DNA of 64,000 nucleotides. Origin: Candidatus Adlerbacteria bacterium. Its GTDB lineage: Bacteria > Patescibacteriota > Minisyncoccia > Phycocordibacterales > SBAW01. Within the stretch, counting starts at the first letter, position 1, and the number at the start of each line of letters is the position of its first letter. The stretch spans positions 23,102 to 87,101 of the forward strand of contig JBAXLB010000001.1 of the NCBI GenBank assembly GCA_037135035.1, in the 5' to 3' direction. The notes beneath the pieces were generated by a model, which was not told the DNA's origin, ran no database searches, and saw only the letters and a program-made list of their open reading frames with translations. Of this stretch, positions 1-64,000 are shown piece after piece. The translations under genes and the position numbers were made by a program.

Positions 1-500
1 TAGAGCAATCGCTCCAACTGCATAAAAAATTTGACCTCGCAGTTTCTTTGGAAGTAGGGGAGCATCTTTCCGATAAGGCGTCTCGTGTGTTTGTTAAAAA
101 CTTAACTGATGCTGCGCCAGCCATCTTATTTTCTGCGGCGATACCAGGACAAGGTGGTGTGCACCACATCAATGAACAGTGGCCCAGTTATTGGGAGACA
201 CGCTTCCGCGAACAAGGATATGTCCCAGTCGATTGTCTTCGCCGTCATGTGTTGGGTGATACACGAGTTTCATTTTTCTATGCGCAAAATGTGATGATCT
301 ACGTTAAAGAAACTGAGCTTCCAAAGTATCCCAATCTTGCTGAAGAAATTCGCACCGGCCACGGCGTTGCCCTCTCACTCGTGCATCCGCAACTCTACAC
401 GTATTACGAGAGTCGATGGACAAAAATTGCTCCACTCATTTGGAAAGTGCCATTACCCCTCATCAAGTTCGGCAAGCGCATATTGGCGAAAGGCAAATAG
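1..500 (+). CDS. Class I SAM-dependent methyltransferase, C-terminal fragment (5' end lies outside the window)
   Basis: The reading frame is open from the window edge. The motif 'FDLAVSLEVGEHL' resembles the Rossmann-fold methyltransferase motif. The gene is followed by glycan-modification genes. Confidence 0.5.
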   Translation, partial: EQSLQLHKKFDLAVSLEVGEHLSDKASRVFVKNLTDAAPAILFSAAIPGQGGVHHINEQWPSYWETRFREQGYVPVDCLRRHVLGDTRVSFFYAQNVMIYVKETELPKYPNLAEEIRTGHGVALSLVHPQLYTYYESRWTKIAPLIWKVPLPLIKFGKRILAKGK

Positions 501-503
501 AGA

Positions 504-1667
504 CTAGTGCGACAGTGCAGACACCATTGATCGCAGGTCTTCCGCGGTCATTTCAGGATTGTTCCCTATATAGAACCCCACGCTGTGGATATACTTTGCA
601 TTTGGTAGTGGGTGTACGGTAGACGAGTATTTTTTATAGAACGGCTGCTCGGTCATTGAACCGCCGACAATTGGGCGCAACTCGATACCTGCTTCTTCGC
701 ATCGCGCAACATATTTCCCCTGGATTTCTTTTGAAGTACACAGTACCGGGAACGCAAAATTGGAACATACGTCCATTGATACGTTGATCGGATGGAAGTC
801 GGGATTTTTATATACTTTGGAGAGGATGTTAAAATTTTCTACACGTTTTTTAATCATTTCATCCAAATAAGGTAGTTGTGTGAGCCCAATAAATCCTTGG
901 ATATCTGTTGGGCGTAGATTGTAGGCAAGATCATAAAATGTGTAACGGTCATAGAAGTTTGGAATGTCGTGTGTCTCTCGAAGACCTGTCTGCTCTGCAG
1001 GCAAGAGATTCCTGTTCCATCCGTGTGCACGAACCATTTTAAGCATGGCGTATAGTTCTGCATCATCGGTAAGTATCATCCCACCTTCAATGGTAGACAT
1101 ATGGTGTCCAACAAAGAAAGAAAATGTTGATGCGGTTCCAAAGTTTCCAAGACGCGTGCCTTTGTAAACCGAGCCGAGAGACTCACAATTATCTTCGTAC
1201 AGCAAAATACCTTTTTCCGCGCAAAAGTTTTTGATGGCATCAATGTCGCTGCAGAACCCTAGAAGGTTTGTAATGAAGAGCGCTTGAAATGCCTCAGCTG
1301 CATAGGCTTGCTCGAGCGTTGCCCGCGATATATTGAGAGAATCCAATTCAACATCGACAGGCATGGGAGTAAGACCCATTTGTATAATGGGCATCACGTT
1401 TGTTGCCCAGGTGACCGCAGAGAATGCTACCTTGTCTCCGGATTTCAAAGTTCCAAGGTTTATGAGTGCTTGGAATAACGCAAGGTTTGCAGAACTTCCA
1501 CTGTTTACAAATACAGCAAATTTCCTATCGTGCCATGCCGCAAACACTTCTTCAAATGCAACAGTCTGCGGGCCCATACTTAATTGTTTTGCTCCCATTA
1601 CAAAGTCGCATAGTGCCTTTTTTGTCTCCTCTTCCTTATAGAAGGTGTTTTTGATGAGGGAAATCAT
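504..1667 (-). CDS. PLP/PMP-dependent sugar 3-dehydrase of the DegT/DnrJ/EryC1 fold (ColD/RfbH-like: GDP-4-keto-6-deoxymannose or CDP-4-keto-6-deoxyglucose 3-dehydratase)
   Basis: 387-aa aspartate-aminotransferase-fold protein. The PLP-lysine motif is replaced by 'FFVGHHMSTIEGG' (His for Lys), the hallmark of ColD/E1 3-dehydrases. Its length matches ColD (~388 aa). Confidence 0.7.
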   Translation of the reverse strand: MISLIKNTFYKEEETKKALCDFVMGAKQLSMGPQTVAFEEVFAAWHDRKFAVFVNSGSSANLALFQALINLGTLKSGDKVAFSAVTWATNVMPIIQMGLTPMPVDVELDSLNISRATLEQAYAAEAFQALFITNLLGFCSDIDAIKNFCAEKGILLYEDNCESLGSVYKGTRLGNFGTASTFSFFVGHHMSTIEGGMILTDDAELYAMLKMVRAHGWNRNLLPAEQTGLRETHDIPNFYDRYTFYDLAYNLRPTDIQGFIGLTQLPYLDEMIKKRVENFNILSKVYKNPDFHPINVSMDVCSNFAFPVLCTSKEIQGKYVARCEEAGIELRPIVGGSMTEQPFYKKYSSTVHPLPNAKYIHSVGFYIGNNPEMTAEDLRSMVSALSH

Positions 1668-2650
1668 GCAATTGGTTTTATGTTAATAATGTCAAAGAGC
1701 CATGCGTCGAGGAGCTCCAGTTCTTGTGCTGGAATAAATTTTTGTTCAATAAGCTCTACATACACTGCGCGTAGATTTTCAGCAACTCCTCGCTCGGGAG
1801 TTGCAATTCGTTTCGCTGTATTGAATATATCTTCCGAGTGGAGGTAAATTAACATTTCTGCAGCGAAATCTTTTAGATAATTATGAGGATTTCGTTCTTG
1901 CATAACAGTCGAGGCAGTAAATCCAAGGGTCTTTCCTGCACACCACAAAATTGGTTGTGCAATAAGCCCGCGAACGATATCACTTTCTCGAGGAGAGATG
2001 TATGCGGGCAAATAGAGCAAGGGGAACGCTGTTTTTTCATATGTCGTACTCTGACAGTTAAAAGGTGACGAAGCCCCCGCAGACAATACAAGAGGGCCTC
2101 GTTTGTTGAATGTAATTGCGGCACCTTTTGTAAGGCGATATATAGCGTCGACGTCAGTGTCGTTATCGGCCAGATGTTGCCATATTCCGACAGACCCGCC
2201 GAGCATTTCTTCAGCAGGTTTTTTTTGCTCAAGTATCTTATCAAGCGGGTACCCGCGGGGCCAGATAAACTCATCGGTGAAATATTTATAGATATTTACG
2301 AATCCTTGTTCCGATATGTGTCCGTACGTTCCATCGAAGGAAGGAACCTCCCAAGCCCCAAGAGGAATGTTGTCGTCATCTACTTGGGAGATAATGTCGG
2401 CGCCTTGTTCTATCGCACGAAGGAACCCGACCATGGCGCGAGCCGGGAGGTTCCATGGGAGTTTTTGTATCAGGGCGTAGGGTAGTGTTGCTTGATCGTC
2501 AGCTGAGAAATATGTGACGCCATCCTGATGCCACCCCGGGGGAGATTTTTTATCACCAATAGTGATATTGTCCCATCCTGGCATCTGTGACAATTTAAGA
2601 ACTGCTTCAGTGGGAGGGTTGATTGTTGTTGTAACAATGACTTTTTTCAT
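1664..2650 (-). CDS. Putative glycosyltransferase, DUF288/STELLO (GT75-like) family
   Basis: N-terminus 'MKKVIVTTTINPPT' and an acidic 'QVDDDNIPL' motif. Embedded in a glycan locus. The family assignment is from memory of motifs only. Confidence 0.35.
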   Translation of the reverse strand: MKKVIVTTTINPPTEAVLKLSQMPGWDNITIGDKKSPPGWHQDGVTYFSADDQATLPYALIQKLPWNLPARAMVGFLRAIEQGADIISQVDDDNIPLGAWEVPSFDGTYGHISEQGFVNIYKYFTDEFIWPRGYPLDKILEQKKPAEEMLGGSVGIWQHLADNDTDVDAIYRLTKGAAITFNKRGPLVLSAGASSPFNCQSTTYEKTAFPLLYLPAYISPRESDIVRGLIAQPILWCAGKTLGFTASTVMQERNPHNYLKDFAAEMLIYLHSEDIFNTAKRIATPERGVAENLRAVYVELIEQKFIPAQELELLDAWLFDIINIKPIA

Positions 2651-2665
2651 ATAGCTGAATAGTAC

Positions 2666-3559
2666 CTAATACGGGAGAGTAATCCAGCGTTCAGGAATGA
2701 GGTCGCTTGTGTCAAAGGGCTTCGCAAGCCATTTTTTTGGTGCAATTGTGGTGCCGGTATGTGTTTCTTCAGAGAGCCACGCACCCCACCACCCAAATGT
2801 ACTGTTTGATAGTACATGGTGCTTGCAGAGGCTCATGAGCCCAAGGTCTTCATAGTTTTTGTCGGGGCCTTGCCCAATAAATGTCGTTGGTCGGCCTGTA
2901 ACAAGATTTTCGCGGGCCCACTCTATATCATCCGAAAAAACGAAATATTCTCCTTGCGGAAAACGTTCGTTCAATATCCGTATCGCTTCGTCGTAATACT
3001 CAGGAGGGCAGATACCGTGGTGCTTACTTACTGACGCATGTTTAACAAAGTCCCCGCGGCGTATATGGAATGAAATCGATTCAGGTGAATCGAGTATTTT
3101 TTTTGCTATGTCTTTTGAATAGTCGCTGAGAGGAGTTTTGAGCGCAAACTCTTTTCTGATTATGTCTTTGATGGGGAGAAAATATTTTTCAGATAACCAA
3201 TATCCATCGAGGTAGCAGGGAGGTGTAAGTTCCGTCATTTTCTGTGAAAATGTTGAAATATCTTCTGCAACGTAGCGGCGCGGATTGTAGAAGAAAGGGT
3301 TAAGGAGTTTGCCCCGTATCCCTCTTTGGCGTTTATGGCGCTTGAAGGGTGCTACATCACGCTCTGTTGCATATATTTCCTGGATGTTGAAGTGGCTCAA
3401 GCTGTATGTGTGAAATTCATACGTTTTAAAATCTAGGATGTCGAGTTTCAAATCCGCGTCAGTCTTAAGCGACAACATGCGCGCAAACGCATACTGGAAC
3501 ATTTGATTTCCCAAACCCCCGATGATCTTGGGTATAATTACTGGTTTTGTTTTTTCCAT
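2666..3559 (-). CDS. GT11 family alpha-1,2-fucosyl (or colitosyl) transferase
   Basis: N-terminal 'GGLGNQMFQYA' and 'HIRRGDF' motifs are diagnostic of GT11 (FutC/WbsJ/WbgN-like) enzymes. Confidence 0.8.
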   Translation of the reverse strand: MEKTKPVIIPKIIGGLGNQMFQYAFARMLSLKTDADLKLDILDFKTYEFHTYSLSHFNIQEIYATERDVAPFKRHKRQRGIRGKLLNPFFYNPRRYVAEDISTFSQKMTELTPPCYLDGYWLSEKYFLPIKDIIRKEFALKTPLSDYSKDIAKKILDSPESISFHIRRGDFVKHASVSKHHGICPPEYYDEAIRILNERFPQGEYFVFSDDIEWARENLVTGRPTTFIGQGPDKNYEDLGLMSLCKHHVLSNSTFGWWGAWLSEETHTGTTIAPKKWLAKPFDTSDLIPERWITLPY

Positions 3560-3583
3560 ATGGTACGTGAGCCGGTCAATGTG

Positions 3584-4519
3584 TTATTTCTTAGATTCAC
3601 GATACCATTCAATTGTGTTTTTGAGACCTTCTTCGAAAGTAGTTTTTGCTTGGAATCCAAGTTCGCGCGCTGCTTTTGTTGTATCAAATGTTCTGCGCGG
3701 TTGGCCGTCCGGCTGCCCCGGGTTCCATTTGATTTCCCCCTTAAATTCTTGCATTTCGACTATCTTTTCAATTACGGACTTGATTGTCATCTCTTGGCCT
3801 GACCCCAGGTTAATGGGTTCCGGCTTGTCGAATTTCTCCATAGTAAGAATAATTCCTTCGGCAGCATCATCTACGTAGAAAAATTCACGGGTCGGCTCTC
3901 CCGTGCCCCATGCTTCTATCCAAGGCTGGCCGGCTTTCTCCGCCGCATCAATTTTTAGAATAATCGCGGGAATAAGGTGCGAAGAAACAGGACTAAATTC
4001 ATCGTTTGGACCGTAGAGGTTTGCTATCTGTACTGAAACTGCATTAAAACCATATTCATGATTGTACGCTTCGCCTTGCACCTGCATCATCTTTTTTGCC
4101 AATCCATAGGGCGCGTTTGTTTCTTCGGGGAATCCGTTCCAAAAATCACTTTCCTTGAAAGGGACAGGTGTATATTTTGGATACGAACAGATGCTCCCGA
4201 CACCAAGAAATTTTTTAACGCCGGCCTTACGAGCAGCTTCCATGAGCTCGGTATTCATAATTATGTTGTCGTAAAACAGGAGTCCAGGATGTGCTCGGTT
4301 ATATCCGATGCCTCCTGCATTAGCCGCAAGATGGAACACGATATCCACGCCATTGACGGCCTCCTCACAATTTTTGCGGATACGCAGATCGCATTCTTTC
4401 GAACGTGTAATGCGGATGTTTCCTTCTGGAACTCCACGTGCAATCAGTGCTCGCACGACCGCAGTGCCAAGGAAACCAGCTCCGCCGGTCACGAGTATTT
4501 TTTTATTACTGAGTTCCAT
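3584..4519 (-). CDS. fcl: GDP-L-fucose synthase (GDP-4-keto-6-deoxy-D-mannose 3,5-epimerase/4-reductase), Fcl/ColC family
   Basis: Short-chain dehydrogenase (SDR) with 'ILVTGGAGFLG', 'SICSYPK' and 'NLYGPND' motifs matching Fcl/GER. The ColC homolog of the colitose pathway cannot be excluded. Confidence 0.8.
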   Translation of the reverse strand: MELSNKKILVTGGAGFLGTAVVRALIARGVPEGNIRITRSKECDLRIRKNCEEAVNGVDIVFHLAANAGGIGYNRAHPGLLFYDNIIMNTELMEAARKAGVKKFLGVGSICSYPKYTPVPFKESDFWNGFPEETNAPYGLAKKMMQVQGEAYNHEYGFNAVSVQIANLYGPNDEFSPVSSHLIPAIILKIDAAEKAGQPWIEAWGTGEPTREFFYVDDAAEGIILTMEKFDKPEPINLGSGQEMTIKSVIEKIVEMQEFKGEIKWNPGQPDGQPRRTFDTTKAARELGFQAKTTFEEGLKNTIEWYRESKK

Positions 4520-4539
4520 ATTGTTGTATGATATCGCAT

Positions 4540-5670
4540 TTACGTGCGACGAACTCGTCCTGAGACCTTTTTCTTCTTTGTCTTGGGTCTTTTTTTAATT
4601 TGGGCAGTAGGGTGGGGGATGTCGGAAATTGCTCCACCCTCACCGACATAATCGTGTTCTACCATTTCAGACACTAATTCGTGGAAAAGAGTTGCAGGTT
4701 TCCATCCAAGTACTTTTTTTGCCTTTGTGTAATCGCCAAGCAATACATCCACTTCGGCGGGACGGAAGTGAACGGGGTTGATAGCGATAATTTCTTTTCC
4801 AGTCTTTGTATCTATTCCAACTTCTTTGAGATCTTTCCCTTTCCAGGCCAGTTCAAACCCCAACCTAGCTGCTGCATGTTCTGCAAATTCTCTCACTGAA
4901 TACATTTTGCCGGTGGCAAGCACATAATCGTCCGCAACTTTGTGTTGAAGCATGCGCCACATCCCTTCAACGTAATCTCGTGCATGACCCCAGTCGCGCT
5001 TAGCATCCAAGTTGCCGAGGAAAAGTTTTTCATCTTTGCCTAATTTGATACGAGAAAGACCGCGTGTGATTTTCCGTGTTACAAAGTTTTCACCGCGACG
5101 AGGGGACTCATGGTTAAAAAGAATTCCATTTACTGCAAATACTCCGTAGCTTTCTCGATAATTTTTTGTAATCCAATACGCATAGACTTTTGCTACTCCA
5201 TAGGGTGAGCGAGGATAAAATGCAGAATTTTCTGTCAGGGGCAACTCGACCGCCTTGCCAAACATCTCCGAAGAAGATGCTTGGTAAAACTTTGTTTTAA
5301 TTCCAACTTCGCGGATAGCATCCAGTAGTCGTAATGTCCCAAGACCGGTGACTTGGCCTGTATATTCCGGTATATCAAAACTTGTACGCACATGGCTTTG
5401 TGCAGCAAGATTATATATTTCATCAGGGCGTACTTTTTCAAGGATGCGGTTGAGGTTACTCCCATCGGTAAGGTCGCCATAGTGGAGTGTCAAACGCGAA
5501 GGTCCTATGTGTTGGTATTTATGGAGACTCTCGAGGTGTTGAATCCGAGAAGCATTAAACGTACTGGAGCGTCTAATGATTCCATGCACTTCGTAGCCTT
5601 TTTCGAGGAGAAATTCGGCCAAATACGATCCGTCTTGTCCAGTGATGCCGGTAATGAGGGCCTTTTTCAT
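4540..5670 (-). CDS. gmd: GDP-mannose 4,6-dehydratase
   Basis: '[36 protein letters not shown]' is the canonical Gmd N-terminus. Unusual basic tail '[18 protein letters not shown]'. The ORF track starts 33 nt upstream, at 5703. Confidence 0.9.
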
Positions 5671-5731
5671 TGAGGTTCCATCATACTCCGATATATGAGA
5701 CACGAGGTCAAGGTATAGTGCTCTAAAGAAG

Positions 5732-6364
5732 CTAAAGTATTAATCTCTCGGCTACCTCAAGGCAAGCTTTAAAACGTAGATCTACTCCAAAAATAAATTT
5801 CTCCGGTGCCGGCATGTCTGCAAGGGTGAACCATTGTATATCACGAGCTTCTTGGCCTCCATGCAGAGTCTCACCAAGATGGACCTCTCCAATAAGCTCA
5901 ACAGGGAAATAAGAAGAAATCGCGTGTTTAGTAGATTCTGGAAGGAATACCTTCGAATGTATCCAATTCTCTTCCTTTTCTCGAGGAGCAAATTGCCCTA
6001 GAATTACCGGTCTTTCAGAATCAACAAGTAATTTAATTTCACAGCCAAGATCGGTGCGAGCATGACGACGCAATGCATCTTCTATACTTTCAGGCGGATG
6101 GCTTTCCGGTCGACGATTAATGCGTCCGCCAACAGAACATAATTTCCCCGCTAATTTACCGGTATTGCGCACGATTGCCATCGCTTCAAGTTCTCCAGAT
6201 CTGTTACGGCGAACAGGAACCATATCAACGCACATGATAGGCACTATTCTTTCAATAAGAGTATAGAGGGCTTTTGAAATTATAACTCCCTCCGAGGTAA
6301 GTAAATCAGTTCGATCCAGTAGTTCTTGCGCCAACTCCTCAGTAGATTTTTCTTTCAAATACAT
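5732..6364 (-). CDS. Nudix-like hydrolase, possibly GDP-mannose mannosyl hydrolase-like
   Basis: Degenerate Nudix-box-like segment '[29 protein letters not shown]'. Its position next to gmd-fcl mirrors wcaH/gmm in colanic-acid loci. Confidence 0.3.
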
Positions 6365-6373
6365 AATTTTATT

Positions 6374-7630
6374 TTATAAGGTTTTATAAATCATATATAA
6401 CGACAGCGAGGCGCCCGCTTCGGAAAGTATTGTTGCCCACACTGCGCCCCATAAGCCAAAAAAGGGAATTAGTGCGCAAAACAAAATAAATTCAACAGCT
6501 TGGCTTGAAAGTACTGCAATATAGCGTTTCTTAACTTCTCCATGTGCGACGATATATGAGTCTATTACGCCGCGTGGTTGGAAAAGTATCATAAGCGCAA
6601 GAGCTTGGCTTACCAGGATGGAAGGAAGATATTTAGGGAACAAGAATGTAAACAAGAAAGGAACACATGCTATATATATTCCAGTGAGTAGAATTGCACT
6701 TATTGTAAGTTGGCGCAGTCTGAGTGAAAGGCTTTGTTTCGCATCATTTTTTTCTTTTGCGGCAAGTTTTGGAAAGAGAATGGAAAGAACATTGTCGAGT
6801 ATGTTACGCGTTTCAAGGACTGGTGCCAAGGCAAGTGCGTATATAGCCAACTCCGTACCTCCTGAAAAATGAAACAGAAGTAATTGATCTATTTGACCAC
6901 TTACCAGAAGGAAAAAACCTAATGCGCTTAAGTGTTTGCCGAATGTGATAGTCTCTGAAACGTCTTGATTTGACCCTGTGATTTTAAATCTACGTATTGT
7001 CCATAAATATTGGACCCAGCTCCCTAGCGCATTGGAAAAAAAATAGGCAGCTAGTATCCACACGACGTCTTGCGTGAAGAGGAGCGTGGCTACAATAACG
7101 ATTATAGGAAATAGTAATCGAGGGATGCTATAAAAAAAAGAATGTTTGAAGTCTCCCTTAGCAACAATGATTGATTTTGCTAAGCCAAATCCGTTTGAAA
7201 TGATGTTGAATACTGCAATAAAAAGAAAACCGTATCCAAGCGTAGAATTTCCTTGTAAAAAGTAATATCCACCAATACCGGTACTTACAAGGCTTGCTGG
7301 CACGCTCCACAGCATCATAGTACGCACAAGTGCGGGTACTACGTGTTGTTTACCTTGGGCTACGGCGCGCATAAGTGCGCCCCCCATACTATTGAGACTA
7401 AATGCACCAACAACACTCGCTGCGGCCACCACATATTTATAGGTACCAAATAGTTCAGGCGAAAACAGGTTGGCGAATGCGGTTGTGAGTATTAGACCGC
7501 TTGCTATAGCTATTACACGTCCCAGATTGAACCAGACATTGCTCATAAAAAAGTACACCATATCTGTTTTGGTGTATTTTTCGCTCCGGCGAAGGAGGTC
7601 GTATAGGCCCTGTTTTGCTTTTCTAATCAT
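6374..7630 (-). CDS. Polysaccharide/oligosaccharide flippase (Wzx-like, MOP/PST superfamily)
   Basis: ~12 predicted TM helices across 418 aa. The architecture is typical of O-unit flippases. Located in a glycan locus. Confidence 0.7.
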   Translation of the reverse strand: MIRKAKQGLYDLLRRSEKYTKTDMVYFFMSNVWFNLGRVIAIASGLILTTAFANLFSPELFGTYKYVVAAASVVGAFSLNSMGGALMRAVAQGKQHVVPALVRTMMLWSVPASLVSTGIGGYYFLQGNSTLGYGFLFIAVFNIISNGFGLAKSIIVAKGDFKHSFFYSIPRLLFPIIVIVATLLFTQDVVWILAAYFFSNALGSWVQYLWTIRRFKITGSNQDVSETITFGKHLSALGFFLLVSGQIDQLLLFHFSGGTELAIYALALAPVLETRNILDNVLSILFPKLAAKEKNDAKQSLSLRLRQLTISAILLTGIYIACVPFLFTFLFPKYLPSILVSQALALMILFQPRGVIDSYIVAHGEVKKRYIAVLSSQAVEFILFCALIPFFGLWGAVWATILSEAGASLSLYMIYKTL

Positions 7631-7694
7631 GACGGTACCAGAAGTATAACTGTTCTTTGGTGTAAAAAGGTACTTCTGCTACAATGCCCTTTAT

Positions 7695-9989
7695 ATGTCG
7701 TATACCAAATTCTTGAAGTGGGCGCTGCTTGGCGGCCTGGCCCTGGTGTTCTTTGTTCCTTTTATTATCGCTGACGGAGGAGGTGCCTACCAAAACGGGT
7801 TCAATATGTATATTCCGTTTCCGGGGAGCTTTTTCCCATTTATCACGGGGAAGAACTTCATGTTCCGTATGTTGGTCGAATTGTTGGCAGGCCTCTATAT
7901 AGTGCTTGCACTGCGTGAACCAAAGTACCGACCGCGCACGTCGACTCTGTTGTGGGTATTTGGCGCCTTTGTTCTGTGGATGGGTTTTGCAACCATGTTT
8001 AGCGTTGACCCTACCAAGAGCTTTTGGAGTAACTTCGAACGTATGGAAGGGTACCTGACAGTGCTACACCTGTTTGTATATTTCCTCATTGTGGGTGCGG
8101 TCGCCTCGGCAGAAGAATGGTGGGACCGTTTGTTCCAAGTGTCGATAGTGTCTTCGGCACTTATGGGAGTCTATGCGCTGCTACAGCTTGCGGGCGCGCT
8201 TCCTATAAGTAGCCAGAGCGGCCCGCGTGTTGACGGTACATTTGGTAACGCAACCTATTTGGCAGTGTTTATGCTCTTCGGTGTTTTTATCACACTCTTT
8301 ATGCTTGTGAGGCAGCGGAAGTCTATGTGGGCACAGATATTCTACGGCGTTGCACTTGTGCTGCAGGTTACGACGCTTTACTACACTCAAACGCGCGGTG
8401 CGCTCCTTGGCTTGCTTGGTGGGCTGATACTCGCCGGTCTATATATTGTATGGAAGGGAAGGGATGCGCAGTGGCAGCCGCTCCGCAAAGTTGCTCTTGT
8501 TGGCATTGGGGTTATAGCAGTTGTAGTGGTTGGTTTTTTTGCACTCCGCACAACATCGTTTGTAAAAAACAGCGGGACGCTTTCGCGCTTTTCTTCTATC
8601 TCGCTTAGTGACCAGACAACAACCGCGCGCTTCCAGGTGTGGAACATGGCTCTCCAAGGAGTTAAGGAAAAACCTCTTGTGGGTTGGGGCCAGGAAAACT
8701 TTAACTTCGTGTTCAATAAATATTATTCTCCAGAAATGTACAGTCAGGAGCAGTGGTTCGACCGCGCGCACAACCAATTTTTGGACTGGCTTATTGCGGG
8801 CGGACTGCCAGCATTTGCGCTCTACATAGCTTTCTTCGTACTCTCGGTGCTGGTTATATTCCGTTCTCGTTTGAGTGTGCCCGAACAAGCTGTGCTGATA
8901 GGGTTGCTTGCTGCATACGCGTTTAACAACCTTTTTGTGTTCGACGACCTTGTGAGTTCGGTCTACTTTGTAACGTTCCTCGCATTCTTCCATTCGCTTT
9001 CTAAAGGTGCACTGCCGGGTTCGGTTGCCCTTTCGCGCCCACTTAGTGACAAGGGAATTGCTGTTGCAGCGCCCTTTGTTATGGGTGGCGCGCTTCTCCT
9101 TATATGGGTAGTAAACATCCCCGGCCTTGCCCGCGCTGAAGGGTTGCTTGTCGCACTGACGCCGCAGGTGGGAGTCTCAGACGGTCAGGGCGGTATGCGT
9201 GCTGCACAAAAAGACCCAAAAGCACGTCTGCAAGAATTCCAAACAGCGCTTGATGCTGGTGTATGGCCGGGTACACCGCTTGGCCGTCAAGAAGCAACTG
9301 AACAAATGCTCCAGTATGCTTCGGGTATCGCGGCAGCCGCGTCAGTTGACCCTGCAGTAAAACAAGACACCTTTACGGCGACCCAAAACGCGACGGTAGC
9401 GATGTTGGCGGCGCGCCCGCATGACGCCCGCCTCGAATTGTTTTATGGGGCATTCCTCGACACGTTTGGAAAATATCCTGAAGCGCTAGAGTCGTTGACG
9501 AGTGCACTTGTCGACTCTCCACTCAAACAACAAATAATGTTCGAAAAAGGGGTTGTGTACTTAAACGCAAACGATACCCAAAATGCCCAGAGCGTGCTTA
9601 AGACTGCATTTGACGAAGCTCCAGGTTACCGTGACGCTCGCATTTTGTATGCAGCGGCGCTTACCTACAGCGGTAACCAGAAAAGCGCTGACGCACTTTT
9701 AGTTGAAGCCTTCGGTACGGTGTTAGTAGATGACTCGCGTTTGTTGCAGGTGTACACCAACAAAAAACTGTACGACCGCGTGGTTGGTATATGGAAAGCG
9801 CGGATCGAACAAAATCCACAAAATACACAAAGCCATTTAGGTTTGGCAGCAGCGTACTTTACCTCCGGTAATAAAACAGCTGCAATTGCAGAGCTTAACC
9901 GTGCTGCACAGCTCGACCCGGCGCTTGCTGCCCAGGTGCAGTCGGTTATCACACAAATCCAAAACGGAACACTCGCAGTGCCGAAGTAG
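7695..9989 (+). CDS. O-antigen ligase/polymerase-like (Wzy_C) membrane protein with C-terminal TPR-like domain
   Basis: Polytopic N-terminal half with the Wzy_C-type motif 'YTQTRGALLGLLGG'. The C-terminal ~300 aa are Ala/Leu-rich helical repeats (TPR-like). Confidence 0.7.
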   Translation: MSYTKFLKWALLGGLALVFFVPFIIADGGGAYQNGFNMYIPFPGSFFPFITGKNFMFRMLVELLAGLYIVLALREPKYRPRTSTLLWVFGAFVLWMGFATMFSVDPTKSFWSNFERMEGYLTVLHLFVYFLIVGAVASAEEWWDRLFQVSIVSSALMGVYALLQLAGALPISSQSGPRVDGTFGNATYLAVFMLFGVFITLFMLVRQRKSMWAQIFYGVALVLQVTTLYYTQTRGALLGLLGGLILAGLYIVWKGRDAQWQPLRKVALVGIGVIAVVVVGFFALRTTSFVKNSGTLSRFSSISLSDQTTTARFQVWNMALQGVKEKPLVGWGQENFNFVFNKYYSPEMYSQEQWFDRAHNQFLDWLIAGGLPAFALYIAFFVLSVLVIFRSRLSVPEQAVLIGLLAAYAFNNLFVFDDLVSSVYFVTFLAFFHSLSKGALPGSVALSRPLSDKGIAVAAPFVMGGALLLIWVVNIPGLARAEGLLVALTPQVGVSDGQGGMRAAQKDPKARLQEFQTALDAGVWPGTPLGRQEATEQMLQYASGIAAAASVDPAVKQDTFTATQNATVAMLAARPHDARLELFYGAFLDTFGKYPEALESLTSALVDSPLKQQIMFEKGVVYLNANDTQNAQSVLKTAFDEAPGYRDARILYAAALTYSGNQKSADALLVEAFGTVLVDDSRLLQVYTNKKLYDRVVGIWKARIEQNPQNTQSHLGLAAAYFTSGNKTAAIAELNRAAQLDPALAAQVQSVITQIQNGTLAVPK

Positions 9990-10003
9990 TCCGGCAACAC
10001 GCA

Positions 10004-11011
10004 ATGCGTATCGAAGAGAATATCGCGCTCGCGCCCCACACCACATTTTTTATTGGGGGCAGAGCGCGATTTTTTGTGCACGCAAAAACAGTCGATGATG
10101 TGCGGGACACATGTGCGTTTGCGCGTGACAAAAATATTCCCGTACTTGTACTCGGCGGGGGCTCCAATATGTTGGTTGGCGACGCAGGGTTCGACGGTAT
10201 TGTTATAAAAATTGAACTGGACGGAATTGTGCAGGACGGAGATACGCTTGTTGCGGGCGCAGGAGAAAGTTGGGACAGAGTTGTTGCGTATGCAGTCGAA
10301 AAAAAACTCTGGGGGCTTGAAAACCTTTCGGGTATTCCGGGGAGCGTTGGTGGTGCGGTGGTGCAGGGTATTGGTGCATACGGCGCAGCAGTAGGACAAA
10401 CACTTTCGTGGGTTGAGGTGTTTGACCGTGACAATGGAGAAATAAAAAAAATGTCGAATTCCGAATGCCGCTTTGGTTACCGGGACAGTTTTTTTAAACA
10501 TGATAACGAGAAGCATATTATTTTGCGTGCTGCGTTTACGCTTTCGCTATCGGCGGCCGCAACTATTTCATACAAAGACTTGGCAGCAAAATTTAGTGAC
10601 TCCTCTGCAGAAGAGATAGACATACAGGCTGTCCGCACTGCCGTACTTGATATCCGAAAGGGGAAGTTTCCGGACCTTTCTGCCGAAGGTACTGCTGGGT
10701 CGTTTTTTAAAAATCCAATTATGTCAGCTGCTGATGCGAGTGCGCTTAAGCAGGCGTACCCTGACATGCCTCTGTTTGCTATGCCCGAAACCGACGGTGT
10801 TAAAGTGCCGCTTGCGTGGTTACTTGACCACGCACTTGGCTTGCACGGTGCACGCGTGGGCGGTGCGCGGTTATTTGAAAAACAAATACTTGTTATTGCG
10901 GCAGATCGAGAGACATCTTCAATAGATGTAGTAACACTTGCGCGAGATGTACAGAAAAAAGTTTTTGATGAATTAAAAATAAAAATAGAACCAGAAGTAA
11001 AAATAATTTAA
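10004..11011 (+). CDS. murB: UDP-N-acetylenolpyruvoylglucosamine reductase
   Basis: FAD-binding PCMH-type N-terminus 'LAPHTTFFIGGRARFF...VLVLGGGSNML' and a MurB C-terminal domain. Confidence 0.9.
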   Translation: MRIEENIALAPHTTFFIGGRARFFVHAKTVDDVRDTCAFARDKNIPVLVLGGGSNMLVGDAGFDGIVIKIELDGIVQDGDTLVAGAGESWDRVVAYAVEKKLWGLENLSGIPGSVGGAVVQGIGAYGAAVGQTLSWVEVFDRDNGEIKKMSNSECRFGYRDSFFKHDNEKHIILRAAFTLSLSAAATISYKDLAAKFSDSSAEEIDIQAVRTAVLDIRKGKFPDLSAEGTAGSFFKNPIMSAADASALKQAYPDMPLFAMPETDGVKVPLAWLLDHALGLHGARVGGARLFEKQILVIAADRETSSIDVVTLARDVQKKVFDELKIKIEPEVKII

Positions 11012-11202
11012 TTTTTTATTTTTTTTAAATTTAAAAAATAAAAAAGTTATCCACAGAATAAAAATATTTTTCATTGTATCTGTATCGTATGTATTCGATA
11101 CTTGTGTGTAGAGCATCGAGATTGTATATGCCCTTGTCCGCGGACAAACATACACAAGGTCGGTCGATGTCCAGACAACTTGCGACGCGAGTCGCCAAAA
11201 TT

Positions 11203-11247
11203 ATGGCAGCAAAGAAAAAGAAAGCAGCAAAAAAGAAGCGCAAATAG
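11203..11247 (+). CDS. Tiny Lys-rich ORF (MAAKKKKAAKKKRK) inside a structured intergenic transcript. Coding status uncertain.
   Basis: ATG...TAG, 14 codons. It is followed by a hairpin and a terminator. No homolog recognised. Confidence 0.15.
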   Translation: MAAKKKKAAKKKRK

Positions 11248-11302
11248 TCGCGTTTCCGTTTTCAATATACAATTGAAAACGTTGATCCTCTCGAAAGAAA
11301 AG

Positions 11303-11331
11303 TCTTCCGCCTCAGGCGGAGGATTTTTCTT
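11303..11331 (+). terminator. Rho-independent terminator-like hairpin (tccgcc-tca-ggcgga + T-run) 40 nt upstream of secA
   Basis: GC stem followed by 'TTTTTCTTT', seen directly in the sequence. Confidence 0.5.
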
Positions 11332-11373
11332 TATGGCGTTTCTCGGGCAAAAAAATACGCAATATGTTATTCT

Positions 11374-13851
11374 GTGCACATGTTTTCGCTTAGCAGCATC
11401 TTTGGTGATTCCAGTAAAAAGGTCATTGCAGAGAGCCAAAAAACAGTTTCTGCCATAGGCGCTCTCGAGGCTGAATATCAGGCCTATTCAGACACGACCC
11501 TTGCAGATAAGACTGTAGAATTTCGCCTACGCCTTGAGCGGGGCGAAACACTTGACGCCTTGTTGCCAGAAGCTTTTGCTGCAGTGCGGGAAAGTGCGCG
11601 CCGTACCCTGCATTTGCGCCCGTTTGATGTACAGATGGTCGGCGGTATAGTGCTCAACAACCGCGGCATTGCCGAAATGAAGACAGGTGAAGGTAAGACG
11701 CTTGTCGCAACACTCCCTGCATATTTAAATGCTCTGGCAGGAAAAGGAGTCCACGTTATTACTGTTAACGACTATCTCGCACGGCGCGATGCTGTGTGGA
11801 TGGGGCAGGTATATGCCGCACTGGGAATGTCGCTCGGTGTTATTAACGGGGATGCGTCGTATGTCTATGATGCATCACATTCGGAAAATGATGCGATACG
11901 TGACGAAGAAGGAAGCTTCCGTGTACTGTACGAATTTTTGCGCCCGTGTTCACGGCGCGAGGCATACGAAGCAGACATCACATACGGCACTAATAGCGAA
12001 TTTGGGTTCGACTATCTGCGCGATAATATTTCGTATAATTCAAACGAGCTGCGTCAGCGCGGACACTATTTTGCTATTGTCGACGAAATCGACTCGATTT
12101 TAATTGACGAAGCGCGCACTCCACTTATTATTTCGGCTCCTGCGCAGGAGTCGGAGGACTTGTACCGGCAATTTGCCGACATTGCTGCCAAGTTAAACTC
12201 TGACACTGACTACACCGTCGACGAAAAACAAAAAGCGATACAACTCACCGATACTGGTATTGAACATGCAGAAAAATTGCTGGGTATAGAAAATATCTAC
12301 ACCGAAAAAGGTATCAAGTATGTGCACCATTTAGAAACTGCTGTTCGCGCACGTGCATTGTTTATGCGCGACAAAAGCTATGTGGTAAAAAATGGGGAAG
12401 TTATTATTGTCGACGAGTTTACAGGCCGCATGCAGCCGGGCCGTCGTTGGTCGGAAGGCTTGCACCAGGCAATTGAGGCAAAAGAACATGTTCCCGTACA
12501 AAAAGAGTCGCGCACGTTTGCGTCTATTACGTACCAAAACTATTTCCGCCTGTATGAAAAGCTTGCCGGCATGACCGGTACCGCAAAAACCTCTGCTGAG
12601 GAATTTTATAAAGTATACGGGTTGGAGACAGTAGAGATCCCGACTAACCGGGACGTTGTGCGCGCCGACCGCAACGACCAGATATTCCAAACGGAACAAG
12701 GTAAATTCAAAGCACTCGCACGCAAAATTAAAGAGCTGCATGCAAAGGGGCAGCCGGTGTTGGTGGGCACCGTTTCTATTGAAAAGAACGAACTCCTTTC
12801 TGCATATTTAAAAACAGAAGGCGTCCCGCATGAAATCTTGAATGCAAAAAACCACGAACGTGAGGGCGAAATTGTCGCCTCTGCTGGGCACAAAGGTAAG
12901 GTTACTGTTGCAACTAACATGGCTGGCCGTGGTGTGGACATTAAACTGGGTGGAATTTCTGCAACTAAAGAAGAGTCGGACGAGATAAAAAATATGGGTG
13001 GGTTGTTTGTGCTCGGCACTGAGCGGCATGAAGCTCGTCGTATCGACAACCAACTCCGAGGGCGCTCTGGCCGCCAGGGCGACCCGGGCGAGACGCAGTT
13101 TTTTGTATCGCTCGAGGACTCTTTGATGCGCGTATTTGCCCCAGACTCTATAAAAGGTTTGATGGGCCGCTTTGGTATACCGGAAGACGAGCCTATTGAA
13201 AACTCGCTGGTGACCCGTGCGCTTGAAAGTGCGCAGACAAAAATTGAAGGTTTTAACTTTGATGCACGCAAGCATGTGCTCGAATTCGACAACGTGCTCG
13301 ACCGCCAGCGCCGTGCCGTGTATGAGCGCCGCCGTAAAGTGCTTGTCGGTTCACTCGACGAAGTTGAAGACGTATTGAAAGAATTAGCTGCTACAAGTGA
13401 AGAAGCAGTGCAATTACTGTCCAAAAAAGAAGTTGAATTTGGTCGCGAAGAGTTTTTGGGTACTGCACGCAATGTTGTCCTGCAAACACTCGACCTGCTG
13501 TGGGTGGAGCATTTGGAGTCGATGGAGTACTTGCGGGGCAGCGTTAACTTGCGTGCCTACGGCCAGCGTGACCCACTGACCGAATACCGTAAGGAAGGTA
13601 CGCGTATGTACAAAGAGCTGGAATATATGCTCGCCGCCCGTGTGTTTGAAATTTTGGACGGTTTGGTAAAAAATGCAGTACAGCCGATGCCACTACCGAC
13701 ACCAGTTGTTACACTTTCTGCATTGCCCGACGGCGTCGTTGACGAAGTTGGCCGCAATGATATGTGCCCATGCGGTTCTGGTAAAAAATATAAAAACTGC
13801 GGCCTTAAAAATACTGAGGAGCATCAGAAGCTGACAGCCGAGAAAAAGTAA
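11374..13851 (+). CDS. secA: Preprotein translocase ATPase SecA
   Basis: DEAD-like motor motifs ('MKTGEGKTLVATLPAYLNAL', 'VTVATNMAGRGVDIKLG') and the C-terminal zinc finger 'CPCGSGKKYKNCG'. Confidence 0.95.
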   Translation: MHMFSLSSIFGDSSKKVIAESQKTVSAIGALEAEYQAYSDTTLADKTVEFRLRLERGETLDALLPEAFAAVRESARRTLHLRPFDVQMVGGIVLNNRGIAEMKTGEGKTLVATLPAYLNALAGKGVHVITVNDYLARRDAVWMGQVYAALGMSLGVINGDASYVYDASHSENDAIRDEEGSFRVLYEFLRPCSRREAYEADITYGTNSEFGFDYLRDNISYNSNELRQRGHYFAIVDEIDSILIDEARTPLIISAPAQESEDLYRQFADIAAKLNSDTDYTVDEKQKAIQLTDTGIEHAEKLLGIENIYTEKGIKYVHHLETAVRARALFMRDKSYVVKNGEVIIVDEFTGRMQPGRRWSEGLHQAIEAKEHVPVQKESRTFASITYQNYFRLYEKLAGMTGTAKTSAEEFYKVYGLETVEIPTNRDVVRADRNDQIFQTEQGKFKALARKIKELHAKGQPVLVGTVSIEKNELLSAYLKTEGVPHEILNAKNHEREGEIVASAGHKGKVTVATNMAGRGVDIKLGGISATKEESDEIKNMGGLFVLGTERHEARRIDNQLRGRSGRQGDPGETQFFVSLEDSLMRVFAPDSIKGLMGRFGIPEDEPIENSLVTRALESAQTKIEGFNFDARKHVLEFDNVLDRQRRAVYERRRKVLVGSLDEVEDVLKELAATSEEAVQLLSKKEVEFGREEFLGTARNVVLQTLDLLWVEHLESMEYLRGSVNLRAYGQRDPLTEYRKEGTRMYKELEYMLAARVFEILDGLVKNAVQPMPLPTPVVTLSALPDGVVDEVGRNDMCPCGSGKKYKNCGLKNTEEHQKLTAEKK

Positions 13852-13855
13852 TACT

Positions 13856-14287
13856 ATGCGAGAAAGTGCAGGAGGAATTGTCGTGGGGCCGGACGGGCGT
13901 ATTGTGCTTGTATTTCAACACGGTAATTCGTGGTCGTTCCCTAAGGGTGGAGTAGAGGAGGGGGAGACATCTGCACAAGCTGCTACTCGAGAAATATATG
14001 AAGAAGCGGGCATCACACAGCTAGAGTTTGTAGAAGAACTTGGCTCGTACGAGCGATCCTCGATAGGAAAAGATGGGATAGGCGAGCATATAGAATGGGG
14101 CCTACAAAAGAAAACATTGTTTCTCTACACTACTAACCAGCACGCACTCCAACCTCACGACAGCGAGGTTACTGAGGCTCGTTATGTCACACTCGACGAA
14201 GCAACCGAGATGTTGACCCATCCAAAAGACCGCGAGTTTTTGACTAGTGTTCGCGGTAGAATAGACGCATGGATGCATTCGCACTAA
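13856..14287 (+). CDS. Nudix hydrolase
   Basis: Canonical Nudix box 'GGVEEGETSAQAATREIYEEAGI'. Confidence 0.85.
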   Translation: MRESAGGIVVGPDGRIVLVFQHGNSWSFPKGGVEEGETSAQAATREIYEEAGITQLEFVEELGSYERSSIGKDGIGEHIEWGLQKKTLFLYTTNQHALQPHDSEVTEARYVTLDEATEMLTHPKDREFLTSVRGRIDAWMHSH

Positions 14288-15051
14288 CCCCTGCAGCATT
14301 TCTGGCAGGTGTATTAATGTTTTTAGCTCCTTGCACACTGCCGATAATCCCTGGGTATTTGGCGTTTATTGCGGGTGTGCCAGAGCGTGAGTTAGCAAAA
14401 ACTGCCTCGCCCATAGGGCTACGGCCGAGGGGGTTTACTGAAAGTCGCAGGCGTGTGATGCGTAATGCACTGTTTTTTGTACTTGGGTTTTCTGTTGTGT
14501 TTATTATATTGGGGTTGTTTGCTGCGACTCTTGGGGGCATACTCGGGGCCTGGCGCCCGTTTATAAGCCGTGCCGCTGGGGCGGTAATTATACTTTTTGG
14601 GCTGACGATGCTCGGGGTACTTAAAATCCCAGTGTTGTTGTCTGAAAAACGTATACGCACGCCGCACTTTATTACTGTTGGCCGGCCTGAAAGTTCTTTT
14701 GTAATAGGTGTGCTGTTTGCGCTGGGGTGGACACCGTGCGTCGGGCCAATTTTAGGGACGGTGCTTTTGTTTGCTTCAAGTTCTGCAACTTCGGTACAAG
14801 GTGCGCTACTGCTTGGGGTATTTTCCCTAGGGCTCGGTATCCCATTTTTACTTACTGCTTTTTTAATAGGAAGCGCAGGGAAATTTTTTGCACGTATGCA
14901 GGGTAGCATTACGCTCCTTTCAAAACTCGCAGGCGGGCTCCTTGTAGTATTTGGCCTTTCTATGATGGTTGGATATATGGGAGTGTTTACCGAGTGGGTA
15001 GCGGAGTTGTGCAGGACATTTGGGGCAGATGCGTTGCTCCAGTACTTGTAA
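14269..15051 (+). CDS. ccdA: Cytochrome c-type biogenesis/thiol-disulfide transporter CcdA (DsbD transmembrane domain family)
   Basis: 'FLAPCTLPIIPGYLAFIAG' CcdA signature with a second conserved Cys ('GWTPCVGPILG'), and 6 TM helices. Confidence 0.8.
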   Translation: MDAFALTPAAFLAGVLMFLAPCTLPIIPGYLAFIAGVPERELAKTASPIGLRPRGFTESRRRVMRNALFFVLGFSVVFIILGLFAATLGGILGAWRPFISRAAGAVIILFGLTMLGVLKIPVLLSEKRIRTPHFITVGRPESSFVIGVLFALGWTPCVGPILGTVLLFASSSATSVQGALLLGVFSLGLGIPFLLTAFLIGSAGKFFARMQGSITLLSKLAGGLLVVFGLSMMVGYMGVFTEWVAELCRTFGADALLQYL

Positions 15052-15068
15052 CCTGCTAGCATATAACG

Positions 15069-15203
15069 TATGTCGTGGTTCACTATCGGAATACTAGTTG
15101 TTGTGGGGTTTTTAGTGCTCAAATTCCTTGTAAAGCCACTGTTTAAGGTAGTGGCACTCGTGGCGCTTGTCCTTATAGCCTGGTGGTTGTACAAGGGTTT
15201 TTA
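15069..15203 (+). CDS. Unannotated 44-aa hydrophobic small ORF (MSWFTIGILVVVGFLVLKFLVKPLFKVVALVALVLIAWWLYKGF)
   Basis: ATG...TAA ORF filling the ccdA-obg gap. Two predicted TM segments. Below the 60-aa cutoff of the ORF track. Confidence 0.3.
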
Positions 15204-15205
15204 AT

Positions 15206-16177
15206 ATGTCTTTTGTCGATGAATTAGATATAAACGCGCGGGCGGGTAACGGTGGCAATGGTGTTGTCCGCTGGTTGCACTTAAAGTCCCAAGAATATTC
15301 GGGCCCAGCCGGGGGTAACGGCGGAGACGGTGGCGATTTTTATATACGTGGCGTACGTGACATCAACCTCCTTGCCCGTTACCGGGGTGAGAAAAAGTTT
15401 GAAGCAGACGATGGCGACGAAGGGGGCAACCGCAACAAAGAAGGTGCTGGAGGTAAGGATTTTTATCTCGACTTGCCTGTAGGCTCGATTGTGCGTAATA
15501 AGACAACAGGTGAAGAGTTTGAGCTTGTAAGCGAAGGTCAGCAAATACTTATTTTGAAAGGCGGCCGTGGCGGGGCAGGGAACACGGCATTTAAGTCGTC
15601 GACAAACCAGAGCCCTATGGAGAGCATGCCGGGCGCCCGTGGCGAAGTAGCACAACTGCATATCGAGTTGCGTTTGTTTGCCGATGCCGGGCTTATAGGG
15701 TTGCCAAACGCAGGTAAGTCGTCGCTCTTGAACGCGCTTACAGGAGCGTCGGCAAAAGTTGGTTCGTATGCATTTACTACTCTCGACCCAAACTTGGGAG
15801 CCCTGTACGGCCTGGTACTCGCCGATATCCCCGGTATTATCGAGGGAGCTTCTTCGGGGAAGGGTTTGGGGTTTAAATTTCTTCGCCACATTTCCCGCAC
15901 ACGGCTTCTTGTGCACTGTGTCTCACTCGAGTCGGATACTCCGCTTGAAGACTATCAGGTTATCCGTGACGAGTTATCTCGTTTTGAACAGGGCGCACTT
16001 GTGACAAACCCAGAAATAATCGTTTTGACCAAGTCGGATACCCGAGATTCTCTCTATATACAAGAAATAAAAGAGCTTTTTATACACGAAGGCAAGCAGG
16101 TGAGTATCCTGTCTATTTTGGACGACGAATCGGTAAAAGAATTCCGCGACACCCTTGTTGCAACTCTGTCTGCATAA
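15206..16177 (+). CDS. obg: GTPase Obg (short form without C-terminal TGS/OCT domain)
   Basis: Gly-rich Obg fold 'NGGNGVVRWLH...GGNGGDGGDF' and G-domain motifs 'GLPNAGKSS' and 'DIPG'. Confidence 0.9.
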   Translation: MSFVDELDINARAGNGGNGVVRWLHLKSQEYSGPAGGNGGDGGDFYIRGVRDINLLARYRGEKKFEADDGDEGGNRNKEGAGGKDFYLDLPVGSIVRNKTTGEEFELVSEGQQILILKGGRGGAGNTAFKSSTNQSPMESMPGARGEVAQLHIELRLFADAGLIGLPNAGKSSLLNALTGASAKVGSYAFTTLDPNLGALYGLVLADIPGIIEGASSGKGLGFKFLRHISRTRLLVHCVSLESDTPLEDYQVIRDELSRFEQGALVTNPEIIVLTKSDTRDSLYIQEIKELFIHEGKQVSILSILDDESVKEFRDTLVATLSA

Positions 16178-16207
16178 AGCCCTGGTTTGCGGTAGTATAG
16201 TAAGGAA

Positions 16208-17569
16208 ATGAGCGAATATAGGCCCACAATAGGCTTGGAAATACATGCCGAACTGAACACCTACACCAAGATGTTTTGTGGGTGCCTAAATAATGCGGAC
16301 GAAAAGAGCCCAAACGTGAACATCTGTCCTGTTTGTATGGCGCACCCAGGGACACTGCCCGTTATAAACAAAGCGGCCGTCAGCCACGTGTTGCGTATGG
16401 GCGTGGCGCTTGGCTCAAAACTTGCTGACTATACCGAGTTTGACCGTAAGAGTTATTTTTACCCAGACATCCCAAAGGGATATCAAATTAGCCAATTTGC
16501 ATACCCGCTAGTGCAAGGCGGGTCGCTGAAGGGGATAGAGATTACCCGCATCCATTTAGAAGAGGACACAGCGCGTTCGCAGCATGTCGGCGAGACGAGT
16601 CTCGTAGACTTTAACCGTGCAGGTGTGCCGTTGATGGAACTTGTGACTGAGCCCGTGATACACACCGCAGAAGACGCCGGTGCGTTTGCTCGCGAGTTGC
16701 AGTTGTTGCTTCGCTACCTAGGTGCCTCGGAGGCAAATATGGAAAAAGGCGAGATGCGTGTCGAGGCCAATATCTCTGTCAGCAAGACAGATACCTTCGG
16801 TACAAAAGTGGAAGTTAAAAACCTCAACTCGTTTCGCTCGGTTGAGCGAGCTATCGCATTTGAAATTGCTCGGCAAGTCGAGGTACTTGAAGGTGGGGGA
16901 CAGGTGGTCCAGGAGACCCGCGGGTGGAATGAAGGGAACCAGACAACTTTCTCTCAACGTAAAAAAGAGTCGAGTCACGACTACCGCTATTTCCCGGACC
17001 CCGACTTGCCAAAACTCGTGCTGTCGGAACTACCAGAATTTTCTACCGACTCTATTACAAAAGAGTTACCTGAACTGCCGTGGCAAAAACGCGAGCGTTT
17101 GAAGAGTCTCGGATTTTTACAAGAGCAAGACATCGAGCAGTTGGTGGGCGACTTTGAGTTGTCGGTCCTATTTACAGAGATAGAAAAAAAATTGACCCAA
17201 CCCGAACTACTCAAAATTGCTGCAAACTTTATACTCAACGACATCGCTGGACAGCGAAAGAAAAAACCAGAATGGTTGCCGCGCACTGAACTTATCATTG
17301 AGGTGGTAGAAAAATATGCTGAAGGGAAGTTGGCATCGCCGCAAGCAAAGGCGTCGATCCTTGCGGGGATATTGGTTGCGACTATAGACGAGAGTACGCT
17401 CCCGGCGCTTGTTCAAAAAATAGTTGATGCAAACCCTGTAGTGGTTGCGGAGTACAGAGCTGGGAAGGAAGCGGTACTTCAATTTTTAGTAGGGCAAGGT
17501 ATGAAGGAGACCAAAGGTTCCGCTAACCCGGGCACATTGGCCGAGGAATTTAAAAAGGCTCTCAAGTAG
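16208..17569 (+). CDS. gatB: Asp-tRNA(Asn)/Glu-tRNA(Gln) amidotransferase subunit B
   Basis: 'TIGLEIHAELNTYTKMFCGC' is the GatB N-terminus. Full-length homology pattern. Confidence 0.9.
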   Translation: MSEYRPTIGLEIHAELNTYTKMFCGCLNNADEKSPNVNICPVCMAHPGTLPVINKAAVSHVLRMGVALGSKLADYTEFDRKSYFYPDIPKGYQISQFAYPLVQGGSLKGIEITRIHLEEDTARSQHVGETSLVDFNRAGVPLMELVTEPVIHTAEDAGAFARELQLLLRYLGASEANMEKGEMRVEANISVSKTDTFGTKVEVKNLNSFRSVERAIAFEIARQVEVLEGGGQVVQETRGWNEGNQTTFSQRKKESSHDYRYFPDPDLPKLVLSELPEFSTDSITKELPELPWQKRERLKSLGFLQEQDIEQLVGDFELSVLFTEIEKKLTQPELLKIAANFILNDIAGQRKKKPEWLPRTELIIEVVEKYAEGKLASPQAKASILAGILVATIDESTLPALVQKIVDANPVVVAEYRAGKEAVLQFLVGQGMKETKGSANPGTLAEEFKKALK

Positions 17570-17593
17570 GAGATATCAAAATACATCAAAAAA

Positions 17594-17617
17594 CTCGGGG
17601 GTAACCCCGAGTTTTTT
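17594..17617 (+). terminator. Rho-independent terminator after gatB (ctcgggg-gtaa-ccccgag + TTTTTT)
   Basis: Perfect 7-bp GC stem, tetraloop and T6 run. Confidence 0.7.
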
Positions 17618-17639
17618 GATGCTGTATACTAGTCTGTAT

Positions 17640-18371
17640 ATGGATGAGCTAGAAATCTCGGGTAAGCGATACATCTCGTCTAAACGTATTGCTAAAGAAA
17701 ACAAGTACCACTCCGACTATATCGGCCAGCTTATACGTGCAGGTAAAGTTGCTGGTACCAAGGTAGGCAGGGCGTGGTACGTGGAGGAAGCGTCGTTTGC
17801 AGAGTATCTGAACAAAGAGCACAAGATCTATTCTGCTCCCACCCCTTCTGAAAAACCCTCGGTCGCTGCTGTGACTGTAGAAGAGACTCCACTTCCCGTA
17901 GACCTTGAAGCAAAAGAAGCTGAAGAAAAAAATATAATCCAATTGCATGTTATGCCCGAGGAAAAAGTGGAAGAAGTTCTTGAGCAAGAAATATCGACAC
18001 CTGTTGCGGTGTACACGCCTCCAATAAAAAAAACAGGCCTTACCTATATTGCAGACTCGAGCCCTTTGTTTCCTGCAATTTCCAGACGCACAAAACCTCT
18101 TCCTGTAGCTGTAGTGGAAGAGCCTGAAGAAATATACAGAGAAGTTTTGGTAGAAAGAGTGCCTACCAAACGAGCAAAAGAATCAAATAAAAAAATAGTA
18201 GTGTCAGCCTTTTCGTTTCTTGTGTTGAGTGGTATTTTATTTGCTGTTGCTTTGTACGGCTCACTGAACGTTACTACAACGCTTATTGTTGAGAAAGGGA
18301 AATCAGCAAGTGTAGTTCTTTCAGGAAATAACGCACTCTGCTTCATTTTTAATACTTGTCAAAAGATATAG
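17640..18371 (+). CDS. Membrane-anchored protein with N-terminal excisionase/HTH_17-like domain, paralogous to the N-terminus of the giant protein
   Basis: 'ISSKRIAKENKYHSDYIGQLIRAGKVAGTKVGRAWYVEE' aligns with residues 13-53 of the 18802 protein. A C-terminal TM helix is 'VVSAFSFLVLSGILFAVALYG'. The ORF track starts at 17616 (TTG). Confidence 0.6.
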   Translation: MDELEISGKRYISSKRIAKENKYHSDYIGQLIRAGKVAGTKVGRAWYVEEASFAEYLNKEHKIYSAPTPSEKPSVAAVTVEETPLPVDLEAKEAEEKNIIQLHVMPEEKVEEVLEQEISTPVAVYTPPIKKTGLTYIADSSPLFPAISRRTKPLPVAVVEEPEEIYREVLVERVPTKRAKESNKKIVVSAFSFLVLSGILFAVALYGSLNVTTTLIVEKGKSASVVLSGNNALCFIFNTCQKI

Positions 18372-18442
18372 ATACGAGCAGTTTGTTGTCTGAACAGAAA
18401 GAGAGTTTTTCCATGTAGGGCAGAGCTGCTGACATACGTAAC

Positions 18443-18461
18443 CTCCTTCGGGAGGGTTTTT
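18443..18461 (+). terminator. Rho-independent terminator (cctcc-ttcg-ggagg + TTTTT)
   Basis: GC stem plus T-run 70 nt after the stop of the 17640 gene. Confidence 0.6.
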
Positions 18462-18801
18462 AATGTTTATATTTCACCTCTGATAGCCGAGATATCGTTT
18501 AAACAAGGTATAAAAAGTTTATTTTGCTTCAGTTCTCGTCTAGTAGAGATAAATCATTTTTTTATAAAAAATCTAGAAGTAAAAAACTTAGAGACAGATA
18601 AAAATGCTTACACAACTGTTGAGTTTTAGTATGTATATAGATTGTAAAGTTTCACTAAAATATTTTTTATGTGTAGATGAAGTTTTTTATTTCTATCCAC
18701 AGTTTTTTGAAATTTTTTTGTAAAATAATATTCGTTTTGCTCGTACAATGTAGGGCAGTGCTTCCTCCGAAATAACTGAGTAAACAAAAGACACATCGCC
18801 C

Positions 18802-21800
18802 TTGAACACATTACTTTCACAACATGGTGAGCAAATGCTTTCAGCCCGTAAGGTAGCTGAACGTTTGGGTTGCGCCCAGGACTATGTTTCCAAGCTCTGC
18901 CGTGAAGGCAAGCTTGCGGGGAAACAAATTGACGGAGCGTGGTTTATAGAACAGGAGTCAATTTCTACATTTGAAAAAATGCGAGAGGTGGCAAAAATAG
19001 CTCGTGCAGAGGCTCTCGCAGACCAACGCCGAAAGGAAAATAAAGAATATCAAATACAGCGCGCGGGAGAATTTAAAAAACAATTTTTCGCACGGGCTGT
19101 GGGCGCGGTACGTACGGGTGTGTTTTTTGCTGCAGGGTCGGCGCTGCTTCTAGGTTCGGTTGTATTTGCGGGAGAACACGGGAAGGTAAACACTGTACAG
19201 GAAACAGCCGCACATACGCAGCAGGTAGGTACATCTGTTGCACAACATAGTGCGCTCTTTTTTGGAACGCCAACAACATCTGTTGCACTGTCTGCGGCAG
19301 TTGGGGAAACCGCTGCCGCGGCGGTCGGTAGTTTTTTCTCAAGAGTAATTTCATATTTTTTTGCTGCACCAGCAGCGCACTATGTTGTCGCACCGGAAAA
19401 CCCAACTGCATATGTTCCGCAGCAAGTTACTGAAACACAAAGTTCTGCACCGGGCCCTGGCGCGCCAGTTGCCCCGACTAAAACTGTTGTAGTCCAGCAA
19501 AATACGTACCCTGTTATCCAGCGCACGCTTGAGCGTGTCGTGTCGGTTGGTGGCATCAGTGATGCAGAACTTACGGATAGGTTGAACCAACTTAACAACA
19601 AACTACAGTCGCAAATTTCCACCATTGCAAACCCAGGGTACGGAAGCCCGCGTGGGAATTTTGATTTTTCTCAAGCAGTAAATAATCTTTCAAACGTAAC
19701 CGTACATGGAGTTAGCGGTTTAACTGATGCGGACATCCCTGACACTATTTCGCTCTCTGGGGTAACTATTGGAGGTGCCACGATTTCAAGTTTTACGGGT
19801 ACTGGGCTTTCTGTTGTAAACGGAGTGCTCACTGCGTCTGGCGGCTCGGGTTTTTCTACAACGTCTGCCGACTACTACGTCAACGCGTCTTCAACGATAC
19901 CAAAAACGTATAGCGACAATGTTTTTACTGGAGGAAATATTTTTGGTAACTCAACAACTACAAATGCCACAACAACCAATTTATACATAGCAGGTTCAGT
20001 GCGCGGCGGAGGGCTCACTACGTCGTGTATTGGCTCGGGAGACAAAATTATATGGGACGCGACAACGGGCCAATTTGGTTGCGGTACGGACGCAGGAGGT
20101 TCGGGAAGCGGAATATCGGGACTAAAAGCCCAGTATGGTACGGCCCAAACTGGTGCAACACAAACACTTGCAACGTCTACCTCTGGTACCGACTTTACTA
20201 TCACCTCGGCAGGCGACATCCATACATTTAACTTGCCATCCGCGTCGGCATCGAACCGCGGCCTTTTGACTGCGGCTGACTTTACAACGTTTAACAGTAA
20301 ACAGTCGGCACTTTCATTTGCGTACCCGCTGCTTAATTCTGCGGGAACTATTTCGCTGGCGTTTAGTACGACAACTGCAAACACATGGAGCGCGCTCCAA
20401 ACCTTTACGTCGGGCTTCCTTGCAGCTGCATCATCGACTGTAAACAATACTCTTGCTGTTACGGGTGCAACGACGCTTGGCTCGACATTGAACGTACTAG
20501 GGCAGACAACACTCGCTACGTCGCTCAGTGGCCTGCTTAAAGCAACGGCCGGAGTTGTCTCTACTGCGACTGCAGGTGTCGACTACTTAACCTCGGCAAA
20601 TGTATTTAGCTATTTGTTCCCAGGTAATGCAACGTCAACACAGCTGACATTTAACGGCGGCTTCCTCTCAACAGCATCATCAACAATCAACAGCACCTTC
20701 CATATTGGCGGTCTTTCAGACGGCGCCCTCGCAGTCTTCGGAGGCCTTGTTTCGTCAGGTGCCACAACAACTGCAGGTACGGGCCTTACCTACAGTGGCA
20801 ATGCATTTAACGTAAACAGTATTCAAAGCATTAGTAAACTTTCTAACTTGGCGTCTGCTGGTTTTGTCAAAACATCAAGCGACGGAACGCTTTCGGTAGA
20901 CACAGCGACATATCTCACGTCTGCACTTACATCGATTGGTCCGGCAGGACAAACAACAACAGGCGCTGCCGTAACCCTTGCGTCGTCAACTGCAGGAACT
21001 GACTTTACTATCACAGGTTCGGGTTCAACACTTACGTTCAACCTTCCAACTGCGTCTGCATCTAACAGAGGACTTCTCTCGAGTACTGACTGGAATACAT
21101 TTAACAACAAGGGAAATGTTGGGTATCCGTTCGCTCTCTCGGGTAATGCAACGTCAACTCTCACACAATTTAATGCAGGTCTTACTGCATTCGCTTCCTC
21201 AACTATTGGAAGCGGCACACAAAGTGGAGGTCTTACTATCTTCGGTGGTGCAACAACAACTGCGAACGCGTACTTCGGTGCGGCTATTACAGGGGCAACA
21301 ACGTTTACATTGCCGACACTTGGAACAGCGGCTGGAGCATTTCTTGCAGTAGATGCAAATGGACAGATTATTGCCACGACAACACCGAGTGGTGGTGGAG
21401 GTGGTTCGGGTACAGTAACCAACATTGCTACAATATATCCGTTGCTTGGAGGCCCTATTACAAACACCGGCACATTGTCGCTTGCGTTTGGTACTACCAC
21501 CGCAAATATTTGGGGTTCGCTGCAAACATTTTCTGCAGGGTTCCTTGCTGCAGCCTCTTCGACAGTTAACGGTACGTTTGTAGTGACCGGGCAAACAACG
21601 CTTGCGTCGTCGCTCAATGGGCCGCTGCAAGCAAACCAAGGTCTTGTGTCGGCAACAAGCAGTGTCGGTACACTGTACGGCGGTACTGGAGTTACGTCGT
21701 ATACAACGGGAGATATTTTGTATGCAGACGCTACCAACCATCTTGCAAAATTAGGGATTGGCAGCACAGGCAGTGTGTTGAAAGTTGCTGGAGGTCTGCC

Positions 21801-24800
21801 TGGATGGGGACTCGACGCAACGGGCGGCGGCTCGGGTGGAGGGAGCTGGTCTACAACGACGTCACAAGTTGCGGGTGAACTTATAAACTACTCAAACAAT
21901 TCGACTGACATTGTAACTATTGGTAACAACGCAACAACTAGTGCAGCGTTTTGGTTTGACCCGACGGCTCTTGTCGGATACATCTCAAATAAATTGGGCA
22001 TTGGTACGTCCACTCCCTCACAAGCGCTTTCAGTACAAGGCAACAGTTATGTCTCGGGAACGTCCTTCTTTGGTGGGGCAGTGACAGCAACATCGACGCT
22101 TAACGTAACGGGGCTCTCTACACTAGGCTCTTTGAATGTTACTGGCGCAACCACACTCGCCACGTCACTCACGGGCCTCCTTAAGGCGTCATCAGGTGTT
22201 GTTTCAACCGCGGCATACACCGACTTCCCAACAATTGCTGCAGGCACAATACTTGCAAACGCAACAGGCGGGACTGCAGCACCTACGGCCGTTGCAACAT
22301 CAACGTTGTTTGGTACAGGCACGGGTGGCCAAGTACTTACCTGGTCTGCAGGAGTTCCTACATGGGCTGCTACCACCACCTACAGCGCACCACTTGTCTT
22401 TTCAAACGGAAACGTAAGTTGTACGGCTGCCTCGGCCGGTGTTGCGGGCTGCCTTAGCGGTACCGATTGGAGTACATTCAACAACAAACAAGCAACAATT
22501 GCTGCGGCATGGCCTATTACACTTACGGGTGCAACAGTGGGCTTTAATGGCCTTTCAACCTCTACAGCCGCAGTTGTGGGCAACATCCCGTACTACTCAG
22601 GCGTAAACACATTCGCAAACGTTGCAACGTCTGCACCGGCAATTGGTTCGGTACTTACATACTCAGGCACATTGGGAAGCCTCGTGGGTGGTGTAGGAGG
22701 TACCTTCGGTATTGCAAACACGTCTATAACCAATGCAATGCTTGCAGGCTCCATTGCCTACAGCAAACTTGCGTTGACCGGCGCAATCTTGAACGCAGAC
22801 TTGGCAGGCAGTATTGCGTACAGCAAGCTCTCACTGACAGGTGCTATTTTGAACGCTGACCTAGCCGGAAGTATCGCTGCGTCAAAACTCGTTGGCACCG
22901 ATATAACTACTGTTGGCACAGTAACTTCGGGTACGTGGAGTGGTTCCTTTGGCACAGTATCGGGTGCAAACCTCACCAACCTCACCGCTGCAAATGTCAC
23001 GGGATCGCACACCCTCCCAGACGGGGTATTAAGCACGAATGTGCCTCTTTTGAACGCTGCAAATGCGTTTAGCAGTACGTTGAATGTTGCGGGTATCTCT
23101 ACCCTCGCAGGCGTTCTTTCAACGGCCTCATCTACCTTCACAAATTCTTTGCATATATCTTCACTTTCAGACGGAGCCCTCGCAGTCTTTGGCGGTCTCG
23201 TCTCATCAGGTGCAACTACAACTGCAGGCACTGGTCTTACATACAGTGGCAATGCATTTAACGTAAACAGCATACAAAGCATCAGCAGACTCTCGAACTT
23301 GGCAACAGCGGGCTTTGTAAAGACTGCAAGTGATGGAACGCTGTCAGTTGATACCAGTACCTACCTTACCTCGGCTGTCACCTCCGTCACCGGCACCTGG
23401 CCGATTATTTCTTCAGGCGGCAACACGCCAGCGATATCATTCGGCGGCCTCTCAACTTCCACAGCTGCAGTTGTCGGTAACATACCGTACTTCTCTGGTG
23501 CAAATACATTCGCAAATGTTGCAACTTCAGCCCCAGCTATCGGCTCCGTCGTAACATACTCAGGTACACTCGGCAGCTTTGTAGGAGGCGTAGGAGGTAC
23601 CTTCGGTATTGCAAACACGTCGATTACGAATGCGATGTTGGCAGGCTCCATTGCCTACAGCAAGTTGTCTTTGACTGGTGCAATTCTCAATGCCGATCTC
23701 GCGGGTTCGATTGCCTATAGCAAACTCTCATTAACAGGCGCAATACTTAACGCAGACTTGGCGGGCTCTATAGCTGCATCAAAATTGGTTGGTAGTGACA
23801 TTGCAACTGTAGGAACAATCGGCACTGGTGTATGGCAGGGAACTAAGATTGGTCTTGCATATGGCGGCACTAACGCAGACCTTTCTGCGACCGGTGGTGC
23901 ATCGCAAGTACTGCGCCAGTCATCATCAGGCGGTGCTATCACTGTCTCGCAACTTGCAGCGTCTGACCTTTCAAACGGTACGACTGGAAGTGGTGCAGTG
24001 GCTCTCGCAGGAAGTCCGACGTTCAGTGGCAATGCCGCATTTGGAAATGCATCGACCACACAAATAGGCTCAACAGGTAATGCGTATTTTGCGACAAGTG
24101 CAGGTAGTGTCGGTATTGGCACTACGACTCCAACCTCTGCACTTTCTGTCCAAGGTAATTCATATCATTCAGGTACTGCATTCTTTGGTGGAGCAATCAC
24201 TGCAACATCAACGCTTACTCTTTCGGCACTTTCAAACGGAGCCCTCGCAGTCTTTGGCGGTCTCGTCTCATCAGGTGCAACTACAACTGCAGGCACTGGT
24301 CTTACATACACAGGTAATGCATTTAACGTAAATACAACACAGAATGTTGCAAAACTTTCAAACCTCACAACAAACGGTTTTGTAAAAACAAGCGGCAGCG
24401 ACGGAACATTGTCTGTAGACACAAGCACGTATTTGACGAGCGCACTCACATCAATTGGCCCTACAGGACAGACAACAACAGGTCCTGCAGTAACGTTTGC
24501 ATCATCAACGACAGGTACTGACTTTACTATCACAGGATCTGGCTCAACACTAACCTTTAACCTACCAACTGCCTCGGCTTCTAACCGCGGACTTCTCTCG
24601 AGTACTGACTGGACGACCTTCAACAACAAGGGTTCAGGTACGGTCACTGCGGTTTCTGTCGCATCTGCAAACGGCTTTGCGGGCTCGTCGTCTGGTGGTG
24701 CAACGCCGGCACTTACGCTTACAACAACAGTTACAGGACTCTTGAAAGGAAACGGCACTGCAATTTCTGCAGCAGCCCTCACAGATTTCCCAGCAATTGC

Positions 24801-27003
24801 CGCAAACACGGTGCTTGCAAACAATACCTCCGGCTCTGCGGCACCGACCGCCATTGCGACGTCGTCGTTGTTCCAAAATGCGAGCGCAACACTCTCTGGC
24901 CTTTTGACATCAACCGACTGGACGACCTTTAATAACAAAGGTTCGGGCACGGTCACTTCGGTTACTGGCACCTGGCCTATCATCTCGTCAGGTGGTGCAA
25001 CACCAGCAATCTCCTTCGGTGGCCTCTCAACATCAACTGCCGCAGTCGTGGGCAATATCCCGTACTTCTCTGGAGTAAATACATTCGCAAACGTTGCAAC
25101 AACAGCACCGGCCATTGGCTCAGTGCTCACATATTCGGGAACCCTAGGAAGCCTTGTAGGCGGAGTAGGTGGTACCTTCGGTATCGCAAATACATCGATC
25201 ACCAACGCGATGCTTGCAGGCTCAATTGCCTACAGCAAGCTCTCACTGACAGGTGCTATTTTGAACGCTGACCTAGCCGGAAGTATCGCTGCGTCAAAAC
25301 TCGTTGGCACCGATATAACTACTGTTGGCACCATTACTTCCGGTACCTGGAGTGGTTCGTTTGGTGCAGTCAGCGGCGCAAACTTGACCAACCTGACCGC
25401 TGCAAATGTTACTGGTTCTCACACACTTTCGGACGGGGTACTAAGTACCAATGTGCCACTTTTGAACGTGGCAAATACATTTAGTAGTACGGGAATTACG
25501 TCCTTTGGAGGAAGTGTTGGCATTGTAACCACAAACCCGCTTGCAAAACTGGAAGTGGTAGGCTCATCGCAAGCTGCCACCGACCGCAGTACACATTTTG
25601 AGCTTTCAACCGGTACGGGTTTGCTCACAGACGAAAAACTCGTCTTTGGTGTCCACGACGGCGACTACAGCTGGATCCAAGCTGTTAAGAACGGTACCGG
25701 ATACCGCAACTTGGCACTCGAACCAGGTGGCGGCAACGTTGGTATTGGTACCACTACGCCTGCAAGTAAATTATCGATAGAGGCTGCGGTAACAGCGGGT
25801 ACAGCTCCTGGTCTGTTGCTTAGCAATACAAATGGCTCTGTCGGGTCGGGTGCGGCAATTGATTTCTATTTTGGCGCATATAACAAGAGTTCTCGTATTT
25901 ACAGTTACGCCGTCAATGCCAATCAAGGGGATCTTCGTTTCGCTACAGCTAACGGAAGCAGTTTTGCAGATGCAATGACGATTCTCGGTAGTAATCAGTA
26001 TGTCGGTATTGGCAGCACATCGCCGTCGCGTGCAATGTCTATACAGTCGGCAGTGTCGACTGCACAGATGACAGTTGCGTACGACACCAGCCGCTATACC
26101 GACTTCCTGACAAATTCGACAGGTGACTTAACTATCACCCCACAAGGTCAAGATGCTACGCTCTACGACAGCAACTTGTGGATCTGCTCAGGTGTTGCAT
26201 GCCCAACAGGCACACCAACGGGTACGGGTAACATTATTGCCGAGACAAACATCGGCATCGGTACCACCACGCCGAAGTATCGCCTTACTATAGAGTCACA
26301 AAGCACTTCGGAAGACTTGTTCCAAATTGCAACATCGTCGAACCAAAAAGTATTTATCGTCGACCGGAACGGCAGTGTGGGTATAGGTACTACCACGCCA
26401 ACACGTCAGTTCTCCATCTCCGACAGGCTCTTTGTCGGTGCCGGGGGCGTAAGCGGCATGGGTACAGCAACCTCGACCTTTATGGGTGACATAAAAATCA
26501 CCGGTAAACTCGATGTTGGTACTATCGACCCGGTCTACACAATTGACGGCGTGAAGTATGCAACCTACGGTCACTCAACTGTTGGTATTAAAGAAGAGGC
26601 TGTCGAGGTGCTTGAAGTGACAAACAAAAACCCAAAGACCGGCAAATTTGAGATAAAGATTTCGTTTAAAGATCTCGACAAGGGTTCGGACCTCTGGCTC
26701 TTCTACCAAGTGACAGACTTCGGTACCAACTGGAAGAATTTGGTCATTAACCTCACGGCATCGTTTGACGGTAGTGTCTTCTACACCAAAGTACCAAACG
26801 AAGCAGCGGTTATAATCTCTACCTCGCAACCAGGGGAAGTGTCCGCTCGGTTTATTGCAAACCGCTACGACTCGAGCAAGTGGCCAAACATCCGCCCAGA
26901 CCAAAGTGGTCCGTATAAGGGCCATGAGCTTGAGACAAGTGCAGGGCAAGGTATGCCGCTGGGCACAGAGCCGATAAGCTCTGCGCTCGACGCAGCGCTT
27001 TAG
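18802..27003 (+). CDS. Giant (2733 aa) cell-surface fibre/adhesin-like protein. It has an N-terminal excisionase-like HTH module, a single TM helix and a large T/S/G/A/N-rich repetitive ectodomain with tail-fibre-like 'VGIGTTxP' motifs.
   Basis: One uninterrupted 8.2-kb ORF. TM segment 'GVFFAAGSALLLGSVVFAG' at ~aa 100. Three families of long internal repeats. C-terminal repeats 'GNVGIGTTTPASKL', 'GSVGIGTTTPTRQF' and others typical of phage tail-fibre/tailspike-like beta-structures. Confidence 0.85.
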   Translation: MNTLLSQHGEQMLSARKVAERLGCAQDYVSKLCREGKLAGKQIDGAWFIEQESISTFEKMREVAKIARAEALADQRRKENKEYQIQRAGEFKKQFFARAVGAVRTGVFFAAGSALLLGSVVFAGEHGKVNTVQETAAHTQQVGTSVAQHSALFFGTPTTSVALSAAVGETAAAAVGSFFSRVISYFFAAPAAHYVVAPENPTAYVPQQVTETQSSAPGPGAPVAPTKTVVVQQNTYPVIQRTLERVVSVGGISDAELTDRLNQLNNKLQSQISTIANPGYGSPRGNFDFSQAVNNLSNVTVHGVSGLTDADIPDTISLSGVTIGGATISSFTGTGLSVVNGVLTASGGSGFSTTSADYYVNASSTIPKTYSDNVFTGGNIFGNSTTTNATTTNLYIAGSVRGGGLTTSCIGSGDKIIWDATTGQFGCGTDAGGSGSGISGLKAQYGTAQTGATQTLATSTSGTDFTITSAGDIHTFNLPSASASNRGLLTAADFTTFNSKQSALSFAYPLLNSAGTISLAFSTTTANTWSALQTFTSGFLAAASSTVNNTLAVTGATTLGSTLNVLGQTTLATSLSGLLKATAGVVSTATAGVDYLTSANVFSYLFPGNATSTQLTFNGGFLSTASSTINSTFHIGGLSDGALAVFGGLVSSGATTTAGTGLTYSGNAFNVNSIQSISKLSNLASAGFVKTSSDGTLSVDTATYLTSALTSIGPAGQTTTGAAVTLASSTAGTDFTITGSGSTLTFNLPTASASNRGLLSSTDWNTFNNKGNVGYPFALSGNATSTLTQFNAGLTAFASSTIGSGTQSGGLTIFGGATTTANAYFGAAITGATTFTLPTLGTAAGAFLAVDANGQIIATTTPSGGGGGSGTVTNIATIYPLLGGPITNTGTLSLAFGTTTANIWGSLQTFSAGFLAAASSTVNGTFVVTGQTTLASSLNGPLQANQGLVSATSSVGTLYGGTGVTSYTTGDILYADATNHLAKLGIGSTGSVLKVAGGLPGWGLDATGGGSGGGSWSTTTSQVAGELINYSNNSTDIVTIGNNATTSAAFWFDPTALVGYISNKLGIGTSTPSQALSVQGNSYVSGTSFFGGAVTATSTLNVTGLSTLGSLNVTGATTLATSLTGLLKASSGVVSTAAYTDFPTIAAGTILANATGGTAAPTAVATSTLFGTGTGGQVLTWSAGVPTWAATTTYSAPLVFSNGNVSCTAASAGVAGCLSGTDWSTFNNKQATIAAAWPITLTGATVGFNGLSTSTAAVVGNIPYYSGVNTFANVATSAPAIGSVLTYSGTLGSLVGGVGGTFGIANTSITNAMLAGSIAYSKLALTGAILNADLAGSIAYSKLSLTGAILNADLAGSIAASKLVGTDITTVGTVTSGTWSGSFGTVSGANLTNLTAANVTGSHTLPDGVLSTNVPLLNAANAFSSTLNVAGISTLAGVLSTASSTFTNSLHISSLSDGALAVFGGLVSSGATTTAGTGLTYSGNAFNVNSIQSISRLSNLATAGFVKTASDGTLSVDTSTYLTSAVTSVTGTWPIISSGGNTPAISFGGLSTSTAAVVGNIPYFSGANTFANVATSAPAIGSVVTYSGTLGSFVGGVGGTFGIANTSITNAMLAGSIAYSKLSLTGAILNADLAGSIAYSKLSLTGAILNADLAGSIAASKLVGSDIATVGTIGTGVWQGTKIGLAYGGTNADLSATGGASQVLRQSSSGGAITVSQLAASDLSNGTTGSGAVALAGSPTFSGNAAFGNASTTQIGSTGNAYFATSAGSVGIGTTTPTSALSVQGNSYHSGTAFFGGAITATSTLTLSALSNGALAVFGGLVSSGATTTAGTGLTYTGNAFNVNTTQNVAKLSNLTTNGFVKTSGSDGTLSVDTSTYLTSALTSIGPTGQTTTGPAVTFASSTTGTDFTITGSGSTLTFNLPTASASNRGLLSSTDWTTFNNKGSGTVTAVSVASANGFAGSSSGGATPALTLTTTVTGLLKGNGTAISAAALTDFPAIAANTVLANNTSGSAAPTAIATSSLFQNASATLSGLLTSTDWTTFNNKGSGTVTSVTGTWPIISSGGATPAISFGGLSTSTAAVVGNIPYFSGVNTFANVATTAPAIGSVLTYSGTLGSLVGGVGGTFGIANTSITNAMLAGSIAYSKLSLTGAILNADLAGSIAASKLVGTDITTVGTITSGTWSGSFGAVSGANLTNLTAANVTGSHTLSDGVLSTNVPLLNVANTFSSTGITSFGGSVGIVTTNPLAKLEVVGSSQAATDRSTHFELSTGTGLLTDEKLVFGVHDGDYSWIQAVKNGTGYRNLALEPGGGNVGIGTTTPASKLSIEAAVTAGTAPGLLLSNTNGSVGSGAAIDFYFGAYNKSSRIYSYAVNANQGDLRFATANGSSFADAMTILGSNQYVGIGSTSPSRAMSIQSAVSTAQMTVAYDTSRYTDFLTNSTGDLTITPQGQDATLYDSNLWICSGVACPTGTPTGTGNIIAETNIGIGTTTPKYRLTIESQSTSEDLFQIATSSNQKVFIVDRNGSVGIGTTTPTRQFSISDRLFVGAGGVSGMGTATSTFMGDIKITGKLDVGTIDPVYTIDGVKYATYGHSTVGIKEEAVEVLEVTNKNPKTGKFEIKISFKDLDKGSDLWLFYQVTDFGTNWKNLVINLTASFDGSVFYTKVPNEAAVIISTSQPGEVSARFIANRYDSSKWPNIRPDQSGPYKGHELETSAGQGMPLGTEPISSALDAAL

Positions 27004-27016
27004 AAATAGGTACCTT

Positions 27017-27919
27017 TTATTTCGCTGCTTTTGGATTGTTCTTAAAAAAGTCCCAGGCTCGGTCGGTAGCGGCTGCAGTGTATGTGTGCGCGAGCCCTGT
27101 AATATATATGCCGCGTACTTCAGTGCTACTAGCACACGACACAAAAGTTTCTGTCCGTACGCCTTGATCGTTGCGTTGCTCGGCAGGGGTAGGACAATGT
27201 TCAAACGCTGCCCATAGTGCAACAGGATTTTTTGCAGGAATAGGTTCTTGCCGAGTTTTTGCTTGCGGCATTGGGTCGGATGTCCCAACGATAGAAAGGA
27301 GAGATATCGGGTTTTGTGGGGCAGGGAAGGATGTATACAAAAGGCCTGCAACAGGTGCTATGGCTGCGAGTGTGTCCGAGAGCTCACTCCCTAAACGGTA
27401 GGCAAATGTAGCGCCGTTTGAAAAACCAGTGGCAAATATGTGTTCCCGATTAACGTTGTTACTAAAAGTAATATCGCCGAGTATTGCACGTACATAGGCA
27501 ATGTCGTCCACACCGTCGTGCGTAATAGGGGGAATGTTTGCACCCACATGCCACAGGCGGATATTACGCGCTGGGTCGCCCAGCGTGAGGTTGAGAGGCT
27601 TCCTAGGGTCTTCCAGCGTGCCTTGTGCAAACACTACAATAAAGCCTTCGCGCTGTGCTTTTTCCTTCCAGCCCGAATACTGCGCCATCAGTTCAGCAGA
27701 GCCAAGTGGCCCGCCGCCGCCATGGAACACTAGTACCACGGGGAGAGATGAACTTGTGTGTTGTGGTGCGTAGATTAAATATTCACGCTCAAGATTTTGA
27801 ACGTGTATAGAAACAGTACGAAGTGTGTACGAGTTTGAGAACAGAAAAAAATATAGTGCGCATGCACTACTTGCGAGGAGTACTGCGGCAGAAATAAAAA
27901 TAATGTGTGTTCGTGTCAT
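27017..27919 (-). CDS. Secreted alpha/beta-hydrolase, PHB-depolymerase/feruloyl-esterase-like (LpqC family)
   Basis: Signal anchor, 'VVLVFHGGGG' oxyanion region and 'ATGFSNGA' nucleophile elbow (GxSxG). Confidence 0.65.
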   Translation of the reverse strand: MTRTHIIFISAAVLLASSACALYFFLFSNSYTLRTVSIHVQNLEREYLIYAPQHTSSSLPVVLVFHGGGGPLGSAELMAQYSGWKEKAQREGFIVVFAQGTLEDPRKPLNLTLGDPARNIRLWHVGANIPPITHDGVDDIAYVRAILGDITFSNNVNREHIFATGFSNGATFAYRLGSELSDTLAAIAPVAGLLYTSFPAPQNPISLLSIVGTSDPMPQAKTRQEPIPAKNPVALWAAFEHCPTPAEQRNDQGVRTETFVSCASSTEVRGIYITGLAHTYTAAATDRAWDFFKNNPKAAK

Positions 27920-28875
27920 CGCAGAATTTTTTTAAACATCACATCAAGCACCGGCAGGCTGCACAGAAATTCTTTTACAGAAGTTTTTGCAGGTGCAAAA
28001 GGCGACGCGAGTAGTAGCAGTGACCACAAAAATATATGGGACACAAACCCAATGTTTATCACTAAGTAATTACCTACATGGAAGAGTATAAGCAGTAGTC
28101 CCCAGGTGCGATGCAGCTTTGGGCGAAATGCGACAAAAAAAGAAAAAAGTAATAAGTAGAGGGTAAAAAGGTACCACGGGTATATAAGCAGGTAGTGTTC
28201 GACTGCCCAAGGCCCAAGCGCCGTGTGCACACCCGTAAGCAGCTGCCGGTCGGCGATTTGGAGCGCTGCCGAATGGAGCCCGAAAAAGTTTGACTGCCCG
28301 GCTACTATCTGTGCCGCGGCACCATAGAGTTTGCCGAGCCCGCCCATTGTGTAGGTAAGCAGGTTTTCCACCTGGACAGCAAAAAAAACGAGTAAAAATT
28401 TCATCCGTACAACAACAGGTGCGTCAGTTTTTTCGTATCCGTATGGCAAAAAAATAAATAAAAACGATGTGAGCAGCAACCCATATCCGTCTACGTCGAG
28501 CTGCAGTATCGATATATAAAGCGCGCAAAATTCAAACAACGCCAGGAACGAAAGTATGCGCGCAAGACGCCAGTGGGGCTTCCACGCAGCAAGTATGCTG
28601 GTGGTGATAAAAAATACTCGCACGCACGCATATGCTGTGGCGAAGCCGATAAGAGGGAACCAGCGTATAGGCCAGGGTGTTTCTATTTGGGTCTGCGCGC
28701 CAAATGATGTGTCCCAGGTAAAAAGTGCAACAGAAATAAAGAGCAGGAAAAAATAATACATCTGCACTACCGTGCGTGCAGAAAAAAACACCTGCATGTC
28801 TGCGGCATAGTGTTCAAGACGTCGGAGGGGCGAGTCTTTAAAAATATATTCGCGTAGTTGAACTAGATATTTCAT
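27916..28875 (-). CDS. Polytopic membrane protein, HTTM-like (vitamin-K-dependent gamma-carboxylase-related fold)
   Basis: Eight or more hydrophobic segments across 319 aa. The HTTM assignment is tentative. Confidence 0.3.
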   Translation of the reverse strand: MKYLVQLREYIFKDSPLRRLEHYAADMQVFFSARTVVQMYYFFLLFISVALFTWDTSFGAQTQIETPWPIRWFPLIGFATAYACVRVFFITTSILAAWKPHWRLARILSFLALFEFCALYISILQLDVDGYGLLLTSFLFIFLPYGYEKTDAPVVVRMKFLLVFFAVQVENLLTYTMGGLGKLYGAAAQIVAGQSNFFGLHSAALQIADRQLLTGVHTALGPWAVEHYLLIYPWYLFTLYLLLFSFFVAFRPKLHRTWGLLLILFHVGNYLVINIGFVSHIFLWSLLLLASPFAPAKTSVKEFLCSLPVLDVMFKKILR

Positions 28876-29405
28876 GGTGTGTGGTATGTGCCTAATATGT
28901 CGACGCGTTCAAGTGCTCCTGTTTTAAAGCGCTCTATGGGGTCGTAAGTTATTTTAACCACTTGCCAGGAAAGATCTTTTGGAAAATACGCGGCTTCGAG
29001 CTCTGCTCGTACTACGTCGGCCCCTGCAGTGTCGCCCGCCACAAGGGCTTTCCCCAAACGGCGGATACCATCGCGTGCGCGGTTTGTCTGTGCGTCTCCA
29101 ATAATGTCATTCGCTTCGCCAAATAATTCTGGGGGAGTGAGTGCTTTTCCTTTATACGTTACAAGCCGCACGGTGTACTGCGTGCTGAAGTGTTCGTTTG
29201 GGACAAGTGCAAATAAAAACCAATGAAAAAAAGGTGGGAAGCTTTTGTCGTGTGCTGAAGAAAAAAGGAAAAAAGTAGAAAGTCCAATAACAAAATAAAG
29301 CCCTAAAAATATACTCAGTAGTGTCCGCAGTCGCGATACCTCGTGAGTGTCTTTGGGAGAGAGGTTCATGCGTAAGAGAATAGCATGCGCTACACTGGAC
29401 TGCAT
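28872..29405 (-). CDS. Hypothetical membrane-anchored protein
   Basis: ORF with TM 'LLSIFLGLYFVIGLSTFFLF'. The start is probably the internal Met. No recognised domain. Confidence 0.35.
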   Translation of the reverse strand: MQSSVAHAILLRMNLSPKDTHEVSRLRTLLSIFLGLYFVIGLSTFFLFSSAHDKSFPPFFHWFLFALVPNEHFSTQYTVRLVTYKGKALTPPELFGEANDIIGDAQTNRARDGIRRLGKALVAGDTAGADVVRAELEAAYFPKDLSWQVVKITYDPIERFKTGALERVDILGTYHTP

Positions 29406-29406
29406 G

Positions 29407-30918
29407 CGCTGGAAGTACGCGACTTTTTTTGTGTGTTTAATGATAGTCTCTGGCTTGTGTGGATACGGCATATACGCCTATATGCATCGGGGGCCGCTCG
29501 ACTTAACCGGCCAGAGCACTGTTACTATTACCCTTACAAAAAACGGTTTTGTTCCAAATGAGATATACATTAATCGGGGCACAACTGTTGTGTTTAATAC
29601 AACAGCAGGAAACCCGTTTTGGCCCGCGTCTGACTTGCATCCATTCCACACTATATATTCCGCATTTGACCCCAAGGGCCCAGTTGCTGCCACAAGCACC
29701 TGGAGTTTTACGTTCGACAAAGATGGACACTGGAGCTTTCATGACCACATAGGCTTGGCGACCGGTGTGATTATTGTGGTACCTCCTGGTGCTACAGGAG
29801 ACGCAAAATACGATGTGCTTGGGGTCTGTGATGAGCCAGAACAAAGCGGACGTGCGGCATGTTACCGCCAACACATATTGCTTGCGCTTGATAAAAAAGG
29901 TTTGGATGGTGCGATGAATGAAGTGGCATCTGTGTATCAAAACTATCCGGAGTTCCGCCCAGAATGCCATTCGTTTTTGCATGACCTGGGGCTTATGGCA
30001 TATAAAAAGTATGGCGAGCATGTTCCTCCGGCCAATACTATGTATTGCGGGCAAGGGTTCTATCACGGTTACTTAGAAAGTTTTCTTATGGAGCGACATG
30101 GCGATATAAAACCAGCACTTGCATTTTGTACAGCAGAAGCTAAACGACTTGGCGAAAAAACTGTTGCGGGTTTGCAGTGCATGCACGGCATTGGACACAG
30201 CGTTATGGAATATTTGCTTACGACACGTCCTGACCTAAGTAACAACAGCAGGAATCTACAAATACTTCTGGGTCTGGGAGTTGCCGAATGTGCCGCGATG
30301 CCTTCCCCAGAAGGGAAGTTCCGTTGTGCGGACGGGGCGTTCGACGTATTTAAAGCATGGGTCAATGTTCAGAGTTTACAGACTGTCTATACAGATGTTT
30401 TTTCGCTCGACCACCCCTTTGCGTTGTGTACACCTTTGCACGAAACATGGCAGAGGGATGCTTGCGTATGGGAAATGGCAAAAGAAACACTTGTTATTGC
30501 TAACCATAATACGCGCACCTCACTGCAGTCGGTTATGCGTGCTGCGCGCACGTGGTTAGATGGGACATACATGTTTTCTGCAATAACAAGCGTTGCGTTT
30601 GTTTCAGCCGCAAACAATGTCGACATGTCGGATAAAAAACTTGTAGGGCTATGTGCCTCTGTTGTTGATACAACGCTCCATTCATATTGTATTGCTGGCC
30701 TTCTGCGCGGAGTTGTTTTTAACGGCGCGCCGGGAACTGAAGGTGCGCGAGGCGCGGAGTTGTGTCACGTACGTACACTCACGTCAGGTGAAAAAACGCT
30801 CTGTGCCAAGACACTTGTTACGACTCTTGTAAATAACTATGGCGAAGTGGCCCGTGCTGCGGCATGTGCCCTCGTAGCGGATATTCCCGGAACGGACAAA
30901 CTCTGTACACCACAGTAG
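29407..30918 (+). CDS. Cys/His-rich extracytoplasmic protein, paralog 1, with N-terminal cupredoxin-like domain
   Basis: Signal anchor. Cupredoxin-like beta-sandwich 'VTITLTKNGFVPNEIYINRGTTVVFNTTAGNPFWPASDLHPFH...HWSFHDHIG'. Core motifs 'CHSFLHDLG', 'YCGQGFYHGY', 'CMHGIGHSV', 'CADGAFD' and 'CTPLHETWQRDAC'. The ORF track starts at 29347. Confidence 0.6.
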   Translation, partial: RWKYATFFVCLMIVSGLCGYGIYAYMHRGPLDLTGQSTVTITLTKNGFVPNEIYINRGTTVVFNTTAGNPFWPASDLHPFHTIYSAFDPKGPVAATSTWSFTFDKDGHWSFHDHIGLATGVIIVVPPGATGDAKYDVLGVCDEPEQSGRAACYRQHILLALDKKGLDGAMNEVASVYQNYPEFRPECHSFLHDLGLMAYKKYGEHVPPANTMYCGQGFYHGYLESFLMERHGDIKPALAFCTAEAKRLGEKTVAGLQCMHGIGHSVMEYLLTTRPDLSNNSRNLQILLGLGVAECAAMPSPEGKFRCADGAFDVFKAWVNVQSLQTVYTDVFSLDHPFALCTPLHETWQRDACVWEMAKETLVIANHNTRTSLQSVMRAARTWLDGTYMFSAITSVAFVSAANNVDMSDKKLVGLCASVVDTTLHSYCIAGLLRGVVFNGAPGTEGARGAELCHVRTLTSGEKTLCAKTLVTTLVNNYGEVARAAACALVADIPGTDKLCTPQ

Positions 30919-30934
30919 GGCATGAGTACAATGA

Positions 30935-31495
30935 GTGCATATGGAACATGTATCTCATCACGACGAGCTTACCGCGAAAGACCCGGTCGTTGTTGTCACA
31001 ACAGGCCCTGTGTTTACTGTAGACCGCACGAAGCTCCCGACTGTAACGGACCTTCTCGGTGATGAATGGACGGTATGGAAGGGGCCGAAAGAAGGTGAAG
31101 GCCTTGAAGGAGAAGAAGACCAAGACGCTCGCGCAACTGCAGTGAACGCTTTTGATTTTAGCCGCATGAAATTTGTCCACGGTTTTAAAGATGGCGAAGA
31201 CTCTATCGATGGCGAGCAGAAACTAGAACGCTTAAAAGTGCTCCCCGACGTGCGTCCTGACTTTGCATTTGGAATAGGATTGTTTTTAGAGCAGGGGCAG
31301 ACAACACTGCGCTGGCTCTACGACAACCACGGCATCACCTGGTTTGAAATCCCGGGTACGGTGATGTGTCACGACGGCGGGTACCGATACTTTTTAATAC
31401 TGAGCAGGGAAGGCAGCGGTGCGTGGCATTGGGACTATCGCTGGCTTAAACACGAACGCCGTCGCGGCTGGTTGGCACCTATGTTTTCTCTATAG
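30935..31495 (+). CDS. Hypothetical cytoplasmic protein (acidic, no TM)
   Basis: 186-aa ORF. No recognisable domain. Confidence 0.35.
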   Translation: MHMEHVSHHDELTAKDPVVVVTTGPVFTVDRTKLPTVTDLLGDEWTVWKGPKEGEGLEGEEDQDARATAVNAFDFSRMKFVHGFKDGEDSIDGEQKLERLKVLPDVRPDFAFGIGLFLEQGQTTLRWLYDNHGITWFEIPGTVMCHDGGYRYFLILSREGSGAWHWDYRWLKHERRRGWLAPMFSL

Positions 31496-31945
31496 GGAGA
31501 TAGGGAGCAGGTCGCCGACAGTAATGCGACTTGCTTCCAGGCGTTGTTGGTCGGACGAATTGCGCATAATTATATAGATAGGTTCACCTACGCGTAAGTC
31601 TTTTTGGTCGATGTCTTCTACGGAGGCACGTTCAGTCACTCCCGACACTTTTGTGCCGCGTGTGCGTTGTATGACAGTTGCAGAAGTAACCCATGCTTGT
31701 AGTTGTTCGGTCTGCCCCTCTCCATCTGTATATGAGATACGCACCCACCGTTCGTCAGAGTTATTTTTTACCAGTGTTGCGATTCTCTGCACATCAGGAA
31801 TTTTGAGAAGGAGGTTCGTTTGCGCTTTTTTTACGGACACGTTTTGTGCTTGTTGAAATTGCAGCATATTTACCACACAGCTTGCTGCAAGCAAGAATGT
31901 GCAGATAAACAGAAGAGGTATGGCTAGTGAGTCTTTTGTATTCAT
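31490..31945 (-). CDS. Hypothetical secreted/membrane-anchored protein
   Basis: N-terminal hydrophobic segment 'LAIPLLFICTFLLAASCVV' after an internal Met start. Confidence 0.35.
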   Translation of the reverse strand: MNTKDSLAIPLLFICTFLLAASCVVNMLQFQQAQNVSVKKAQTNLLLKIPDVQRIATLVKNNSDERWVRISYTDGEGQTEQLQAWVTSATVIQRTRGTKVSGVTERASVEDIDQKDLRVGEPIYIIMRNSSDQQRLEASRITVGDLLPISL

Positions 31946-31949
31946 GAGG

Positions 31950-32387
31950 TTAAAACGATGACTGTAATAGTATAAGTGCATATGGCACCGATGTGTCTCC
32001 GGTAATCCATATGTCCGCGCGGACTTTTTCTCCGTCAATAATACTATGTTCCTTTGGAGCTACAAGAAGTCGAGTACTACTGATAACTCCGCCCGGTGTT
32101 TTTTGAGGATCTCGTACTAGTACGCGCGTGTCAGCGTCGTACCGTATGCGGACTTTTTTTTCGGCTGAGCCACTTCCTGCTGGTATATTCAGAAGAAACG
32201 TTTGTGGCCCCACGTCAGTAATTGTTCCTTGAAGCGACAGAGGGTAGGGCAGGGTTGCACTGTGTGGAGACGCAAGGGCCCACGAACCGCCTACCTGTTT
32301 TGGTGACACTACCGGCCATATATAGATTCCTGCACACACCCCAAGTGTAATACCAAGGACTAGGGTTAGCGCGGCCAGTGCTCTCAT
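31950..32387 (-). CDS. Hypothetical secreted protein
   Basis: Signal peptide 'MRALAALTLVLGITLGVCAG', 145 aa. Confidence 0.4.
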   Translation of the reverse strand: MRALAALTLVLGITLGVCAGIYIWPVVSPKQVGGSWALASPHSATLPYPLSLQGTITDVGPQTFLLNIPAGSGSAEKKVRIRYDADTRVLVRDPQKTPGGVISSTRLLVAPKEHSIIDGEKVRADIWITGDTSVPYALILLQSSF

Positions 32388-32412
32388 ATACTGTGCAGTA
32401 TACTAGAACTCT

Positions 32413-33873
32413 ATGCGCACATTCCGCTTGTATGTTCCTGCTATAAGTGTGGTTGCCGTATTCCTTCTCTATATAGGTGTCGGACAGACCTATGCAGACA
32501 CGATGGCATCCATTGCGGCAAGTCTATGCGCCCTGTACCTGTGTGGTTTGTCTATACTCTATGCGGGTATCCCACACCCCAAGGAGTGGAAGCCTTCGCA
32601 GTGGCTGCTTGTCGCATTTGTGTTTGTAGTATTGTGTACTACGATTTTTTCTGGAAATTTTTTGCATGCATTCTTTGGCTTTGCACTCGACATGACGTCG
32701 GGGGGTTTTATAGTCCTTATGTGCATCCTTGCGTTATTCGTAGGTGGCTTTTCGCGCGTGGTGCGTCAAGGCCTTTTTATTGCATCAACCTGTGTGCTTG
32801 TAGGTCTTTTGGTGTATCCGTATCTACGCACCGAACAGCTTGTGCGACCGTCACTTACAACAACACTACGGGTAGAGTCGGCGGCGTATACGGACCTCGG
32901 TGGCAAAGTACTTGTGGCCGGCATAGGGCCGAGCGCGTTTACTTATGCGTGGCAAAAATATCGCCCAGGGGAAGTGCTCGCCACCCCTTTTTGGAACGAA
33001 GATTTTTCCGTCGGCAGCGGCCTGCTCCCCACGTTGCTCGTAGAATGTGGGGCTATAGCGGCGCTGTTGTTTACCCTTAGTTTTTTTTCAGCTGTTGCTG
33101 AAGAATTTTTGCAGGTCATTACACGGACATATACAATGCGTCGTCGTGTGGTTGCGCTCGCTTCAGTCGCCGTTATTTTTTTTGCTCTCGCACTGCTCGT
33201 GTATGCAGAACCTTCAGCACCGCTGTTGCTTGCGGTGGCAGTCGCGCTTGGTTCGTGTAGATACGAAGATTCTACGTGTCTTCGTGTACGTCCTTTGGTA
33301 CGAACGATACTTTTTGGAATTTTAGCGGTACTTACTGTTGGCGTTTTGTATCTCGGACTTTCAGCTGCATTTTATTTTTACGCATATGCAAACATGCAGC
33401 AGCAGGACCTTTTGCGCGCGCGCAGTGCAGGAGAATATGCATACGCACTTTCGCCCACGGGACAAACTGACCGTTTGCTCGCACAGATACTCCGTTCAAG
33501 TGGCCACGCACTGGGTAATGCGGCTGCGTCGCAGGTGCAGGTGGGGCAGCTGTTTCATCGTGCAAGCATCTATGCACGCGCAGCAACAGTAACCGAGAGC
33601 GCGAATGCACAAAGTTGGAAATTACTCGGTATCACCCTTGCTGAAGAAATGTCGCTTGCGCCAAGCGAAGACGTATTTTACGAAAGTAAGGCGGCATTCG
33701 AACGCGCGCACGCAGAGTCGCCCAATGATCCCTCGGTACTATTTTTCCAAGCGCAACTTTATATATTAGCTGGTCAAAAGCAGCAGGCCGGAGACGCACT
33801 ACAAGCAGCCCTGGCGCTGCGACCGACCTATACCGAAGCAAGCGATCTTTTGGCTGCGGTGAAGGCTAAATAA
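32413..33873 (+). CDS. Polytopic membrane protein with C-terminal TPR-like domain (Wzy/O-antigen-ligase-like architecture)
   Basis: ~9 TM helices followed by Ala/Gln-rich helical repeats. The architecture resembles the 7695-9989 protein. Confidence 0.4.
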   Translation: MRTFRLYVPAISVVAVFLLYIGVGQTYADTMASIAASLCALYLCGLSILYAGIPHPKEWKPSQWLLVAFVFVVLCTTIFSGNFLHAFFGFALDMTSGGFIVLMCILALFVGGFSRVVRQGLFIASTCVLVGLLVYPYLRTEQLVRPSLTTTLRVESAAYTDLGGKVLVAGIGPSAFTYAWQKYRPGEVLATPFWNEDFSVGSGLLPTLLVECGAIAALLFTLSFFSAVAEEFLQVITRTYTMRRRVVALASVAVIFFALALLVYAEPSAPLLLAVAVALGSCRYEDSTCLRVRPLVRTILFGILAVLTVGVLYLGLSAAFYFYAYANMQQQDLLRARSAGEYAYALSPTGQTDRLLAQILRSSGHALGNAAASQVQVGQLFHRASIYARAATVTESANAQSWKLLGITLAEEMSLAPSEDVFYESKAAFERAHAESPNDPSVLFFQAQLYILAGQKQQAGDALQAALALRPTYTEASDLLAAVKAK

Positions 33874-33883
33874 CATTCTGTAG

Positions 33884-35125
33884 TTAGCGGATGTTGGGCA
33901 AGTCTAATTCGGTCGTGGTTAATTTCCCCGCCTCTATCAGCTGTGCAATTGCTTGCTGTACGTGAGGGTCAGTGAAGGCCTGTAGTTTTTCTGGTGGGTA
34001 AAAGAGGGCTAGCTGTTTTGCTATAGAAAGATAACAAACTTTTTCAGCGTCCAGTGCGTGTATTTGGTTTGATGCACACAAGGCAAGTGCTTTTGGATAT
34101 TCTTGCTCTGGAAAACCTCCGGTAAAAAGTGCGCTCGGGAATATAGTAATACACGAAACAAATAACTCTTTTGAGACAGTTGCGCATGCAGGTATAAGAG
34201 ACAGGTAAGAGTTATGCGGCATGGCTCGCAAAATAAGTACTCGCATTGCCGGTCGAAACGCCTGGACGCGCAGTGAGGGGTCTTCTACCTGAGCAATGTG
34301 TTCTATAAGGGAAGGTACCGTAAGACTAGCTTCTCTAAAAAACCGGTCGGCAACGCCTGCGTAACACATACGCTTCCATGATTTGGCGAGCGTTGTGCAG
34401 AGTGCAAACGGGTGCAACTTGTCAAAGGAAAGGCCGTGTTGTTTTTGGGCAGCCCATTCAAGTAAGGCCGTAAATACACCCCGGTAGCATGTCTGACGTT
34501 CTATGTCTGTCAGTGTGTTGGGCAGAGTGTCGCATTGCCCGAGCGTATCTACTGCAAGTTGGCGTGCGTCCTTGGATGTGTCGTGTGCATGCGCAAGGAC
34601 AAACCCATGCCCGGCAGCGTGGTAACACTGCACGTTTATTGTTGGAAATATATTCGAGAAGCGCGTTTCAAAACTACTACATGTTGCAGTTACAAACGGC
34701 ACGTTTGGATGGTCTGCAAACAAGTGCATAAAAAAACCGTGAGGAACGCCAAAGGTGCAAACGTTTGCGGTCTCGGGGAAGTCGACTGTTTCCAGGCTTC
34801 CTCCGCTATGGAGTAGTTTGGAATACATTTGGTCTCCCATCCAATGGGCGTCGGCATGGCAATTTTCGGGAACTAATATGTTGGGGTAATGACTATATAA
34901 GTATGCGTAGTCGTGGAGCATGTCTGCCGCACCTCCTGTTGCGAGAGATGTATCGAGCAGTCCATACCAACATTCAATTTTGTCCGGCGCAGATGTATGA
35001 GAGTAGTCACATACGGCCGCATGGTATACGAAAGACTGTTGGCTAAAAAAATATATTCCAACACTAAAAATTACTGCAAGTAGTGCTACCCAGAATATGT
35101 GTTGCAGGCATTTTTTTGTGTTCAT
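33884..35125 (-). CDS. Cys/His-rich extracytoplasmic protein, paralog 2
   Basis: Signal anchor. Motifs 'NCHADAHWMGD', 'CTFGVPHGFFMH', 'CYHAAGHGF', 'CYRGVFT' and 'CTTLAKSWKRMCYAGVA' match the family core. Confidence 0.6.
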   Translation of the reverse strand: MNTKKCLQHIFWVALLAVIFSVGIYFFSQQSFVYHAAVCDYSHTSAPDKIECWYGLLDTSLATGGAADMLHDYAYLYSHYPNILVPENCHADAHWMGDQMYSKLLHSGGSLETVDFPETANVCTFGVPHGFFMHLFADHPNVPFVTATCSSFETRFSNIFPTINVQCYHAAGHGFVLAHAHDTSKDARQLAVDTLGQCDTLPNTLTDIERQTCYRGVFTALLEWAAQKQHGLSFDKLHPFALCTTLAKSWKRMCYAGVADRFFREASLTVPSLIEHIAQVEDPSLRVQAFRPAMRVLILRAMPHNSYLSLIPACATVSKELFVSCITIFPSALFTGGFPEQEYPKALALCASNQIHALDAEKVCYLSIAKQLALFYPPEKLQAFTDPHVQQAIAQLIEAGKLTTTELDLPNIR

Positions 35126-36006
35126 TGGAGATTAAACAATCTTTCTACTTGGCCTTCGCAGAGATTTTTTTTGTCATCAACAGTAAAGATTTGGCCGCAA
35201 ACTTTTTTTGATTCCTCTAGAGTTTGTGCGTGTACAACTATTTCGGCTGCTCCGCGCGCGCACACTGTGCGTAGGGCGGGGATAGAGTCATATTTCTGGC
35301 AATACAGGCCGAGTTGCTTCAAATGTTCAGGGGTTCTTTCGTTCTTAAATAGTGACGAAAACCACAGACGAGGAAATTCAAATACGCATTGCGGCATGTC
35401 ATGTTCCCCAAGTGCAAGTTCGTCGCATGGTGCATACGGCGCCGCCTGCGATACAGGAAAGGGTTCCGTGCCTGGAAGCATAGTCCGGTTAAAATATTCC
35501 ATAAACAAACCAGACTCGCAGGCTCCCACCACGTCCCCATGTTTAGAAATACTTTTACACGCAGCTACACTTTGTAGCGCAGAAGTTTTGGTGTACCCAA
35601 AATATCCCACCAGACCGTGCCCTATCCCATGTTCGCACACAAGAGGGTCTGCGCTCTTCGCACATATAGTATCGAGCTTTTTTATTATAGGGAGACCATA
35701 TTCCGCAAGTGCGCGGCCGTACATTTCATGTAAACATGCATACTGTAATGTGTCATCGCACACAGTCATTCCAGAAATTCCTTGTTCTTGATACAGCGCT
35801 GTGCCAAAATAATGACCTTCAAAATGTTCGGTAGTACTCGAGAGCAACTCCCTGTACGCGGGCGCCGCTCCTGTGGAATGTATACGTTCTTCCCAATACT
35901 TCACTCTCGCGTTTTCAACTACAGTAGGTGAGTGTAGTGTATGGTAGAGAAAAAAAACTACTAGAATTCCTCCAAGGAATAAGAATATTTTTATTGCACG
36001 GGGCAT
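35122..36006 (-). CDS. Cys/His-rich extracytoplasmic protein, paralog 3
   Basis: Signal anchor. 'CDDTLQYACLHEMYG', 'CEHGIGHGL', 'CESGLFMEYFN' and 'CDELALGEHDMPQCVFE'. The ORF track extends to 36084. Confidence 0.55.
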   Translation of the reverse strand: MPRAIKIFLFLGGILVVFFLYHTLHSPTVVENARVKYWEERIHSTGAAPAYRELLSSTTEHFEGHYFGTALYQEQGISGMTVCDDTLQYACLHEMYGRALAEYGLPIIKKLDTICAKSADPLVCEHGIGHGLVGYFGYTKTSALQSVAACKSISKHGDVVGACESGLFMEYFNRTMLPGTEPFPVSQAAPYAPCDELALGEHDMPQCVFEFPRLWFSSLFKNERTPEHLKQLGLYCQKYDSIPALRTVCARGAAEIVVHAQTLEESKKVCGQIFTVDDKKNLCEGQVERLFNLQ

Positions 36007-36010
36007 ACAA

Positions 36011-37483
36011 TTATAAATTTTTTGTTCTAAGTGAAGAAGTGCATACAGCTTGGTCGCCAACAGGGATAGTCTTGCATATAGCACTCAGGGCGGTGTTGCT
36101 ATACAGGGCACTCAATGTGTCTATCGTGCGCCTGTAACAATGGGTCCGTGCATCAGATATTGGAAAGAGCGAGCAGTAGGCGAGCATCTGTAGATATTCT
36201 GCTCCGGGCTTGCCTCCAGATGAGAGTGCGTTTGCTACACCATCAATAACTGCCTCCCGCTCTTTTTCTTCTGGAAATGCAATAGTTTCTTCGTACAATT
36301 GTTCCAGTGTCTTGTCTTGCAAGTTGTGTCGCACGGTGTCGTCAAACAACGCCATAAGGCCAGAATACCGTGCATTTCCGGGCAACTGATTTATAAAATA
36401 AATTGCATGTGTGTAGTCGTATCCAACATAGTGTATGTAGCCCATTGCGAGTTCGCTGTAACATGACTGCCTATATGCAGGTGTCTGGGTGCGGCAGAGT
36501 GCTGCGGGGTCGCTTGCACGATAGGAAAGATTATAATCGTTTGAACCTTCAGCGATAGAAAGGGAATTAAAAACTCCAGATGCACACCGTGCGCGCCACT
36601 GTGTGTTTGTTGTAACAGTCTCACATTCTCCAATTGCCTGCATCGCCATTGTTTTTTCATTGCCCCAAGATGCCCCGGGCAATGAGTCAAAGAGTGCATG
36701 CCCAATACCGTGAAAGCACGCAGCCGCTGCCGACGAGCCTGCTGCTCGCGAGGGTAGAACAGGGTCGGTGAGTAGCCCTATACAGTAAGAGTTTGCTTCG
36801 TGTAAATAATCTCTCCCGAGTTCTATAAGCATTTGTTCCATAAAACCGTGGTAAAAACCGTACCCACAGTAACTCGTTTCTGGGCGGGCGATATGCACAC
36901 CTGTTTTTTTATACTCACTGTAGGCGGTACTGCCGAGCACATGCATGACGTCGTGACACTGGTTTTGAAATTCGGGACTTGTTTGGTAGTACTGGCTTAC
37001 AGCGTCGAACCCTGCAGAGAGACCGCTCTGTTTCATCGTGGCTGTTATCTCAGCAGCCCAACAATACCCTCGTGTAATGTCGTGTGACGCGGAAAGACAA
37101 TTTTTTATGCTTTCGTCTTTCGCTCCTTCAACCAATATGGAGCCGCGCATTTCGGGCACTATACGGTCATGAAAGTTCCATACCCCTGCCTGCTCAAATG
37201 TATGAGACCAGATTTCAGTTGGCAGAAGGGCATGTCCCGGGTCGAAAACAAAAGAAAGGCTTTGTGAAGAATATAACTCCGAAGCAGGCCAGAAGGCTGC
37301 GCCCGCGGTGGAGATAAACTGCACGATGTCACCTTTGTGTATGAGTACTGTCTTTGGGATAAAACCTTGCTCTGTGCGAGTAATGGTCACCGTATGTGAG
37401 TGGTGAGTGAGGTAAAAAAATACTCCACATACACATAGAACTAGTGCAACAACACTGCCGACACGTGTTCCGGGGCCTCGCAT
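36011..37483 (-). CDS. Cys/His-rich extracytoplasmic protein, paralog 4, with N-terminal cupredoxin-like domain
   Basis: 'TVTITRTEQGFIPKTVLIHKGDIVQFISTAGAAFWPASELY...WNFHDRIVPEMRGSILV' cupredoxin-like domain. Core 'CHDVMHVLG', 'YCGYGFYHGF', 'CFHGIGHAL' and 'CASGVFN'. Confidence 0.6.
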   Translation of the reverse strand: MRGPGTRVGSVVALVLCVCGVFFYLTHHSHTVTITRTEQGFIPKTVLIHKGDIVQFISTAGAAFWPASELYSSQSLSFVFDPGHALLPTEIWSHTFEQAGVWNFHDRIVPEMRGSILVEGAKDESIKNCLSASHDITRGYCWAAEITATMKQSGLSAGFDAVSQYYQTSPEFQNQCHDVMHVLGSTAYSEYKKTGVHIARPETSYCGYGFYHGFMEQMLIELGRDYLHEANSYCIGLLTDPVLPSRAAGSSAAAACFHGIGHALFDSLPGASWGNEKTMAMQAIGECETVTTNTQWRARCASGVFNSLSIAEGSNDYNLSYRASDPAALCRTQTPAYRQSCYSELAMGYIHYVGYDYTHAIYFINQLPGNARYSGLMALFDDTVRHNLQDKTLEQLYEETIAFPEEKEREAVIDGVANALSSGGKPGAEYLQMLAYCSLFPISDARTHCYRRTIDTLSALYSNTALSAICKTIPVGDQAVCTSSLRTKNL

Positions 37484-37511
37484 GTGGCGTTAGTATAGTA
37501 CGAAACGGCTC

Positions 37512-38105
37512 GTGGTATACTGCGTTTGTATGAAGACGGTGGTTTCTACGTTTGCCAGTTTTGTAGCAATATTTTTTCTGTCGTTCTCCTTTGTTCATGC
37601 CGTCACACTTACCACGGCAGTGTCTATTACCGGCAGCGCAAGCGTAATAGGCGCCCTCTCCAAAGGCTCCGGTACCTTTGTTATCGACGACCCGCTTGAC
37701 CCTGCCAACAAATTGCTCTTTCACTCATTCGTCGAGTCACCTGACGTTAAAAATATCTACGACGGTATTGCAACACTCGACAGCGCGGGGGAAGCAGTGG
37801 TTGACTTACCTGATTATTTTTTAGCTCTTAACCAAGACTTCCGCTATTTGGCGACTCCAATTGCAATCTCTATGCCAAATTTGTATTTAAAAAAAGAAGT
37901 AGCTAAGCGGTGGTTTGGTCTCTTTGGCGCGGTACAGTTTAAAATATCTGGAGGAGTGCCCGGAGCTCGAGTCTCCTGGCAAGTGACTGGTATTCGCCAC
38001 GACCCATATATTTTGGCAAACCCAATTATCCCAGAAGTTGAAAAGACCGATACAACTATAGTGAAAAAAGGTGAGTATCTATTTGAAGGATATGAGAAAA
38101 AGTAA
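37512..38105 (+). CDS. Secreted protein, tandem paralog A (tail-fibre-like C-terminal domain family)
   Basis: Signal peptide. Conserved block 'SKGSGTFVIDDPLDPANKLLFHSFVESPDVKNIYDGIATLD...GARVSWQVTGIRHDPYILANPIIPEVEKTDTTIVKKGEYLFEGYEKK' shared with the next two genes. Confidence 0.55.
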   Translation: MVYCVCMKTVVSTFASFVAIFFLSFSFVHAVTLTTAVSITGSASVIGALSKGSGTFVIDDPLDPANKLLFHSFVESPDVKNIYDGIATLDSAGEAVVDLPDYFLALNQDFRYLATPIAISMPNLYLKKEVAKRWFGLFGAVQFKISGGVPGARVSWQVTGIRHDPYILANPIIPEVEKTDTTIVKKGEYLFEGYEKK

Positions 38106-38652
38106 CTTCCAAGCCAGAGTATATTTGTTTGCAACGTTGTTGCTGTGTGTGCCTGTAGTTGCCCTCGGGGTGACGTTAAAAGGAAATGTAAAATTTGCTG
38201 GGAACCTTGCTATTACAGGCGCCCTTTCCAAGGGCTCCGGTACCTTCGTTATCGACGACCCAGTCGACCCCGCTAACAAACTTCTCTACCACTCGTTCGT
38301 CGAGTCACCTGATGTAAAAAATATCTACGATGGTATTGCAACGTTGGATGACAAGGGAGAGGTAATAGTACAGCTGCCAGAGTATTTCGACGCGCTCAAT
38401 AAAGATTTTAGATATCAATTTTTCCCACTCGACCATGCCGACCCAAATGTATATTTGAAAGTGGGGGCAGACAAAACAAAAAATCAGTTTACTATTGCAG
38501 GGGGCACTCCGGGAGCCCGTGTCTCCTGGCAAGTCACCGGCATCCGCCACGACCCATACATTTTGGCGCATCCTATAGTCCCGGAAGTCGAAAAGACCGA
38601 CACAACGCTTGTGAAGAAAGGCGAGTATCTATTTGAAGGATATGAAAAATAA
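38092..38652 (+). CDS. Secreted protein, tandem paralog B
   Basis: The same conserved block, 80-90% identical to A. Its start overlaps the stop of A. Confidence 0.55.
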   Translation: MRKSNFQARVYLFATLLLCVPVVALGVTLKGNVKFAGNLAITGALSKGSGTFVIDDPVDPANKLLYHSFVESPDVKNIYDGIATLDDKGEVIVQLPEYFDALNKDFRYQFFPLDHADPNVYLKVGADKTKNQFTIAGGTPGARVSWQVTGIRHDPYILAHPIVPEVEKTDTTLVKKGEYLFEGYEK

Positions 38653-39379
38653 TATATATACCTATACGGTCTCGGTGCTCTCGCTACTTGCCTGTGTGCT
38701 TATTCCGCATACTACCCATGCGTATTCACAAGGAGACTACTATGCTGAGTCGGCATATTATTCGCAGCCGTACTACCAAGGAACGTACTATTCACAGTCA
38801 ACGTATTACTCACAAAGTACGTACTATTCACAGTCAACGTATCAGACAACCTTTACAAAAAATGCTACTGCATCGAAAACTGTTGCAGTAACAGGTTCTA
38901 TTTCCAAAGGCTCCGGCACCTTCGTCATTGACCATCCACTGGACCCTGCTAACAAACTTCTCTTCCACTCATTCGTCGAGTCACCTGATGTAAAAAATAT
39001 CTACGATGGTGTTGCTATGTTGGATGGCAAGGGAGAGGTAACAGTAAAGCTTCCGGCATACTTCGAAGTACTTAACAAAGACTATCGTTACTTAGTGCGG
39101 CCACTCGGGCAACCCATGCCTAACCTCTATATAAGCGGCGAAGTGCAAAATAACCAGTTCGGCATTAGCGGAGGCGCCCCGGGCGGGCGCGTCTCCTGGC
39201 AAGTTACCGGCATCCGCCACGACCCCTACATACTCGCCAACCCAATAGTTCCTGAAGTTGAAAAGACCGACACAACATTAGTAAAGAAAGGGGAGTATAT
39301 TTACTCCGCCGGATATACAAAAAATTCGCTTGGCACGCTTAGTTCATTTGCGGCATTTTTTGCGGGGCTGTTCCACTAG
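38642..39379 (+). CDS. Secreted protein, tandem paralog C, with N-terminal YSQSTY repeat region and C-terminal hydrophobic tail
   Basis: The same conserved block plus '(YYSQST)x4' low-complexity repeats. Its start overlaps the stop of B. Confidence 0.55.
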   Translation: MKNNIYTYTVSVLSLLACVLIPHTTHAYSQGDYYAESAYYSQPYYQGTYYSQSTYYSQSTYYSQSTYQTTFTKNATASKTVAVTGSISKGSGTFVIDHPLDPANKLLFHSFVESPDVKNIYDGVAMLDGKGEVTVKLPAYFEVLNKDYRYLVRPLGQPMPNLYISGEVQNNQFGISGGAPGGRVSWQVTGIRHDPYILANPIVPEVEKTDTTLVKKGEYIYSAGYTKNSLGTLSSFAAFFAGLFH

Positions 39380-39579
39380 CTACGGCGTACGCTATACTAT
39401 AGACATTAGACTATGATTAAGAAATTTCTTATAGGACTCGGGTTCCTTCTTCCTGTCCTGACATTTGGGTTTGTTTCGAATAAAGGCAAACAGGAACTAT
39501 TTTGCCCTGTTGTGCCTTCTCCAAACCAAGAGGCAGAAAAGCAAACACAAGGAAAATCTACAGACAAGGTCTACTACGT

Positions 39580-39975
39580 ATGGTGCGGCGGCGTGTACTA
39601 ACAGAAGGTCTGGTGTCTGGCCAGTCATGGGAAGCGCTTGGTCGGTTGCTTGATGATGTACGCCCAAAGGGTCTCGGGCTCCTGTTGCCCCCATTATTAC
39701 AGCTACATGGCCTCGCGTATGTAGAAGCGCGCGCGAGAGGTATTGTTGTGGCGAGTACGTTTCCTTCGCAGCTTGGTGCACTTACAGGTCTTGCACGAGA
39801 AATTTCTATAGAAGCATTTGTAACAACAGAGGCTCTCGCGCGGGAAGTTGTTCCTCATCTTGAAGGTCTTGGAATTCTCTCCTCTATTAAAGGTTGGCTT
39901 ATTGTCACTACGTCTGGCGAAGTTTCTCCGTACACGCCACCCAAAGGGGTGGTCGTGTTTGACCCACTACTATGA
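39580..39975 (+). CDS. Hypothetical protein, translationally coupled to the downstream ligase gene
   Basis: The ORF ends in ATGA, overlapping the start of the 39972 gene. No recognised domain. Confidence 0.3.
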   Translation: MVRRRVLTEGLVSGQSWEALGRLLDDVRPKGLGLLLPPLLQLHGLAYVEARARGIVVASTFPSQLGALTGLAREISIEAFVTTEALAREVVPHLEGLGILSSIKGWLIVTTSGEVSPYTPPKGVVVFDPLL

Positions 39976-41258
39976 CCCCACTTTCTCGTGCACTGCAATT
40001 TGCAATTTTAAATCCGTATTCGGATTTTTATCGCCGTAAGTATGGCAGTGAGTACAAAACATATATAGAAAAAGATCTTGCTGACATCCCCTTGCTGACA
40101 CGGGAGGAAATAGATGTAACTCCTTTTTTTGACCGCATTTTTATCCCAAAGGAAATGATACATTTTGTGCGGGCAACGTCCGGGTCATCGGGGCGGGGAG
40201 TTATTGCGTTCCCGCTTGCAGAAGAGCCAGAGCTAATGCGCTACCGGAAGTCGCTTGGCTTTAGCGGGGAAGAAGCACTTGCGGGCCGTTTTTTTGGACC
40301 CTATTTTAAAAAAGAAGATACGTATTCTATTCTCATATATTCGCCGTCAAATGCTGTGCACGAAACATATGTAGTAGAGGAGGGTGGGCACGTCGCAGTG
40401 TCGGGCGACTATCGCGACCAAGAAAAAACATTTGCGCTTGCCGAAGCTGCAGGAGTCGACTCGATGTATTCGTTTCCTTCACCTCTTGCAGGTGTCGGAC
40501 ACTATGTCGCAGGGGGGCCGCTTGCTGCGCGTATGCGCCTTATTGTTTTGATGGGTGAGCGCGTGACAGAGCCGCTGCGTAGAGAATTAGTTGAGACATT
40601 TCCACATGCAACTATTGCTGCCGTCTACGCTACCGTAGACGCCCATGGCACTGTTGCATATACCTGCCCGAGCCACCTGACCACTGCACCAAACTATATG
40701 CACGTATTCCCAACGTACCAGCTAGAACTTGTCGACCCAGAAACCGGCCATGTAGTTCCGCAGGTGGAGGGTGCTGAAGGCGAAGTGGTGATAACAGCAC
40801 TGACACCGATGGCGTTTTCTCTTGTGCGCTACCGCACGGGTGACTACGCCGTGGTGCGCCAGCACGGGATCTGTTCGTGTGGTAGTACAGATCCTGTGTT
40901 TGAAATACTCGGCCGTGTTGGCTTAGACAGGATAAAACTCCTGCCGTACGGAGGTATAAGTAGTGCCGCACTTGAAGAAGCAGTGCTAAGGCTCTCATAT
41001 AAAGTTACAGACTTTACTGCTGCGTGGGACGAGCGTATAAAACCACCAAGCCTCTCGGTAGTTCTATATACCGACACTGCCCCGGCTGATACCACTACAG
41101 AGCTGCTCGGCCCTGCTATCCAGGTAAGCTCTACGCGAACATATGCCGACCTTGTAGAGCTCGGTGTTGTTGCACCACTTGTATGTACTGTGGAGCCGGT
41201 AGAAGTATTGCGCACATTACCAACAGACAAACGCAAACGACTTCAAGTATCTAGATAG
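39972..41258 (+). CDS. Adenylate-forming enzyme of the phenylacetate-CoA ligase/coenzyme F390 synthetase (PaaK/CapK) family
   Basis: P-loop-like 'VRATSGSSGRGV' (cf. the TSGTTG motif) and 'YRTGDYAV' (cf. the YRTGD motif). Length ~430 aa as in CapK. Confidence 0.55.
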   Translation: MTPLSRALQFAILNPYSDFYRRKYGSEYKTYIEKDLADIPLLTREEIDVTPFFDRIFIPKEMIHFVRATSGSSGRGVIAFPLAEEPELMRYRKSLGFSGEEALAGRFFGPYFKKEDTYSILIYSPSNAVHETYVVEEGGHVAVSGDYRDQEKTFALAEAAGVDSMYSFPSPLAGVGHYVAGGPLAARMRLIVLMGERVTEPLRRELVETFPHATIAAVYATVDAHGTVAYTCPSHLTTAPNYMHVFPTYQLELVDPETGHVVPQVEGAEGEVVITALTPMAFSLVRYRTGDYAVVRQHGICSCGSTDPVFEILGRVGLDRIKLLPYGGISSAALEEAVLRLSYKVTDFTAAWDERIKPPSLSVVLYTDTAPADTTTELLGPAIQVSSTRTYADLVELGVVAPLVCTVEPVEVLRTLPTDKRKRLQVSR

Positions 41259-42860
41259 TTAGTGCATACGCGCACGAACATATTCTGCACGTTTTTGTTG
41301 TAGTTGTGTAAGTGGCGGGACAAGTACTCGTGCGCGCGCAGGAATGTCTCGTGTAAGTAATGTGCGGATATCGGAAAACGCAGGTTCAGTGTCGCGTATC
41401 TGCATATACGAAACATACGGTACTCCCTGTCCTTTTGATATCTGGTCGGCGGGCGTTGCTCTTTGTGTAGTTAAAGGTTCTGGTGTGGGAGAAATAGTTT
41501 TGTTGTTGAGCGCATAGAGCTGCGACAAGCCGCCACGGGAGATAAAGTACACAAGTGTTGGGCTTGACTGCAGGTTGTAGATAATAGAGCCGCCAATTTG
41601 GAGGTCGTCAAAATATCCAACCGTGCCAGCAAAATCAGCACTGTTTGTCTCGGCTTCTGTTACAAGTTCTATAAGCCGCAGAACTTCTGTTTGTCCGCCG
41701 AGCCTCTCTGTAAGTATGTTCTTAGATGTGCCGCGAACAGTTTCTGTCGCCGCCCTAATAAATGCATAGTATGCAGTGTCTGTAAGGAAAGGCGCTTCTG
41801 TAAAGTTTTTTTGTGCACTCACTAAAGTTTCGAAAAGGGGAGAGGTAGGTGCCGTAGGTGTAAATGGATTCTGTCTCAGCGTATCGTATGCACGTTGTAT
41901 AGTTACTGTTTTCCCAAAATCTATACCTGCGTCGGGGCACAAGTATGCGCGGAATGGTTGGTAGGTAAAAGAGTCGCCCTCTTTTCGAAGTGCTGCATAA
42001 AAAGGTTGTGTGCTGGTTCGTACATCTTCAAAATATAAGTCACTCAAATAGACCGCCTGTGTCGTCGGTAAGTTTGAAAGTCGCGACACTCCTCCAACAA
42101 CTGCAAAAAAAGCAGGTGAGTCGGTAAAGCAGGAAGACTGTGCAAGCGAAATAAGAGGTCGAGTACCAATAGATGGATAGGCAACTGTAAGTGCGTCACG
42201 GTTTTCTAGCACGCTGCTGAGAACGCTTTCGGTGGGGGGCAGATTTTGGCCGACATCGTGCGGTCCAAATTGCAGCTGTAATTTTGTCAGCGACTCGCAG
42301 GCTCCGGCTGTACCGTCAAAACATGCGAACCGAGCCTTTTCTTTTTCTTCTGCTCTTGTGTCTGTCAGGAGTGTGTCTGCGAGCACATTTCGTATATGAG
42401 TAGCTGTTGTTCGTCCGCTAAACAATTCATATTGCGAGCCCGACATGTCGCGGGCGAGCAGGGCGACAGCATCTTCTAGGTCTTTCTTGTGTGCCGCAAT
42501 AAGTGAGAGAAGTAGTGTGTGATACAACGTAGCATGTTCCAGCGTTGGCTCTGCAAGCATCTGCCTCCTAGCCTCTTCTGTTTGTGGGAGTAGATCTAAA
42601 AAACGAAATGGGTATATATGGTCTCGCACATAGGCACCTTCTGGAAAGGCAGGAAGTGCTACAGAGGCAGATATTTTAAATGCTGCTATTTGGGTTTTTA
42701 GGTCTGCTGTTTCAAACCCTGGAAATGCAAACAGTGGGTCAAGTGCATGGGCTTCTGCATATGCTGCGGGGTTTCCAACTGACATCTTCATCTCACGGAG
42801 GCGCGCCAGGCTGCCTATGCTGGCAAGCAGGACCAACATAATCAAGCATAGTCCTGCCAT
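41259..42860 (-). CDS. Large hypothetical secreted/membrane-anchored protein
   Basis: N-terminal TM 'MAGLCLIMLVLLASIGSLA', ~530 aa. No recognised domain. The ORF track extends to 42935. Confidence 0.4.
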   Translation of the reverse strand: MAGLCLIMLVLLASIGSLARLREMKMSVGNPAAYAEAHALDPLFAFPGFETADLKTQIAAFKISASVALPAFPEGAYVRDHIYPFRFLDLLPQTEEARRQMLAEPTLEHATLYHTLLLSLIAAHKKDLEDAVALLARDMSGSQYELFSGRTTATHIRNVLADTLLTDTRAEEKEKARFACFDGTAGACESLTKLQLQFGPHDVGQNLPPTESVLSSVLENRDALTVAYPSIGTRPLISLAQSSCFTDSPAFFAVVGGVSRLSNLPTTQAVYLSDLYFEDVRTSTQPFYAALRKEGDSFTYQPFRAYLCPDAGIDFGKTVTIQRAYDTLRQNPFTPTAPTSPLFETLVSAQKNFTEAPFLTDTAYYAFIRAATETVRGTSKNILTERLGGQTEVLRLIELVTEAETNSADFAGTVGYFDDLQIGGSIIYNLQSSPTLVYFISRGGLSQLYALNNKTISPTPEPLTTQRATPADQISKGQGVPYVSYMQIRDTEPAFSDIRTLLTRDIPARARVLVPPLTQLQQKRAEYVRARMH

Positions 42861-42898
42861 TTTGAGGTTTTGCATTGCCGTCAAGTATACTAAATAGT

Positions 42899-44053
42899 AT
42901 GCAGGTTTCCACGAAACTGCGGCGCATGTTGCCAAAACTCATCCCACTTTTTTTGCTGTGTACAATTGTTGGATACGCATACTATGTACGTATGGCGACT
43001 CCATATCCGGAAGTGACTGAGATAGCACATCATGAAAGTACTTTTAATGAATTAAATGCATATTTTAAAGATATTGCAGTAAAAAAGGGCGCGCTGTATG
43101 CGTTTGAAATATTACGTCGTGCGCCTTTACCACCCCAAACAGACATTCACTTGCTTGGGCACACAGTTGGGGACGAGCTGTATAAACAATATGGCAAAGA
43201 TGCAATTCAATACTGTACGAATGAATTTCGCAATGCTTGCTCACACACAGTTGTAGTTGGTCTGTTGCTCGACTATGGTGAAAAAGCTCTAGACGATATT
43301 TCAGAATCCTGCAAAAAAGCTCCGGGAGGTATAGGTGCGTACACGATGTGCTTCCATGGTCTTGGGCACGGTGTGCTTGCGTACGAAAATTACAACTTAG
43401 AAAAAACAATAACGCTCTGTAAAAAGGTGGGCACTAAAGCAGCGGGTTTTGAAGAATATCCACAGTGTGTTGGCGGTGCTATTATGGAATTAATTTCCGG
43501 TGGAGGCCACAGTCCTGAAGTGTGGAGTACGATGCGCCCACAGTATTTGACCACTGCCGACCCTCTCTCTCCTTGCGACAAGCCGTATATGCCAAAAGAA
43601 GTTCGCGCTTTTTGTTATATCTACATCACACCACATTTAATTGAGGCTGCAGGCGGTGACAAAAATCACCCTGACCCTGCGGTATTTCCGAAAGCCTTTT
43701 CACTGTGTCGTGCACTTCCAGTGGGCGACCACGACCGCGACGTGTGTATAGGGTCGTTCGGAAAAGAATTTATTTGGTGGGCACGGCAGAGCGATGCGCG
43801 CGATATTACTACACTGACCGACGAGGAGCTCGGACGTATGGCATTGTGGTGCTCACGTTCTGGTAATGCGCATGACACAACACTATGTCTTGAAAGTATA
43901 CAAGATTCTCTCTATTGGGGTGGAGAAAATGATCCAAAAATTTCCGTACATTTCTGCGCACTTCTTGGTGTACAAGACCCGGCAGCAGAACGCTCGTGCG
44001 CTTCGTATTTACAGGTCCTTACTGACAGATATACACCCCACACATCAAAATGA
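42899..44053 (+). CDS. Cys/His-rich extracytoplasmic protein, paralog 5
   Basis: Signal anchor. 'HLLGHTVGDELY', 'CTNEFRNACSHTV', 'CFHGLGHGV', 'CVGGAIMELI' and 'CDKPYMPKEVRAFCYIY'. Confidence 0.55.
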   Translation: MQVSTKLRRMLPKLIPLFLLCTIVGYAYYVRMATPYPEVTEIAHHESTFNELNAYFKDIAVKKGALYAFEILRRAPLPPQTDIHLLGHTVGDELYKQYGKDAIQYCTNEFRNACSHTVVVGLLLDYGEKALDDISESCKKAPGGIGAYTMCFHGLGHGVLAYENYNLEKTITLCKKVGTKAAGFEEYPQCVGGAIMELISGGGHSPEVWSTMRPQYLTTADPLSPCDKPYMPKEVRAFCYIYITPHLIEAAGGDKNHPDPAVFPKAFSLCRALPVGDHDRDVCIGSFGKEFIWWARQSDARDITTLTDEELGRMALWCSRSGNAHDTTLCLESIQDSLYWGGENDPKISVHFCALLGVQDPAAERSCASYLQVLTDRYTPHTSK

Positions 44054-45117
44054 AGTACCCGCTGGGCTACCATAGTGCTGCCCTACTCTGCATAGCACTG
44101 GTTCTTGGAAGTATTGTTGTTTCGCACATGCGCACAAGCTCCTTGAAGGTGCCTGTGTTTGCGTTGTATACCAATGAAGGCTTTAGAGAGGCAGGGGCAT
44201 TTTGGAAAGGAGAAATAGCGCGAGCAGGTGGCAAAAAAGCCTATACAGAATTTCTTCGGACGTACGCAAGTTCGACACCCGGAGACCAGCACACAATGGC
44301 GCATATTTTTGGAGGCAGTTTATATGCGCAGGAAGGAGTGGCGGGACTTTCTGCCTGTGACGACTCGTTTGCGTACGGTTGTTTCCACGAATTTTTAGGG
44401 CGCGCTATACAACAGGAAGGTCTTACTATTGTTGGGACGCTCAACGAGGCTTGCTTTAAAGCACTGGGTCCCGGGAAAGCACTTTCCTGTACTCACGGTC
44501 TTGGACATGGTATCGAGTCGTATCTTGGATACACAGACGACGCGTTGATACAAAGCCTTGATGTATGTAAGAAACTTGCAAACAGTGACCCTATTGGTGG
44601 CTGTCCAGGAGGAGTTTTTATGGAATTTAATATGCGCACTATGCATTCGTTTTCTGGCATGCCGCCACGGAGTGTTGAACCAGAAGGTCTACAGTATCCG
44701 TGCAGTATATTTACGGGCGGTGATGCGGAGGTTTGCTATTATTGGCAGCCGCAATGGTGGTATCAGACTTTTAAAAGTGAAGGAAAGAGCTCTAGGGACA
44801 TAGTTGCTCGTATAGGAGCATTATGTAGTGGCACAGCAATGAGTGTGCATACAAAATGTTTTCAAGGAGTAGGTACTATTGTTGCTATGGCTGCAGACTA
44901 TGACGTTGCAGAAACAATCAGGCTATGTACTCTTGCGTCTGCGCGCAACGATGAGCGAAGCCCCTGTAGAGTAACTGCCGCCGACTCTTTTTTTGCGGAG
45001 GTGTCCGCTCGCAGTCGCGCTCGAGGCTTGTGTGTAGGTCTCGTTGAGCCATGGTACACAATGTGTGGCAAGGCAGCTTCAGGTAGGTCAGAAGTACCTC
45101 CTGCGGGTCGCGACTAA
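44050..45117 (+). CDS. Cys/His-rich extracytoplasmic protein, paralog 6
   Basis: Signal anchor. 'CDDSFAYGCFHEFLG', 'CTHGLGHGI', 'CPGGVFMEFN' and 'CSIFTGGDAEVCYYW'. Start/stop overlap with paralog 5 (ATGA). Confidence 0.55.
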   Translation: MKYPLGYHSAALLCIALVLGSIVVSHMRTSSLKVPVFALYTNEGFREAGAFWKGEIARAGGKKAYTEFLRTYASSTPGDQHTMAHIFGGSLYAQEGVAGLSACDDSFAYGCFHEFLGRAIQQEGLTIVGTLNEACFKALGPGKALSCTHGLGHGIESYLGYTDDALIQSLDVCKKLANSDPIGGCPGGVFMEFNMRTMHSFSGMPPRSVEPEGLQYPCSIFTGGDAEVCYYWQPQWWYQTFKSEGKSSRDIVARIGALCSGTAMSVHTKCFQGVGTIVAMAADYDVAETIRLCTLASARNDERSPCRVTAADSFFAEVSARSRARGLCVGLVEPWYTMCGKAASGRSEVPPAGRD

Positions 45118-45122
45118 ATACT

Positions 45123-46346
45123 ATGAATACGCAGAGAAAAAATAATAGGTGGGCGCATGTTGCAGCGACAGTCTTGGTAGGTTTGTTGGCGTTGTTTCTT
45201 GTTGTTTCTGCAAACGCTGGGCTGTCCCGGTCACTAGCTCGCACGACAGCCACATTTTTTGTTTGGTATTGTGCACAGAAGCCAGACAGTGCCGGATGCT
45301 ACGAACGCACCGTGCCGCGTCTTTTATATGTAGTCCCTGTTACAGATGTGTTTTCGGTCATACGTGAAATTCAAACGCAAGATACCTCGTATCGTTTTTG
45401 CCACGTGCTTGCGCACAACATAGGACAAGACGAAGTTGCTAGGGACACGGGTGCATGGGTGAGCTTGATGCATAAAAACCCACCGGACAGTGTGTGTTCT
45501 AACGGGTATATCCACGGCATTATTGTTGGTAGGTTCCATGCGGCGGAGCTACCTCCCGAACAAATTGATGCAATTGAGCCTGACCTGGCCCGGGCATGCG
45601 AACCTGCTGCCGATTGGAGCCCGACAAACCTCGACAAAGCAATGTGTTACCACGGCATGGGGCACGTGCTCACGTTTATAACGGGTGCCGACATGCCTCG
45701 AGCAGTTTCGTACTGTAAAAAAATAGCCATAAAAACTAATGGCGAAGACTATAGTCAAACGTGTATCTCTGGCGTGTTTATGCAAATTTTCCAACCGCTT
45801 GAACCAGAAGACTACGAACTTATCGAGAGACTTCCGGCCAAACCCACGCGCGACACACTTGCGCAATTTTGCGGTGCGTACAAAACAGAAGAAGAGCGCA
45901 GTTTATGTTTTGGTGAAGGATGGCCACTGTTCCGTGACGACTTAAAAACTGCTGCGGGTGTACAAGCATTTTGTACAACAGTAAAAGACTCCGCAACACA
46001 AACAAATTGCTACCGCACCGCACTTACTATTGGTGCGCGGACGTCGCTTGGGCAGCCAGAAAAACAAATGGCAGTTTGCAGTGCTTTGCCAGGAGCACTT
46101 GGGCAGGAATGTTTTGGCATCCTTGCCGAGGCATTTGTCGAAGAAGACAGAACACAAGGCCCGGCCGCTGCAGCTATCTGTACACATGCAGGGGAGCAGT
46201 ACTCGGAGAGTTGTTTTGGATATCTGGCAAACCTTGCAAACTTTACATTTGGAAGTGATACAGTGAACAGAGAGAAGCTCTGCGCCGTCTTGCCCGAGAG
46301 CATGCGGCAACAGTGCGCAAAGAACAATTCGTCTACCACGTTATGA
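45123..46346 (+). CDS. Cys/His-rich extracytoplasmic protein, paralog 7
   Basis: Signal anchor. 'RFCHVLAHNIG', 'CSNGYIHGI', 'CYHGMGHVL', 'CISGVFMQIF' and 'CTTVKDSATQTNCYRT'. Confidence 0.55.
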   Translation: MNTQRKNNRWAHVAATVLVGLLALFLVVSANAGLSRSLARTTATFFVWYCAQKPDSAGCYERTVPRLLYVVPVTDVFSVIREIQTQDTSYRFCHVLAHNIGQDEVARDTGAWVSLMHKNPPDSVCSNGYIHGIIVGRFHAAELPPEQIDAIEPDLARACEPAADWSPTNLDKAMCYHGMGHVLTFITGADMPRAVSYCKKIAIKTNGEDYSQTCISGVFMQIFQPLEPEDYELIERLPAKPTRDTLAQFCGAYKTEEERSLCFGEGWPLFRDDLKTAAGVQAFCTTVKDSATQTNCYRTALTIGARTSLGQPEKQMAVCSALPGALGQECFGILAEAFVEEDRTQGPAAAAICTHAGEQYSESCFGYLANLANFTFGSDTVNREKLCAVLPESMRQQCAKNNSSTTL

Positions 46347-46864
46347 AAAAGTTTTTACTTCTAAGTATTACGCTGCTATTGGTACCTTTGGGTGTGTTTG
46401 CTCATACAACCGGCAAAAGTGTAGAGCAAACCGTAGGAAAGTACTTACTAGACGTGGGCTATAACCCGGACCCAGTTGTTGCGGGGGACTCTACCTATTT
46501 TGATTTTAAAATATATCAAAACGGCCCTACACCGGGTGACGCACCGTACCGCAATGTATGGGTACGTATCTACCAAGACAATGTCACGTTGTTTGCAGCC
46601 GGCATTGCGCATATGGAGACTGGCCCAACAGGGCTTGTGTATACGTTTGCAGCGCCCGGCGTGTACAGCGTTTCGGTGCGATACGAAACAGCTGACGATA
46701 CGCTAGGCGAGGCAACATTTCAAATACCTGTTGCTGCTGGAGAAACGACAGCATATCTATGGCTCTGGTATATAGCTTCGGGTGCAGTTGGTTTTTGTAT
46801 GGGGGCCTCAGCTTTGTATGTGTATGCGAGGAAAAAGAAGCGCTGGGAGCGTGGTATTCTGTAA
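46343..46864 (+). CDS. Hypothetical secreted protein with C-terminal TM anchor
   Basis: Signal peptide 'MKKFLLLSITLLLVPLGVFA' and a C-terminal 'YLWLWYIASGAVGFCMGASALYVYA' TM helix followed by 'RKKKR'. Confidence 0.45.
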   Translation: MKKFLLLSITLLLVPLGVFAHTTGKSVEQTVGKYLLDVGYNPDPVVAGDSTYFDFKIYQNGPTPGDAPYRNVWVRIYQDNVTLFAAGIAHMETGPTGLVYTFAAPGVYSVSVRYETADDTLGEATFQIPVAAGETTAYLWLWYIASGAVGFCMGASALYVYARKKKRWERGIL

Positions 46865-46867
46865 GAT

Positions 46868-47818
46868 ATGTCGTGGTGGAAATTTGTAAAATACAATAAC
46901 GCGGTACCTATCATTATCTCTCTATTGGTGCTTTCTGCAGGTTCAGCATTTGCTGCAAGTCCTGCAATTCGTTCCGACGTTGCTGCAGGGGTGTTGTCGT
47001 CGGAAACTAAAGTTCTGTCAGTCGACAATACCTACTTAGCACATAAAGATCTTTCCTCGTATACTCCTCGCGTAACCATTTTGGCAGTAAGTGAAGATGA
47101 TGATTTTTATTATGTCGGCTACTCCCTGTCTACTATCGACGTTAAAGACTCTGTGTGGCAAGACACCACAAAAAATGAAACGTTGAAAGTTCAAAAAACG
47201 GTATTGGAAGGAAAAGACTTAGGGATATATGTCACCCACGAACTAGTACAGCGCATTGCGCACGAGGTAGATATTTTGCGCGAAACACAGCAAATAGAAA
47301 AAGCGCAAGTTTCTCAAAAAGTTGTTGCAACAAGCTACGGAGGTCTGGTGGGCAAATTCCTCGATGACACGACGGAGACATTGCCGGGGTACGTGCCTGT
47401 TGTCGATGAAACTGTTTCCGCAGCACCCACTAGCTCGGGCAGCACTTCGTCTGGAGACTCGCCAAGCACAGCCCCTGCGCCTCAAACCGGGGGAGGAGGA
47501 GCGCCGACACTGCAAATACTCGGCAACAATCCAGCACAGCTTAGCGTTGGTGACTCATATATAGACCTGGGCGCCGTTGCAACAGACAATGTTGGACACG
47601 AACTTGGCTACACGCTCTACCTCGACGGCACCAAAGTGTACGAAATTCAAATTAACACCAAAGCATACGGCGTACATACTATAAAATACGTTACTGTAGA
47701 CAGTGCAGGAAACACGACAGAGGCAACTCGTACAGTTGTTGTAGGTACACCTCCACCCGTTGTGCCGGATGCGTCTTCGCCCCCTGCCACCGCAAGCTCT
47801 TCTGAAAGTAGCCTGTAG
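46868..47818 (+). CDS. Secreted protein with C-terminal bacterial Ig-like (DUF5011-type) domain
   Basis: Signal peptide. 'PTLQILGNNPAQLSVGDSYIDLGAVATDNVGHELGYT...VTVDSAGNTTEATRTVVV' fits the DUF5011 Ig-like consensus. Confidence 0.5.
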   Translation: MSWWKFVKYNNAVPIIISLLVLSAGSAFAASPAIRSDVAAGVLSSETKVLSVDNTYLAHKDLSSYTPRVTILAVSEDDDFYYVGYSLSTIDVKDSVWQDTTKNETLKVQKTVLEGKDLGIYVTHELVQRIAHEVDILRETQQIEKAQVSQKVVATSYGGLVGKFLDDTTETLPGYVPVVDETVSAAPTSSGSTSSGDSPSTAPAPQTGGGGAPTLQILGNNPAQLSVGDSYIDLGAVATDNVGHELGYTLYLDGTKVYEIQINTKAYGVHTIKYVTVDSAGNTTEATRTVVVGTPPPVVPDASSPPATASSSESSL

Positions 47819-47841
47819 TCCGAGTCTGGTATACTCGTAGT

Positions 47842-48882
47842 ATGGCAATAAAAATAGCAATTAACGGGTTTGGGCGTATTGGACGAGCGTTTATGCGGGT
47901 TGTGCAGGAGCATCCGGAACTAGAAGTGGTAGCAGTCAACGACTTGAGCGATGCCGAAAATTTGGCGTATTTGTTGACACATGACAGCGTCTACGGGCAG
48001 GCAAAATTTCCTGTTGCTACAGAAAACGGCGCACTTGTTGTCGGCGGTACAAAAATTCCTGTCTACGCGGAAGCTGACCCAAGTAACCTCCCATGGAAAG
48101 ACTTAGATATTGATATTGTTGTTGAAAGTACGGGGTTTTTTACAAGTTATGAAAAAGCAAAAGTACATATAGCTGCGGGGGCTAAACGTGTAGTTATCAC
48201 CGCACCTGTTAAAGACGATGCGCCCGAAGGCCTTGCGGGCGCGACTATACTTGTTGGAATTAACGACGATAAATTTGAGACGTCTATTATTACGTCAAAC
48301 GCGTCGTGTACCACAAACGCATCGAGCCCGCTTATACAAATTTTGAACGAGGCTGTCGGAGTTGAAAAAGCAGTACTCTCCACTACCCACGCCTACACGG
48401 CGTCTCAAAACATAGTCGATGGACCAGTTAAAAAAGCAAAAGGTAAAGATGACTTCCGTGACGGACGTGCAGGTGCAGACAATATTGTGCCGTCTTCAAC
48501 CGGCGCGGCAATTGCGGTAACCAAAGCGCTGCCCGAACTTGCAGGTAAATTCGACGGCATTTCCTTGCGCGTGCCGGTTGTTGCAGGTTCTATTGCTGAC
48601 GTAACGTTTATCGCAAAGCGTCCTACAAGTGTGGAAGAGATAAACAATATTTTAACAAACGCTGCAGCAGACGAACGATGGAAACCGGTATTTGCAGTCA
48701 CGACCGAGCCGCTGGTTTCAAGCGACATCCTTGGGAACGCACATGCCTCTATTGCCGACCTGTCTCTCACTCGTGTTGTGGACGGCAACCTGGTCAAAGT
48801 ACTGGCGTGGTACGACAACGAAATGGGGTACACACATTCGCTTGTCGAACATGTAAAGCGCCTCGCGAAGCATATTAAATAG
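47842..48882 (+). CDS. gap: Glyceraldehyde-3-phosphate dehydrogenase
   Basis: 'IAINGFGRIGR' NAD-binding N-terminus and a GAPDH catalytic-domain pattern. Confidence 0.9.
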   Translation: MAIKIAINGFGRIGRAFMRVVQEHPELEVVAVNDLSDAENLAYLLTHDSVYGQAKFPVATENGALVVGGTKIPVYAEADPSNLPWKDLDIDIVVESTGFFTSYEKAKVHIAAGAKRVVITAPVKDDAPEGLAGATILVGINDDKFETSIITSNASCTTNASSPLIQILNEAVGVEKAVLSTTHAYTASQNIVDGPVKKAKGKDDFRDGRAGADNIVPSSTGAAIAVTKALPELAGKFDGISLRVPVVAGSIADVTFIAKRPTSVEEINNILTNAAADERWKPVFAVTTEPLVSSDILGNAHASIADLSLTRVVDGNLVKVLAWYDNEMGYTHSLVEHVKRLAKHIK

Positions 48883-48883
48883 T

Positions 48884-49330
48884 ATGCGCATCTATCTGGC
48901 GTCCGACCACGCGGGTTTTGAATTAAAAAATTCTCTAGCTTCTTTTTTGCATGAGAGGGGAGACGAGGTGCAAGATGTGGGTCCACATACGCGAGTAGAA
49001 GACGATGACTATCCAGACTATATAGTACCGCTTGCAAAAAAAGTTGCTGAAACACCCGGGAGTTTTGGTATTGCTGTTGGGGGCTCGGGCCAAGGGGAGG
49101 CAATGGCCGCCAACCGTGTAAAAGGAATAAGGGCGGCTGTGTATTACGGAAATAATCTCGATATTCTAAAGCTGTCACGTGAGCATAACGACACAAATAT
49201 TCTTTCTTTAGGTGCGCGATTTCTTTCTGACGAAGAAGCAAAAGAAGCTGTAGAGCTTTGGTTGAGCGTTCCCTTTAGTGGCGACGAGCGCCACGTGCGA
49301 CGTATAGCTAAACTCGACCAGCATGATTGA
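48884..49330 (+). CDS. rpiB: Ribose-5-phosphate isomerase B
   Basis: 'MRIYLASDHAGFELK' RpiB/LacAB family N-terminus, 148 aa. Confidence 0.85.
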   Translation: MRIYLASDHAGFELKNSLASFLHERGDEVQDVGPHTRVEDDDYPDYIVPLAKKVAETPGSFGIAVGGSGQGEAMAANRVKGIRAAVYYGNNLDILKLSREHNDTNILSLGARFLSDEEAKEAVELWLSVPFSGDERHVRRIAKLDQHD

Positions 49331-50012
49331 GATCGTCCCTGCCATACTTCCAAAAAGTGTTACTGATTTAGAAATTAACCTAGTGCGTATTGAAAACGCA
49401 GGAGGTACGGTGCAAGTCGACATGGTCGACGGCGTGTATGCAAAAAATAAAACCTGGCCGTACTCTGCGCCAGGCTCGTTTGAAGCGTTTGTGTCGGGTG
49501 ATGAGGGTCTGCCGCACTGGGGGCAGTTCGACTTCCAGTTTGACGTGATGGCAGAACATCCAGAACTTGATGTGGAAAATTTTGTCCGTGCAGGTGCTGC
49601 GGGTATTGTGTTGCACGCAAAAGCTGCGGGTGCACTTGCAGCTATGCATCTGCTACAACAATACCGGGGGACAGAACTGGTGCCGGTTGAGGTCGGCATT
49701 GCACTTATGCCAGGTGCCCCGCTCGACGCCCTCCTGCCTTTTGAGGGGCTTTATGACTTTGTGCAGGTGATGGGTATCGGGCGTGTTGGCTTCCAAGGCC
49801 AAGAGTTTGATGAGCGTTGTTTAAGTTTGGTGCAAACATTGCGCGCAGCACACCCAGAACTTTTTATACAAGTCGACGGAGGTATCACACTAGAACATGT
49901 TCGCGTGCTTACGCAGGCCGGCGCTAACCGACTTGTGGTCGGGCACGATATACTTGAGGCAGATGACCCGCTCGAAGAAATTAGCCGCTTGCGAGGGGAG
50001 TCACGTATATAA
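49323..50012 (+). CDS. rpe: Ribulose-phosphate 3-epimerase-like TIM-barrel enzyme
   Basis: 'IEIVPAIL' start and 'VDGGITLEHVRVLTQAGANRLVVG' C-terminal phosphate-binding motif. Pentose-phosphate context. Confidence 0.6.
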   Translation: MIEIVPAILPKSVTDLEINLVRIENAGGTVQVDMVDGVYAKNKTWPYSAPGSFEAFVSGDEGLPHWGQFDFQFDVMAEHPELDVENFVRAGAAGIVLHAKAAGALAAMHLLQQYRGTELVPVEVGIALMPGAPLDALLPFEGLYDFVQVMGIGRVGFQGQEFDERCLSLVQTLRAAHPELFIQVDGGITLEHVRVLTQAGANRLVVGHDILEADDPLEEISRLRGESRI

Positions 50013-50867
50013 ATGTTGACCGAACAAAAAATAAAAGAACTTGAGCTGCGCGCAGAAGCCGTGCGCGAGACAATTGTTGAAATGCTCACGGCTGCAGGTA
50101 GCGGCCACACGGCGGGGCCACTTGGCATGGCCGACATTTTTGCTGCATTGTATTTTTATATTTTAAAACATGACCCGCATAACCCGGGCTGGGAGGAACG
50201 CGACCGACTGATACTTTCAAACGGGCATATTGTGCCGGTGCGCTATGCCGCAATGGCACACGCAGGGTATTTTCCTGTTGCTGAATGTTTAACTCTGCGC
50301 AAATTTGGGAGCCGCCTGCAAGGCCATCCGGAACGTTTGCGGTTGCCGGGCTTGGAAACTACGTCGGGGCCACTCGGCTCGGGGCTTTCGCAAGCAGCAG
50401 GATACGCATATGGCGCACGCATGGACGATAAAAAATTCCGTGTCTACTGTGCAATGTCCGACGGCGAACAAGATGCAGGGAACGTGTGGGAGGCAGCGAT
50501 GTTTGCCGGCAACAACAAGCTTTCAAACCTTACTGCAATAGTGGACCGCAACAATATCCAGATAAACGGTATGACCGAACATGTGATGCCTCTCGAACAT
50601 TTGCGAGCTAAGTACGAAGCATTTAACTGGCACGTGATTGAAGTTGACGGGCATAACATACGCGAGTTTGTCGATGCAACAGAGCAAGCAAAAGCCATTT
50701 ATGAGCGCCCGACGGTAATTATTGCACACACCATACCGGGAAAGGGAATTAAAGAAATTGAATTCGACTACCGTTGGCATGGCAAACCGCCAAGTAAAGA
50801 GGAAGCGCAGAAGTTCCTTGCCGAACTGCGCACACTGAAAGGAAAGATAGCAAGCGAACACGAATAA
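50013..50867 (+). CDS. Transketolase, N-terminal (TPP-binding) subunit
   Basis: 'GSGHTAGPLGMADIFAALYF' and 'SNGH' motifs of the transketolase PP domain. A separate ORF from the C-terminal half. Confidence 0.85.
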   Translation: MLTEQKIKELELRAEAVRETIVEMLTAAGSGHTAGPLGMADIFAALYFYILKHDPHNPGWEERDRLILSNGHIVPVRYAAMAHAGYFPVAECLTLRKFGSRLQGHPERLRLPGLETTSGPLGSGLSQAAGYAYGARMDDKKFRVYCAMSDGEQDAGNVWEAAMFAGNNKLSNLTAIVDRNNIQINGMTEHVMPLEHLRAKYEAFNWHVIEVDGHNIREFVDATEQAKAIYERPTVIIAHTIPGKGIKEIEFDYRWHGKPPSKEEAQKFLAELRTLKGKIASEHE

Positions 50868-50868
50868 T

Positions 50869-51864
50869 ATGTTAAACCCTGCTGCAAAATTAAATACGGA
50901 GACTTTTTCTTCCCAAACCCCTTCTCTCGCGGCTACTCGTGATGGGTTTGGAAAAGGCCTGTTGGAGCTGGGAGAAAAAGACCCGCGCGTCCTCGCACTG
51001 TGCGCCGACTTGGCCGAGTCGACCCGCATGCTTGCCTTCAAAGAAAAATATCCCGAGCGGTACATTGAGCTTGGCGTTGCCGAGCAAAACTTGGCGGCGG
51101 TCGCAAGCGGGTTGGCAAACTACGGGAAAATTCCTTTTATAGCGTCGTACGCTGCCTTTTCCCCTGGTCGCAACAACGAACAAATTCGCACCACAATTTC
51201 CCTAAACAACGTTCCTGTCAAAATTGTAGGTTCGCATGCAGGGCTTTCAGTGGGCCCGGACGGCGCAACCCACCAAGCTCTTGAGGACATTGCACTCATG
51301 CGTGTACAGCCAAACATGACGGTGTTGTCTCCGTGCGACGAGGAAGAAGCTCGCAAGGCAACACTCGCGGCAGCTGCGCATGACGGCCCTGTGTACATCC
51401 GTTTGGCGCGCGAAAAGACACCGGTGATGACCACAGTAGAATCACCATTTGCTATTGGACGCGCAAATTTGCTTTGGCTGGGCGAAAACCCACAAGTCAC
51501 TATATTTGCAACGGGACCGCTCGTGTACCAGGCGCTTCAAGCTGCAAAAGAATTGGAAAGCGAAATTTCAGTTTCTGTAATTAATATACACACTATAAAA
51601 CCGCTCGACACAGCAGCTATCCTCGCCGCTGCAAAAAACTCAGGCGCAGTAGTGACTGTTGAAGAACATCAAATTGCTGGGGGCTTGGGTAGTGCTGTTG
51701 CTGAAGCGCTCGCGCAGGCTTACCCGGTACCAATAGAATTTGTTGGCGTTCGAGACCAGTTTGGACAGTCGGGGGAGCCGGCAGAATTGCTGGCGCACTA
51801 CAAGCTAGACACCCCTGCAATTAAAGAGGCCGTTAAAACTGTTTTTGCACGAAAGCTACAGTAG
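50869..51864 (+). CDS. Transketolase, C-terminal (Pyr-binding + C-terminal domain) subunit
   Basis: Pyrimidine-binding-domain pattern 'ELGVAEQNLAAVASGLA...GSHAGLSVGPDGATHQALEDIALMR'. Confidence 0.85.
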   Translation: MLNPAAKLNTETFSSQTPSLAATRDGFGKGLLELGEKDPRVLALCADLAESTRMLAFKEKYPERYIELGVAEQNLAAVASGLANYGKIPFIASYAAFSPGRNNEQIRTTISLNNVPVKIVGSHAGLSVGPDGATHQALEDIALMRVQPNMTVLSPCDEEEARKATLAAAAHDGPVYIRLAREKTPVMTTVESPFAIGRANLLWLGENPQVTIFATGPLVYQALQAAKELESEISVSVINIHTIKPLDTAAILAAAKNSGAVVTVEEHQIAGGLGSAVAEALAQAYPVPIEFVGVRDQFGQSGEPAELLAHYKLDTPAIKEAVKTVFARKLQ

Positions 51865-51879
51865 CGCTGAACCACAGAG

Positions 51880-52908
51880 CTACATTTTTTCTAGTTTGTA
51901 TTCGGCTGGTGCGTTTTGTATATACTCTTCTAATTTTTCGCGTGTCAGCAAGCCTTTTTGTGCGCCGACTTCTTGCACGACACACATTGCATTGACCGGG
52001 CCCCAGAGCAATGCTTCCTGTAGTGGCTTTCCGAGTGCAAGTGCTGCAGTAACGCTCGACGCAAAGGCATCTCCTGCGCCCGTACGTTCAAACGGCGGCC
52101 TGGTGTCTGGGTACATTGGTACAAACCAAAACGTGCCGTCTTCTGTACGCGCATACGCGCCTTTTCTGTCGTTGGTGATTACTACAATTTTTGGACCGAG
52201 CGCGTGCAGGCCTTCGAGTAATTTTTTTATATCGTCTGCCTCGCCCGTGGCCGGGCTATGGCCGAGGGTTGCTTCGACTTGTAAAATCCGCTGCGCCTCT
52301 TCTTTGTTGCAGACAAACAAACTGGTTCGCTTATAGATACTTTTTAGAGCTTCCACTCCCAACTTCATCTGGAATGTACCTGGTTGGAAGGCGAGTTTTG
52401 TGTTTGGATTTTTCTCGAGCCATTCGCCCAGTGCCGTGTGGTAGGGAAGCGAATTGTCTGCGAGCGACGAAAGGTATATCCACTTCACTGATGTAGGGAT
52501 TTCCGGTAGGCGATAGTCGTAGTTTTCATGTTTTACCAAAATAGTGCGCTCCGTTTCGTACCACAGCACATAGTGGTAATTGCTGGGGCGGCTAGGGTCC
52601 TTCACCATAAACGTGATGTCCACTTTTTCTGCTTTCAAAACTGCTAAGCAGTCCTCGCCGTACCTATCTTCGCCGGTATATGCACGGAGTGCGGAACTTA
52701 AGCCCAAACGTGCCGCTGCGACTGTAGCATTGGACGCGTTACCCACCGCAGGCATCAATATAAAGTAGTCGTAGGGGATTTTGTCACCCCACTTCATGCA
52801 AATTTCGCATTGTTCGGAGTCTAATTTGCAATGGACGTTCGCTTCTTTCAGCCGGATAAAAGGTTCCGTCACAATATCTCCAATAGCAAAAAAATCGATC
52901 GGCTCCAT
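51880..52908 (-). CDS. PfkB-family carbohydrate kinase (ribokinase/phosphofructokinase-like)
   Basis: PfkB signature 'GAGDAFASSVTAALALG' near the C-terminus. Confidence 0.7.
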   Translation of the reverse strand: MEPIDFFAIGDIVTEPFIRLKEANVHCKLDSEQCEICMKWGDKIPYDYFILMPAVGNASNATVAAARLGLSSALRAYTGEDRYGEDCLAVLKAEKVDITFMVKDPSRPSNYHYVLWYETERTILVKHENYDYRLPEIPTSVKWIYLSSLADNSLPYHTALGEWLEKNPNTKLAFQPGTFQMKLGVEALKSIYKRTSLFVCNKEEAQRILQVEATLGHSPATGEADDIKKLLEGLHALGPKIVVITNDRKGAYARTEDGTFWFVPMYPDTRPPFERTGAGDAFASSVTAALALGKPLQEALLWGPVNAMCVVQEVGAQKGLLTREKLEEYIQNAPAEYKLEKM

Positions 52909-52931
52909 ATCAACTAGTATATACTGATTCT

Positions 52932-53789
52932 ATGCAAACATTACGGGAGACAATTCAGGAATATAAAGACAGCAAGAAAGCGCTCGGGCATTTTAATTTT
53001 TCCGACTCAAACCAGCTGGCAGCAATTGCCGCAGCTGCAAAAGAATGTGGGCTGCCGGTTGTTGCAGGACTTTCCGAAGGCGAGCGCGCATTTTTCCCAC
53101 TTGCGCATGCGCGTGCACTGGTTGACCTCTACCAAGCACAGGGAATTCAAATATATGTAAATGCCGACCACACCTACAGTGTGGAAAAAGTGCAGCATGC
53201 CATTGCCGACGGCGCCGACTCGGTTGTTGTTGACGGTGCAAAGCTGCCCTTTGAAGAAAACGAACATTTGCTCGCGACCTGCGTAAAGTACGCACGTGCC
53301 AGCGGACGCGATGTGCTTATGGAAGGCGAACTTGGCTATATTGGTACGTCGTCAAATGTAATGGCTACGCTGCCCGAAGGCGCTGCCATAACAGAAGAGA
53401 TGATGACTAACCCGGACGAGTTAAAACGTTTGGTGGAAGAGACGGGTATAGACTTGGTGGCGCCTGCAGTCGGTAACATTCACGGTATTGTGTTGCAGGG
53501 CCAACCAAAACTTTCTATCACGCGCATTGCTCAACTTAATGCCGCAGCCGGAGTGCCACTTGTATTGCACGGCGGGTCTGGCTCGTCTGACACAGAGTTT
53601 GTGCAAGCAGTGCAGGCTGGGGTTGTGATGATACATATCAACACCGACCTGCGCGTGCTCTACCACGACACTCTAAAAAACACGCTTGATACGGGAACTG
53701 AGACTACCCCCTACAAATTCCTGACCCCCTCAGTCCAAAAAATGCAGGCATACGTCTCCCAGAAAATCCGCCTCTTTGCAGGGCAGTAA
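52932..53789 (+). CDS. fba: Class II fructose-bisphosphate aldolase
   Basis: 'ALGHFNFSDSNQ' N-terminal region. 'LHGGSG' and 'HINTDLR' class-II aldolase motifs. Confidence 0.85.
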   Translation: MQTLRETIQEYKDSKKALGHFNFSDSNQLAAIAAAAKECGLPVVAGLSEGERAFFPLAHARALVDLYQAQGIQIYVNADHTYSVEKVQHAIADGADSVVVDGAKLPFEENEHLLATCVKYARASGRDVLMEGELGYIGTSSNVMATLPEGAAITEEMMTNPDELKRLVEETGIDLVAPAVGNIHGIVLQGQPKLSITRIAQLNAAAGVPLVLHGGSGSSDTEFVQAVQAGVVMIHINTDLRVLYHDTLKNTLDTGTETTPYKFLTPSVQKMQAYVSQKIRLFAGQ

Positions 53790-53827
53790 AGGTTGCCTTT
53801 TCTAGTACTTTTGGTATACTCGCTCGC

Positions 53828-54475
53828 ATGCAACTGACGATAGAAAAGCGCGATATAACCAAAAAAGCCAAGGCCCTCCGCGAGGCGGGAGTCTTGCCAG
53901 CGGTCGTCTATGGCCGTAGCGAAGAGTCGACTCCAATTTCGATAAACCGCAAAGACTTCGAAAAGCTTTTTAAAACAGCAGGTTCGTCTACTGTTATTAC
54001 TCTTACCGGTGTGGGCGAAGACAAAGATGCGCTCATCCACGACGTATCGTTCCATGCAGTTTCTGGCGCACCACTGCACGCCGACTTTTACGCAATTGAA
54101 AAAGGTCAGACAGTTACTGTGTCGGTGCCGTTCGAATTTGATGGCGTGTCACCTGCAGTTAAAGAGCTCGGTGGTATTTTGGTTAAGGTTATGCACGAAC
54201 TCGAAATGGAAGTCTTGCCAAAAGACTTGCCGAGCTCAATCCGCGTTGATATTTCAAAGCTTACAGACCTTGATAGCCAGATAAAAATTAAAGATTTAGA
54301 TATTCCTAAAAGCGCAGTAATCAGCGTCGACGTGGAAGAAGTTGTCGCCATGGTGGACACTGCAAAAGAAGAAACTGAAGAAAGTGCACCGATGGACCTT
54401 TCTGCAATTGAAACCAGCGTCGAGCGTGGTAAAAAACCAGAAGACGCGCCCGTCGAAGGAGAATCAGCAGAATAA
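53828..54475 (+). CDS. rplY: 50S ribosomal protein bL25 (general stress protein Ctc form)
   Basis: 'LTIEKRDITKKAKALREAGVLPAVVYGR' L25 N-terminus with an acidic C-terminal extension. Confidence 0.85.
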   Translation: MQLTIEKRDITKKAKALREAGVLPAVVYGRSEESTPISINRKDFEKLFKTAGSSTVITLTGVGEDKDALIHDVSFHAVSGAPLHADFYAIEKGQTVTVSVPFEFDGVSPAVKELGGILVKVMHELEMEVLPKDLPSSIRVDISKLTDLDSQIKIKDLDIPKSAVISVDVEEVVAMVDTAKEETEESAPMDLSAIETSVERGKKPEDAPVEGESAE

Positions 54476-54481
54476 CACCAA

Positions 54482-54510
54482 CTGTCCCGCGCTCGCGGGG
54501 CAGTTTTGTT
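54482..54510 (+). terminator. Rho-independent terminator after rplY
   Basis: 'ctgtcccgcg-ctc-gcggggcag' hairpin followed by 'TTTTGTTTT'. Confidence 0.55.
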
Positions 54511-54574
54511 TTATATGGGTCATTCATTTCGTCCCCGGCAGGGAGCTTTTTGGTCTGGTAGAATAGAAGGATAC

Positions 54575-55942
54575 ATGAAGCGACTGCTGTGCTACATAGG
54601 TTTTTTTACTATTGCCGTTCTGTTTGTGTCCGCGGCACATGCACCCGTATTTCAGGTGCCTACCGTACACGCCCAAGACTTAACCCCTGAACAACGCGCC
54701 CAACTCCAAACCGAGTACGACCAGCTACAGGCTGAAATTGCGCAGTGGCAAAAAGTACTCGACGACACAAAGGCAAAAAAGAACACGCTTACCGGCGACG
54801 TTACCTCTTTGACTGCGCAGATAAACAAAGCGCAAGCGCAAATAGACCAGCGCAACATTACGATAAAAACACTCGGTAGTGAGATAACAAAAAAGACCGC
54901 AACAATACAAACGCTCGAACAAAAAATAGAGGCGGGGCACGATTCGTTGTCTAAACTTATTCGTGAAAAGAACGAGGCAGAAAGTACGCCTCTTGCGATG
55001 GTTGCACTTTCTTCAGAAACACTGTCCAGTTTTTTTGATGACGTGCAGTCTATCGACACTATAGACCAGCAGCTCCAAGACCTTTTTAACCAGCTGCGCG
55101 GTGTAAAAACCGAAACACAAAACGAAAAAGACGCCCTCGCAGCTAAGCAAAGTGCACAAGTTGATGCCCGCTACAAAGTGGAGCTGACACAGCAGCAGAT
55201 AAACGCTGACAAGCAGCAAAAAAAGCAGCTCTTGGCTATAACTACTAACCAAGAAACGCAGTATCAAAAAGTACTTGCCGCAAACCAGGCAAAAGCCGCA
55301 GCTATTCGTGCGGCGCTGTTTCCCCTGCGTGACGCGGCCGCTATTGAGTTCGGTGCGGCGCTGCAGTTTGCCCAGGTTGCACAGAAGTCGACCGGCGTCG
55401 ACCCAGCTTTGGTGCTTGCGATACTTACCCAAGAGTCAAACTTAGGCGCAAATGTAGGGCAGTGCTATTTAAAAGACGAAACAACTGGTGCAGGGGTGGG
55501 TAAAAATAGTGGGAAAGCATTTGCAAAAGTTATGAGCCCGACCCGCGATGTGCCGCCGTTTTTGGCGCTCGCAGACAAGCTTGGATTTGACCCACACGGG
55601 CAGGTGGTGTCGTGTCCTATTGCAAGTGCTGGCGGGTGGGGAGGTGCAATGGGTCCTGCGCAATTTATCCCGTCAACCTGGGCGCTGTACGCAAAACGTA
55701 TTGCCGCGGCTGACGGCGTGTCAACCGCAAACCCTTGGAACCCGCAAGACGCTATAACCGCGATGTCTGTGTACCTCGGCGACTTGGGGGCAGACAAGGG
55801 AGGATACACAGCGGAGTCTACTGCGGCTGCCAAATACTACGCTGGAGGAGCCTGGGCAACCGCTGGGAAGACCTATGCAAGCCAAGTTATGTCGCGAGTG
55901 GCCGCGATACAGCAAAATATCGACTTCTTGAACGATCTATAA
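54575..55942 (+). CDS. Secreted coiled-coil protein with C-terminal lytic-transglycosylase (SLT/lysozyme-like) domain
   Basis: Signal peptide, ~200 aa of Gln/Ala/Lys-rich coiled coil, then 'AILTQESNLG...GAMGPAQFIPSTW' resembling the SLT catalytic Glu and GLMQ...T motifs. Confidence 0.5.
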   Translation: MKRLLCYIGFFTIAVLFVSAAHAPVFQVPTVHAQDLTPEQRAQLQTEYDQLQAEIAQWQKVLDDTKAKKNTLTGDVTSLTAQINKAQAQIDQRNITIKTLGSEITKKTATIQTLEQKIEAGHDSLSKLIREKNEAESTPLAMVALSSETLSSFFDDVQSIDTIDQQLQDLFNQLRGVKTETQNEKDALAAKQSAQVDARYKVELTQQQINADKQQKKQLLAITTNQETQYQKVLAANQAKAAAIRAALFPLRDAAAIEFGAALQFAQVAQKSTGVDPALVLAILTQESNLGANVGQCYLKDETTGAGVGKNSGKAFAKVMSPTRDVPPFLALADKLGFDPHGQVVSCPIASAGGWGGAMGPAQFIPSTWALYAKRIAAADGVSTANPWNPQDAITAMSVYLGDLGADKGGYTAESTAAAKYYAGGAWATAGKTYASQVMSRVAAIQQNIDFLNDL

Positions 55943-55964
55943 CCCTGTGCTATAGTGTAGGTAT

Positions 55965-56174
55965 ATGAAGACAGAAACGCACCCAACCTATTTTGCTGAG
56001 GCAAAAGTTACCTGCGCATGCGGACGGGCCTTTACTGTGGGCTCAACGCAGGAAAAACTCTCTGTCGAAATTTGCAGCGCATGCCACCCGTTCTATACCG
56101 GTAACGAAAAGATCTTGGATGCCGCAGGTCGCGTAGAAAAATTCAGAGCTCGTCGCGCAGCCGCAAAAAAGTAG
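55965..56174 (+). CDS. rpmE: 50S ribosomal protein bL31
   Basis: '[15 protein letters not shown]...[10 protein letters not shown]' zinc-ribbon L31 signature. Confidence 0.9.
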
Positions 56175-57146
56175 ATGGCTACAGAGGCGGACTTGCTCCT
56201 CTATAAAGAAAACCCAAAGACCGCATATTTTGCTGCGGAGCTCGAACGCTTGGCTGTAGAAGAAAAGGAGCTTAAAGAAATGGCAACGGGCGACTTGGGA
56301 GAACTTGCCAAGGACGACCTTGCACGCATTGAAGAACAAAAAGCAGCCTTGCTCGCGGAGATAGAGAAAATTTTAGATAAAGAAAAACTCGAGGAAGAGT
56401 TCCCCAACGAAGCGATTTTGGAAATCCGCGCAGGCGTAGGTGGGGAAGAGGCTGCATTGTTTGCTGAAGAGCTTTCCCACATGTATCGCGCATATGCCGA
56501 CCAGTGTGGCTGGCAGGTGCGTGTGCTTTCGGAGTCTAAGACCGACCTTGGGGGATATAAAGAAGTTGTGCTTGAAGTAAAAGGCCTCGAAGTATACAAA
56601 CGCCTCCGGTTCGAAACTGGTGTGCACCGCGTCCAACGAATACCTGCAACAGAAAAGTCCGGTCGCGTCCATACGTCGACTGCGTCGGTTGCTATTTTGC
56701 CGATACGCAAAAAACACACTATAGAAATTAACCCTGGCGATATCGAAATGGAATTTTCGCGTGCGGGGGGTGCGGGCGGACAGAACGTCAACAAAGTGGA
56801 AACTGCGGTGCGCATTGTGCACAAACCAACAGGCTTGGAAGCGCGTTCGCAGTCGGAGAGAAACCAGTTGGGTAACCGCGAAAAGGCGATGGCCGTGCTC
56901 TTGGCAAAACTTGAACAGCACGAAGAAGAAAAGGCTCGGGCGAAGCTTTCGGCTGACCGGAAGCTACAAATTGGTACTGGCGACAGGTCGGAAAAAGTGC
57001 GCACCTACAACGTGCTCCAAGACCGTATCACCGACCACCGCATTAAAGAGAGTTGGCACAACTTACCGCTTATTTTTGCCGGTAACATTAACCCCATGCT
57101 CGACGCCCTGGCCGCGGCCCAGACCGGGGTGGAGGCGGTTGCATAA
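56175..57146 (+). CDS. prfA: Peptide chain release factor 1
   Basis: 'PAT' tripeptide ('[13 protein letters not shown]') and a 'GGQ' motif ('[19 protein letters not shown]'). Confidence 0.9.
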
Positions 57147-57181
57147 CCAGTGTGGCCGTGCTATTCTAGCCCGTATCTTAT

Positions 57182-57916
57182 ATGGAAAAAAACGAATCAG
57201 TTATAGACAAGTTGTTTTCGCTCGGAGCCCATTTTGGCTACGCGCCGTCACGCCGCCACCCGTCTGTTGCACCGTATATTTTCGGTAGCAAAGGAGGTAC
57301 TGAATTGTTTGACCTCGAACGCACATCGGTGTGTTTTACCGACGCGCTCGAATATATAAAAACACTCGCAGCAGCGCGTAAAACGGTACTTTTTGTCGGC
57401 AGCAAAGCTGAGGCTCGCGAAGCCTTGAAGCGCGCCGCAGAACGCTTAAACCAGCCGTACGTTGCGTCACGTTGGATAGGCGGCACACTCACCAACTTTT
57501 CTGAAATCAAAAAGCGCCTTAACCTTTTGACCGAACAAACCGACCAGCGCGAAAAGGGCGAATTGCAGAAGTTTACTAAACACGAACGTTTGCTTATTGA
57601 CCGCAATATCACCGACCTGGAAGCAATGTTTGGAGGCTTGAAGGGCATGAACAAACTCCCCGACGCTTTGTTTATTGTCGACCCACGTCAGGAAAGTGGC
57701 GCAGTTGCAGAGGCGCGCCAACTAAACATCCCAATTGTTTCGTTGCTTAACTCCGACTGCGATAAGAGCCTTATCACATACCCAATTCCTGCAAACGACG
57801 CGTCTCTCCAGGTAGTAGCGTACGTGCTCGACGAAGTTGCAAAAACATACGAAAGCAATATGGGCGCAGTGCCCACCGCAGACTCTCTTGCGGCAGCACC
57901 TGCAGTAGCAGCGTAG
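57182..57916 (+). CDS. rpsB: 30S ribosomal protein S2
   Basis: 'LFSLGAHFGYAPSRRHPSVAPYIFGSKGGTELFDLERT' S2 pattern. Confidence 0.9.
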   Translation: MEKNESVIDKLFSLGAHFGYAPSRRHPSVAPYIFGSKGGTELFDLERTSVCFTDALEYIKTLAAARKTVLFVGSKAEAREALKRAAERLNQPYVASRWIGGTLTNFSEIKKRLNLLTEQTDQREKGELQKFTKHERLLIDRNITDLEAMFGGLKGMNKLPDALFIVDPRQESGAVAEARQLNIPIVSLLNSDCDKSLITYPIPANDASLQVVAYVLDEVAKTYESNMGAVPTADSLAAAPAVAA

Positions 57917-57942
57917 TTCTTTAGCCCTAACATAAAATATAT

Positions 57943-58527
57943 ATGGCAGTCAGTGCAGATGTAGTAAAAGAGCTCCGCGACAAAACAGGCATTTCTGTCA
58001 TGGAATGCAAAAAGGCGCTTGAAGAAGCAGGTGGTGACATGGACAAAGCTATTGTTGTCCTTTCACGCCGCAGTGCAGAAATTGCACGCAAAAAAGGAGA
58101 CCGTTCGTTTGGTGCAGGTACTGTTGCTTCATATATCCACAACACCGGCCAGGTTGGTGCTATGGTTATGCTTTCCTGCGAGACTGACTTTGTCTCAAAG
58201 AACGAAGATTTTATAAAACTCTGCCGCGATATTGCGATGCATGCGGCTGCAACAAAGCCCGAATATATTGCGCGCGAAGACGTGGGCGAAGCTGCGCTTA
58301 AAGAGCTTGAAACAATCTTTTTGCCAGACGTTAAAGACAAGCCAGAAAATTTGCGCGAGCAAATTCTTGCCGGCAAAGTGCAGTCGCGTTTGAAAGAAAT
58401 AGTGCTGCTCGAGCAGTCGTTTATCAAAGACGACAGCAAGACTGTGGCACAGCTCTTGCTCGATGCTGCACAGAAGTTTGGCGAACGTGTCGAGGTAAGC
58501 AAGCTCGGTTGTTTTTCGGTTAAATAG
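57943..58527 (+). CDS. tsf: Elongation factor Ts (short form)
   Basis: 'VKELRDKTGISVMECKKALEEAGGDMDKAIVVL' UBA-like N-terminus. Gene order rpsB-tsf. Confidence 0.9.
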   Translation: MAVSADVVKELRDKTGISVMECKKALEEAGGDMDKAIVVLSRRSAEIARKKGDRSFGAGTVASYIHNTGQVGAMVMLSCETDFVSKNEDFIKLCRDIAMHAAATKPEYIAREDVGEAALKELETIFLPDVKDKPENLREQILAGKVQSRLKEIVLLEQSFIKDDSKTVAQLLLDAAQKFGERVEVSKLGCFSVK

Positions 58528-58545
58528 TACTATATACTGGGTTCT

Positions 58546-58959
58546 ATGGTGCTCTTTTTCACCACAACACTGTTTGTGTCGATAGTCGGGCTCTTGTCGC
58601 TCTTGGCGGTTAAACGCTGGGAGCTAAAGACAGGGAACGTGCTATTCTTGGCACGAGTGCGGCCCACGGTGGGCACCATGGCGCATGTATTTTTGCTCTG
58701 GGTAGAGCGCGTACTCCCGGCGCTTGCGGCGCACCACGGGCAGAGAACAGTTGCTGTAGTGCGTGCGTGGACACACAGGACAATTGCACGCGGGGTGCTT
58801 GCGGCCGAGCGTGGGCTCGAGCATACGCTCGACACAATACGCGGTGCAACCGACCACCCAAAAAGCAGCAAGGAAGCGTCGGCATTTTTACGCGAGGTAG
58901 CCGAGCATAAGCGCAGGTTACTGCGCCGGAAGCCCAGAGAAAAAAAGATTAAAGAATAG
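58546..58959 (+). CDS. Hypothetical membrane-anchored protein with basic C-terminus
   Basis: N-terminal TM 'FFTTTLFVSIVGLLSLLAV'. No recognised domain. Confidence 0.3.
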   Translation: MVLFFTTTLFVSIVGLLSLLAVKRWELKTGNVLFLARVRPTVGTMAHVFLLWVERVLPALAAHHGQRTVAVVRAWTHRTIARGVLAAERGLEHTLDTIRGATDHPKSSKEASAFLREVAEHKRRLLRRKPREKKIKE

Positions 58960-58965
58960 TAGCAT

Positions 58966-59028
58966 GTGCCGCCTTAGGGCCGACGTTTCAGTCGGCCTCC
59001 CGACCTCCTACGGAGCGTCGGGACTCAG
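58966..59028 (+). repeat. Structured repeat A: 'GTGCCGCCTTAG' + two GC hairpins + 'CTCAG' (mimics the tRNA 5' end with an insertion)
   Basis: It shares both 5'/3' borders and both hairpin stems (ccgac...gtcgg) with repeat B at 59304-59365. Its borders equal the first 15 nt of the adjacent tRNA (GCCGCCTTAG|CTCAG). Confidence 0.6.
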
Positions 59029-59035
59029 AAAAAAA

Positions 59036-59299
59036 ATGGCTTGGGTATATATACTCAAAACGAAATCAGGGAAGTATTACGTCGGTAGTACTACTGACAT
59101 GGATGAGCGTTTCAAACATCACATGGGAGGGCACACTCCTTCAACAAAAAGTCTGGGTCCGGAAAAAGTATTATTGAAACAGGAATATAAAACGCTCAAA
59201 GAAGCTCGTTTTGTTGAGGGCAAAATCAAAAACCTGAAACGAAGAGATTACATTGAAAAGATACTGAAAGACGGCTATATTAAGATAGCGTTACGGTAA
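59036..59299 (+). CDS. GIY-YIG nuclease-family protein (small, UPF0213/YhbQ-like)
   Basis: 'WVYILKTKSGKYYVGSTTDMDERFKHH' matches the GIY-x10-YVG motif with a downstream Arg/His. 87 aa. Confidence 0.7.
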   Translation: MAWVYILKTKSGKYYVGSTTDMDERFKHHMGGHTPSTKSLGPEKVLLKQEYKTLKEARFVEGKIKNLKRRDYIEKILKDGYIKIALR

Positions 59300-59303
59300 A
59301 ACA

Positions 59304-59365
59304 GTGCCGCCTTAGTCCCGACGAGCAAGTGCTGTCGGGACCCCGACTGAAACGTCGGGGCTCAG
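59304..59365 (+). repeat. Structured repeat B (direct-repeat partner of A, with hairpin order and orientation swapped)
   Basis: 'GTGCCGCCTTAG-tcccgac..gtcggga-ccccgacTGAAACgtcgggg-CTCAG'. The TGAAAC loop is the reverse complement of the GTTTCA loop in repeat A. Confidence 0.6.
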
Positions 59366-59380
59366 TTATAATAACAATTC

Positions 59381-59456
59381 GCCGCCTTAGCTCAGTTGGT
59401 AGAGCAACTCTTTTGTAAAGAGAAGGTCCCCAGTTCAAATCTGGGAGGCGGCTCCA
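59381..59456 (+). tRNA. tRNA-Thr (anticodon UGU), CCA encoded
   Basis: Manual fold: 7-bp acceptor stem GCCGCCT/AGGCGGC, D-arm GCTC..GAGC, anticodon loop TTTGTAA, 5-nt variable loop, T-arm CCCAG-TTCAAAT-CTGGG, discriminator U, CCA. Confidence 0.8.
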
Positions 59457-59461
59457 AAAAG

Positions 59462-60145
59462 TTAGTTTGAAGCTTTTGTAGAAGTTGCGGCGGTTGAGGT
59501 TGCGAGGGTTTTTAACTCTGGGATAAGCTTTTCGACTTCGTCGAGAGTTTTAAAGCCATACACTGGTGCGCGATTGTTAACTATAAACGCAGGCAGCGGG
59601 CCTTGTAGTTTTTGTAATGCAATAAGTGTCTTTACTGCCGAGAGGTCGAGGTTGTAGTCGAACGAATATACGCGGAGCCCCGGGTATGTTTCCCGCAAGT
59701 AGGAAAGCTCTTGCCCCATGCGGCCGCAGTCTTTGCAGTCACCTCTGTTAGAGTAAAAGTACAGCACAAAGACTGGCTTTGAATGGCATTTTTCTGAAAT
59801 TTGCTGCAGCAAAAGATAGTCTTTAATTTCAAGTAGGGAATACTGCTCTTTTAAATTGATAACCTCTTTGTTGGTAGCTCCCAAGTTTTCTTCTGCGACA
59901 GAAAGGCGGCTTGCGAGAGAGTTAAGCTCATCGGAAAGCACCGGGTTTTCGGCAATTATTTTGCAGTCGAGATGCCCGAGCAGTTCAAACTGTGTTTCGC
60001 TCGAAAGGATGTCGATGGAAATACTTTCTTCCGTTGCGCGGATGTCCGCAATGCGCTGTGTGTCGATCCGTTGTGCGATATAAAATGCGGTACCAAAAAT
60101 CGCCCCAGTGATGACAAATGCGAGGATATATTTCTGCCAGTGCAT
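59462..60145 (-). CDS. Membrane-anchored thioredoxin-like protein (CxxC)
   Basis: N-terminal TM and a 'GDCKDCGRMGQEL' CxxC motif in a ~100-aa C-terminal thioredoxin-like region. Tentative. Confidence 0.35.
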   Translation of the reverse strand: MHWQKYILAFVITGAIFGTAFYIAQRIDTQRIADIRATEESISIDILSSETQFELLGHLDCKIIAENPVLSDELNSLASRLSVAEENLGATNKEVINLKEQYSLLEIKDYLLLQQISEKCHSKPVFVLYFYSNRGDCKDCGRMGQELSYLRETYPGLRVYSFDYNLDLSAVKTLIALQKLQGPLPAFIVNNRAPVYGFKTLDEVEKLIPELKTLATSTAATSTKASN

Positions 60146-60164
60146 AAAAAATAAATGTTTAAAT

Positions 60165-61400
60165 TTAAACCAACCAACCGCGCTCCTGTGCCCACACAGT
60201 GTCCCACAGTGCGCGGGCTAGCCACAAAGGTGCGATGAAGCCAAACAGCGCAAAGTAGGAGATAAAAGCTTTTAGCGGAAGGCGGGTTTGTGCGATGCGT
60301 TGTCCAAGTACAACGGCCATAAGCGTCATACCAAGTGTTGCAATGACAAGGAAGCTAAGCATGCTGGTGTTAATGTAAAACCACTGTAAGGAATTTGTGG
60401 AGACGTGGGGCGGCACGTGCGTCGCCAACATATCCAACACATGTGTGGAGACGAATTCTGTAATACGCCATACGGTGTAGGATGCAGTATAGAGGCCACC
60501 TAAAAAAGCAACGAGCCCAAAGGGGAGCACGAGTACGCCGAAGTGTCCATATTTCCGGTTGAAGTACATATATGAATAGTCGCGGGAATTCTCTAAAAAA
60601 CCACGCGACCAACGGGTGCGCTGGCGAACAAGTGCCCCGACCGTTGGGGGGACATTGGTATACACAAGTGCTGTGTGTACGTTGGTGATTTTGAGTCCAT
60701 TGGCATGCATGCGGAACGCCATCTCCATATCTTCAGTATGATGGGCTTTGCGGAAGAGGCCTATTTTTTCAAACACACTGCGGCGGTAAATGGAAAATGG
60801 ACCCGGCAAAACAGAAATCGCACTCAGGTTGTCAAACATTTTTTTGTAAAATATGCCGAAGGTATACTCGACCGACTGCATAAGTTCGAGCAGGTTGCGC
60901 GGGTGGTTAACCTTCATCGCAGGTGCAACAGCCATCGCTTCGGGGTCCCGTTCAAATTCTTTGGCGACTTCAAGCAATGCGTCTTTTGCTACAAACGAGT
61001 CGGCGTCGAGGCATCCAACAAGGTCGCTTTCTGAGCGGTTAATGGCGTAGTTGAGCGCGGCATATTTACTACCCTCGTTCTTTTTTTGATAGATCTTAAT
61101 TTGTGGGTTGTGTGCAAAAATTTGCGCTGCCTCATACGTGTTGTCGGTCGAACCGTCGTCGACTATAACAATAGACAGTTTGTCCTTTGGGTAGTCCATT
61201 GCAAGGAGCGACTCCACAGTACCTGCAAGTGTCTTTGCTTTGTTCCAGCAGGGGATAATGATGGTCGTACTTGGGTAGTAATTCGGCAAAGTAGCAGTCT
61301 TCTGTTGGGGGCGTTTTTCCAAGAATGAAATAAGCAAAAAAACCTCGAAATAGAGGCCTACAAACAGGAATATATATATGCCAAATGACCCAATGTCCAT
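60165..61400 (-). CDS. Processive family-2 glycosyltransferase (cellulose/chitin/hyaluronan-synthase-like, membrane-embedded)
   Basis: GT2 'IIIPCWNKAKT...VIVDDGSTDNT' (DxD) and 'VRQRTRWSRG' (QxxRW) motifs. N- and C-terminal TM helices. The ORF track extends to 61625. Confidence 0.75.
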   Translation of the reverse strand: MDIGSFGIYIFLFVGLYFEVFLLISFLEKRPQQKTATLPNYYPSTTIIIPCWNKAKTLAGTVESLLAMDYPKDKLSIVIVDDGSTDNTYEAAQIFAHNPQIKIYQKKNEGSKYAALNYAINRSESDLVGCLDADSFVAKDALLEVAKEFERDPEAMAVAPAMKVNHPRNLLELMQSVEYTFGIFYKKMFDNLSAISVLPGPFSIYRRSVFEKIGLFRKAHHTEDMEMAFRMHANGLKITNVHTALVYTNVPPTVGALVRQRTRWSRGFLENSRDYSYMYFNRKYGHFGVLVLPFGLVAFLGGLYTASYTVWRITEFVSTHVLDMLATHVPPHVSTNSLQWFYINTSMLSFLVIATLGMTLMAVVLGQRIAQTRLPLKAFISYFALFGFIAPLWLARALWDTVWAQERGWLV

Positions 61401-61419
61401 TTGACGATTATACCGTATA

Positions 61420-62187
61420 ATGCTCTTTATGGAAACTGAAGCGCGCCTGCCCGCCGACCGGCGGGGACACCTGCACCCAATAAGCTCGCTCATACGCGAA
61501 GCCAATAACATCTTCTCCGAGATGGGTTTTACCTTTGCCGAAGGACCGCTTGTGGAAAAGGAATGGTACAACTTTGACGCGCTTAACGTACCCAAGGACC
61601 ACCCAGCCCGCGATATGCAGGACACCTTTTTTATTAAGGATGAAAAAGAGATGGTCTTGCGTACACATTGTTCGCCAGTGCAGGTGCGTTATATAGAAGA
61701 GCAGTTGAAAAAAAATATCCAGCCGCCGTATCGTGTAATAGTTCCTGGGCCTGTATTCCGCAACGAAGCAACTGACATGACGCATGAAGCAGAGTTTTTT
61801 CAAATGGAATGTTTGGTTGTTGGCGAAGATGTTACACTCGCACATCTAAAAGGAACACTGGAAAAATATTTTACAGAAGTATTTAAGGGGGTCAGTGTTG
61901 AAATTCGTTTCCGTCCGAGCTTTTTTCCTTTTACGGAGCCCAGTGTTGAGGTGGATGTGCGCCTGATTGGTGAAAAAGCTCCCGAAAAACTGCGTGGCCG
62001 CTGGATAGAGATGATGGGCGCTGGTATGGTGCACCCGAACGTTATTAAAAATGCAGGCCTCGACCCACAGAAATATCGTGGGTTTGCATTCGGCATGGGT
62101 CTCGACCGTTTGGCTATTTTGCGTTGGGCAATAGACGACATCCGCCTGATGCATTCGGCTGACCTGCGGTTTGTAAATCAGTTTTAA
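61420..62187 (+). CDS. pheS: Phenylalanine--tRNA ligase alpha subunit (catalytic core only, short form)
   Basis: Class II aaRS motifs 'FRNEATDMTHEAEFFQMECLVVG' and 'GAGMVHPNV...GFAFGMGLDRLAIL'. Confidence 0.85.
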   Translation: MLFMETEARLPADRRGHLHPISSLIREANNIFSEMGFTFAEGPLVEKEWYNFDALNVPKDHPARDMQDTFFIKDEKEMVLRTHCSPVQVRYIEEQLKKNIQPPYRVIVPGPVFRNEATDMTHEAEFFQMECLVVGEDVTLAHLKGTLEKYFTEVFKGVSVEIRFRPSFFPFTEPSVEVDVRLIGEKAPEKLRGRWIEMMGAGMVHPNVIKNAGLDPQKYRGFAFGMGLDRLAILRWAIDDIRLMHSADLRFVNQF

Positions 62188-62190
62188 TAT

Positions 62191-64000
62191 ATGAAAGTAA
62201 GCAAACTCTGGCTCGATAAATTTTTTGATACACCGCTACCAAGCGCGGATGTTTTGAGTAATGCACTTACGTTCCATGCATTTGAAATAGATGGGGTTGA
62301 AAAGGTCGGCGAGGCTAAACCGTCTGACGGTCGCCCGACGGACGTAAGTCCGTTTAGGGATGAAGTACTGGATGTAAAAGTCACCCCAAACCGCGGCCAC
62401 GACGCGCTTTCGCACCGCGGTATCGCAAAAGAACTTTCTGCGATTTTGAAATTGCCGCTTGCACATGACCCGTTTGTTGTAAGTAGCGACTTCTCTAAAA
62501 AAAGTGCCACAGTTACTGTTTCAATACAGAGTGACCTTTGTAAGCGTTATTTTGCGGCATATATAAAAGGCGTAAAAGTCGGACCCTCGCCAAAATGGCT
62601 TAAAGATAGATTGGAAGCAATTGGCCAGCGCTCCATCAACAATGTTGTGGATGCGACAAACTTCGTCATGTTTAACACCGGCCAACCCTTGCACGCATTT
62701 GATGCGGACAAACTTGGAAGCTTGGACATTGGGGTGCGTTTGGCAAAGGCGGGCGAAAAAATGATGGCGCTCGACGGGAAAGAATATGGGCTGAGTGACT
62801 CCAACCTTGTTATTACTGCGGGAGACGTGGCCGTAGGTATTGCCGGCGTGAAGGGCGGTATGGCATGTGGGATTACCGAAGATACAAAAGATATTGTTAT
62901 AGAGTCAGCAAATTTTGACGGAGTTACTGTGCGTAAAAGTGCAGGAACTTTGAAATTGCGCACCGACGCATCGGCACGGTTCGAACAAGGCATTTCTCCC
63001 GAACTTGCCGCAGAAGGTATGAAAGGGATGTTGGAGTTTGTTGCACACCAAATCGGTGGAGAAGTTGCCGGATTTGTAGATGTGTACCCTGAGCCGCAAC
63101 AGCAAACATATGTGTCCGTCACAGTTGAGCAAGTGAATAAAGTTTTGGGTGCCGAACTTACTGGTGCAGACATTGCTGATGTATTTACTCGACTTGGCCT
63201 CGCATACAAAGAGCAGAGCGGTGTGTTCGAGGTGCAGCCACCATTTGAGCGGCTCGACTTGATTATTGCTGAAGACTTGATCGAAGAAGTCGGCCGTATT
63301 GTTGGCTACGACAAAATCCCTGCAACTCCGCTTCCGGCATTTGAGAAAACTTCTGAGTTAAACCAAAACTTTTATACAGCAGAAAAAGTCCGCGAAGAAC
63401 TGCTCGCGCAAGGATATTCGGAAGTGTTTACCAGTGTTTTTGCACCGAAAGGGGAGCGCGTTGTACTCAATAAAGTTGACGGTGTTAACCCATACCTCCG
63501 CACGACCCTTGTCGACGGACTCAATGCTGCACTCAAGAAAAATATCCCCAACAAAGACCTCTTGGGTTTGAAAGAAGTAAAACTCTTCGAGATTGGAGTT
63601 GTTTGGAAAGATGGGAAAGCCTCGCCCGTGGACGGTCTACGGCCGAGGGAAACAACGATGGTCGGAATCGTGACAGAAAAACAACCAGCTGTAGAAGAGC
63701 CGCTCGCCATGCATGCACCAGGTGTGTTTCCTGCTGAATATCAAAACCTGCCACTTTCAGTAGCTGTGCAATACAAACCGTTTTCTAAATACCCGTACAT
63801 TGTCCGCGATGTTGCTGTGTGGACTCCTGCTGGAACCGATGAAAAAAATGTAGCAGAGATGATACAAAGAGAAGCAGGGGAACTATGTTCAAAAGTTTCT
63901 CTCTTCGACACATTCAGCAAAGGTGAAAAAACTTCGCTCGCATTTCGCCTTATTTTCCAATCGTTTGACAGAACACTCACGGAGGTAGAAGTCAACAAAA
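62191..64000 (+). CDS. pheT: Phenylalanine--tRNA ligase beta subunit, 3' end outside the window
   Basis: ATG at 62191, open to the window end. tRNA-binding N-terminal domain, B3/4 domain ('NNVVDATNFVMFNTGQPLHAFDADKL') and B5 domain. Directly follows pheS. Confidence 0.85.
   Translation, partial: MKVSKLWLDKFFDTPLPSADVLSNALTFHAFEIDGVEKVGEAKPSDGRPTDVSPFRDEVLDVKVTPNRGHDALSHRGIAKELSAILKLPLAHDPFVVSSDFSKKSATVTVSIQSDLCKRYFAAYIKGVKVGPSPKWLKDRLEAIGQRSINNVVDATNFVMFNTGQPLHAFDADKLGSLDIGVRLAKAGEKMMALDGKEYGLSDSNLVITAGDVAVGIAGVKGGMACGITEDTKDIVIESANFDGVTVRKSAGTLKLRTDASARFEQGISPELAAEGMKGMLEFVAHQIGGEVAGFVDVYPEPQQQTYVSVTVEQVNKVLGAELTGADIADVFTRLGLAYKEQSGVFEVQPPFERLDLIIAEDLIEEVGRIVGYDKIPATPLPAFEKTSELNQNFYTAEKVREELLAQGYSEVFTSVFAPKGERVVLNKVDGVNPYLRTTLVDGLNAALKKNIPNKDLLGLKEVKLFEIGVVWKDGKASPVDGLRPRETTMVGIVTEKQPAVEEPLAMHAPGVFPAEYQNLPLSVAVQYKPFSKYPYIVRDVAVWTPAGTDEKNVAEMIQREAGELCSKVSLFDTFSKGEKTSLAFRLIFQSFDRTLTEVEVNK

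Follow-up and report, generated by a model that had tools for sequence, protein, structure and literature searches.

A putative GDP-3,6-dideoxyhexose operon in a surface-glycan locus of Candidatus Adlerbacteria

Which deoxysugar is supplied by an operon that combines genes for GDP-mannose 4,6-dehydratase (Gmd) and a reductase of the Fcl/ColC superfamily with a gene for a DegT-fold enzyme carrying histidine in place of the PLP lysine? The operon lies within a 64-kb stretch of Candidatus Adlerbacteria DNA (64,000 nucleotides of a 327-kb MAG contig; hereafter the window), for which a sequence-only reading had considered a GDP-linked route the more parsimonious. On balance, we lean towards the view that Gmd, a ColD-type dehydratase and the reductase together would produce a GDP-3,6-dideoxy-L-hexose of the colitose type, which is then transferred by a GT11 enzyme.

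Organisation of the locus

Seven genes on the minus strand, separated by intergenic gaps of at most 28 nt or overlapping by 4 nt, form an operon at 504–7630, and all open reading frames were found as listed in Table 1. From 7630 down to 504, the order is Wzx-like flippase, DUF4916/Nudix-like protein, Gmd, Fcl/ColC-superfamily reductase, GT11, STELLO/DUF288 protein and DegT-fold enzyme, the stop of the STELLO/DUF288 gene overlapping the start of the last gene by 4 nt. The sequence-only reading had set gmd and the reductase gene beside the DegT gene; all three do belong to one operon, but the GT11 and STELLO-like genes intervene. The operon is best understood as that part of a larger Wzx/Wzy-type surface-glycan locus which presumably serves nucleotide-sugar synthesis and transfer; the locus extends past the left window edge. 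In this locus, a lipid-linked unit would be flipped by Wzx and polymerised or ligated by the Wzy_C/TPR protein. Patescibacteria are generally considered to have no outer membrane with LPS.

Table 1. Features at the left end of the window
Position	Strand	Feature	Basis and remarks
3–500	+	Methyltransferase, class I SAM, C-terminal part	Truncated by left window edge; converges on operon
504–1667	-	ColD-type PMP-dependent sugar 3-dehydratase, DegT fold	DegT_DnrJ_EryC1 227.8 bits; contains VGHHMSTIEGG
1664–2650	-	GT75-fold, MtdL-like protein	Pfam STELLO/DUF288, STELLO 41.2 bits
2666–3559	-	GT11 glycosyltransferase, alpha-1,2-fucosyl/colitosyl-transferase family	122.6 bits; HIRRGD motif
3584–4519	-	Fcl/ColC-superfamily NADPH-dependent epimerase/4-reductase, Fcl-like SDR, clade W	Profile, tree, synteny
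4540–5703	-	GDP-mannose 4,6-dehydratase, Gmd	TIGR01472 534.6
5732–6364	-	DUF4916/Nudix-fold protein, degenerate Nudix box	DUF4916 34.5 bits; NUDIX E=0.005
6374–7630	-	MOP-family, Wzx-like flippase, first gene of operon	Polysacc_synt_3 26.5 bits (weak; cut-off 23)
7695–9989	+	Wzy_C membrane protein (O-antigen ligase/polymerase-like) with C-terminal TPR	Wzy_C 84.6 bits and TPR families; diverges from operon

The methyltransferase, Wzx and Wzy/ligase-like genes of the sequence-only reading were all recovered. The methyltransferase fragment in the window has no Pfam match; its full-length 250-aa counterpart in loci L001 and L116 matches Methyltransf_23/11/25, and the gene is kept in L085 (62% identity). 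Flippase orthologues of L116, L117 and L119 match Polysacc_synt and Polysacc_synt_3, and the divergent Wzy_C/TPR arrangement is repeated in L085 and L119. The DUF4916/Nudix protein, whose sole PDB match is 4ktb (E=0.012), adjoins gmd on the upstream side in L116 as well and is absent from the remaining loci compared.

Gmd was also present in 33 of the 80 genome loci carrying a relative of the dehydratase, and 14 of these 33 show the exact order gmd, colD-like gene, Fcl-like reductase gene. The module of gmd, reductase, GT11, GT75-like and ColD-like genes was found again in L116 and L119; it recurs in L117 with other genes interspersed, and L085 keeps the last four genes with no adjacent gmd.

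The ColD-like dehydratase

The first histidine of the GHHMSTIEGG motif aligned with the catalytic His188 of ColD from E. coli O55, a position marked by the mutant structures 3b8x (H188N) and 2r0t (H188K). The His motif was unchanged in 92 of 92 His-type sequences, whereas the outgroup carries lysine. In our tree, His-type and Lys-type enzymes were split, with 99% bootstrap for the His-type clade, and the family of the window dehydratase joined characterised ColD at 93% bootstrap, leaving out E1. Both the alignment and this placement among ColD, RfbH/DdhC and aminotransferases bear out the earlier assignment to the ColD/RfbH-type 3-dehydratases. The best solved relative was ColD (2gms; E=1.6e-62, 214.8 bits), as compared with E=1.5e-44 and 155.7 bits for E1 and E≥1e-28 and about 100 bits or less for aminotransferases.

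The CDP-3,6-dideoxyhexose pathway (RfbF, RfbG, E1/RfbH/DdhC and E3) likewise employs a His-type DegT-fold 3-dehydratase, and RfbH is the top NCBIfam match of the window enzyme, with 224.8 bits, a score below the RfbH cut-off of 423. In contrast to that pathway, the [2Fe-2S] cysteine motif of E1 was not found in the window enzyme, which has no cysteine at E1's GRDCYCAPGCDNTC in the alignment; there is no E3, and the window is devoid of CDP-glucose genes. Identity to ColD is 33%, and known ColD-type enzymes share 62–67% with one another (PMC10440746). Judged by these sequence comparisons, the protein is a His-type, Fe-S-free, ColD-like 3-dehydratase from a sister subfamily of ColD without characterised members.

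As in ColD-type chemistry (PMC8987622), the enzyme would form a PMP-sugar Schiff base from which the active-site histidine expels the C3 hydroxyl. Since there is no Fe-S cluster, GDP-4-keto-3,6-dideoxy-D-mannose would be released by hydrolysis and PMP regenerated from L-glutamate, as with ColD. The window dehydratase falls in a subclade of mixed genomic contexts. At about seven loci, a family member is paired with a CDP-glucose-4,6-dehydratase-like SDR replacing Gmd, and a bona fide glucose-1-phosphate cytidylyltransferase lies near a family member in two loci. To judge from these neighbourhoods, the family is probably not confined to GDP-sugars.

Gmd, the reductase and the predicted pathway

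Gmd exceeded the equivalog cut-off of 415 (Table 1) and is 59% identical to Yersinia Gmd; its start is likely the ATG at 5670, and the L001 gene call has 376 aa. Homologue searches of the 64-kb window found neither a second 4,6-dehydratase nor a glucose-1-phosphate cytidylyltransferase, in line with the reported absence of CDP-glucose genes. With a bona fide Gmd as its sole 4,6-dehydratase, the locus is indeed read most parsimoniously in terms of the GDP route. Gmd would convert GDP-mannose to GDP-4-keto-6-deoxy-D-mannose; the window does not encode a GDP-mannose source, and neither ManB nor ManC was found in it.

The reductase scored 249.6 on the Fcl equivalog, under its cut-off of 500, matched E. 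coli GFS at E=1.8e-52 and is 31–35% identical to ColC and Fcl. The sequence-only reading had suggested that its placement might decide between these two. It does not cluster firmly with Fcl, but E. coli Fcl and ColC share one clade (100% bootstrap) and the window enzyme stands outside, in a separate clade W (96% bootstrap); by sequence, phylogeny gives no separation of Fcl from ColC. The equivalents of Cys109, Tyr136, Lys140 and His179 were unchanged across the reductase alignment, and the residue pair for epimerisation (Cys/His) is retained together with the triad for reduction (Ser/Thr-Tyr-Lys). Epimerisation at C5 and reduction at C4 by this enzyme would yield a GDP-3,6-dideoxy-L-hexose, in the simplest case GDP-L-colitose, the L-sugar being expected because the Cys/His pair is conserved.

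Synteny of clade W was followed in a metagenome scan with the reductase as the only query, i.e. sampled independently of ColD. A His-type 3-dehydratase gene was present in all 11 clade W loci with sufficient flank, immediately upstream of the reductase gene in 10 of them, and gmd was again directly upstream in all 8 of those loci reaching that far. The coupled dehydratases come from three different lineages, and the 11 loci amount to about four independent lineages. Among remoter Fcl-like matches of the same scan, five of six have gmd without a dehydratase. This consistent operon coupling suggests specialisation of clade W, and we propose a ColC-like role for the window reductase, whose gene itself adjoins gmd, not the dehydratase gene. 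A counter-example is L079: its W-type reductase follows gmd, while the gene that overlaps the ColD-like one encodes another reductase, of the Fcl clade, so that an Fcl function is possible for W-type enzymes. Moreover, Fcl-lineage reductases 55–58% identical to bona fide Fcl follow ColD-like genes in many loci, suggesting easy interchange of Fcl and ColC roles.

A closest known system is the GDP-L-colitose pathway of E. coli O55/O111 and Yersinia pseudotuberculosis O:6/O:7/O:10 (Gmd, ColD/WbdK, ColC/WbdJ and the GT11 colitosyltransferase WbgN). Common to both are the three enzyme types and GT11 in a Wzx/Wzy locus, a dehydratase with His for Lys and without the Fe-S motif that has ColD as best solved match, and a reductase with Fcl-type catalytic residues. 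In contrast, the window dehydratase belongs to a sister subfamily (33% identity) and has Gly before the histidine where ColD has Ser187, the reductase lies outside the ColC-containing clade, the gene order is gmd-reductase-GT11-GT75-colD instead of gmd-colC-colD, manB and manC are missing from the locus, and the host is a Patescibacterium. The GDP-3,6-dideoxy-heptose pathways of Campylobacter jejuni HS:5/HS:11 also lead from a GDP-linked 4,6-dehydratase through a ColD-type PLP/PMP C3-dehydratase to epimerisation and C4 reduction, but they use a heptose substrate, a cupin epimerase separate from the reductase, and dehydratases 62–67% identical to ColD (PMC10440746).

Sugar transfer, rival products and distribution

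The GT11 enzyme, which would transfer the sugar to its acceptor, is 32% identical to the GT11 of the E. coli O55 colitose locus, which we take to be WbgN, with HIRRGD conserved. GT11 genes were found in the E. coli O55 and Yersinia colitose loci and in L085, L116, L117 and L119. The family assignment stands, but it does not tell colitose from fucose, as either donor, GDP-Col or GDP-Fuc, can serve WbgN as well as FUT2 (PMC11987014).

The DUF288-like protein, earlier taken for a plain transferase, has instead the fold and motifs of the GT75 NDP-pyranose mutases, a point new beyond the earlier reading. This group comprises MtdL and Hyg20, which convert GDP-L-Galp/GDP-L-Fucp to the furanose, and plant UAM/RGP (PMC9937993). 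MtdL was the sole significant PDB sequence match (E about 1e-9), and in Foldseek the AF2 model (pLDDT 95.5) matched the full-length MtdL fold with a TM of 0.80–0.84, compared with 0.68 for rice UAM2 and ≤0.40 for other GT-A folds. DDD, the catalytic Arg in PRG[FY]P and the equivalents of MtdL Asp195, Gln229, Arg257, Asp260, Arg289 and His292 are kept, and DDD, PRG, D166/D168, Q200, R221, D224 and RNxH are unchanged in the family, which is associated with GDP-L-fucose-type pathways. In contrast, the family has Pro/Tyr at the position of the essential MtdL Asp87 and Gln at that of the Mn ligand His287, identity is 21–23%, the protein has 328 aa against 376 aa in MtdL, and bacterial members of its Pfam class, STELLO/DUF288, are without known activity. 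The modelled fold makes it a candidate GDP-L-sugar pyranose/furanose mutase or glycosyltransferase that may turn part of the GDP-L-sugar into furanose, or add another sugar.

Other products have to be weighed against a colitose-type donor. GDP-L-fucose and GDP-L-colitose might both be made, with one reductase taking the products of Gmd and ColD and GT11 transferring whichever is available, so that the glycan would be mixed or regulated. We regard this as unlikely, if still a serious contender: the reductase is the sole one of the locus, encoded immediately after gmd and with the full Fcl catalytic set, L079 pairs its W-type reductase with gmd and another with the ColD-like gene, ordinary Fcl-lineage enzymes follow ColD-like genes in many loci, and the GT11 enzymes WbgN and FUT2 can use either donor (PMC11987014). 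The specialisation suggested by the coupling of clade W to 3-dehydratases and the single GT11 in the operon argue for one product. [quoted passage not shown] Such a scheme would leave the ColD product without any other reductase in the locus, and the 64-kb window encodes no further 4,6-dehydratase and no nucleotidyltransferase. The window also departs from the GDP-L-fucose pathway (Gmd, Fcl) with GT11 alpha-1,2-fucosyltransferases in the low Fcl score and separate clade of its reductase, in the 3-dehydratase of its operon, and in the coupling of clade W to gmd plus dehydratase in independent lineages. It shares with that pathway the GT11 with HxRRGD and a gmd-reductase adjacency resembling classical gmd-fcl pairs; dehydratase relatives adjoin CDP-glucose pathway genes, the GT75-like protein accompanies true gmd-fcl pairs in Hymenobacter, and L085 has the remaining module without adjacent gmd, all of which would suit fucose alone.

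The final donor could also differ from L-colitose pyranose, as a GDP-3,6-dideoxyhexose with another C4/C5 configuration or as a furanose formed by the GT75/MtdL-like protein, an alternative that we consider distinctly unlikely. C4 and C5 stereochemistry is not readable from sequence, the reductase is non-orthologous to ColC, and in C. jejuni the same dehydratase chemistry leads to four stereoisomers (L-ribo, L-xylo, D-arabino and D-lyxo) set by downstream enzymes (PMC10440746). A 3,6-dideoxy furanose, paratofuranose, occurs in Yersinia with the predicted mutase WbyH (PMC5399914), and the GT75-like protein, whose gene is translationally coupled to that of the dehydratase, folds like MtdL and has kept most of the catalytic residues of MtdL. 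The conserved Cys/His epimerase pair, the loss of Asp87 and His287, the pyranose donors that are the only ones known for GT11 enzymes, and the fact that no dedicated furanosyltransferase was identified speak against such a donor.

The sequence-only reading had called the locus unusual for a reduced-genome bacterium. This view did not hold: dehydratase relatives at E≤1e-20 number 7287, with the best loci mostly from Patescibacteria. The enzyme lineages of the window locus are without characterised members, and such loci are common in Patescibacteria. Even a tiny-genome endosymbiont keeps ColD and ColC (PMC8204192).

Architecture of the glycan locus

The glycan genes form seven minus-strand ORFs arranged head to tail from 7630 to 504, with gaps of 9 to 28 nt and a single 4-nt overlap at 1664-1667. 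Beyond the Wzy_C+TPR gene, MurB and SecA mark the right-hand boundary of the locus. The left edge of the window cuts through a methyltransferase gene that is transcribed towards the operon and continues outside.

Genes of the operon in order of transcription, followed by the neighbouring Wzy_C+TPR gene
Feature	Position	Strand	Basis and remarks
MOP/Wzx-like flippase	6374-7630	-	Polysacc_synt_3, weak; first in transcription order
DUF4916/Nudix-like protein	5732-6364	-	Pfam
Gmd	4540-5703	-	TIGR01472, 534.6 bits (equivalog cut-off 415)
Fcl-like SDR (reductase)	3584-4519	-	Below the NCBIfam Fcl equivalog cut-off
GT11	2666-3559	-	Pfam PF01531, 122.6 bits (cut-off 23.9)
STELLO/DUF288 protein (GT75-like)	1664-2650	-	Pfam
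DegT-fold enzyme (dehydratase)	504-1667	-	Pfam; last in transcription order
Wzy_C+TPR gene	7695-9989	+	Divergent from the operon

The locus extends further to the left, as shown by its Logan copy L001 and by a 78%-identical relative, L116. The extension encodes an MBOAT protein, a phosphopantetheinyl transferase, a carrier protein, a MaoC dehydratase, a ketoreductase, AsnB, an SDR and three more glycosyltransferases. Just left of position 1, at 9629-12470 of L001 and 11980-16219 of L116, MBOAT, holo-ACP synthase, a 348-aa protein, carrier protein, MaoC dehydratase and ketoreductase genes lie together beyond the methyltransferase gene, in a stretch suggestive of a module that decorates the glycan with acyl or hydroxyacyl groups. 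These acyl-type genes are followed by AsnB, the SDR, one GT1 and two GT2 genes.

G+C content is 0.43-0.46 over the first 8 kb against 0.46-0.52 elsewhere in the window, one 2-kb stretch near 18-20 kb excepted. Promoter and terminator scans gave no usable signal at the operon boundaries, promoter-like sites being fewer than in shuffled controls. The sequence-only reading had remarked on the absence of CDP-glucose genes, and this is borne out: a search of the 64-kb window for ManB, ManC, the cytidylyltransferase RfbF and a second 4,6-dehydratase found none, leaving Gmd as its sole 4,6-dehydratase.

The DUF4916/Nudix-fold protein reads RHARTD where the Nudix box has the catalytic REUxEE. Its gene lies directly upstream of gmd in L116 too and is missing from all other related loci. 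We take this position to recall that of gmm/wcaH beside gmd-fcl in E. coli; no similarity to the gmm/wcaH GDP-mannose mannosyl hydrolase was detectable, and among solved Nudix hydrolases only 4ktb was matched (E=0.012). At 2315-5097 of L116, on the opposite strand beside the DUF4916-gmd module, lie genes for an APH-family kinase and a small NTP_transferase that are not in the window; the pair resembles either LicA/LicC-type phosphocholine activation or a sugar-1-kinase/nucleotidyltransferase salvage pair.

An uncharacterised sister lineage of ColD

The last enzyme of the operon has the DegT/aspartate-aminotransferase fold (PF01041, 227.8 bits, residues 13-385). Among solved structures its best phmmer match is E. 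coli O55 ColD (2gms, E=1.6e-62, 214.8 bits), followed by E1 (3bcx, E=1.5e-44, 155.7 bits) and an NDP-4-keto-6-deoxyglucose 3-dehydratase (9wvy, E=2.3e-38, 135.3 bits); Lys-type aminotransferases rank only thereafter (E>=1e-28, 103 bits or less). The proposed replacement of the PLP lysine by histidine is upheld by alignment, in which the first histidine of VGHHMSTIEGG pairs with His188 of ColD, a position fixed by the deposited PDB mutants H188N, H188K and S187N/H188K. This histidine is invariant across the dehydratase family, and the Lys-type outgroup has lysine in its place. The [2Fe-2S] cysteine motif is missing, since the dehydratase reads HGWNRNLLPAEQTG where E1 reads GRDCYCAPGCDNTC, and ColD likewise lacks the motif; the RfbH equivalog scores 224.8 bits, below its cut-off of 423. 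Histidine in place of lysine combined with the lack of an Fe-S motif defines the ColD-type mechanism, in which the histidine serves as the base, hydrolysis disposes of the aminomannoseen intermediate and PMP is regenerated from glutamate, with no need of an E3 reductase (PMC8987622).

The same affiliation emerges from a neighbour-joining tree with bootstrap, for which Lys-type DegT proteins of the same loci served as root. The His-type sequences, 92 in number, all fall into a single clade (99%). Within it the family of the window dehydratase is monophyletic (76 sequences, 100%) and, joined by two outliers, branches as the sister group of ColD from E. coli and Yersinia (93%), with the E1-type and Fe-S-motif groups outside. 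Thus, the grouping with ColD that the sequence-only reading had favoured over RfbH and the aminotransferases is supported by both tree and phmmer ranking. The dehydratase shares 33-34% identity with ColD of E. coli and Yersinia, below orthologue level, whereas the characterised ColD-type enzymes from E. coli, Yersinia and C. jejuni share 62-67% with one another (PMC10440746). The dehydratase therefore represents an uncharacterised sister subfamily and not a ColD orthologue.

This family, of which the motif is an invariant feature, comprises 7287 proteins at E<=1e-20. A scan of one genome per species returned at least 586 relatives, and the best 80 loci, from which genomic contexts were taken, are mostly from Patescibacteria, with others from Chitinophaga, Mucilaginibacter, Streptomyces, Elusimicrobia and DPANN archaea. 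Contrary to the earlier view, a locus of this kind is nothing out of the ordinary in a reduced genome, given how abundant the dehydratase family is in Patescibacteria. ColD and ColC are also retained by an endosymbiont with a tiny genome (PMC8204192). A literature search for a link between colitose and Patescibacteria found none beyond one irrelevant co-mention.

Gmd (at least 50% identity) is encoded in 33 of the 80 loci, 14 of which have the exact order gmd, colD-like gene, Fcl-like reductase gene. In about 7 of the 80 the dehydratase is paired instead with an SDR, here called SDR7, which among NCBIfam models matches CDP-glucose 4,6-dehydratase best, with a score under the cut-off. Two loci place SDR7 immediately after a genuine glucose-1-phosphate cytidylyltransferase (TIGR02623, 328.7 bits against a cut-off of 300). 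From these neighbours, the dehydratase family is probably not restricted to GDP-sugars, and the window enzyme itself falls in a subclade of mixed contexts. An Fe-S-free ColD-like enzyme with a CDP-glucose-4,6-dehydratase-like SDR and no Gmd occurs in loci L011, L021, L046, L016, L019, L007 and L014 (around position 10001), and the same pairing in L045 (12560-14332) and L079 (12232-14057). Some CDP-type loci add a genuine glucose-1-phosphate cytidylyltransferase together with a tyvelose-epimerase-like SDR, an arrangement that suggests an E3-independent route to CDP-3,6-dideoxyhexoses in Patescibacteria.

The annotation of these proteins is divided. JGI already names relatives of the dehydratase "3-dehydrase", and NCBI calls them aminotransferases; its name for the window protein and for relatives P0001, P0004, P0046 and P0074 is DegT/DnrJ/EryC1/StrS family aminotransferase. 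As the Schiff-base lysine is missing, His-type DegT proteins are almost certainly dehydratases and should not be named aminotransferases, so that the NCBI name misdescribes thousands of entries.

The clade-W reductase and its dehydratase partners

The reductase scores 249.6 bits against the Fcl equivalog NF047922 (cut-off 500) and shares 35% identity with E. coli Fcl and 31-33% with E. coli and Yersinia ColC, the ColC references being taken from the authentic colitose loci L082 and L083. Like ColC, it is an Fcl-like extended SDR with Ser/Thr-Tyr-Lys and a Cys/His epimerisation pair: the equivalents of Fcl Ser107, Cys109, Tyr136, Lys140 and His179 are all kept, and the 22 sequences of its clade share those of Cys, Tyr, Lys and His without exception. 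A neighbour-joining tree of 74 sequences unites E. coli Fcl with the two ColC proteins and most of the ColD-adjacent reductases in one clade (100% bootstrap), so phylogeny alone cannot tell Fcl from ColC, which is a further lesson for annotation. The window enzyme belongs to a separate clade, termed W (96%), and is not a ColC orthologue. Such a placement, to which the sequence-only reading had left the choice between Fcl and ColC, does not make the enzyme firmly an Fcl and joins it to neither, as it lies outside the clade that the two share.

Since the tree is uninformative as to Fcl or ColC, we turned to synteny in an independently seeded sample. A metagenome scan with the reductase alone as seed returned 15 close relatives (52-78% identical), 11 of them with enough flanking sequence. 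A His-type DegT 3-dehydratase gene is present in 11 of these 11 loci, which come from related metagenomes and amount to about four independent lineages. In ten it lies directly upstream of the reductase gene, and all eight of those ten that extend far enough have gmd directly upstream of the dehydratase gene. In seven of the ten the dehydratase is of an E1-like lineage with a cysteine-rich motif, in the other three of one that shares 40% identity with E. coli ColD. The remaining locus, L085, is syntenic with the window. The coupling of the reductase to gmd and a 3-dehydratase recurs in the window and in the related loci L116 and L119, and five of six more distant Fcl-like matches in the same scan have gmd without a dehydratase. 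Partnership of clade W with three dehydratase lineages argues for a ColC-like role. There is a counter-example in L079 (Saganbacteria), where a W-type reductase gene follows gmd and a second reductase gene, of the Fcl clade, overlaps the ColD-like gene beside CDP-glucose genes. In the window, too, the reductase gene adjoins gmd and not the dehydratase gene.

Operons of gmd, a 411-414-aa His-type DegT and a clade-W reductase are seen at 1220-4464 of L087 and in L090, L091, L092, L093, L094 and L095. Their DegT protein reads AHNIQVGEMG and, where E1 has its [2Fe-2S] motif, GRxCDCxxCxRxxxGC; this E1-like 3-dehydratase is presumably reductase-dependent. Directly after Gmd, such an enzyme would constitute a GDP-linked Fe-S route, of which we know no characterised example. 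In L085 (8689-14910), the closest metagenomic relative of the locus (identities: reductase 76%, ColD-like protein 65%, GT75-like protein 58%, GT11 46%), gmd and the DUF4916 gene are missing between wzx and the reductase gene, and there is no Gmd within 10 kb; the module is thus separable from gmd.

A GT75-fold partner and the proposed sugar

The STELLO/DUF288 protein had been taken for a DUF288-like glycosyltransferase; its predicted fold is that of the GT75 mutases. In the PDB, only MtdL entries match its sequence significantly (E about 1e-9). An AlphaFold2 model from 42 homologues (pLDDT 95.5) superposes in Foldseek on MtdL over the whole length (TM 0.80-0.84, E 1e-21), then on the rice GT75 mutase UAM2 (TM 0.68), with all other GT-A enzymes at 0.40 or less; the model displays the GT75 combination of a Rossmann-like N-terminal domain with unique core and helical domains. 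MtdL and Hyg20 are Mn2+-dependent mutases that interconvert the pyranose and furanose forms of GDP-L-galactose and GDP-L-fucose (PMC9937993). D91-D92-D93 and W130-P131-R132-G133 are invariant in the 42 homologues and align with MtdL D109-D111 and R159. Altogether, the invariant MtdL equivalents are the DDD, the catalytic Arg159 in PRG[FY]P, Asp195, Gln229, Arg257, Asp260, Arg289 and His292. The essential Asp87 of MtdL corresponds to Pro69 (Tyr in the family consensus), in a loop where the alignment is less certain, and the Mn2+ ligand His287 to an invariant Gln251. From its sequence, the protein may be a mutase or a transferase.

GT11, GT75-like and ColD-like genes are kept as a trio in the related loci L085, L116 and L117, with one extra gene between the first two in L119, and 10 of the 34 best GT75-like matches agree with ColD-like matches in the length of the longest contig. 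Among the 80 species-representative ColD-like loci, none has a GT75-like gene. The GT75-like gene stands beside a true Fcl gene (54-58% identical to E. coli Fcl) in Hymenobacter and in one further locus, both of them lacking a dehydratase gene, and in Hymenobacter gmd is also present. Occurring with gmd and Fcl-type reductases in Patescibacteria as well as in Hymenobacter, the GT75-like gene thus travels with GDP-L-fucose-type pathways in general.

The GT11 assignment is backed by the motif HIRRGDFV, which aligns with HIRRGDYV of the GT11 enzyme from the E. coli O55 colitose locus, 32% identical overall. The latter is presumably WbgN. The Yersinia colitose locus has a GT11 gene as well, as do related loci of Patescibacteria. 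WbgN and human FUT2 each use GDP-L-Col, GDP-L-Fuc and GDP-L-Gal (PMC11987014), so the family assignment is silent on the sugar transferred.

In the proposed pathway Gmd, the ColD-type dehydratase and the clade-W epimerase/reductase would make, by way of GDP-sugars, a colitose-type 3,6-dideoxy-L-hexose, which GT11 would then move into a Wzx/Wzy-type glycan. Such a GDP-3,6-dideoxy-L-hexose is the best-supported product on sequence grounds, and we consider it somewhat more likely than not. That the single reductase makes both GDP-fucose and GDP-colitose, as the sequence-only reading had envisaged, is possible if on the unlikely side: the catalytic residues of Fcl are kept and the gene adjoins gmd, and set against this is the invariable 3-dehydratase of the informative clade-W loci. 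It is quite improbable that the locus yields fucose only while the dehydratase works on another substrate, a reading to which the CDP-type contexts of the family would be congenial and to which the window, with Gmd as its one 4,6-dehydratase, offers little.

A different stereoisomer or ring form, a reading that overlaps with the colitose-type one, appears unlikely. Stereochemistry is not derivable from sequence, and in C. jejuni the same dehydratase type gives rise to four 3,6-dideoxy configurations (PMC10440746). As for the ring, the conserved, translationally coupled pair of GT75/MtdL-fold and ColD-type proteins raises the idea, rather improbable in our judgement, that the final donor is a furanose. 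The GT75-like protein would then act as an Mn2+-dependent mutase converting GDP-L-colitopyranose (3-deoxy-L-fucose) to GDP-L-colitofuranose. Were this so, patescibacterial surface glycans would carry a 3,6-dideoxy-L-hexofuranose, of which we know no description, and for the bacterial DUF288/STELLO family, over 6000 proteins strong, there would be a function that can be tested, that of a GDP-L-sugar pyranose/furanose mutase.

The colitose-type pathway itself is textbook. New are the origin of both committed enzymes from lineages without a characterised member, a reductase clade that by sequence is orthologous to neither Fcl nor ColC, and the coupling of a GT75/MtdL-fold protein to the dehydratase. 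Enzymology thereby gains a ColD-type subfamily and a reductase clade that are both new and stand apart from textbook ColD and ColC. Sugars of the 3,6-dideoxyhexose class are rare and strongly antigenic and are known above all from O-antigens of enteric pathogens, and Patescibacteria live attached to host cells with a surface chemistry that is almost unknown. If the operon works as proposed, ultra-small bacteria would widely display colitose-type sugars on their surfaces, the dehydratase family numbering thousands.

Elsewhere in the window, a giant ORF of 2733 aa (18802-27003) has no Pfam match beyond a weak N-terminal HTH_17, which is likewise found in a 251-aa ORF ahead of it (17616-18371). 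It is followed by about 20 kb of consecutive ORFs (27017-47818), many with hydrophobic starts and essentially without Pfam matches apart from a TPR, an AMP-binding fragment and an Ig-like surface domain; the stretch may encode a set of envelope or secreted proteins specific to the lineage. At 60165-61625 on the minus strand, unrelated to the glycan locus, a 486-aa GT2 protein with weak chitin-synthase and cellulose-synthase matches may be a processive polysaccharide synthase.

Follow-up and report, generated by a model that had tools for sequence, protein, structure and literature searches.

In a genome of Candidatus Adlerbacteria (CPR/Patescibacteria), a small protein (S) and a giant protein (G) encoded next to one another begin with similar N-terminal modules, which raises the question of what a shared head does on two such unequal proteins. 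CPR/Patescibacteria represent a large share of bacterial diversity, and most are thought to live in attachment to host cells; their gene regulation and attachment are both poorly understood. The window analysed here (the whole 64-kb stretch of DNA) carries, in order, gatB, the S gene, a terminator, an AT-rich spacer of approximately 450 bp and the G gene (Table 1). The initial annotation had aligned the two N-termini nearly position for position and regarded S and G as paralogous membrane proteins with cytoplasmic, excisionase-type helix-turn-helix (HTH) heads, S possibly being a dedicated anchoring or regulatory partner of G and terminators separating each gene from its neighbour.

Table 1. 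Features of the S/G locus; positions are those of the window
Feature	Position	Strand	Remarks
TATCCACA box, second intergenic copy, murB-secA spacer	11048-11055	+	49-50 nt before -10-like GATACT/ATACTT
gatB	16208-17569		
Strong terminator-like hairpin between gatB and S gene	17583-17622	.	18-bp stem; T/A runs on both sides
-10-like TATACT	17625-17630	+	9 nt before S ATG; without Shine-Dalgarno
S gene	17640-18371	+	243 aa
S head, residues 1-61	17640-17822	+	Predicted beta-hairpin, two helices, beta-hairpin wing, helix
Motif LTYIADSSPLFP, S residues 134-145	18039-18074	+	From alignment; in otherwise variable cytoplasmic linker
S TM helix, residues ~188-210	18201-18269	+	Sole hydrophobic segment; AF2 helix 183-209
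Terminator-like hairpin CCTCCTTCGGGAGG and T-run, 3' of S gene	18442-18465	+	Stem 18442-18455
Conserved intergenic island TAGCCGAGATATCG	18484-18497	+	Alignment of spacers
TATCCACA box, G promoter region	18694-18701	+	50 nt upstream of G -10 element
-10-like TACAAT of G promoter	18744-18749	+	Box-anchored profile
Predicted G 5' leader	18750-18834	+	Conserved CCGAAMT, AAACAAAAG and TTTCGG motifs
G gene	18802-27003	+	2,722 aa from ATG 18835; 2,733 aa from TTG 18802
G head, residues 1-50	18835-18984	+	Predicted winged HTH; two conserved cysteines, C13 and C22
G continuous helix, residues 40-110	18952-19173	+	Predicted by AF2; head to basic cytoplasmic stalk to TM

Residues 12-56 of S and 2-46 of G could be aligned without gaps, the latter numbered from the ATG at 18835 and corresponding to residues 13-57 in the initial annotation, which counted from the TTG at 18802. 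The start codon of G is ambiguous here because most homologues have a 14-residue extension ahead of MLSARK. In a pairwise BLASTP comparison of the heads, 14 of the 45 positions were identical and 30 similar (E=2e-8), whilst a profile-profile alignment (hhalign) of 29 small-type against 47 giant-type heads returned a probability of 99.1% (E=7.9e-19, 47 columns). Within a six-frame translation of the whole 64 kb, each head matched the other alone (E=1.8e-8 and 3e-7), and a third head copy was not found. Both the position-for-position alignment and the paralogy are therefore upheld. An origin of this similarity in chance or low complexity is ruled out by the pairwise and profile-profile E-values and by the confidently predicted AF2 fold, and the composition of neither head is low-complexity. 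The companion suggestion, that the small ORF is spurious, is contradicted by 520 S homologues at E<=1e-3 (the best 120 of the 520 mostly match over their full length) and by conservation of its start, -10 element and terminator, such that this explanation is refuted and retains virtually no probability.

S-type and G-type heads were found to form separate orthologous lineages, indicating an old duplication. Identity between S and G heads was 0.36 within genomes and likewise 0.36 between genomes, hence both copies have been maintained since that duplication, and concerted evolution of the heads was rejected on the same figures. A word-indexed search with either the G N-terminus or a 47-sequence head profile returned just 6-7 short fragments and missed the query protein itself, and an exhaustive profile search was used instead; this retrieved 670 cluster representatives at E<=1e-10. 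Among the best 150 of the 670, the head was N-terminal in nearly all, and many were proteins of 2,000-5,800 aa.

An S gene followed on the same strand by a G-head gene was recovered at 59 non-redundant related loci, at which most of the G-head genes were thousands of residues long or ran off the end of the contig. The spacing of approximately 70 nt between gatB and the S gene is kept in related loci. The module adjoins the housekeeping genes obg, gatB and secA, and is both core and syntenic in at least 59 species-level genomes of Paceibacteria. S and G form a conserved two-gene module of Paceibacteria-type CPR bacteria, and the strict synteny supports the proposal that S is dedicated to G. The S protein is 100% identical to WCK46_00210 of a Candidatus Adlerbacteria MAG at NCBI. 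The possibility that the S gene is a decayed piece of a duplicated giant was ruled out by its full-length conservation and its own promoter and terminator.

S and G contain one hydrophobic segment each, with an excess of K/R on the N-terminal side (four before and two after the TM helix in S). Given this single segment and the predicted N-in topology, the two heads are expected in the cytoplasm, tethered to the membrane, and AF2 also modelled helices at these segments; S and G are thus predicted to be single-pass N-in membrane proteins with cytoplasmic heads, as the initial annotation had it. Its placement of a TM helix after each head suited G, where the TM segment spans residues ~95-113 within the sole hydrophobic segment of the giant (88-114), but not S, in which the TM helix is C-terminal and lies approximately 130 residues past the head. 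The layout of S accordingly comprises a predicted cytoplasmic head, a disordered linker of ~120 residues, the C-terminal TM helix and an outer tail of 33 residues. In the linker motif LTYIADSSPLFP, Y136 and P145 are invariant, and L134, D139 and P142 are at least 90% conserved.

The AF2 model of G predicted one continuous helix from the head to the membrane (pLDDT >90 as far as residue ~80), of which the stalk would be a stiff helix of ~55 residues continuing into the TM segment. The part of G predicted to lie outside the cell is 2,600 aa long here and up to ~5,800 aa in relatives, and is hypervariable across species, whereas conservation extends over the head, stalk and TM helix and includes the two head cysteines (C13 92%, C22 88%). 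The residues T, G, S and A make up 53% of G, and its body gave no significant match in Pfam, PHROG or PDB sequence searches; the label 'fibre' is founded on composition, internal repeats and the domains of giants that occupy the corresponding place in other genomes (Gp34_trimer, Peptidase_S74, LVIVD and Bact_surface_Ig-like).

Full-length S and G matched HTH_17 (PF12728) with 20.2 and 20.3 bits, respectively, both below the Pfam gathering score of 27 bits. When the heads were scanned alone, that of G reached 28.8 bits (E=1.5e-6) and that of S 24.3 bits, and the HTH profile match anticipated for both was consequently obtained at the gathering score for G but not for S. As the S head is nonetheless firmly homologous to that of G, it is best described as a divergent HTH_17 relative; among homologues, 44 of 47 G heads and 28 of 48 S proteins matched HTH_17 at E<=0.01. 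Scores against NCBIfam TIGR01764 (excisionase family DNA-binding domain; cut-off 28.8 bits) were below the cut-off at 17.8 bits for the S head and 17.9 bits for the G head (E ~3e-3), a PHROG search returned an excisionase match for the heads, and PDB sequence searches with either head profile or with the entire giant returned no match.

In the AF2 models, both heads displayed the HTH_17-type fold of two helices and a beta-hairpin wing (pLDDT 84-96 for S and 95-97 for G), to which the S-type head adds an N-terminal beta-hairpin, MDELEISGKRY. The best Foldseek matches were Xis (4j2n) and BldC (6amk) for the S head, and Xis, RacA-DNA, TraN and BldC for the G head, with the Pukovnik Xis 4j2n superposing on the head models at an rmsd of 1.3-1.6 A and a target-normalised TM-score of 0.70-0.73. 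The good matches, all of them DNA-binding proteins, also included BldC-DNA (6amk/6ama), RacA-DNA (5i44), TraN, RdfS and pSK1 Par bound to centromere DNA. The Foldseek E-values were weak (0.035-0.9), which we attribute to the length and largely disordered nature of the query models. Pfam, PHROG and the modelled folds together bear out an excisionase-type HTH despite the sub-threshold TIGR01764 scores, and the heads of S and G are confidently predicted to be excisionase/BldC-type winged helix-turn-helix domains. In the second helix, exposed and (near-)invariant positions share one face (Y27, Q30 and R33 in S; Y17, K20 and R23 in G), and S has others in the wing (K41 and R44). The S head is near-invariant and the more basic of the two, with a mean net charge of +6.75 over residues 8-50 across the 59 loci, whilst that of G is mildly basic, with a mean of +2.9 and values down to -1 in some species.

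The S and G genes have separate transcription signals. Terminator-like hairpins lie on either side of the S gene, in accordance with the terminators first noted there, and a hairpin with a T-run was present within 170 nt of the S stop codon at 38 of the 59 loci versus 5% of shuffled sequences. An Rfam scan of positions 17400-19200 returned nothing above threshold, its weaker signals at the gatB terminator being noise. At nearly all 59 loci the ATGGAYGAR start of S follows 6-9 nt after the end of a TATACT/TATAAT-type hexamer, and this proximity to the ATG, together with the lack of a Shine-Dalgarno sequence at the S gene analysed here, suggests that the S mRNA is leaderless. Upstream of G, a profile of 55 loci anchored on the box described below contained a conserved tAaaat at +50 to +55. 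An RNA element in the G leader was rejected, given that an RNAalifold consensus prediction gave no pairs and that the CCGAA/TTCGG complementarity is too invariant to be informative and is weak in this G leader.

At about -62 to -55 of the G promoter region lies the 8-mer TATCCACA, which was identified in 55 of the 59 spacers, always on the + strand, usually ~150 nt before the head codons and at a fixed spacing of 50 nt to the -10 element. Across the 1.07 Mb of the loci there were 115 + strand matches versus seven on the - strand, clustering at two places only, before secA and before G-head genes. The box was found upstream of secA at 46 of 51 related loci, mostly as GTTATCCACAG; in the window, two of its seven copies are intergenic, and these belong to the G and secA promoters. 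In more distant lineages it likewise precedes the head-bearing genes; upstream of the S gene it is absent. A box common to the G and secA promoters suggests a small regulon for fibre export. The AT-rich spacer was considered as a replication origin and rejected, as it holds a single box that is phased with the -10 element and there is no GC-skew switch.

Since TATCCACA comprises eight of the nine bases of the universal DnaA-box consensus TTATCCACA, DnaA is an obvious alternative binder. DnaA regulates promoters via single boxes, and could act here as a transcription factor of G and secA whilst the heads have another ligand. That the secA copies are mostly perfect 9-mers, and that the box is unchanged in distant lineages with diverged heads, is what would be expected of a universal factor. 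However, nothing specific to DnaA accounts for the association of the box with secA and G-head genes, the only genes upstream of which it clusters in the 1.07 Mb, nearly always on one strand, nor for its occurrence before a third head gene at two loci (L056 and L059), and the window has neither an origin-like box cluster nor a GC-skew switch. We regard an ordinary DnaA box as a serious possibility, albeit a somewhat improbable one. Near-invariance of the box as well as of the recognition helices leaves no covariation able to link them.

On DNA, Xis and BldC assemble into head-to-tail arrays, which offer one precedent for the heads. Xis of mycobacteriophage Pukovnik and BldC of Streptomyces (HTH_17/MerR-type) share with them the helix-helix-wing fold and a matching sequence pattern, and the tandem pair of heads present in G or in S of some lineages recalls such arrays and fits with heads acting at adjacent sites. 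Xis and BldC are small and soluble, whereas the heads of S and G are fused to a TM helix and that of G also to an outer fibre of 2,600-5,800 aa; the S-type head differs further in its extra hairpin and its scores below the Pfam and NCBIfam cut-offs. In overall layout, S and G resemble CadC and the Vibrio cholerae proteins ToxR and TcpP: in both, a DNA-binding domain predicted at the cytoplasmic N-terminus is followed by a single TM helix, with predicted N-in topology, and then by an extracytoplasmic part. TcpP and ToxR are both tethered to the membrane and act together at one promoter. These factors have OmpR-type winged helices and small periplasmic sensors, whereas S and G have an Xis-type fold, almost no outer domain in S and a giant fibre in G; no OmpR-type (Trans_reg_C) domain was matched by Pfam in either protein, and membership of the ToxR/CadC-type factors is not claimed.

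HTH domains can also make protein-protein contacts, as in RodZ, the N-terminal HTH of which binds MreB, and S shares with RodZ a cytoplasmic N-terminal HTH, a single TM helix and a bitopic N-in arrangement. The heads might therefore be protein-protein modules that contact each other or a cytoskeletal, division or secretion partner, S being a partner in fibre assembly, anchoring or positioning. This would suit the RodZ-like order of HTH, linker and TM helix in S, the linker motif LTYIxDxxPLFP, which is typical of a docking peptide, the conserved residues just outside the membrane (VExGKPASV in S, SPFFG/ALFFG in G) and the merely mild basicity of the G head. RodZ, however, has an Xre-type HTH_25, and its cytoplasmic linker is short and its periplasmic domain large, the reverse of S with its 33-residue tail, and Pfam scans of S and G detected neither HTH_25 nor the periplasmic DUF4115, nor any above-threshold Xre-type match. 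Protein contacts would also leave the box before G-head genes unexplained and sit poorly with the strongly basic core of the S head (~+7) and with close structural relatives that are all DNA-bound or DNA-binding. This reading is consequently considered unlikely; because those relatives bind DNA and a conserved box lies upstream of the G gene, we favour a DNA-related role for the heads over pure anchoring.

Such a role need not be regulatory. RacA, the chromosome anchor of Bacillus subtilis, tethers DNA to the envelope at the cell pole and, like G, has a MerR-like winged HTH at the N-terminus of a long helix, an arrangement that the G model reproduces (helix 40-110, with the 5i44 complex of RacA with DNA among the best fold matches of the G head). 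The heads could by analogy bind DNA for chromosome-envelope attachment or for nucleoid organisation in so small a cell, the box being unrelated, and the core, syntenic position of the module beside obg, gatB and secA would agree with this. RacA is, however, soluble, binds repeated sites on the chromosome and reaches the membrane through a DivIVA-binding C-terminus, without a TM helix or extracellular part, whereas G is predicted to be integral to the membrane and to carry an outer part of 2,600 aa; there is no obvious need to fuse an anchor with a hypervariable surface fibre, and a promoter-phased box tightly tied to G-head genes points to a gene-specific role. General anchoring was thus judged distinctly unlikely.

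We tentatively propose, with a likelihood that approaches but does not reach even, that S and G are a membrane-tethered DNA-binding pair most likely targeting the G promoter region and regulating or tethering the G gene. We infer the DNA binding by the heads, the box as their target and the direction of any regulation. Both heads would bind DNA from the membrane as a pair or small array, that of S on a flexible tether of ~120 residues with its C-terminal TM anchor, and their most likely target would be the conserved promoter region of the G gene itself, whereby fibre production or export could be coupled to G transcription.

A more specific form of this proposal, which we consider a long shot, has the G head binding in cis to the TATCCACA box of its own promoter and so tethering the gene to its export site. 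The head, leaving the ribosome first, would bind the box at about -60, and TM insertion would then tie the G gene physically to the Sec translocon, the promoter being held by a stiff 8-nm stalk and by the flexibly tethered S paralogue. The secA promoter might be brought in through the same box, such that the 8-kb gene and its mRNA would be kept together with SecA synthesis and the site of export, with transcription feedback possible. In a Notch-like variant, contact with or pulling on the fibre may change or release the head, and the adhesin would report host attachment to the genome.

In the S/G module, what is presumed to be an attachment fibre is directly connected with an intracellular domain of DNA-binding type. 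Should the heads bind DNA, the module would constitute a membrane-tethered regulator in which an excisionase fold is fused to a giant adhesin, and a simple surface-to-genome route for bacteria that possess very few classical signalling systems. Two domains of ~60 residues and two promoter fragments of ~100 bp would serve as reagents for testing this. Giant surface proteins of CPR bacteria and episymbionts, such as those of Vampirococcus, are membrane-anchored, repeat-rich and presumed to function in host attachment (PMC8080830), and G resembles them in its very large size, membrane anchor and repeats. The literature searched, which took in a portion of the journals, contained no mention of a cytoplasmic HTH head or a paralogous small partner of CPR giant proteins, and no description of an HTH-headed fibre paired with a small partner. 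The spacers upstream of the G-head genes additionally share an intergenic island recovered by their alignment (Table 1); CGAGATAT was present in 33 of the 59 spacers, compared with at most 13 for any 8-mer in shuffled sequences, and occurs once in the window.

The N-terminal head domains of the small and giant proteins, which the initial annotation had considered related, were confirmed to be homologous: their ungapped alignment contained 14 identical and 30 similar residues out of 45 (E=2e-8), and the sole match of each head in a six-frame translation of the whole window was the other head (E about 1e-8 to 3e-7), with no third copy found there. Profiles of small-type and giant-type orthologues aligned to one another with an hhalign probability of 99.1% (E=7.9e-19). 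The earlier match of both heads to excisionase-type HTH_17 domains was supported. The isolated giant head passed the Pfam gathering score of 27 (28.8 bits) and the isolated small head fell below it (24.3 bits); the full-length small and giant proteins scored 20.2 and 20.3 bits, respectively, both under this threshold. In other genomes, HTH_17 was matched by 44 of 47 giant-type heads and 28 of 48 small proteins. The excisionase family TIGR01764 was the only NCBIfam match at E<0.01 for either head, scoring below its cut-off, and the small protein also matched a PHROG excisionase family.

When modelled with AF2 on a 48-sequence alignment, the small protein comprised a head (residues 1-61, pLDDT 84-96) formed by a beta-hairpin, two helices, a beta-hairpin wing and a helix, followed by a disordered linker (62-180), a helix (183-209) and a short outer tail. 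The giant head, modelled within the first 320 residues, reached a pLDDT of 95-97, and its last helix ran unbroken from residue 40 to 110, reaching into the transmembrane (TM) segment. For either head, the top Foldseek match in the PDB was Xis of mycobacteriophage Pukovnik (rmsd 1.3-1.6 A over 45-47 columns, target-normalised TM-score 0.70-0.73, probability 1.0), followed by BldC-DNA complexes, RacA-DNA, TraN, the pSK1 Par DNA-binding domain and the RdfS excisionase. The E-values of these matches were weak (0.035 or more), which we attribute to the long, mostly disordered queries, and the case for the fold is made by the consistency of the matches and their low rmsd. A TM helix had been described after each head; this was borne out in the giant (residues ~95-113), whereas the sole hydrophobic segment of the small protein lies at ~188-210, near its C-terminus. 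Lysine and arginine were more numerous on the N-terminal side of both TM segments, which predicts a cytoplasmic location for the two heads. Two cysteines, C13 and C22, were 88-92% conserved in the giant-type heads of 59 loci and have no counterpart in the small-type head; in the giant, one lies in the turn and the other near the end of the second helix. These could constitute a redox or metal site, possibly one spanning paired heads.

Six contigs harbouring small-protein homologues (33-86% identity) displayed the same gene order as the window, namely gatB, ~70 nt, the small gene, a spacer of ~390-570 nt (29-34% GC) and a large gene, the length of which ranged from 2,640 to more than 5,700 codons. 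A survey of one genome per GTDB species gave 106 confirmed matches (80 kept), labelled Adlerbacteria, Paceibacterota, Nomurabacteria, Kaiserbacteria and others. Using separate HMMs for the two head types, it was found that in 59 non-redundant loci the ORF that comes next on the + strand, downstream of the small gene, bears an N-terminal giant-type head, with 13 such ORFs complete (271, 306, 750, and 1,673-3,089 aa) and the other 46 leaving the contig end, at a visible length of up to 3,187 aa. Most loci without a typical giant head simply lacked the downstream sequence; in L061, L074 and L075 the large ORF that came next bore a weaker head, and no head was present within the DNA available for L014 and L069. 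The two head types could be told apart cleanly. Head identity was 0.68 among small proteins, 0.62 among giants and 0.36 between the types; the last value was equal within and between genomes, indicating an old duplication of which both copies were kept, rather than recent copying or gene conversion.

Two heads in tandem within one polypeptide preceded the TM helix in the giants of several Adlerbacteria-like genomes (L004, L006, L010, L018, L019, L037), and two occurred in the small protein of Kaiserbacteria-like lineages (L076, L080, L082-L084, L086, L087), the giant head of which also retains an N-terminal MSDEIFFDG hairpin. An exhaustive profile search of 1.84 billion cluster representatives yielded 5,319 matches at E<=1e-3, of which 670 reached E<=1e-10. 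Among the 150 best, the head lay within the N-terminal ~190 residues in almost every case (P0262 and P0263 excepted); many were proteins of 2,000-5,800 aa and many others were contig-end fragments. The head, stalk and TM helix of the giant were conserved, whilst its outer part differed from genome to genome, with precomputed Pfam matches on giants at the same position including Gp34_trimer, Peptidase_S74, LVIVD and Bact_surface_Ig-like. The small protein was conserved in its head, in the linker motif LTYIxDxxPLFP, in its TM helix and in VExGKPASV, a segment on the outer side; AF2 confidence rose slightly at the linker motif (about 70), which is probably a docking site for a partner.

These genes thus form a conserved two-gene module of paralogous membrane proteins, a giant surface fibre and a small tail-anchored protein, with Xis/BldC-type heads predicted to be cytoplasmic. 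We found no paper on a cytoplasmic HTH domain in CPR giant proteins or on a paired small paralogue, which, given incomplete literature coverage, amounts to no more than absence of evidence. HTH_17 domains, bitopic membrane-tethered DNA-binding proteins and giant adhesins are each familiar; neither their combination nor the conserved pairing is. In some genomes (L056 10990-11952, L059 6557-7453, P0124-P0126) the head gene following the small gene encodes only ~300 aa, consisting of the head, a TM helix and, on the outer side, a short domain that ends in CLQGVCLT...TSTP. It is followed by separate secreted proteins and, ~5 kb downstream, by a further box-preceded head gene; this may represent a split giant.

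Features of the small-giant locus and its surroundings in the window
Feature	Position	Strand	Remarks
Glycan-biosynthesis cluster	504-9989
Box TATCCACA before secA	11048-11055	+	8 of 9 bases of DnaA-box consensus
murB-secA spacer (with apparent secA leader)	11056-11373
ORF overlapping apparent secA leader	11102-11458
-10 element and start of small gene	17625-17642
Small gene	17640-18371	+	243 aa, ATG start
LTYIxDxxPLFP motif	18039-18074		Small-protein residues 134-145; linker otherwise unconserved, disordered, acidic, proline-rich
ATGTAGGGCAG(A/T)GCT repeat	18413-18427; 18748-18762
Island TAGCCGAGATATCG	18484-18497
Box TATCCACA before giant	18694-18701	+	8 of 9 bases of DnaA-box consensus
-10-like hexamer TACAAT	18744-18749
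Giant leader	18750-18834
Giant gene ORF	TTG 18802 to 27003	+	First ATG 18835, giving 2,722 aa
Giant-head C13; C22	18871-18873; 18898-18900
ORFs downstream of giant	27017-46346		~13 consecutive, 186-558 aa
First three of these	27017-29471	-

Terminators separating the genes from their neighbours had been noted previously, and terminator-like hairpins were indeed located 3' of both gatB and the small gene. In nearly all 59 loci a TATACT/TATAAT-type hexamer, situated immediately downstream of the gatB terminator, has its end 6-9 nt from the invariant ATGGAYGAR start of the small gene, and no Shine-Dalgarno sequence precedes this gene across the loci, a configuration that suggests a leaderless mRNA. 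A hairpin and T-run followed the small gene in 38 of the 59 loci, compared with 5% of shuffled controls; small and giant genes are hence probably separate transcription units. In the window, the direct repeat ATGTAGGGCAG(A/T)GCT occurs at the predicted giant transcript start and just past the small-gene stop, upstream of its terminator. It was not conserved in L001, and may reflect a local duplication or a short transcript.

In 55 of 59 loci the spacer before the giant gene contained the box TATCCACA, which lay invariably on the coding strand and in most cases ~150 nt ahead of the head codons. A box-anchored profile revealed that a -10-like hexamer is conserved at a distance of exactly 50 nt on the downstream side, which puts the box at about -62 to -55. 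This architecture was also present 300-340 nt upstream of secA in 46 of 51 loci, mostly with a perfect DnaA-box 9-mer, TTATCCACA. Across 1.07 Mb of loci, 115 copies of the box were counted on the + strand and 7 on the - strand, against an expectation of about 16 for each, and the + strand copies clustered at two places, in front of secA and in front of the giant; within the window only the copies at these two places are intergenic. In more distant lineages, too, the box stands before large genes that carry a head, and in L056 and L059 it precedes a third head gene. The box could be bound by DnaA or by the membrane-tethered heads. Binding by DnaA, which is compatible with either a RodZ-like or a RacA-like reading of the heads, is an appreciable possibility, well short of an even chance.

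As for the heads themselves, we propose that they would bind DNA at the membrane. This is favoured on four counts: all of the close structural relatives are DNA binders; the second helix shows little or no variation on its exposed face (Y-Q/K-R at i, i+3, i+6); the small head has a strong positive charge (+6.75 over residues 8-50); and tandem heads would suit the alignment of Xis and BldC domains along DNA. A RodZ-like role, in which the heads would serve protein interaction, is rather unlikely, and RacA-like anchoring of the chromosome without gene-specific regulation is quite improbable. A membrane-tethered DNA-binding pair is the reading we tentatively adopt, at slightly under an even chance. 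For such a pair, the tracking of giant-head genes and secA by the box would make it an attractive target, with the two proteins then acting as an autoregulatory, ToxR/TcpP-like pair; as the box is also a textbook DnaA box, its link to the heads is one we only infer, and we regard it as unlikely to be their site.

Several further elements surround these promoters. The conserved island TAGCCGAGATATCG lies ~200 nt upstream of the giant box, and most spacers contain CCGAGAT, in one orientation or the other, at -280 to -400; it also adjoins the small-gene -10 element in some loci (e.g. L004, L005: CCGAGATATACT). Alignment of the giant leader revealed conserved CCGAAMT, AAACAAAAG and TTTCGG motifs ending just before an ATG, and no consensus RNA structure was predicted within it. 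This ATG lies 14 codons before MLSARK in most genomes; its window equivalent is the TTG at 18802, 11 codons upstream, rendering the start codon in the window ambiguous (18802 or 18835). The secA gene, too, appears to have a conserved leader, of about 270 nt and starting near GTAGAGCATCGAGAT, which is overlapped by an ORF.

Upstream of the pair, on the same strand, are genes for a Wzy_C/TPR protein, murB, secA, a NUDIX gene, a DsbD/CcdA-type gene, obg and gatB. The small protein matched a hypothetical protein from a Candidatus Adlerbacteria MAG at 100% identity, which assigns the window to a CPR/Patescibacteria genome. A sugar-nucleotide and glycosyltransferase cluster upstream of murB encodes a GDP-mannose 4,6-dehydratase, an epimerase, a GT11 fucosyltransferase, a DegT aminotransferase, a flippase-like protein and the Wzy_C/TPR protein, and could decorate the surface or the fibre. 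Downstream of the giant, the run of consecutive ORFs had no Pfam match at E<=1e-5, one weak AMP-binding match excepted; the first three have same-sized counterparts at the same position in L001.

Follow-up and report, generated by a model that had tools for sequence, protein, structure and literature searches.

Several described systems resemble the proteins encoded at this locus. Among the closest are the HEAT/ARM alpha-solenoids, including the HEAT repeats of SF3B1/Hsh155, TOG domains and designed helical repeats. HcpB and HcpC, the cysteine-rich (Sel1-like) proteins of Helicobacter, are secreted and consist of alpha/alpha repeats with an inter-helix disulfide in each repeat, and in Sel1-type Helicobacter proteins the repeat is 36 residues long and its disulfide has the form C-x7-C. 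Deoxyhypusine hydroxylase is a non-haem di-iron enzyme built as a HEAT-repeat solenoid, in which His residues borne on helices are ligands to a metal centre, and EfeO of the EfeUOB iron uptake system combines a cupredoxin-like domain with a following helical metal-binding (M75/imelysin-like) domain.

Seven related genes in the window

The window, i.e. the whole stretch of 64000 nucleotides that was analysed, includes seven paralogous genes, designated p1 to p7, in the following positions.

p1, 29407 to 30918, forward strand: N-terminal anchor helix, cupredoxin-like domain (~29509–29781) and helical core; five-His region 29968–30198
p2, 33884 to 35125, reverse strand: core only; type-A staple (Cys immediately N-terminal to the first His); five-His region 34607–34858
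p3, 35122 to 36006, reverse strand: core only, the shortest member; type-B staple (C83–C91); five-His region 35617–35826
p4, 36011 to 37483, reverse strand: N-terminal cupredoxin-like domain (~37130–37408) and core; five-His region 36698–36955
p5, 42899 to 44053, forward strand: core only; type-B staple; five-His region 43148–43369
p6, 44050 to 45117, forward strand: core only; model pLDDT 94.7; five-His region 44290–44508
p7, 45123 to 46346, forward strand: core only; type-A staple; five-His region 45402–45665

All seven open reading frames were verified at the coordinates and on the strands originally given, and a profile constructed from the seven proteins detected exactly these seven ORFs in the window (E-values 1e-88 to 1e-135). 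Outside the window this profile matches proteins in the thousands, far more than chance would produce. The start of p1 is ambiguous, with an ATG at 29368 that is preceded by a GGGAGAGAGG-like Shine-Dalgarno sequence and a further possible start at 29407, from which the p1 residue numbers used below are counted. Overlapping ATGA stop/start codons, which had been described for several members, were found at p3/p2 (35122–35125) and p5/p6 (44050–44053), 4 nt in each case, whereas p4/p3 and p6/p7 are separated by gaps of 4–5 nt. The description of this 17 kb region as an island was not borne out by composition, as its GC content of 0.46–0.51 lies within the 0.43–0.52 seen across the window.

One hydrophobic 19-mer (Kyte-Doolittle 1.6–2.4) is located near the N-terminus of each of the seven proteins, in agreement with the predicted signal or anchor helix, and an N-terminal hydrophobic segment is present in 94% of 403 complete family members. 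This predicted topology supports an extracytoplasmic location for the family.

Family size and divergence

An exhaustive HMMER search recovered 6642 cluster representatives, giving at least 6642 family clusters as defined at 50% identity; a locus scan with a single protein had retrieved only three loci. Members were also found in Nitrospirales and Binatia. Arrays of 8 and 12 family genes occur in other genomes, and single proteins elsewhere carry up to seven fused copies, including a relative of 3580 aa (P0034) in which seven copies are fused to a GH3 glycosidase domain. Fusions of different paralogue types in one polypeptide (p2 with p6, p5 with p4, and p7 with p6) were also identified.

The paralogues in the window share only 16–31% identity with one another, whereas several of the paralogue types have orthologues that are 38–47% identical and keep the gene order in other genera of Parcubacteria. 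In a second Adlerbacteria genome, the counterparts of the paralogues are 77–96% identical, a level similar to that of the neighbouring genes. Together with the larger arrays found elsewhere, these values do not support the original picture of seven members that expanded locally by tandem duplication. On the grounds of paralogue divergence, orthology, identity to the sister genome and composition, the region was rejected as the product of recent tandem duplication, as a horizontally acquired island and as a hypervariable repertoire. By sequence comparison, the seven genes are differentiated, anciently diverged members of one family, and given this divergence and orthology the overlapping stop/start codons point to operon-style co-translation of differentiated subunits, not to recent duplication.

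Fold of the core and comparison with known families

The core had been predicted not to belong to any named family, and a search of Pfam, NCBIfam and PDB sequences with the family profile returned nothing significant. No match to the core with E<0.1 was found in Pfam-A 2025 or NCBIfam 20.0 for any of the seven proteins, and the core of six distant or multi-copy relatives also matched no curated family. A PHROGs scan of p1 and p6 was negative, and fold searches identified no close solved structure for the core. Literature searches yielded no description of the family; the CPR protein-family paper of Meheust et al. treats other families.

Structure models of the core are all-alpha with 15 helices, and the best matches were to HEAT, TOG and designed repeats at low scores; the HEAT profile itself matched none of the seven proteins. 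Deoxyhypusine hydroxylase was among the best Foldseek matches but the similarity was weak (probability 0.84–0.85, TM 0.28–0.30), and this enzyme differs in being cytosolic and disulfide-free and in having four His-Glu motifs, whereas no invariant Glu is present here. The likeness to HcpB/HcpC lies in predicted alpha/alpha repeats stapled by disulfides outside the cytoplasm. However, Sel1 did not match these proteins, and their Cys pairs are 11–16 residues apart. Neither the helical Peptidase_M75 domain nor the HxxE metal motif of EfeO/M75 imelysin-like proteins was found, and the type-3 dicopper arrangement of tyrosinase and haemocyanin (six His as 3+3 in a four-helix bundle, with a profile match) was also not seen.

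Invariant residues and cysteine pairs

A multiple alignment of the seven paralogues (MAFFT) confirmed that the predicted Cys and His columns are conserved, with 15 columns invariant. In p1 these are H188, H192, G195, H220, C241, C258, H260, G263 and H264, followed by C307, G310, C341, C353, C453 and C466. All seven proteins share five invariant His residues, a number of Gly and five or more Cys pairs. Two of the motifs originally described had to be narrowed. In the first, H-x3-H-x2-G is universal but the Cys, directly before the first His, is limited to p1, p2, p4 and p7. In the second, the His is universal (mostly as G-x2-H-G) but YCGxGFxHG occurs only in p1 and p4.

A wider census took in 181 proteins with 244 domain copies. 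It showed the five His to be retained in 238–240 of 240 domain copies, and Cys at HMM columns 149, 165, 205, 241, 254, 345 and 358 is present in 100% of copies. As His is polar and the subfamilies share <20% identity, the invariance of the five His suggests a functional site. In the models, all five are placed in confidently modelled helices, as i/i+4 pairs on two helices and a single His on a third. This invariant arrangement makes metal binding by the five-His cluster plausible. The His are not joined by any acidic, Met or Tyr ligand that is likewise invariant.

The Cys residues at columns 91 and 121 occur together in 156 copies, are both missing in 83 and are never found singly. An alternative subfamily has Cys at column 114 or 117 together with 125, which would join the same two His-bearing helices, and in p4 both Cys of the 310/322 pair are missing together. 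The original suggestion that the Cys residues form disulfides gains support from this perfect co-occurrence and co-loss of partners.

Cupredoxin-fold domain of p1 and p4

An additional domain, absent from the original description, precedes the core in p1 and p4 and has the beta-sandwich of the cupredoxin fold, giving a layout comparable to that of EfeO. The scores against PF13473 (Cupredoxin_1) were 15.5 bits for p1 and 12.3 bits for p4, under the gathering threshold of 27 bits, and homologous modules in the relatives P0069 (67.5 bits), P0048 (46.4 bits) and P0079 (45.9 bits) pass it. The type-1 copper ligand set (His...Cys-x(n)-His-x(n)-Met) was not found in the p1 and p4 domains, which have lost the Cys and Met and contain no Cys at all. 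They are His-rich (WPAS..HP.H ... [YF]HDH), such that the His-Cys-His-Met of Cupredoxin_1 and plastocyanin/amicyanin is replaced by HP.H and [YF]HDH ... L, and in the C-terminal loop [YF]HDH(L/I)xPxxxG takes the place of the YYCEPHRGAGM of plastocyanin. The module is fused to the core in approximately one third of the family, and the majority of members, five of the seven paralogues in the window among them, are without it.

Gene cluster surrounding the family

The genes around the seven paralogues include the following.

18802 to 27003, forward strand: giant ORF of 2733 aa, with homologues upstream of the cluster in four other loci
37512 to 39379 (37512–38105, 38071–38652 and 38633–39379), forward strand: three tandem secreted paralogues ('VIDD'), a conserved cluster partner
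39972 to 41258, forward strand: w428, PaaK-like adenylate-forming enzyme (AMP-binding), a conserved cluster partner
41259 to 42935, reverse strand: w558, membrane protein of 558 aa that matches no family and has a hydrophobic stretch at the N-terminus, a conserved cluster partner
46313 to 46864, forward strand: w183, small protein with a signal peptide, beta-rich domain and C-terminal TM helix, the partner following the p7-type gene

These partners recur around the family at loci L005, L001/L013 and L008–L012 as well as in the window; the Nitrospirales members are without them. The three VIDD paralogues share the motif GSGTFVIDxPLDPANKLLxHSFVESPDVKNIYDG, and their domain is similar to the C-terminal portion of a minor tail protein from an Arthrobacter phage, as detected by tblastn only; a PHROGs scan of these proteins was negative. 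In other genomes the trio is directly upstream of a p5-type gene, so that p5 orthologues are the first family gene after the trio, and the order of p5-type followed by p6-type genes is also conserved. The window is rich in glycan genes (Wzy_C/TPR, GT2 and SLT).

A His at the apparent mature N-terminus of w183 is conserved (A|H(T/V)TG.S.E). This His and a CopC-domain protein encoded upstream in L001 and L013 had raised the possibility of a CopC/YcnI-type copper protein, for which Pfam, NCBIfam and PDB sequence searches gave no support and which is kept as no more than a tentative lead. The gene context makes the host- or environment-interaction role originally proposed for the family plausible.

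Proposed model and alternative explanations

With family membership, topology signal, fold class, invariant residues, Cys co-variation, orthology, synteny and domain fusions established directly, metal binding, the identity of the metal, complex formation and a physiological role can be inferred as follows. The seven proteins would be differentiated subunits from one ancient family, each anchored by its N-terminal helix to the outer side of the cytoplasmic membrane. The modelled ectodomain would be a HEAT-like alpha-solenoid of ~6–7 helical hairpins, and in nearly every hairpin a disulfide would staple a Cys at the close of one helix to a Cys in the opening turns of the helix that follows. The five His would be spread over three helices of the N-terminal repeats, one bearing H-x3-H, one a lone His and one H-G-x-G-H. 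With invariant Gly beside them and disulfides one to six residues off holding them in place, they would form a transition-metal centre for which copper may be the likeliest metal. The cupredoxin module, with His/Asp replacing the type-1 Cys/Met, could provide a second metal or redox site beside the solenoid. The conserved p5–p6 order, the ATGA overlaps and the multi-type fusions suggest that the paralogues act jointly and are not redundant, probably as a hetero-oligomer or stacked array, and the setting would be a cluster of cell-surface genes, conserved in Parcubacteria, that also encodes a giant protein and tail-protein-like secreted proteins. A set of membrane-held, disulfide-stapled solenoid subunits that have a five-His metal centre and act jointly is given a chance just short of even.

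Some features of the locus run counter to this model. Five His fit neither a type-3 dicopper site, which has six, nor a diiron site, which requires carboxylates, and the cupredoxin module is neither present in most members nor equipped with canonical copper ligands. Most CPR bacteria lack respiratory chains, and a redox partner is therefore not obvious. The tail-protein-like and giant neighbours suggest a structural or adhesive surface role over metal handling. In an alternative, the family proteins would be non-catalytic scaffolds or adaptors that bind other proteins, as is usual for HEAT-like proteins, and that anchor or assemble the tail-protein-like proteins and the giant surface protein on the membrane, with the His cluster being structural (a hydrogen-bond network or, for example, a zinc site). 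Repeats of this fold class bind proteins, tight co-location of the family with the three tail-like proteins, the giant ORF and envelope proteins extends across at least seven loci, the differentiated paralogues and their fusions suggest a multi-subunit assembly, and FG-GAP repeats are fused in one relative. However, binding scaffolds rarely hold five polar residues invariant across subfamilies of such low identity, the domain that is repeatedly fused to the family has a metal-protein fold and is not an adhesin domain, and the Nitrospirales members have no tail-like or giant neighbours. Scaffolding is judged a somewhat unlikely function. An activity as metal-dependent enzymes that attack polymers of the envelope or the host (for example as glycan or peptidoglycan oxidases or lyases), with the paralogues differing in substrate, appears improbable, although these are extracytoplasmic proteins with an invariant putative active site, one relative joins seven copies to a glycosidase domain and glycan genes are abundant nearby.

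That recent lineage-specific tandem duplication has generated a variable secreted repertoire for host interaction is very hard to sustain. In its favour, CPR bacteria are thought to be episymbionts and the genes adjoin, some with overlapping stop/start codons, but the low identity of the paralogues, the orthologues in conserved order in other genera, the identity to the sister genome at a level similar to that of the neighbours and the unremarkable composition oppose it, with orthology largely refuting it. The idea that the family assists type IV pili or type II secretion derives from Nitrospirales, where both loci examined adjoin pilus genes, L006 including two PilT-like T2SSE ATPases and L007 N_methyl pseudopilins and GspH. 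However, this sample from outside the CPR consists of two loci only, and there is no pilin-like N-terminal motif or T2SSE gene beside the arrays in the window or the Parcubacteria loci L001–L009. Pilus association was for this reason rejected as a general explanation, and a pilus or secretion role is highly doubtful for the family.

Significance

The CPR/Patescibacteria have small genomes and surface proteins that are mostly unannotated, and some lineages devote 7–12 genes per genome to this family. It has no curated entry, solved relative or proposed function, despite belonging to a cluster conserved across Parcubacteria. In a broader reading of the metal-centre model, which is possible but rather unlikely, the solenoids would be subunits of an unrecognised extracytoplasmic metalloprotein complex, widespread in Parcubacteria and found in some Nitrospirota and Binatia, in which several ancient paralogues, each with a disulfide-pinned five-His centre and some with a remodelled cupredoxin that has no Cys, assemble on the membrane surface. 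Jointly with the tail-like proteins and the giant adhesin they would make up a new surface apparatus by which ultra-small bacteria contact a host, carry out metal or redox chemistry, or both. The very confident models and the sharp pattern of five His and one disulfide per hairpin make the family a tractable target. If the His cluster is only structural, it would still be a useful example of disulfide-stapled HEAT-like repeats outside the cytoplasm; otherwise it could establish a metal-binding repeat domain of a new type and give initial access to a surface system that these episymbionts have conserved.

The seven paralogs and their common core

All seven open reading frames (ORFs) of the original prediction were found at the expected positions:

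29407-30918, forward strand: p1 (start possibly at 29368)
33884-35125, reverse strand: p2
35122-36006, reverse strand: p3
36011-37483, reverse strand: p4
42899-44053, forward strand: p5
44050-45117, forward strand: p6
45123-46346, forward strand: p7

For p1, the alternative ATG at 29368 is preferable to that at 29407 in its Shine-Dalgarno-like sequence, and may be the true start. Each protein contains 13-20 Cys residues and, at the N-terminus, a single strongly hydrophobic segment, and a profile HMM built from p1-p7 recovered exactly these seven ORFs when the 64-kb window was searched. A MAFFT alignment revealed 15 invariant columns (5 His, 3 Gly and 7 Cys). The proposed ordered motif core was retained in part, as the His and Gly residues of motifs 1 and 2 were universal; the remaining residues of these motifs were not, and the Cys adjoining the first His was subfamily-specific. 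The stop and start codons of p3/p2 and of p5/p6 do overlap (ATGA). The composition of the region does not set it apart as a distinct island, and an additional N-terminal domain in p1 and p4 had been overlooked. The window also encodes housekeeping proteins (SecA, GatB and GAPDH) and includes glycan genes, a content consistent with a CPR/Parcubacteria genome.

As predicted, the core belongs to no named Pfam family, with no significant match in Pfam-A, NCBIfam or, using the family profile, PDB sequences. No description of the family was found in the literature searched, and no solved structure covers it. Because the AlphaFold2 models of p1 (pLDDT 93.1, pTM 0.86) and the p6 ectodomain (pLDDT 94.7, pTM 0.92) are very confident, the predicted fold class of the core is a HEAT-like alpha-solenoid, for which no close solved relative was found.

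Conserved His and Cys residues

Residue conservation was assessed in 181 proteins, from which 244 domain copies were aligned. The five His residues (HMM positions 92, 96, 127, 167 and 171) were present in 238-240 of 240 copies, Cys residues at positions 149, 165, 205, 241, 254, 345 and 358 in 100%, and G99, G170 and G208 were 97-100% conserved. In the p6 model, H81 and H85 are carried by one long helix, H113 by the helix that follows, and H149 and H153, within the motif C-x-H-G-x-G-H-G, lie two helices beyond that of H113. We infer that two i/i+4 His pairs with a fifth His amid Gly residues would be the pattern expected of an inter-helix metal site.

The remaining invariant Cys residues are paired at a spacing of 11-16 residues, linking the end of one helix with the start of the next, or approximately one staple per hairpin. 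Cys occupied columns 91 and 121 together in 156 copies and neither column in 83, and no copy had it in one column alone (phi = 1.0). In most copies without this pair, an alternative staple, Cys at 125 with Cys at 114 or 117, joins the same two His-bearing helices. The 91/121 staple occurs in p1, p2, p4 and p7 and the 114/117-125 staple in p3, p5 and p6. In p4, both Cys of the 310/322 pair are missing. This joint presence or absence is direct evolutionary evidence for Cys pairing, and supports the disulfide bonds originally proposed.

The extra N-terminal domain of p1 and p4

The module in p1 and p4 has the signature (F/H)WPAS(N/D)xHP(T/F)H ... (Y/F)HDH(L/I)xPxxxGxIxV, with neither Cys nor Met at the positions where type-1 copper sites have these residues. 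Of the 418 family members collected, 145 carry it, nearly always N-terminally, and it is the dominant fusion partner of the family, sometimes with a Copper-bind domain alongside. Other fusions were found once each, to a GH3 glycosidase with LRV/HEAT repeats and to FG-GAP repeats. The former is P0034, a metagenome protein of 3580 aa with seven solenoid copies and the GH3 domain C-terminal, and the latter, P0056, has three solenoid copies.

Family size and distribution

When 1.84 billion cluster representatives were searched exhaustively with HMMER, 6,642 proteins matched at E<=1e-3, 5,257 at E<=1e-10 and 1,559 at E<=1e-30. Their source records call them all 'hypothetical protein', or 'plastocyanin' in the case of members with the extra domain. 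The named organisms include Candidatus Kaiserbacteria, Paceibacterota, Pacebacteria and the Parcubacteria/Patescibacteria group and, outside the CPR, Nitrospirales, Nitrospirae and Candidatus Binatia. The Nitrospirales members share 45-55% identity with 'Patescibacteria group' proteins, a level of sequence similarity that suggests that this subfamily is either highly conserved or was transferred horizontally between phyla. Tandem arrays of 8 (locus L001) and 12 genes (L003) were found in other genomes, and single polypeptides carry 2-7 copies of the domain. The p1 protein is 92% identical to its counterpart in a Candidatus Adlerbacteria metagenome-assembled genome from Lac Pavin (L005), and p6 is identical to an NCBI 'hypothetical' protein of Candidatus Adlerbacteria.

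Age and association of the paralogs

The paralogs are pairwise only 16-31% identical, with several pairs scarcely detectable by BLAST, yet several types have orthologs of 38-47% identity in other Parcubacteria. Identity to the sister genome L005 is comparable for the paralogs (77-96%) and their neighbours (80-96%). In L001, L008, L009, L011, L012 and L013, a p6-type gene again comes after one of p5 type, and in L010 the two are separated by a p4-type gene. Natural fusions join p2-type and p6-type (P0038), p5-type and p4-type (P0039), and p7-type and p6-type (P0042 and P0043) domains in one chain. Together, these findings argue for non-redundant subunits that are made together and physically associated, and against a recent burst of the tandem duplication originally envisaged.

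A conserved gene cluster

The same partners surround the family in L001/L013, L008, L009, L010, L011, L012, L005 and the window, where all are present in a rearranged order:

18802-27003, forward strand: giant protein of 2733 aa
37512-39379, forward strand: three tandem secreted 'VIDD' paralogs (197, 193 and 248 aa)
39972-41258: w428, PaaK-like adenylate-forming enzyme, 1-2 copies per cluster
41259-42935: w558, protein of ~550 aa, 1-2 copies per cluster
46313-46864, forward strand: w183, small protein with a signal peptide, beta-rich domain and C-terminal TM helix

At most loci, the family array begins with the p5 type. The giant ORF has no domain match besides a weak HTH_17; its homologues in L008, L010, L011 and L012 measure 3,000-5,000 aa and lie ahead of the same cluster, the one in L010 bearing LVIVD, RCC1 and WD40-like propeller repeats.

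The 'VIDD' paralogs, with the common motif GSGTFVIDxPLDPANKLLxHSFVESPDVKNIYDG...VSWQVTGIRHDPYI, are 52-65% identical to distant Parcubacteria proteins, and hence more conserved than the solenoids. They had no match in Pfam, NCBIfam or PHROG; the domain resembles the C-terminal region of the last Arthrobacter phage minor tail protein (35% identity, E 6e-9) and also matches a cyanophage ORF, and some homologues include a Pfam Gly_rich_2 domain. The third paralog (38633-39379, forward strand) has a Tyr/Ser/Gln-rich low-complexity insert (YYSQPYYQGTYYSQSTYYSQSTYYSQSTYQ) after the signal peptide.

In w183, which has a relative in L001 (12690-13214), a conserved His immediately follows the apparent signal-peptide cleavage site (A|H(T/V)TG.S.E) and is the predicted mature N-terminus, reminiscent of His-brace copper proteins; no match to CopC, YcnI or another family was found. 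A protein of 888-933 aa with a CopC (PF04234) copper-binding domain is encoded in the related loci L001 (1-1559) and L013 (946-3612), directly upstream of three tail-protein-like genes and the solenoid array.

Other genes were observed nearby. A DctP (TRAP-type solute-binding protein) gene lies within ~5-8 kb of the cluster in L001, L010 and L012, and an apolipoprotein N-acyltransferase-like gene (LNT_N and CN_hydrolase) at a similar distance in L008 and L011. An operon divergent from p1 and conserved in L005 (27017-27919, 27916-28875 and 28872-29471, all reverse strand) encodes a secreted esterase similar to PHA/PHB depolymerases of the extracellular type (NCBIfam E 3.5e-30, though below the cut-off) and two proteins with no family match, a multi-pass membrane protein of 319 aa and a protein of 199 aa. 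Proteins with a hydrophobic N-terminal part and C-terminal TPR repeats are encoded at 32413-33873, between p1 and the p2-p4 operon, and at 7695-9989 (both forward strand), the latter with a Wzy_C O-antigen-ligase domain.

The gene context suggests a cell-surface apparatus, and does not alone specify the role of the solenoids.

Possible function

The model tentatively favoured, at slightly under even odds, is that the proteins are membrane-anchored solenoids stiffened by disulfides, in which the five His residues of the first repeats would form a putative transition-metal centre. Copper would be the likeliest metal, because the ligands would all be nitrogen, the compartment is oxidising and the domain that recurs as a fusion partner has a cupredoxin fold. 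This His-rich, cupredoxin-like module may supply a neighbouring site, a layout analogous to that of EfeO. The main rival is possible but less probable: the solenoids would be a scaffold with no catalytic role that anchors the fibre-like and giant proteins encoded with them, and the His cluster would be purely structural. A polymer-active metalloenzyme is improbable.

A role as a pilus accessory would fit two Nitrospirales loci where the family adjoins type IV pilus genes, namely two PilT-like T2SSE ATPases in L006 (9806-14955) and N_methyl pseudopilins and GspH in L007 (874-7917). However, the neighbourhoods of the arrays in the window and in L001-L009 yielded no pilin-like genes, and this role is very unlikely. 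The same low probability attaches to a recently duplicated variable repertoire, given the divergence of the paralogs and their orthologs in other Parcubacteria.

The sequences were already public as hypothetical proteins and the fold class itself is known. New to curated knowledge is the combination of an extracytoplasmic HEAT-like solenoid with one predicted disulfide per hairpin, a putative disulfide-pinned five-His cluster, a Cys-less cupredoxin partner, 7-12 ancient paralogs per array and a conserved surface cluster. It is conceivable, though doubtful, that these genes represent a new metalloprotein system, built of several subunits, on the surface of ultra-small bacteria.
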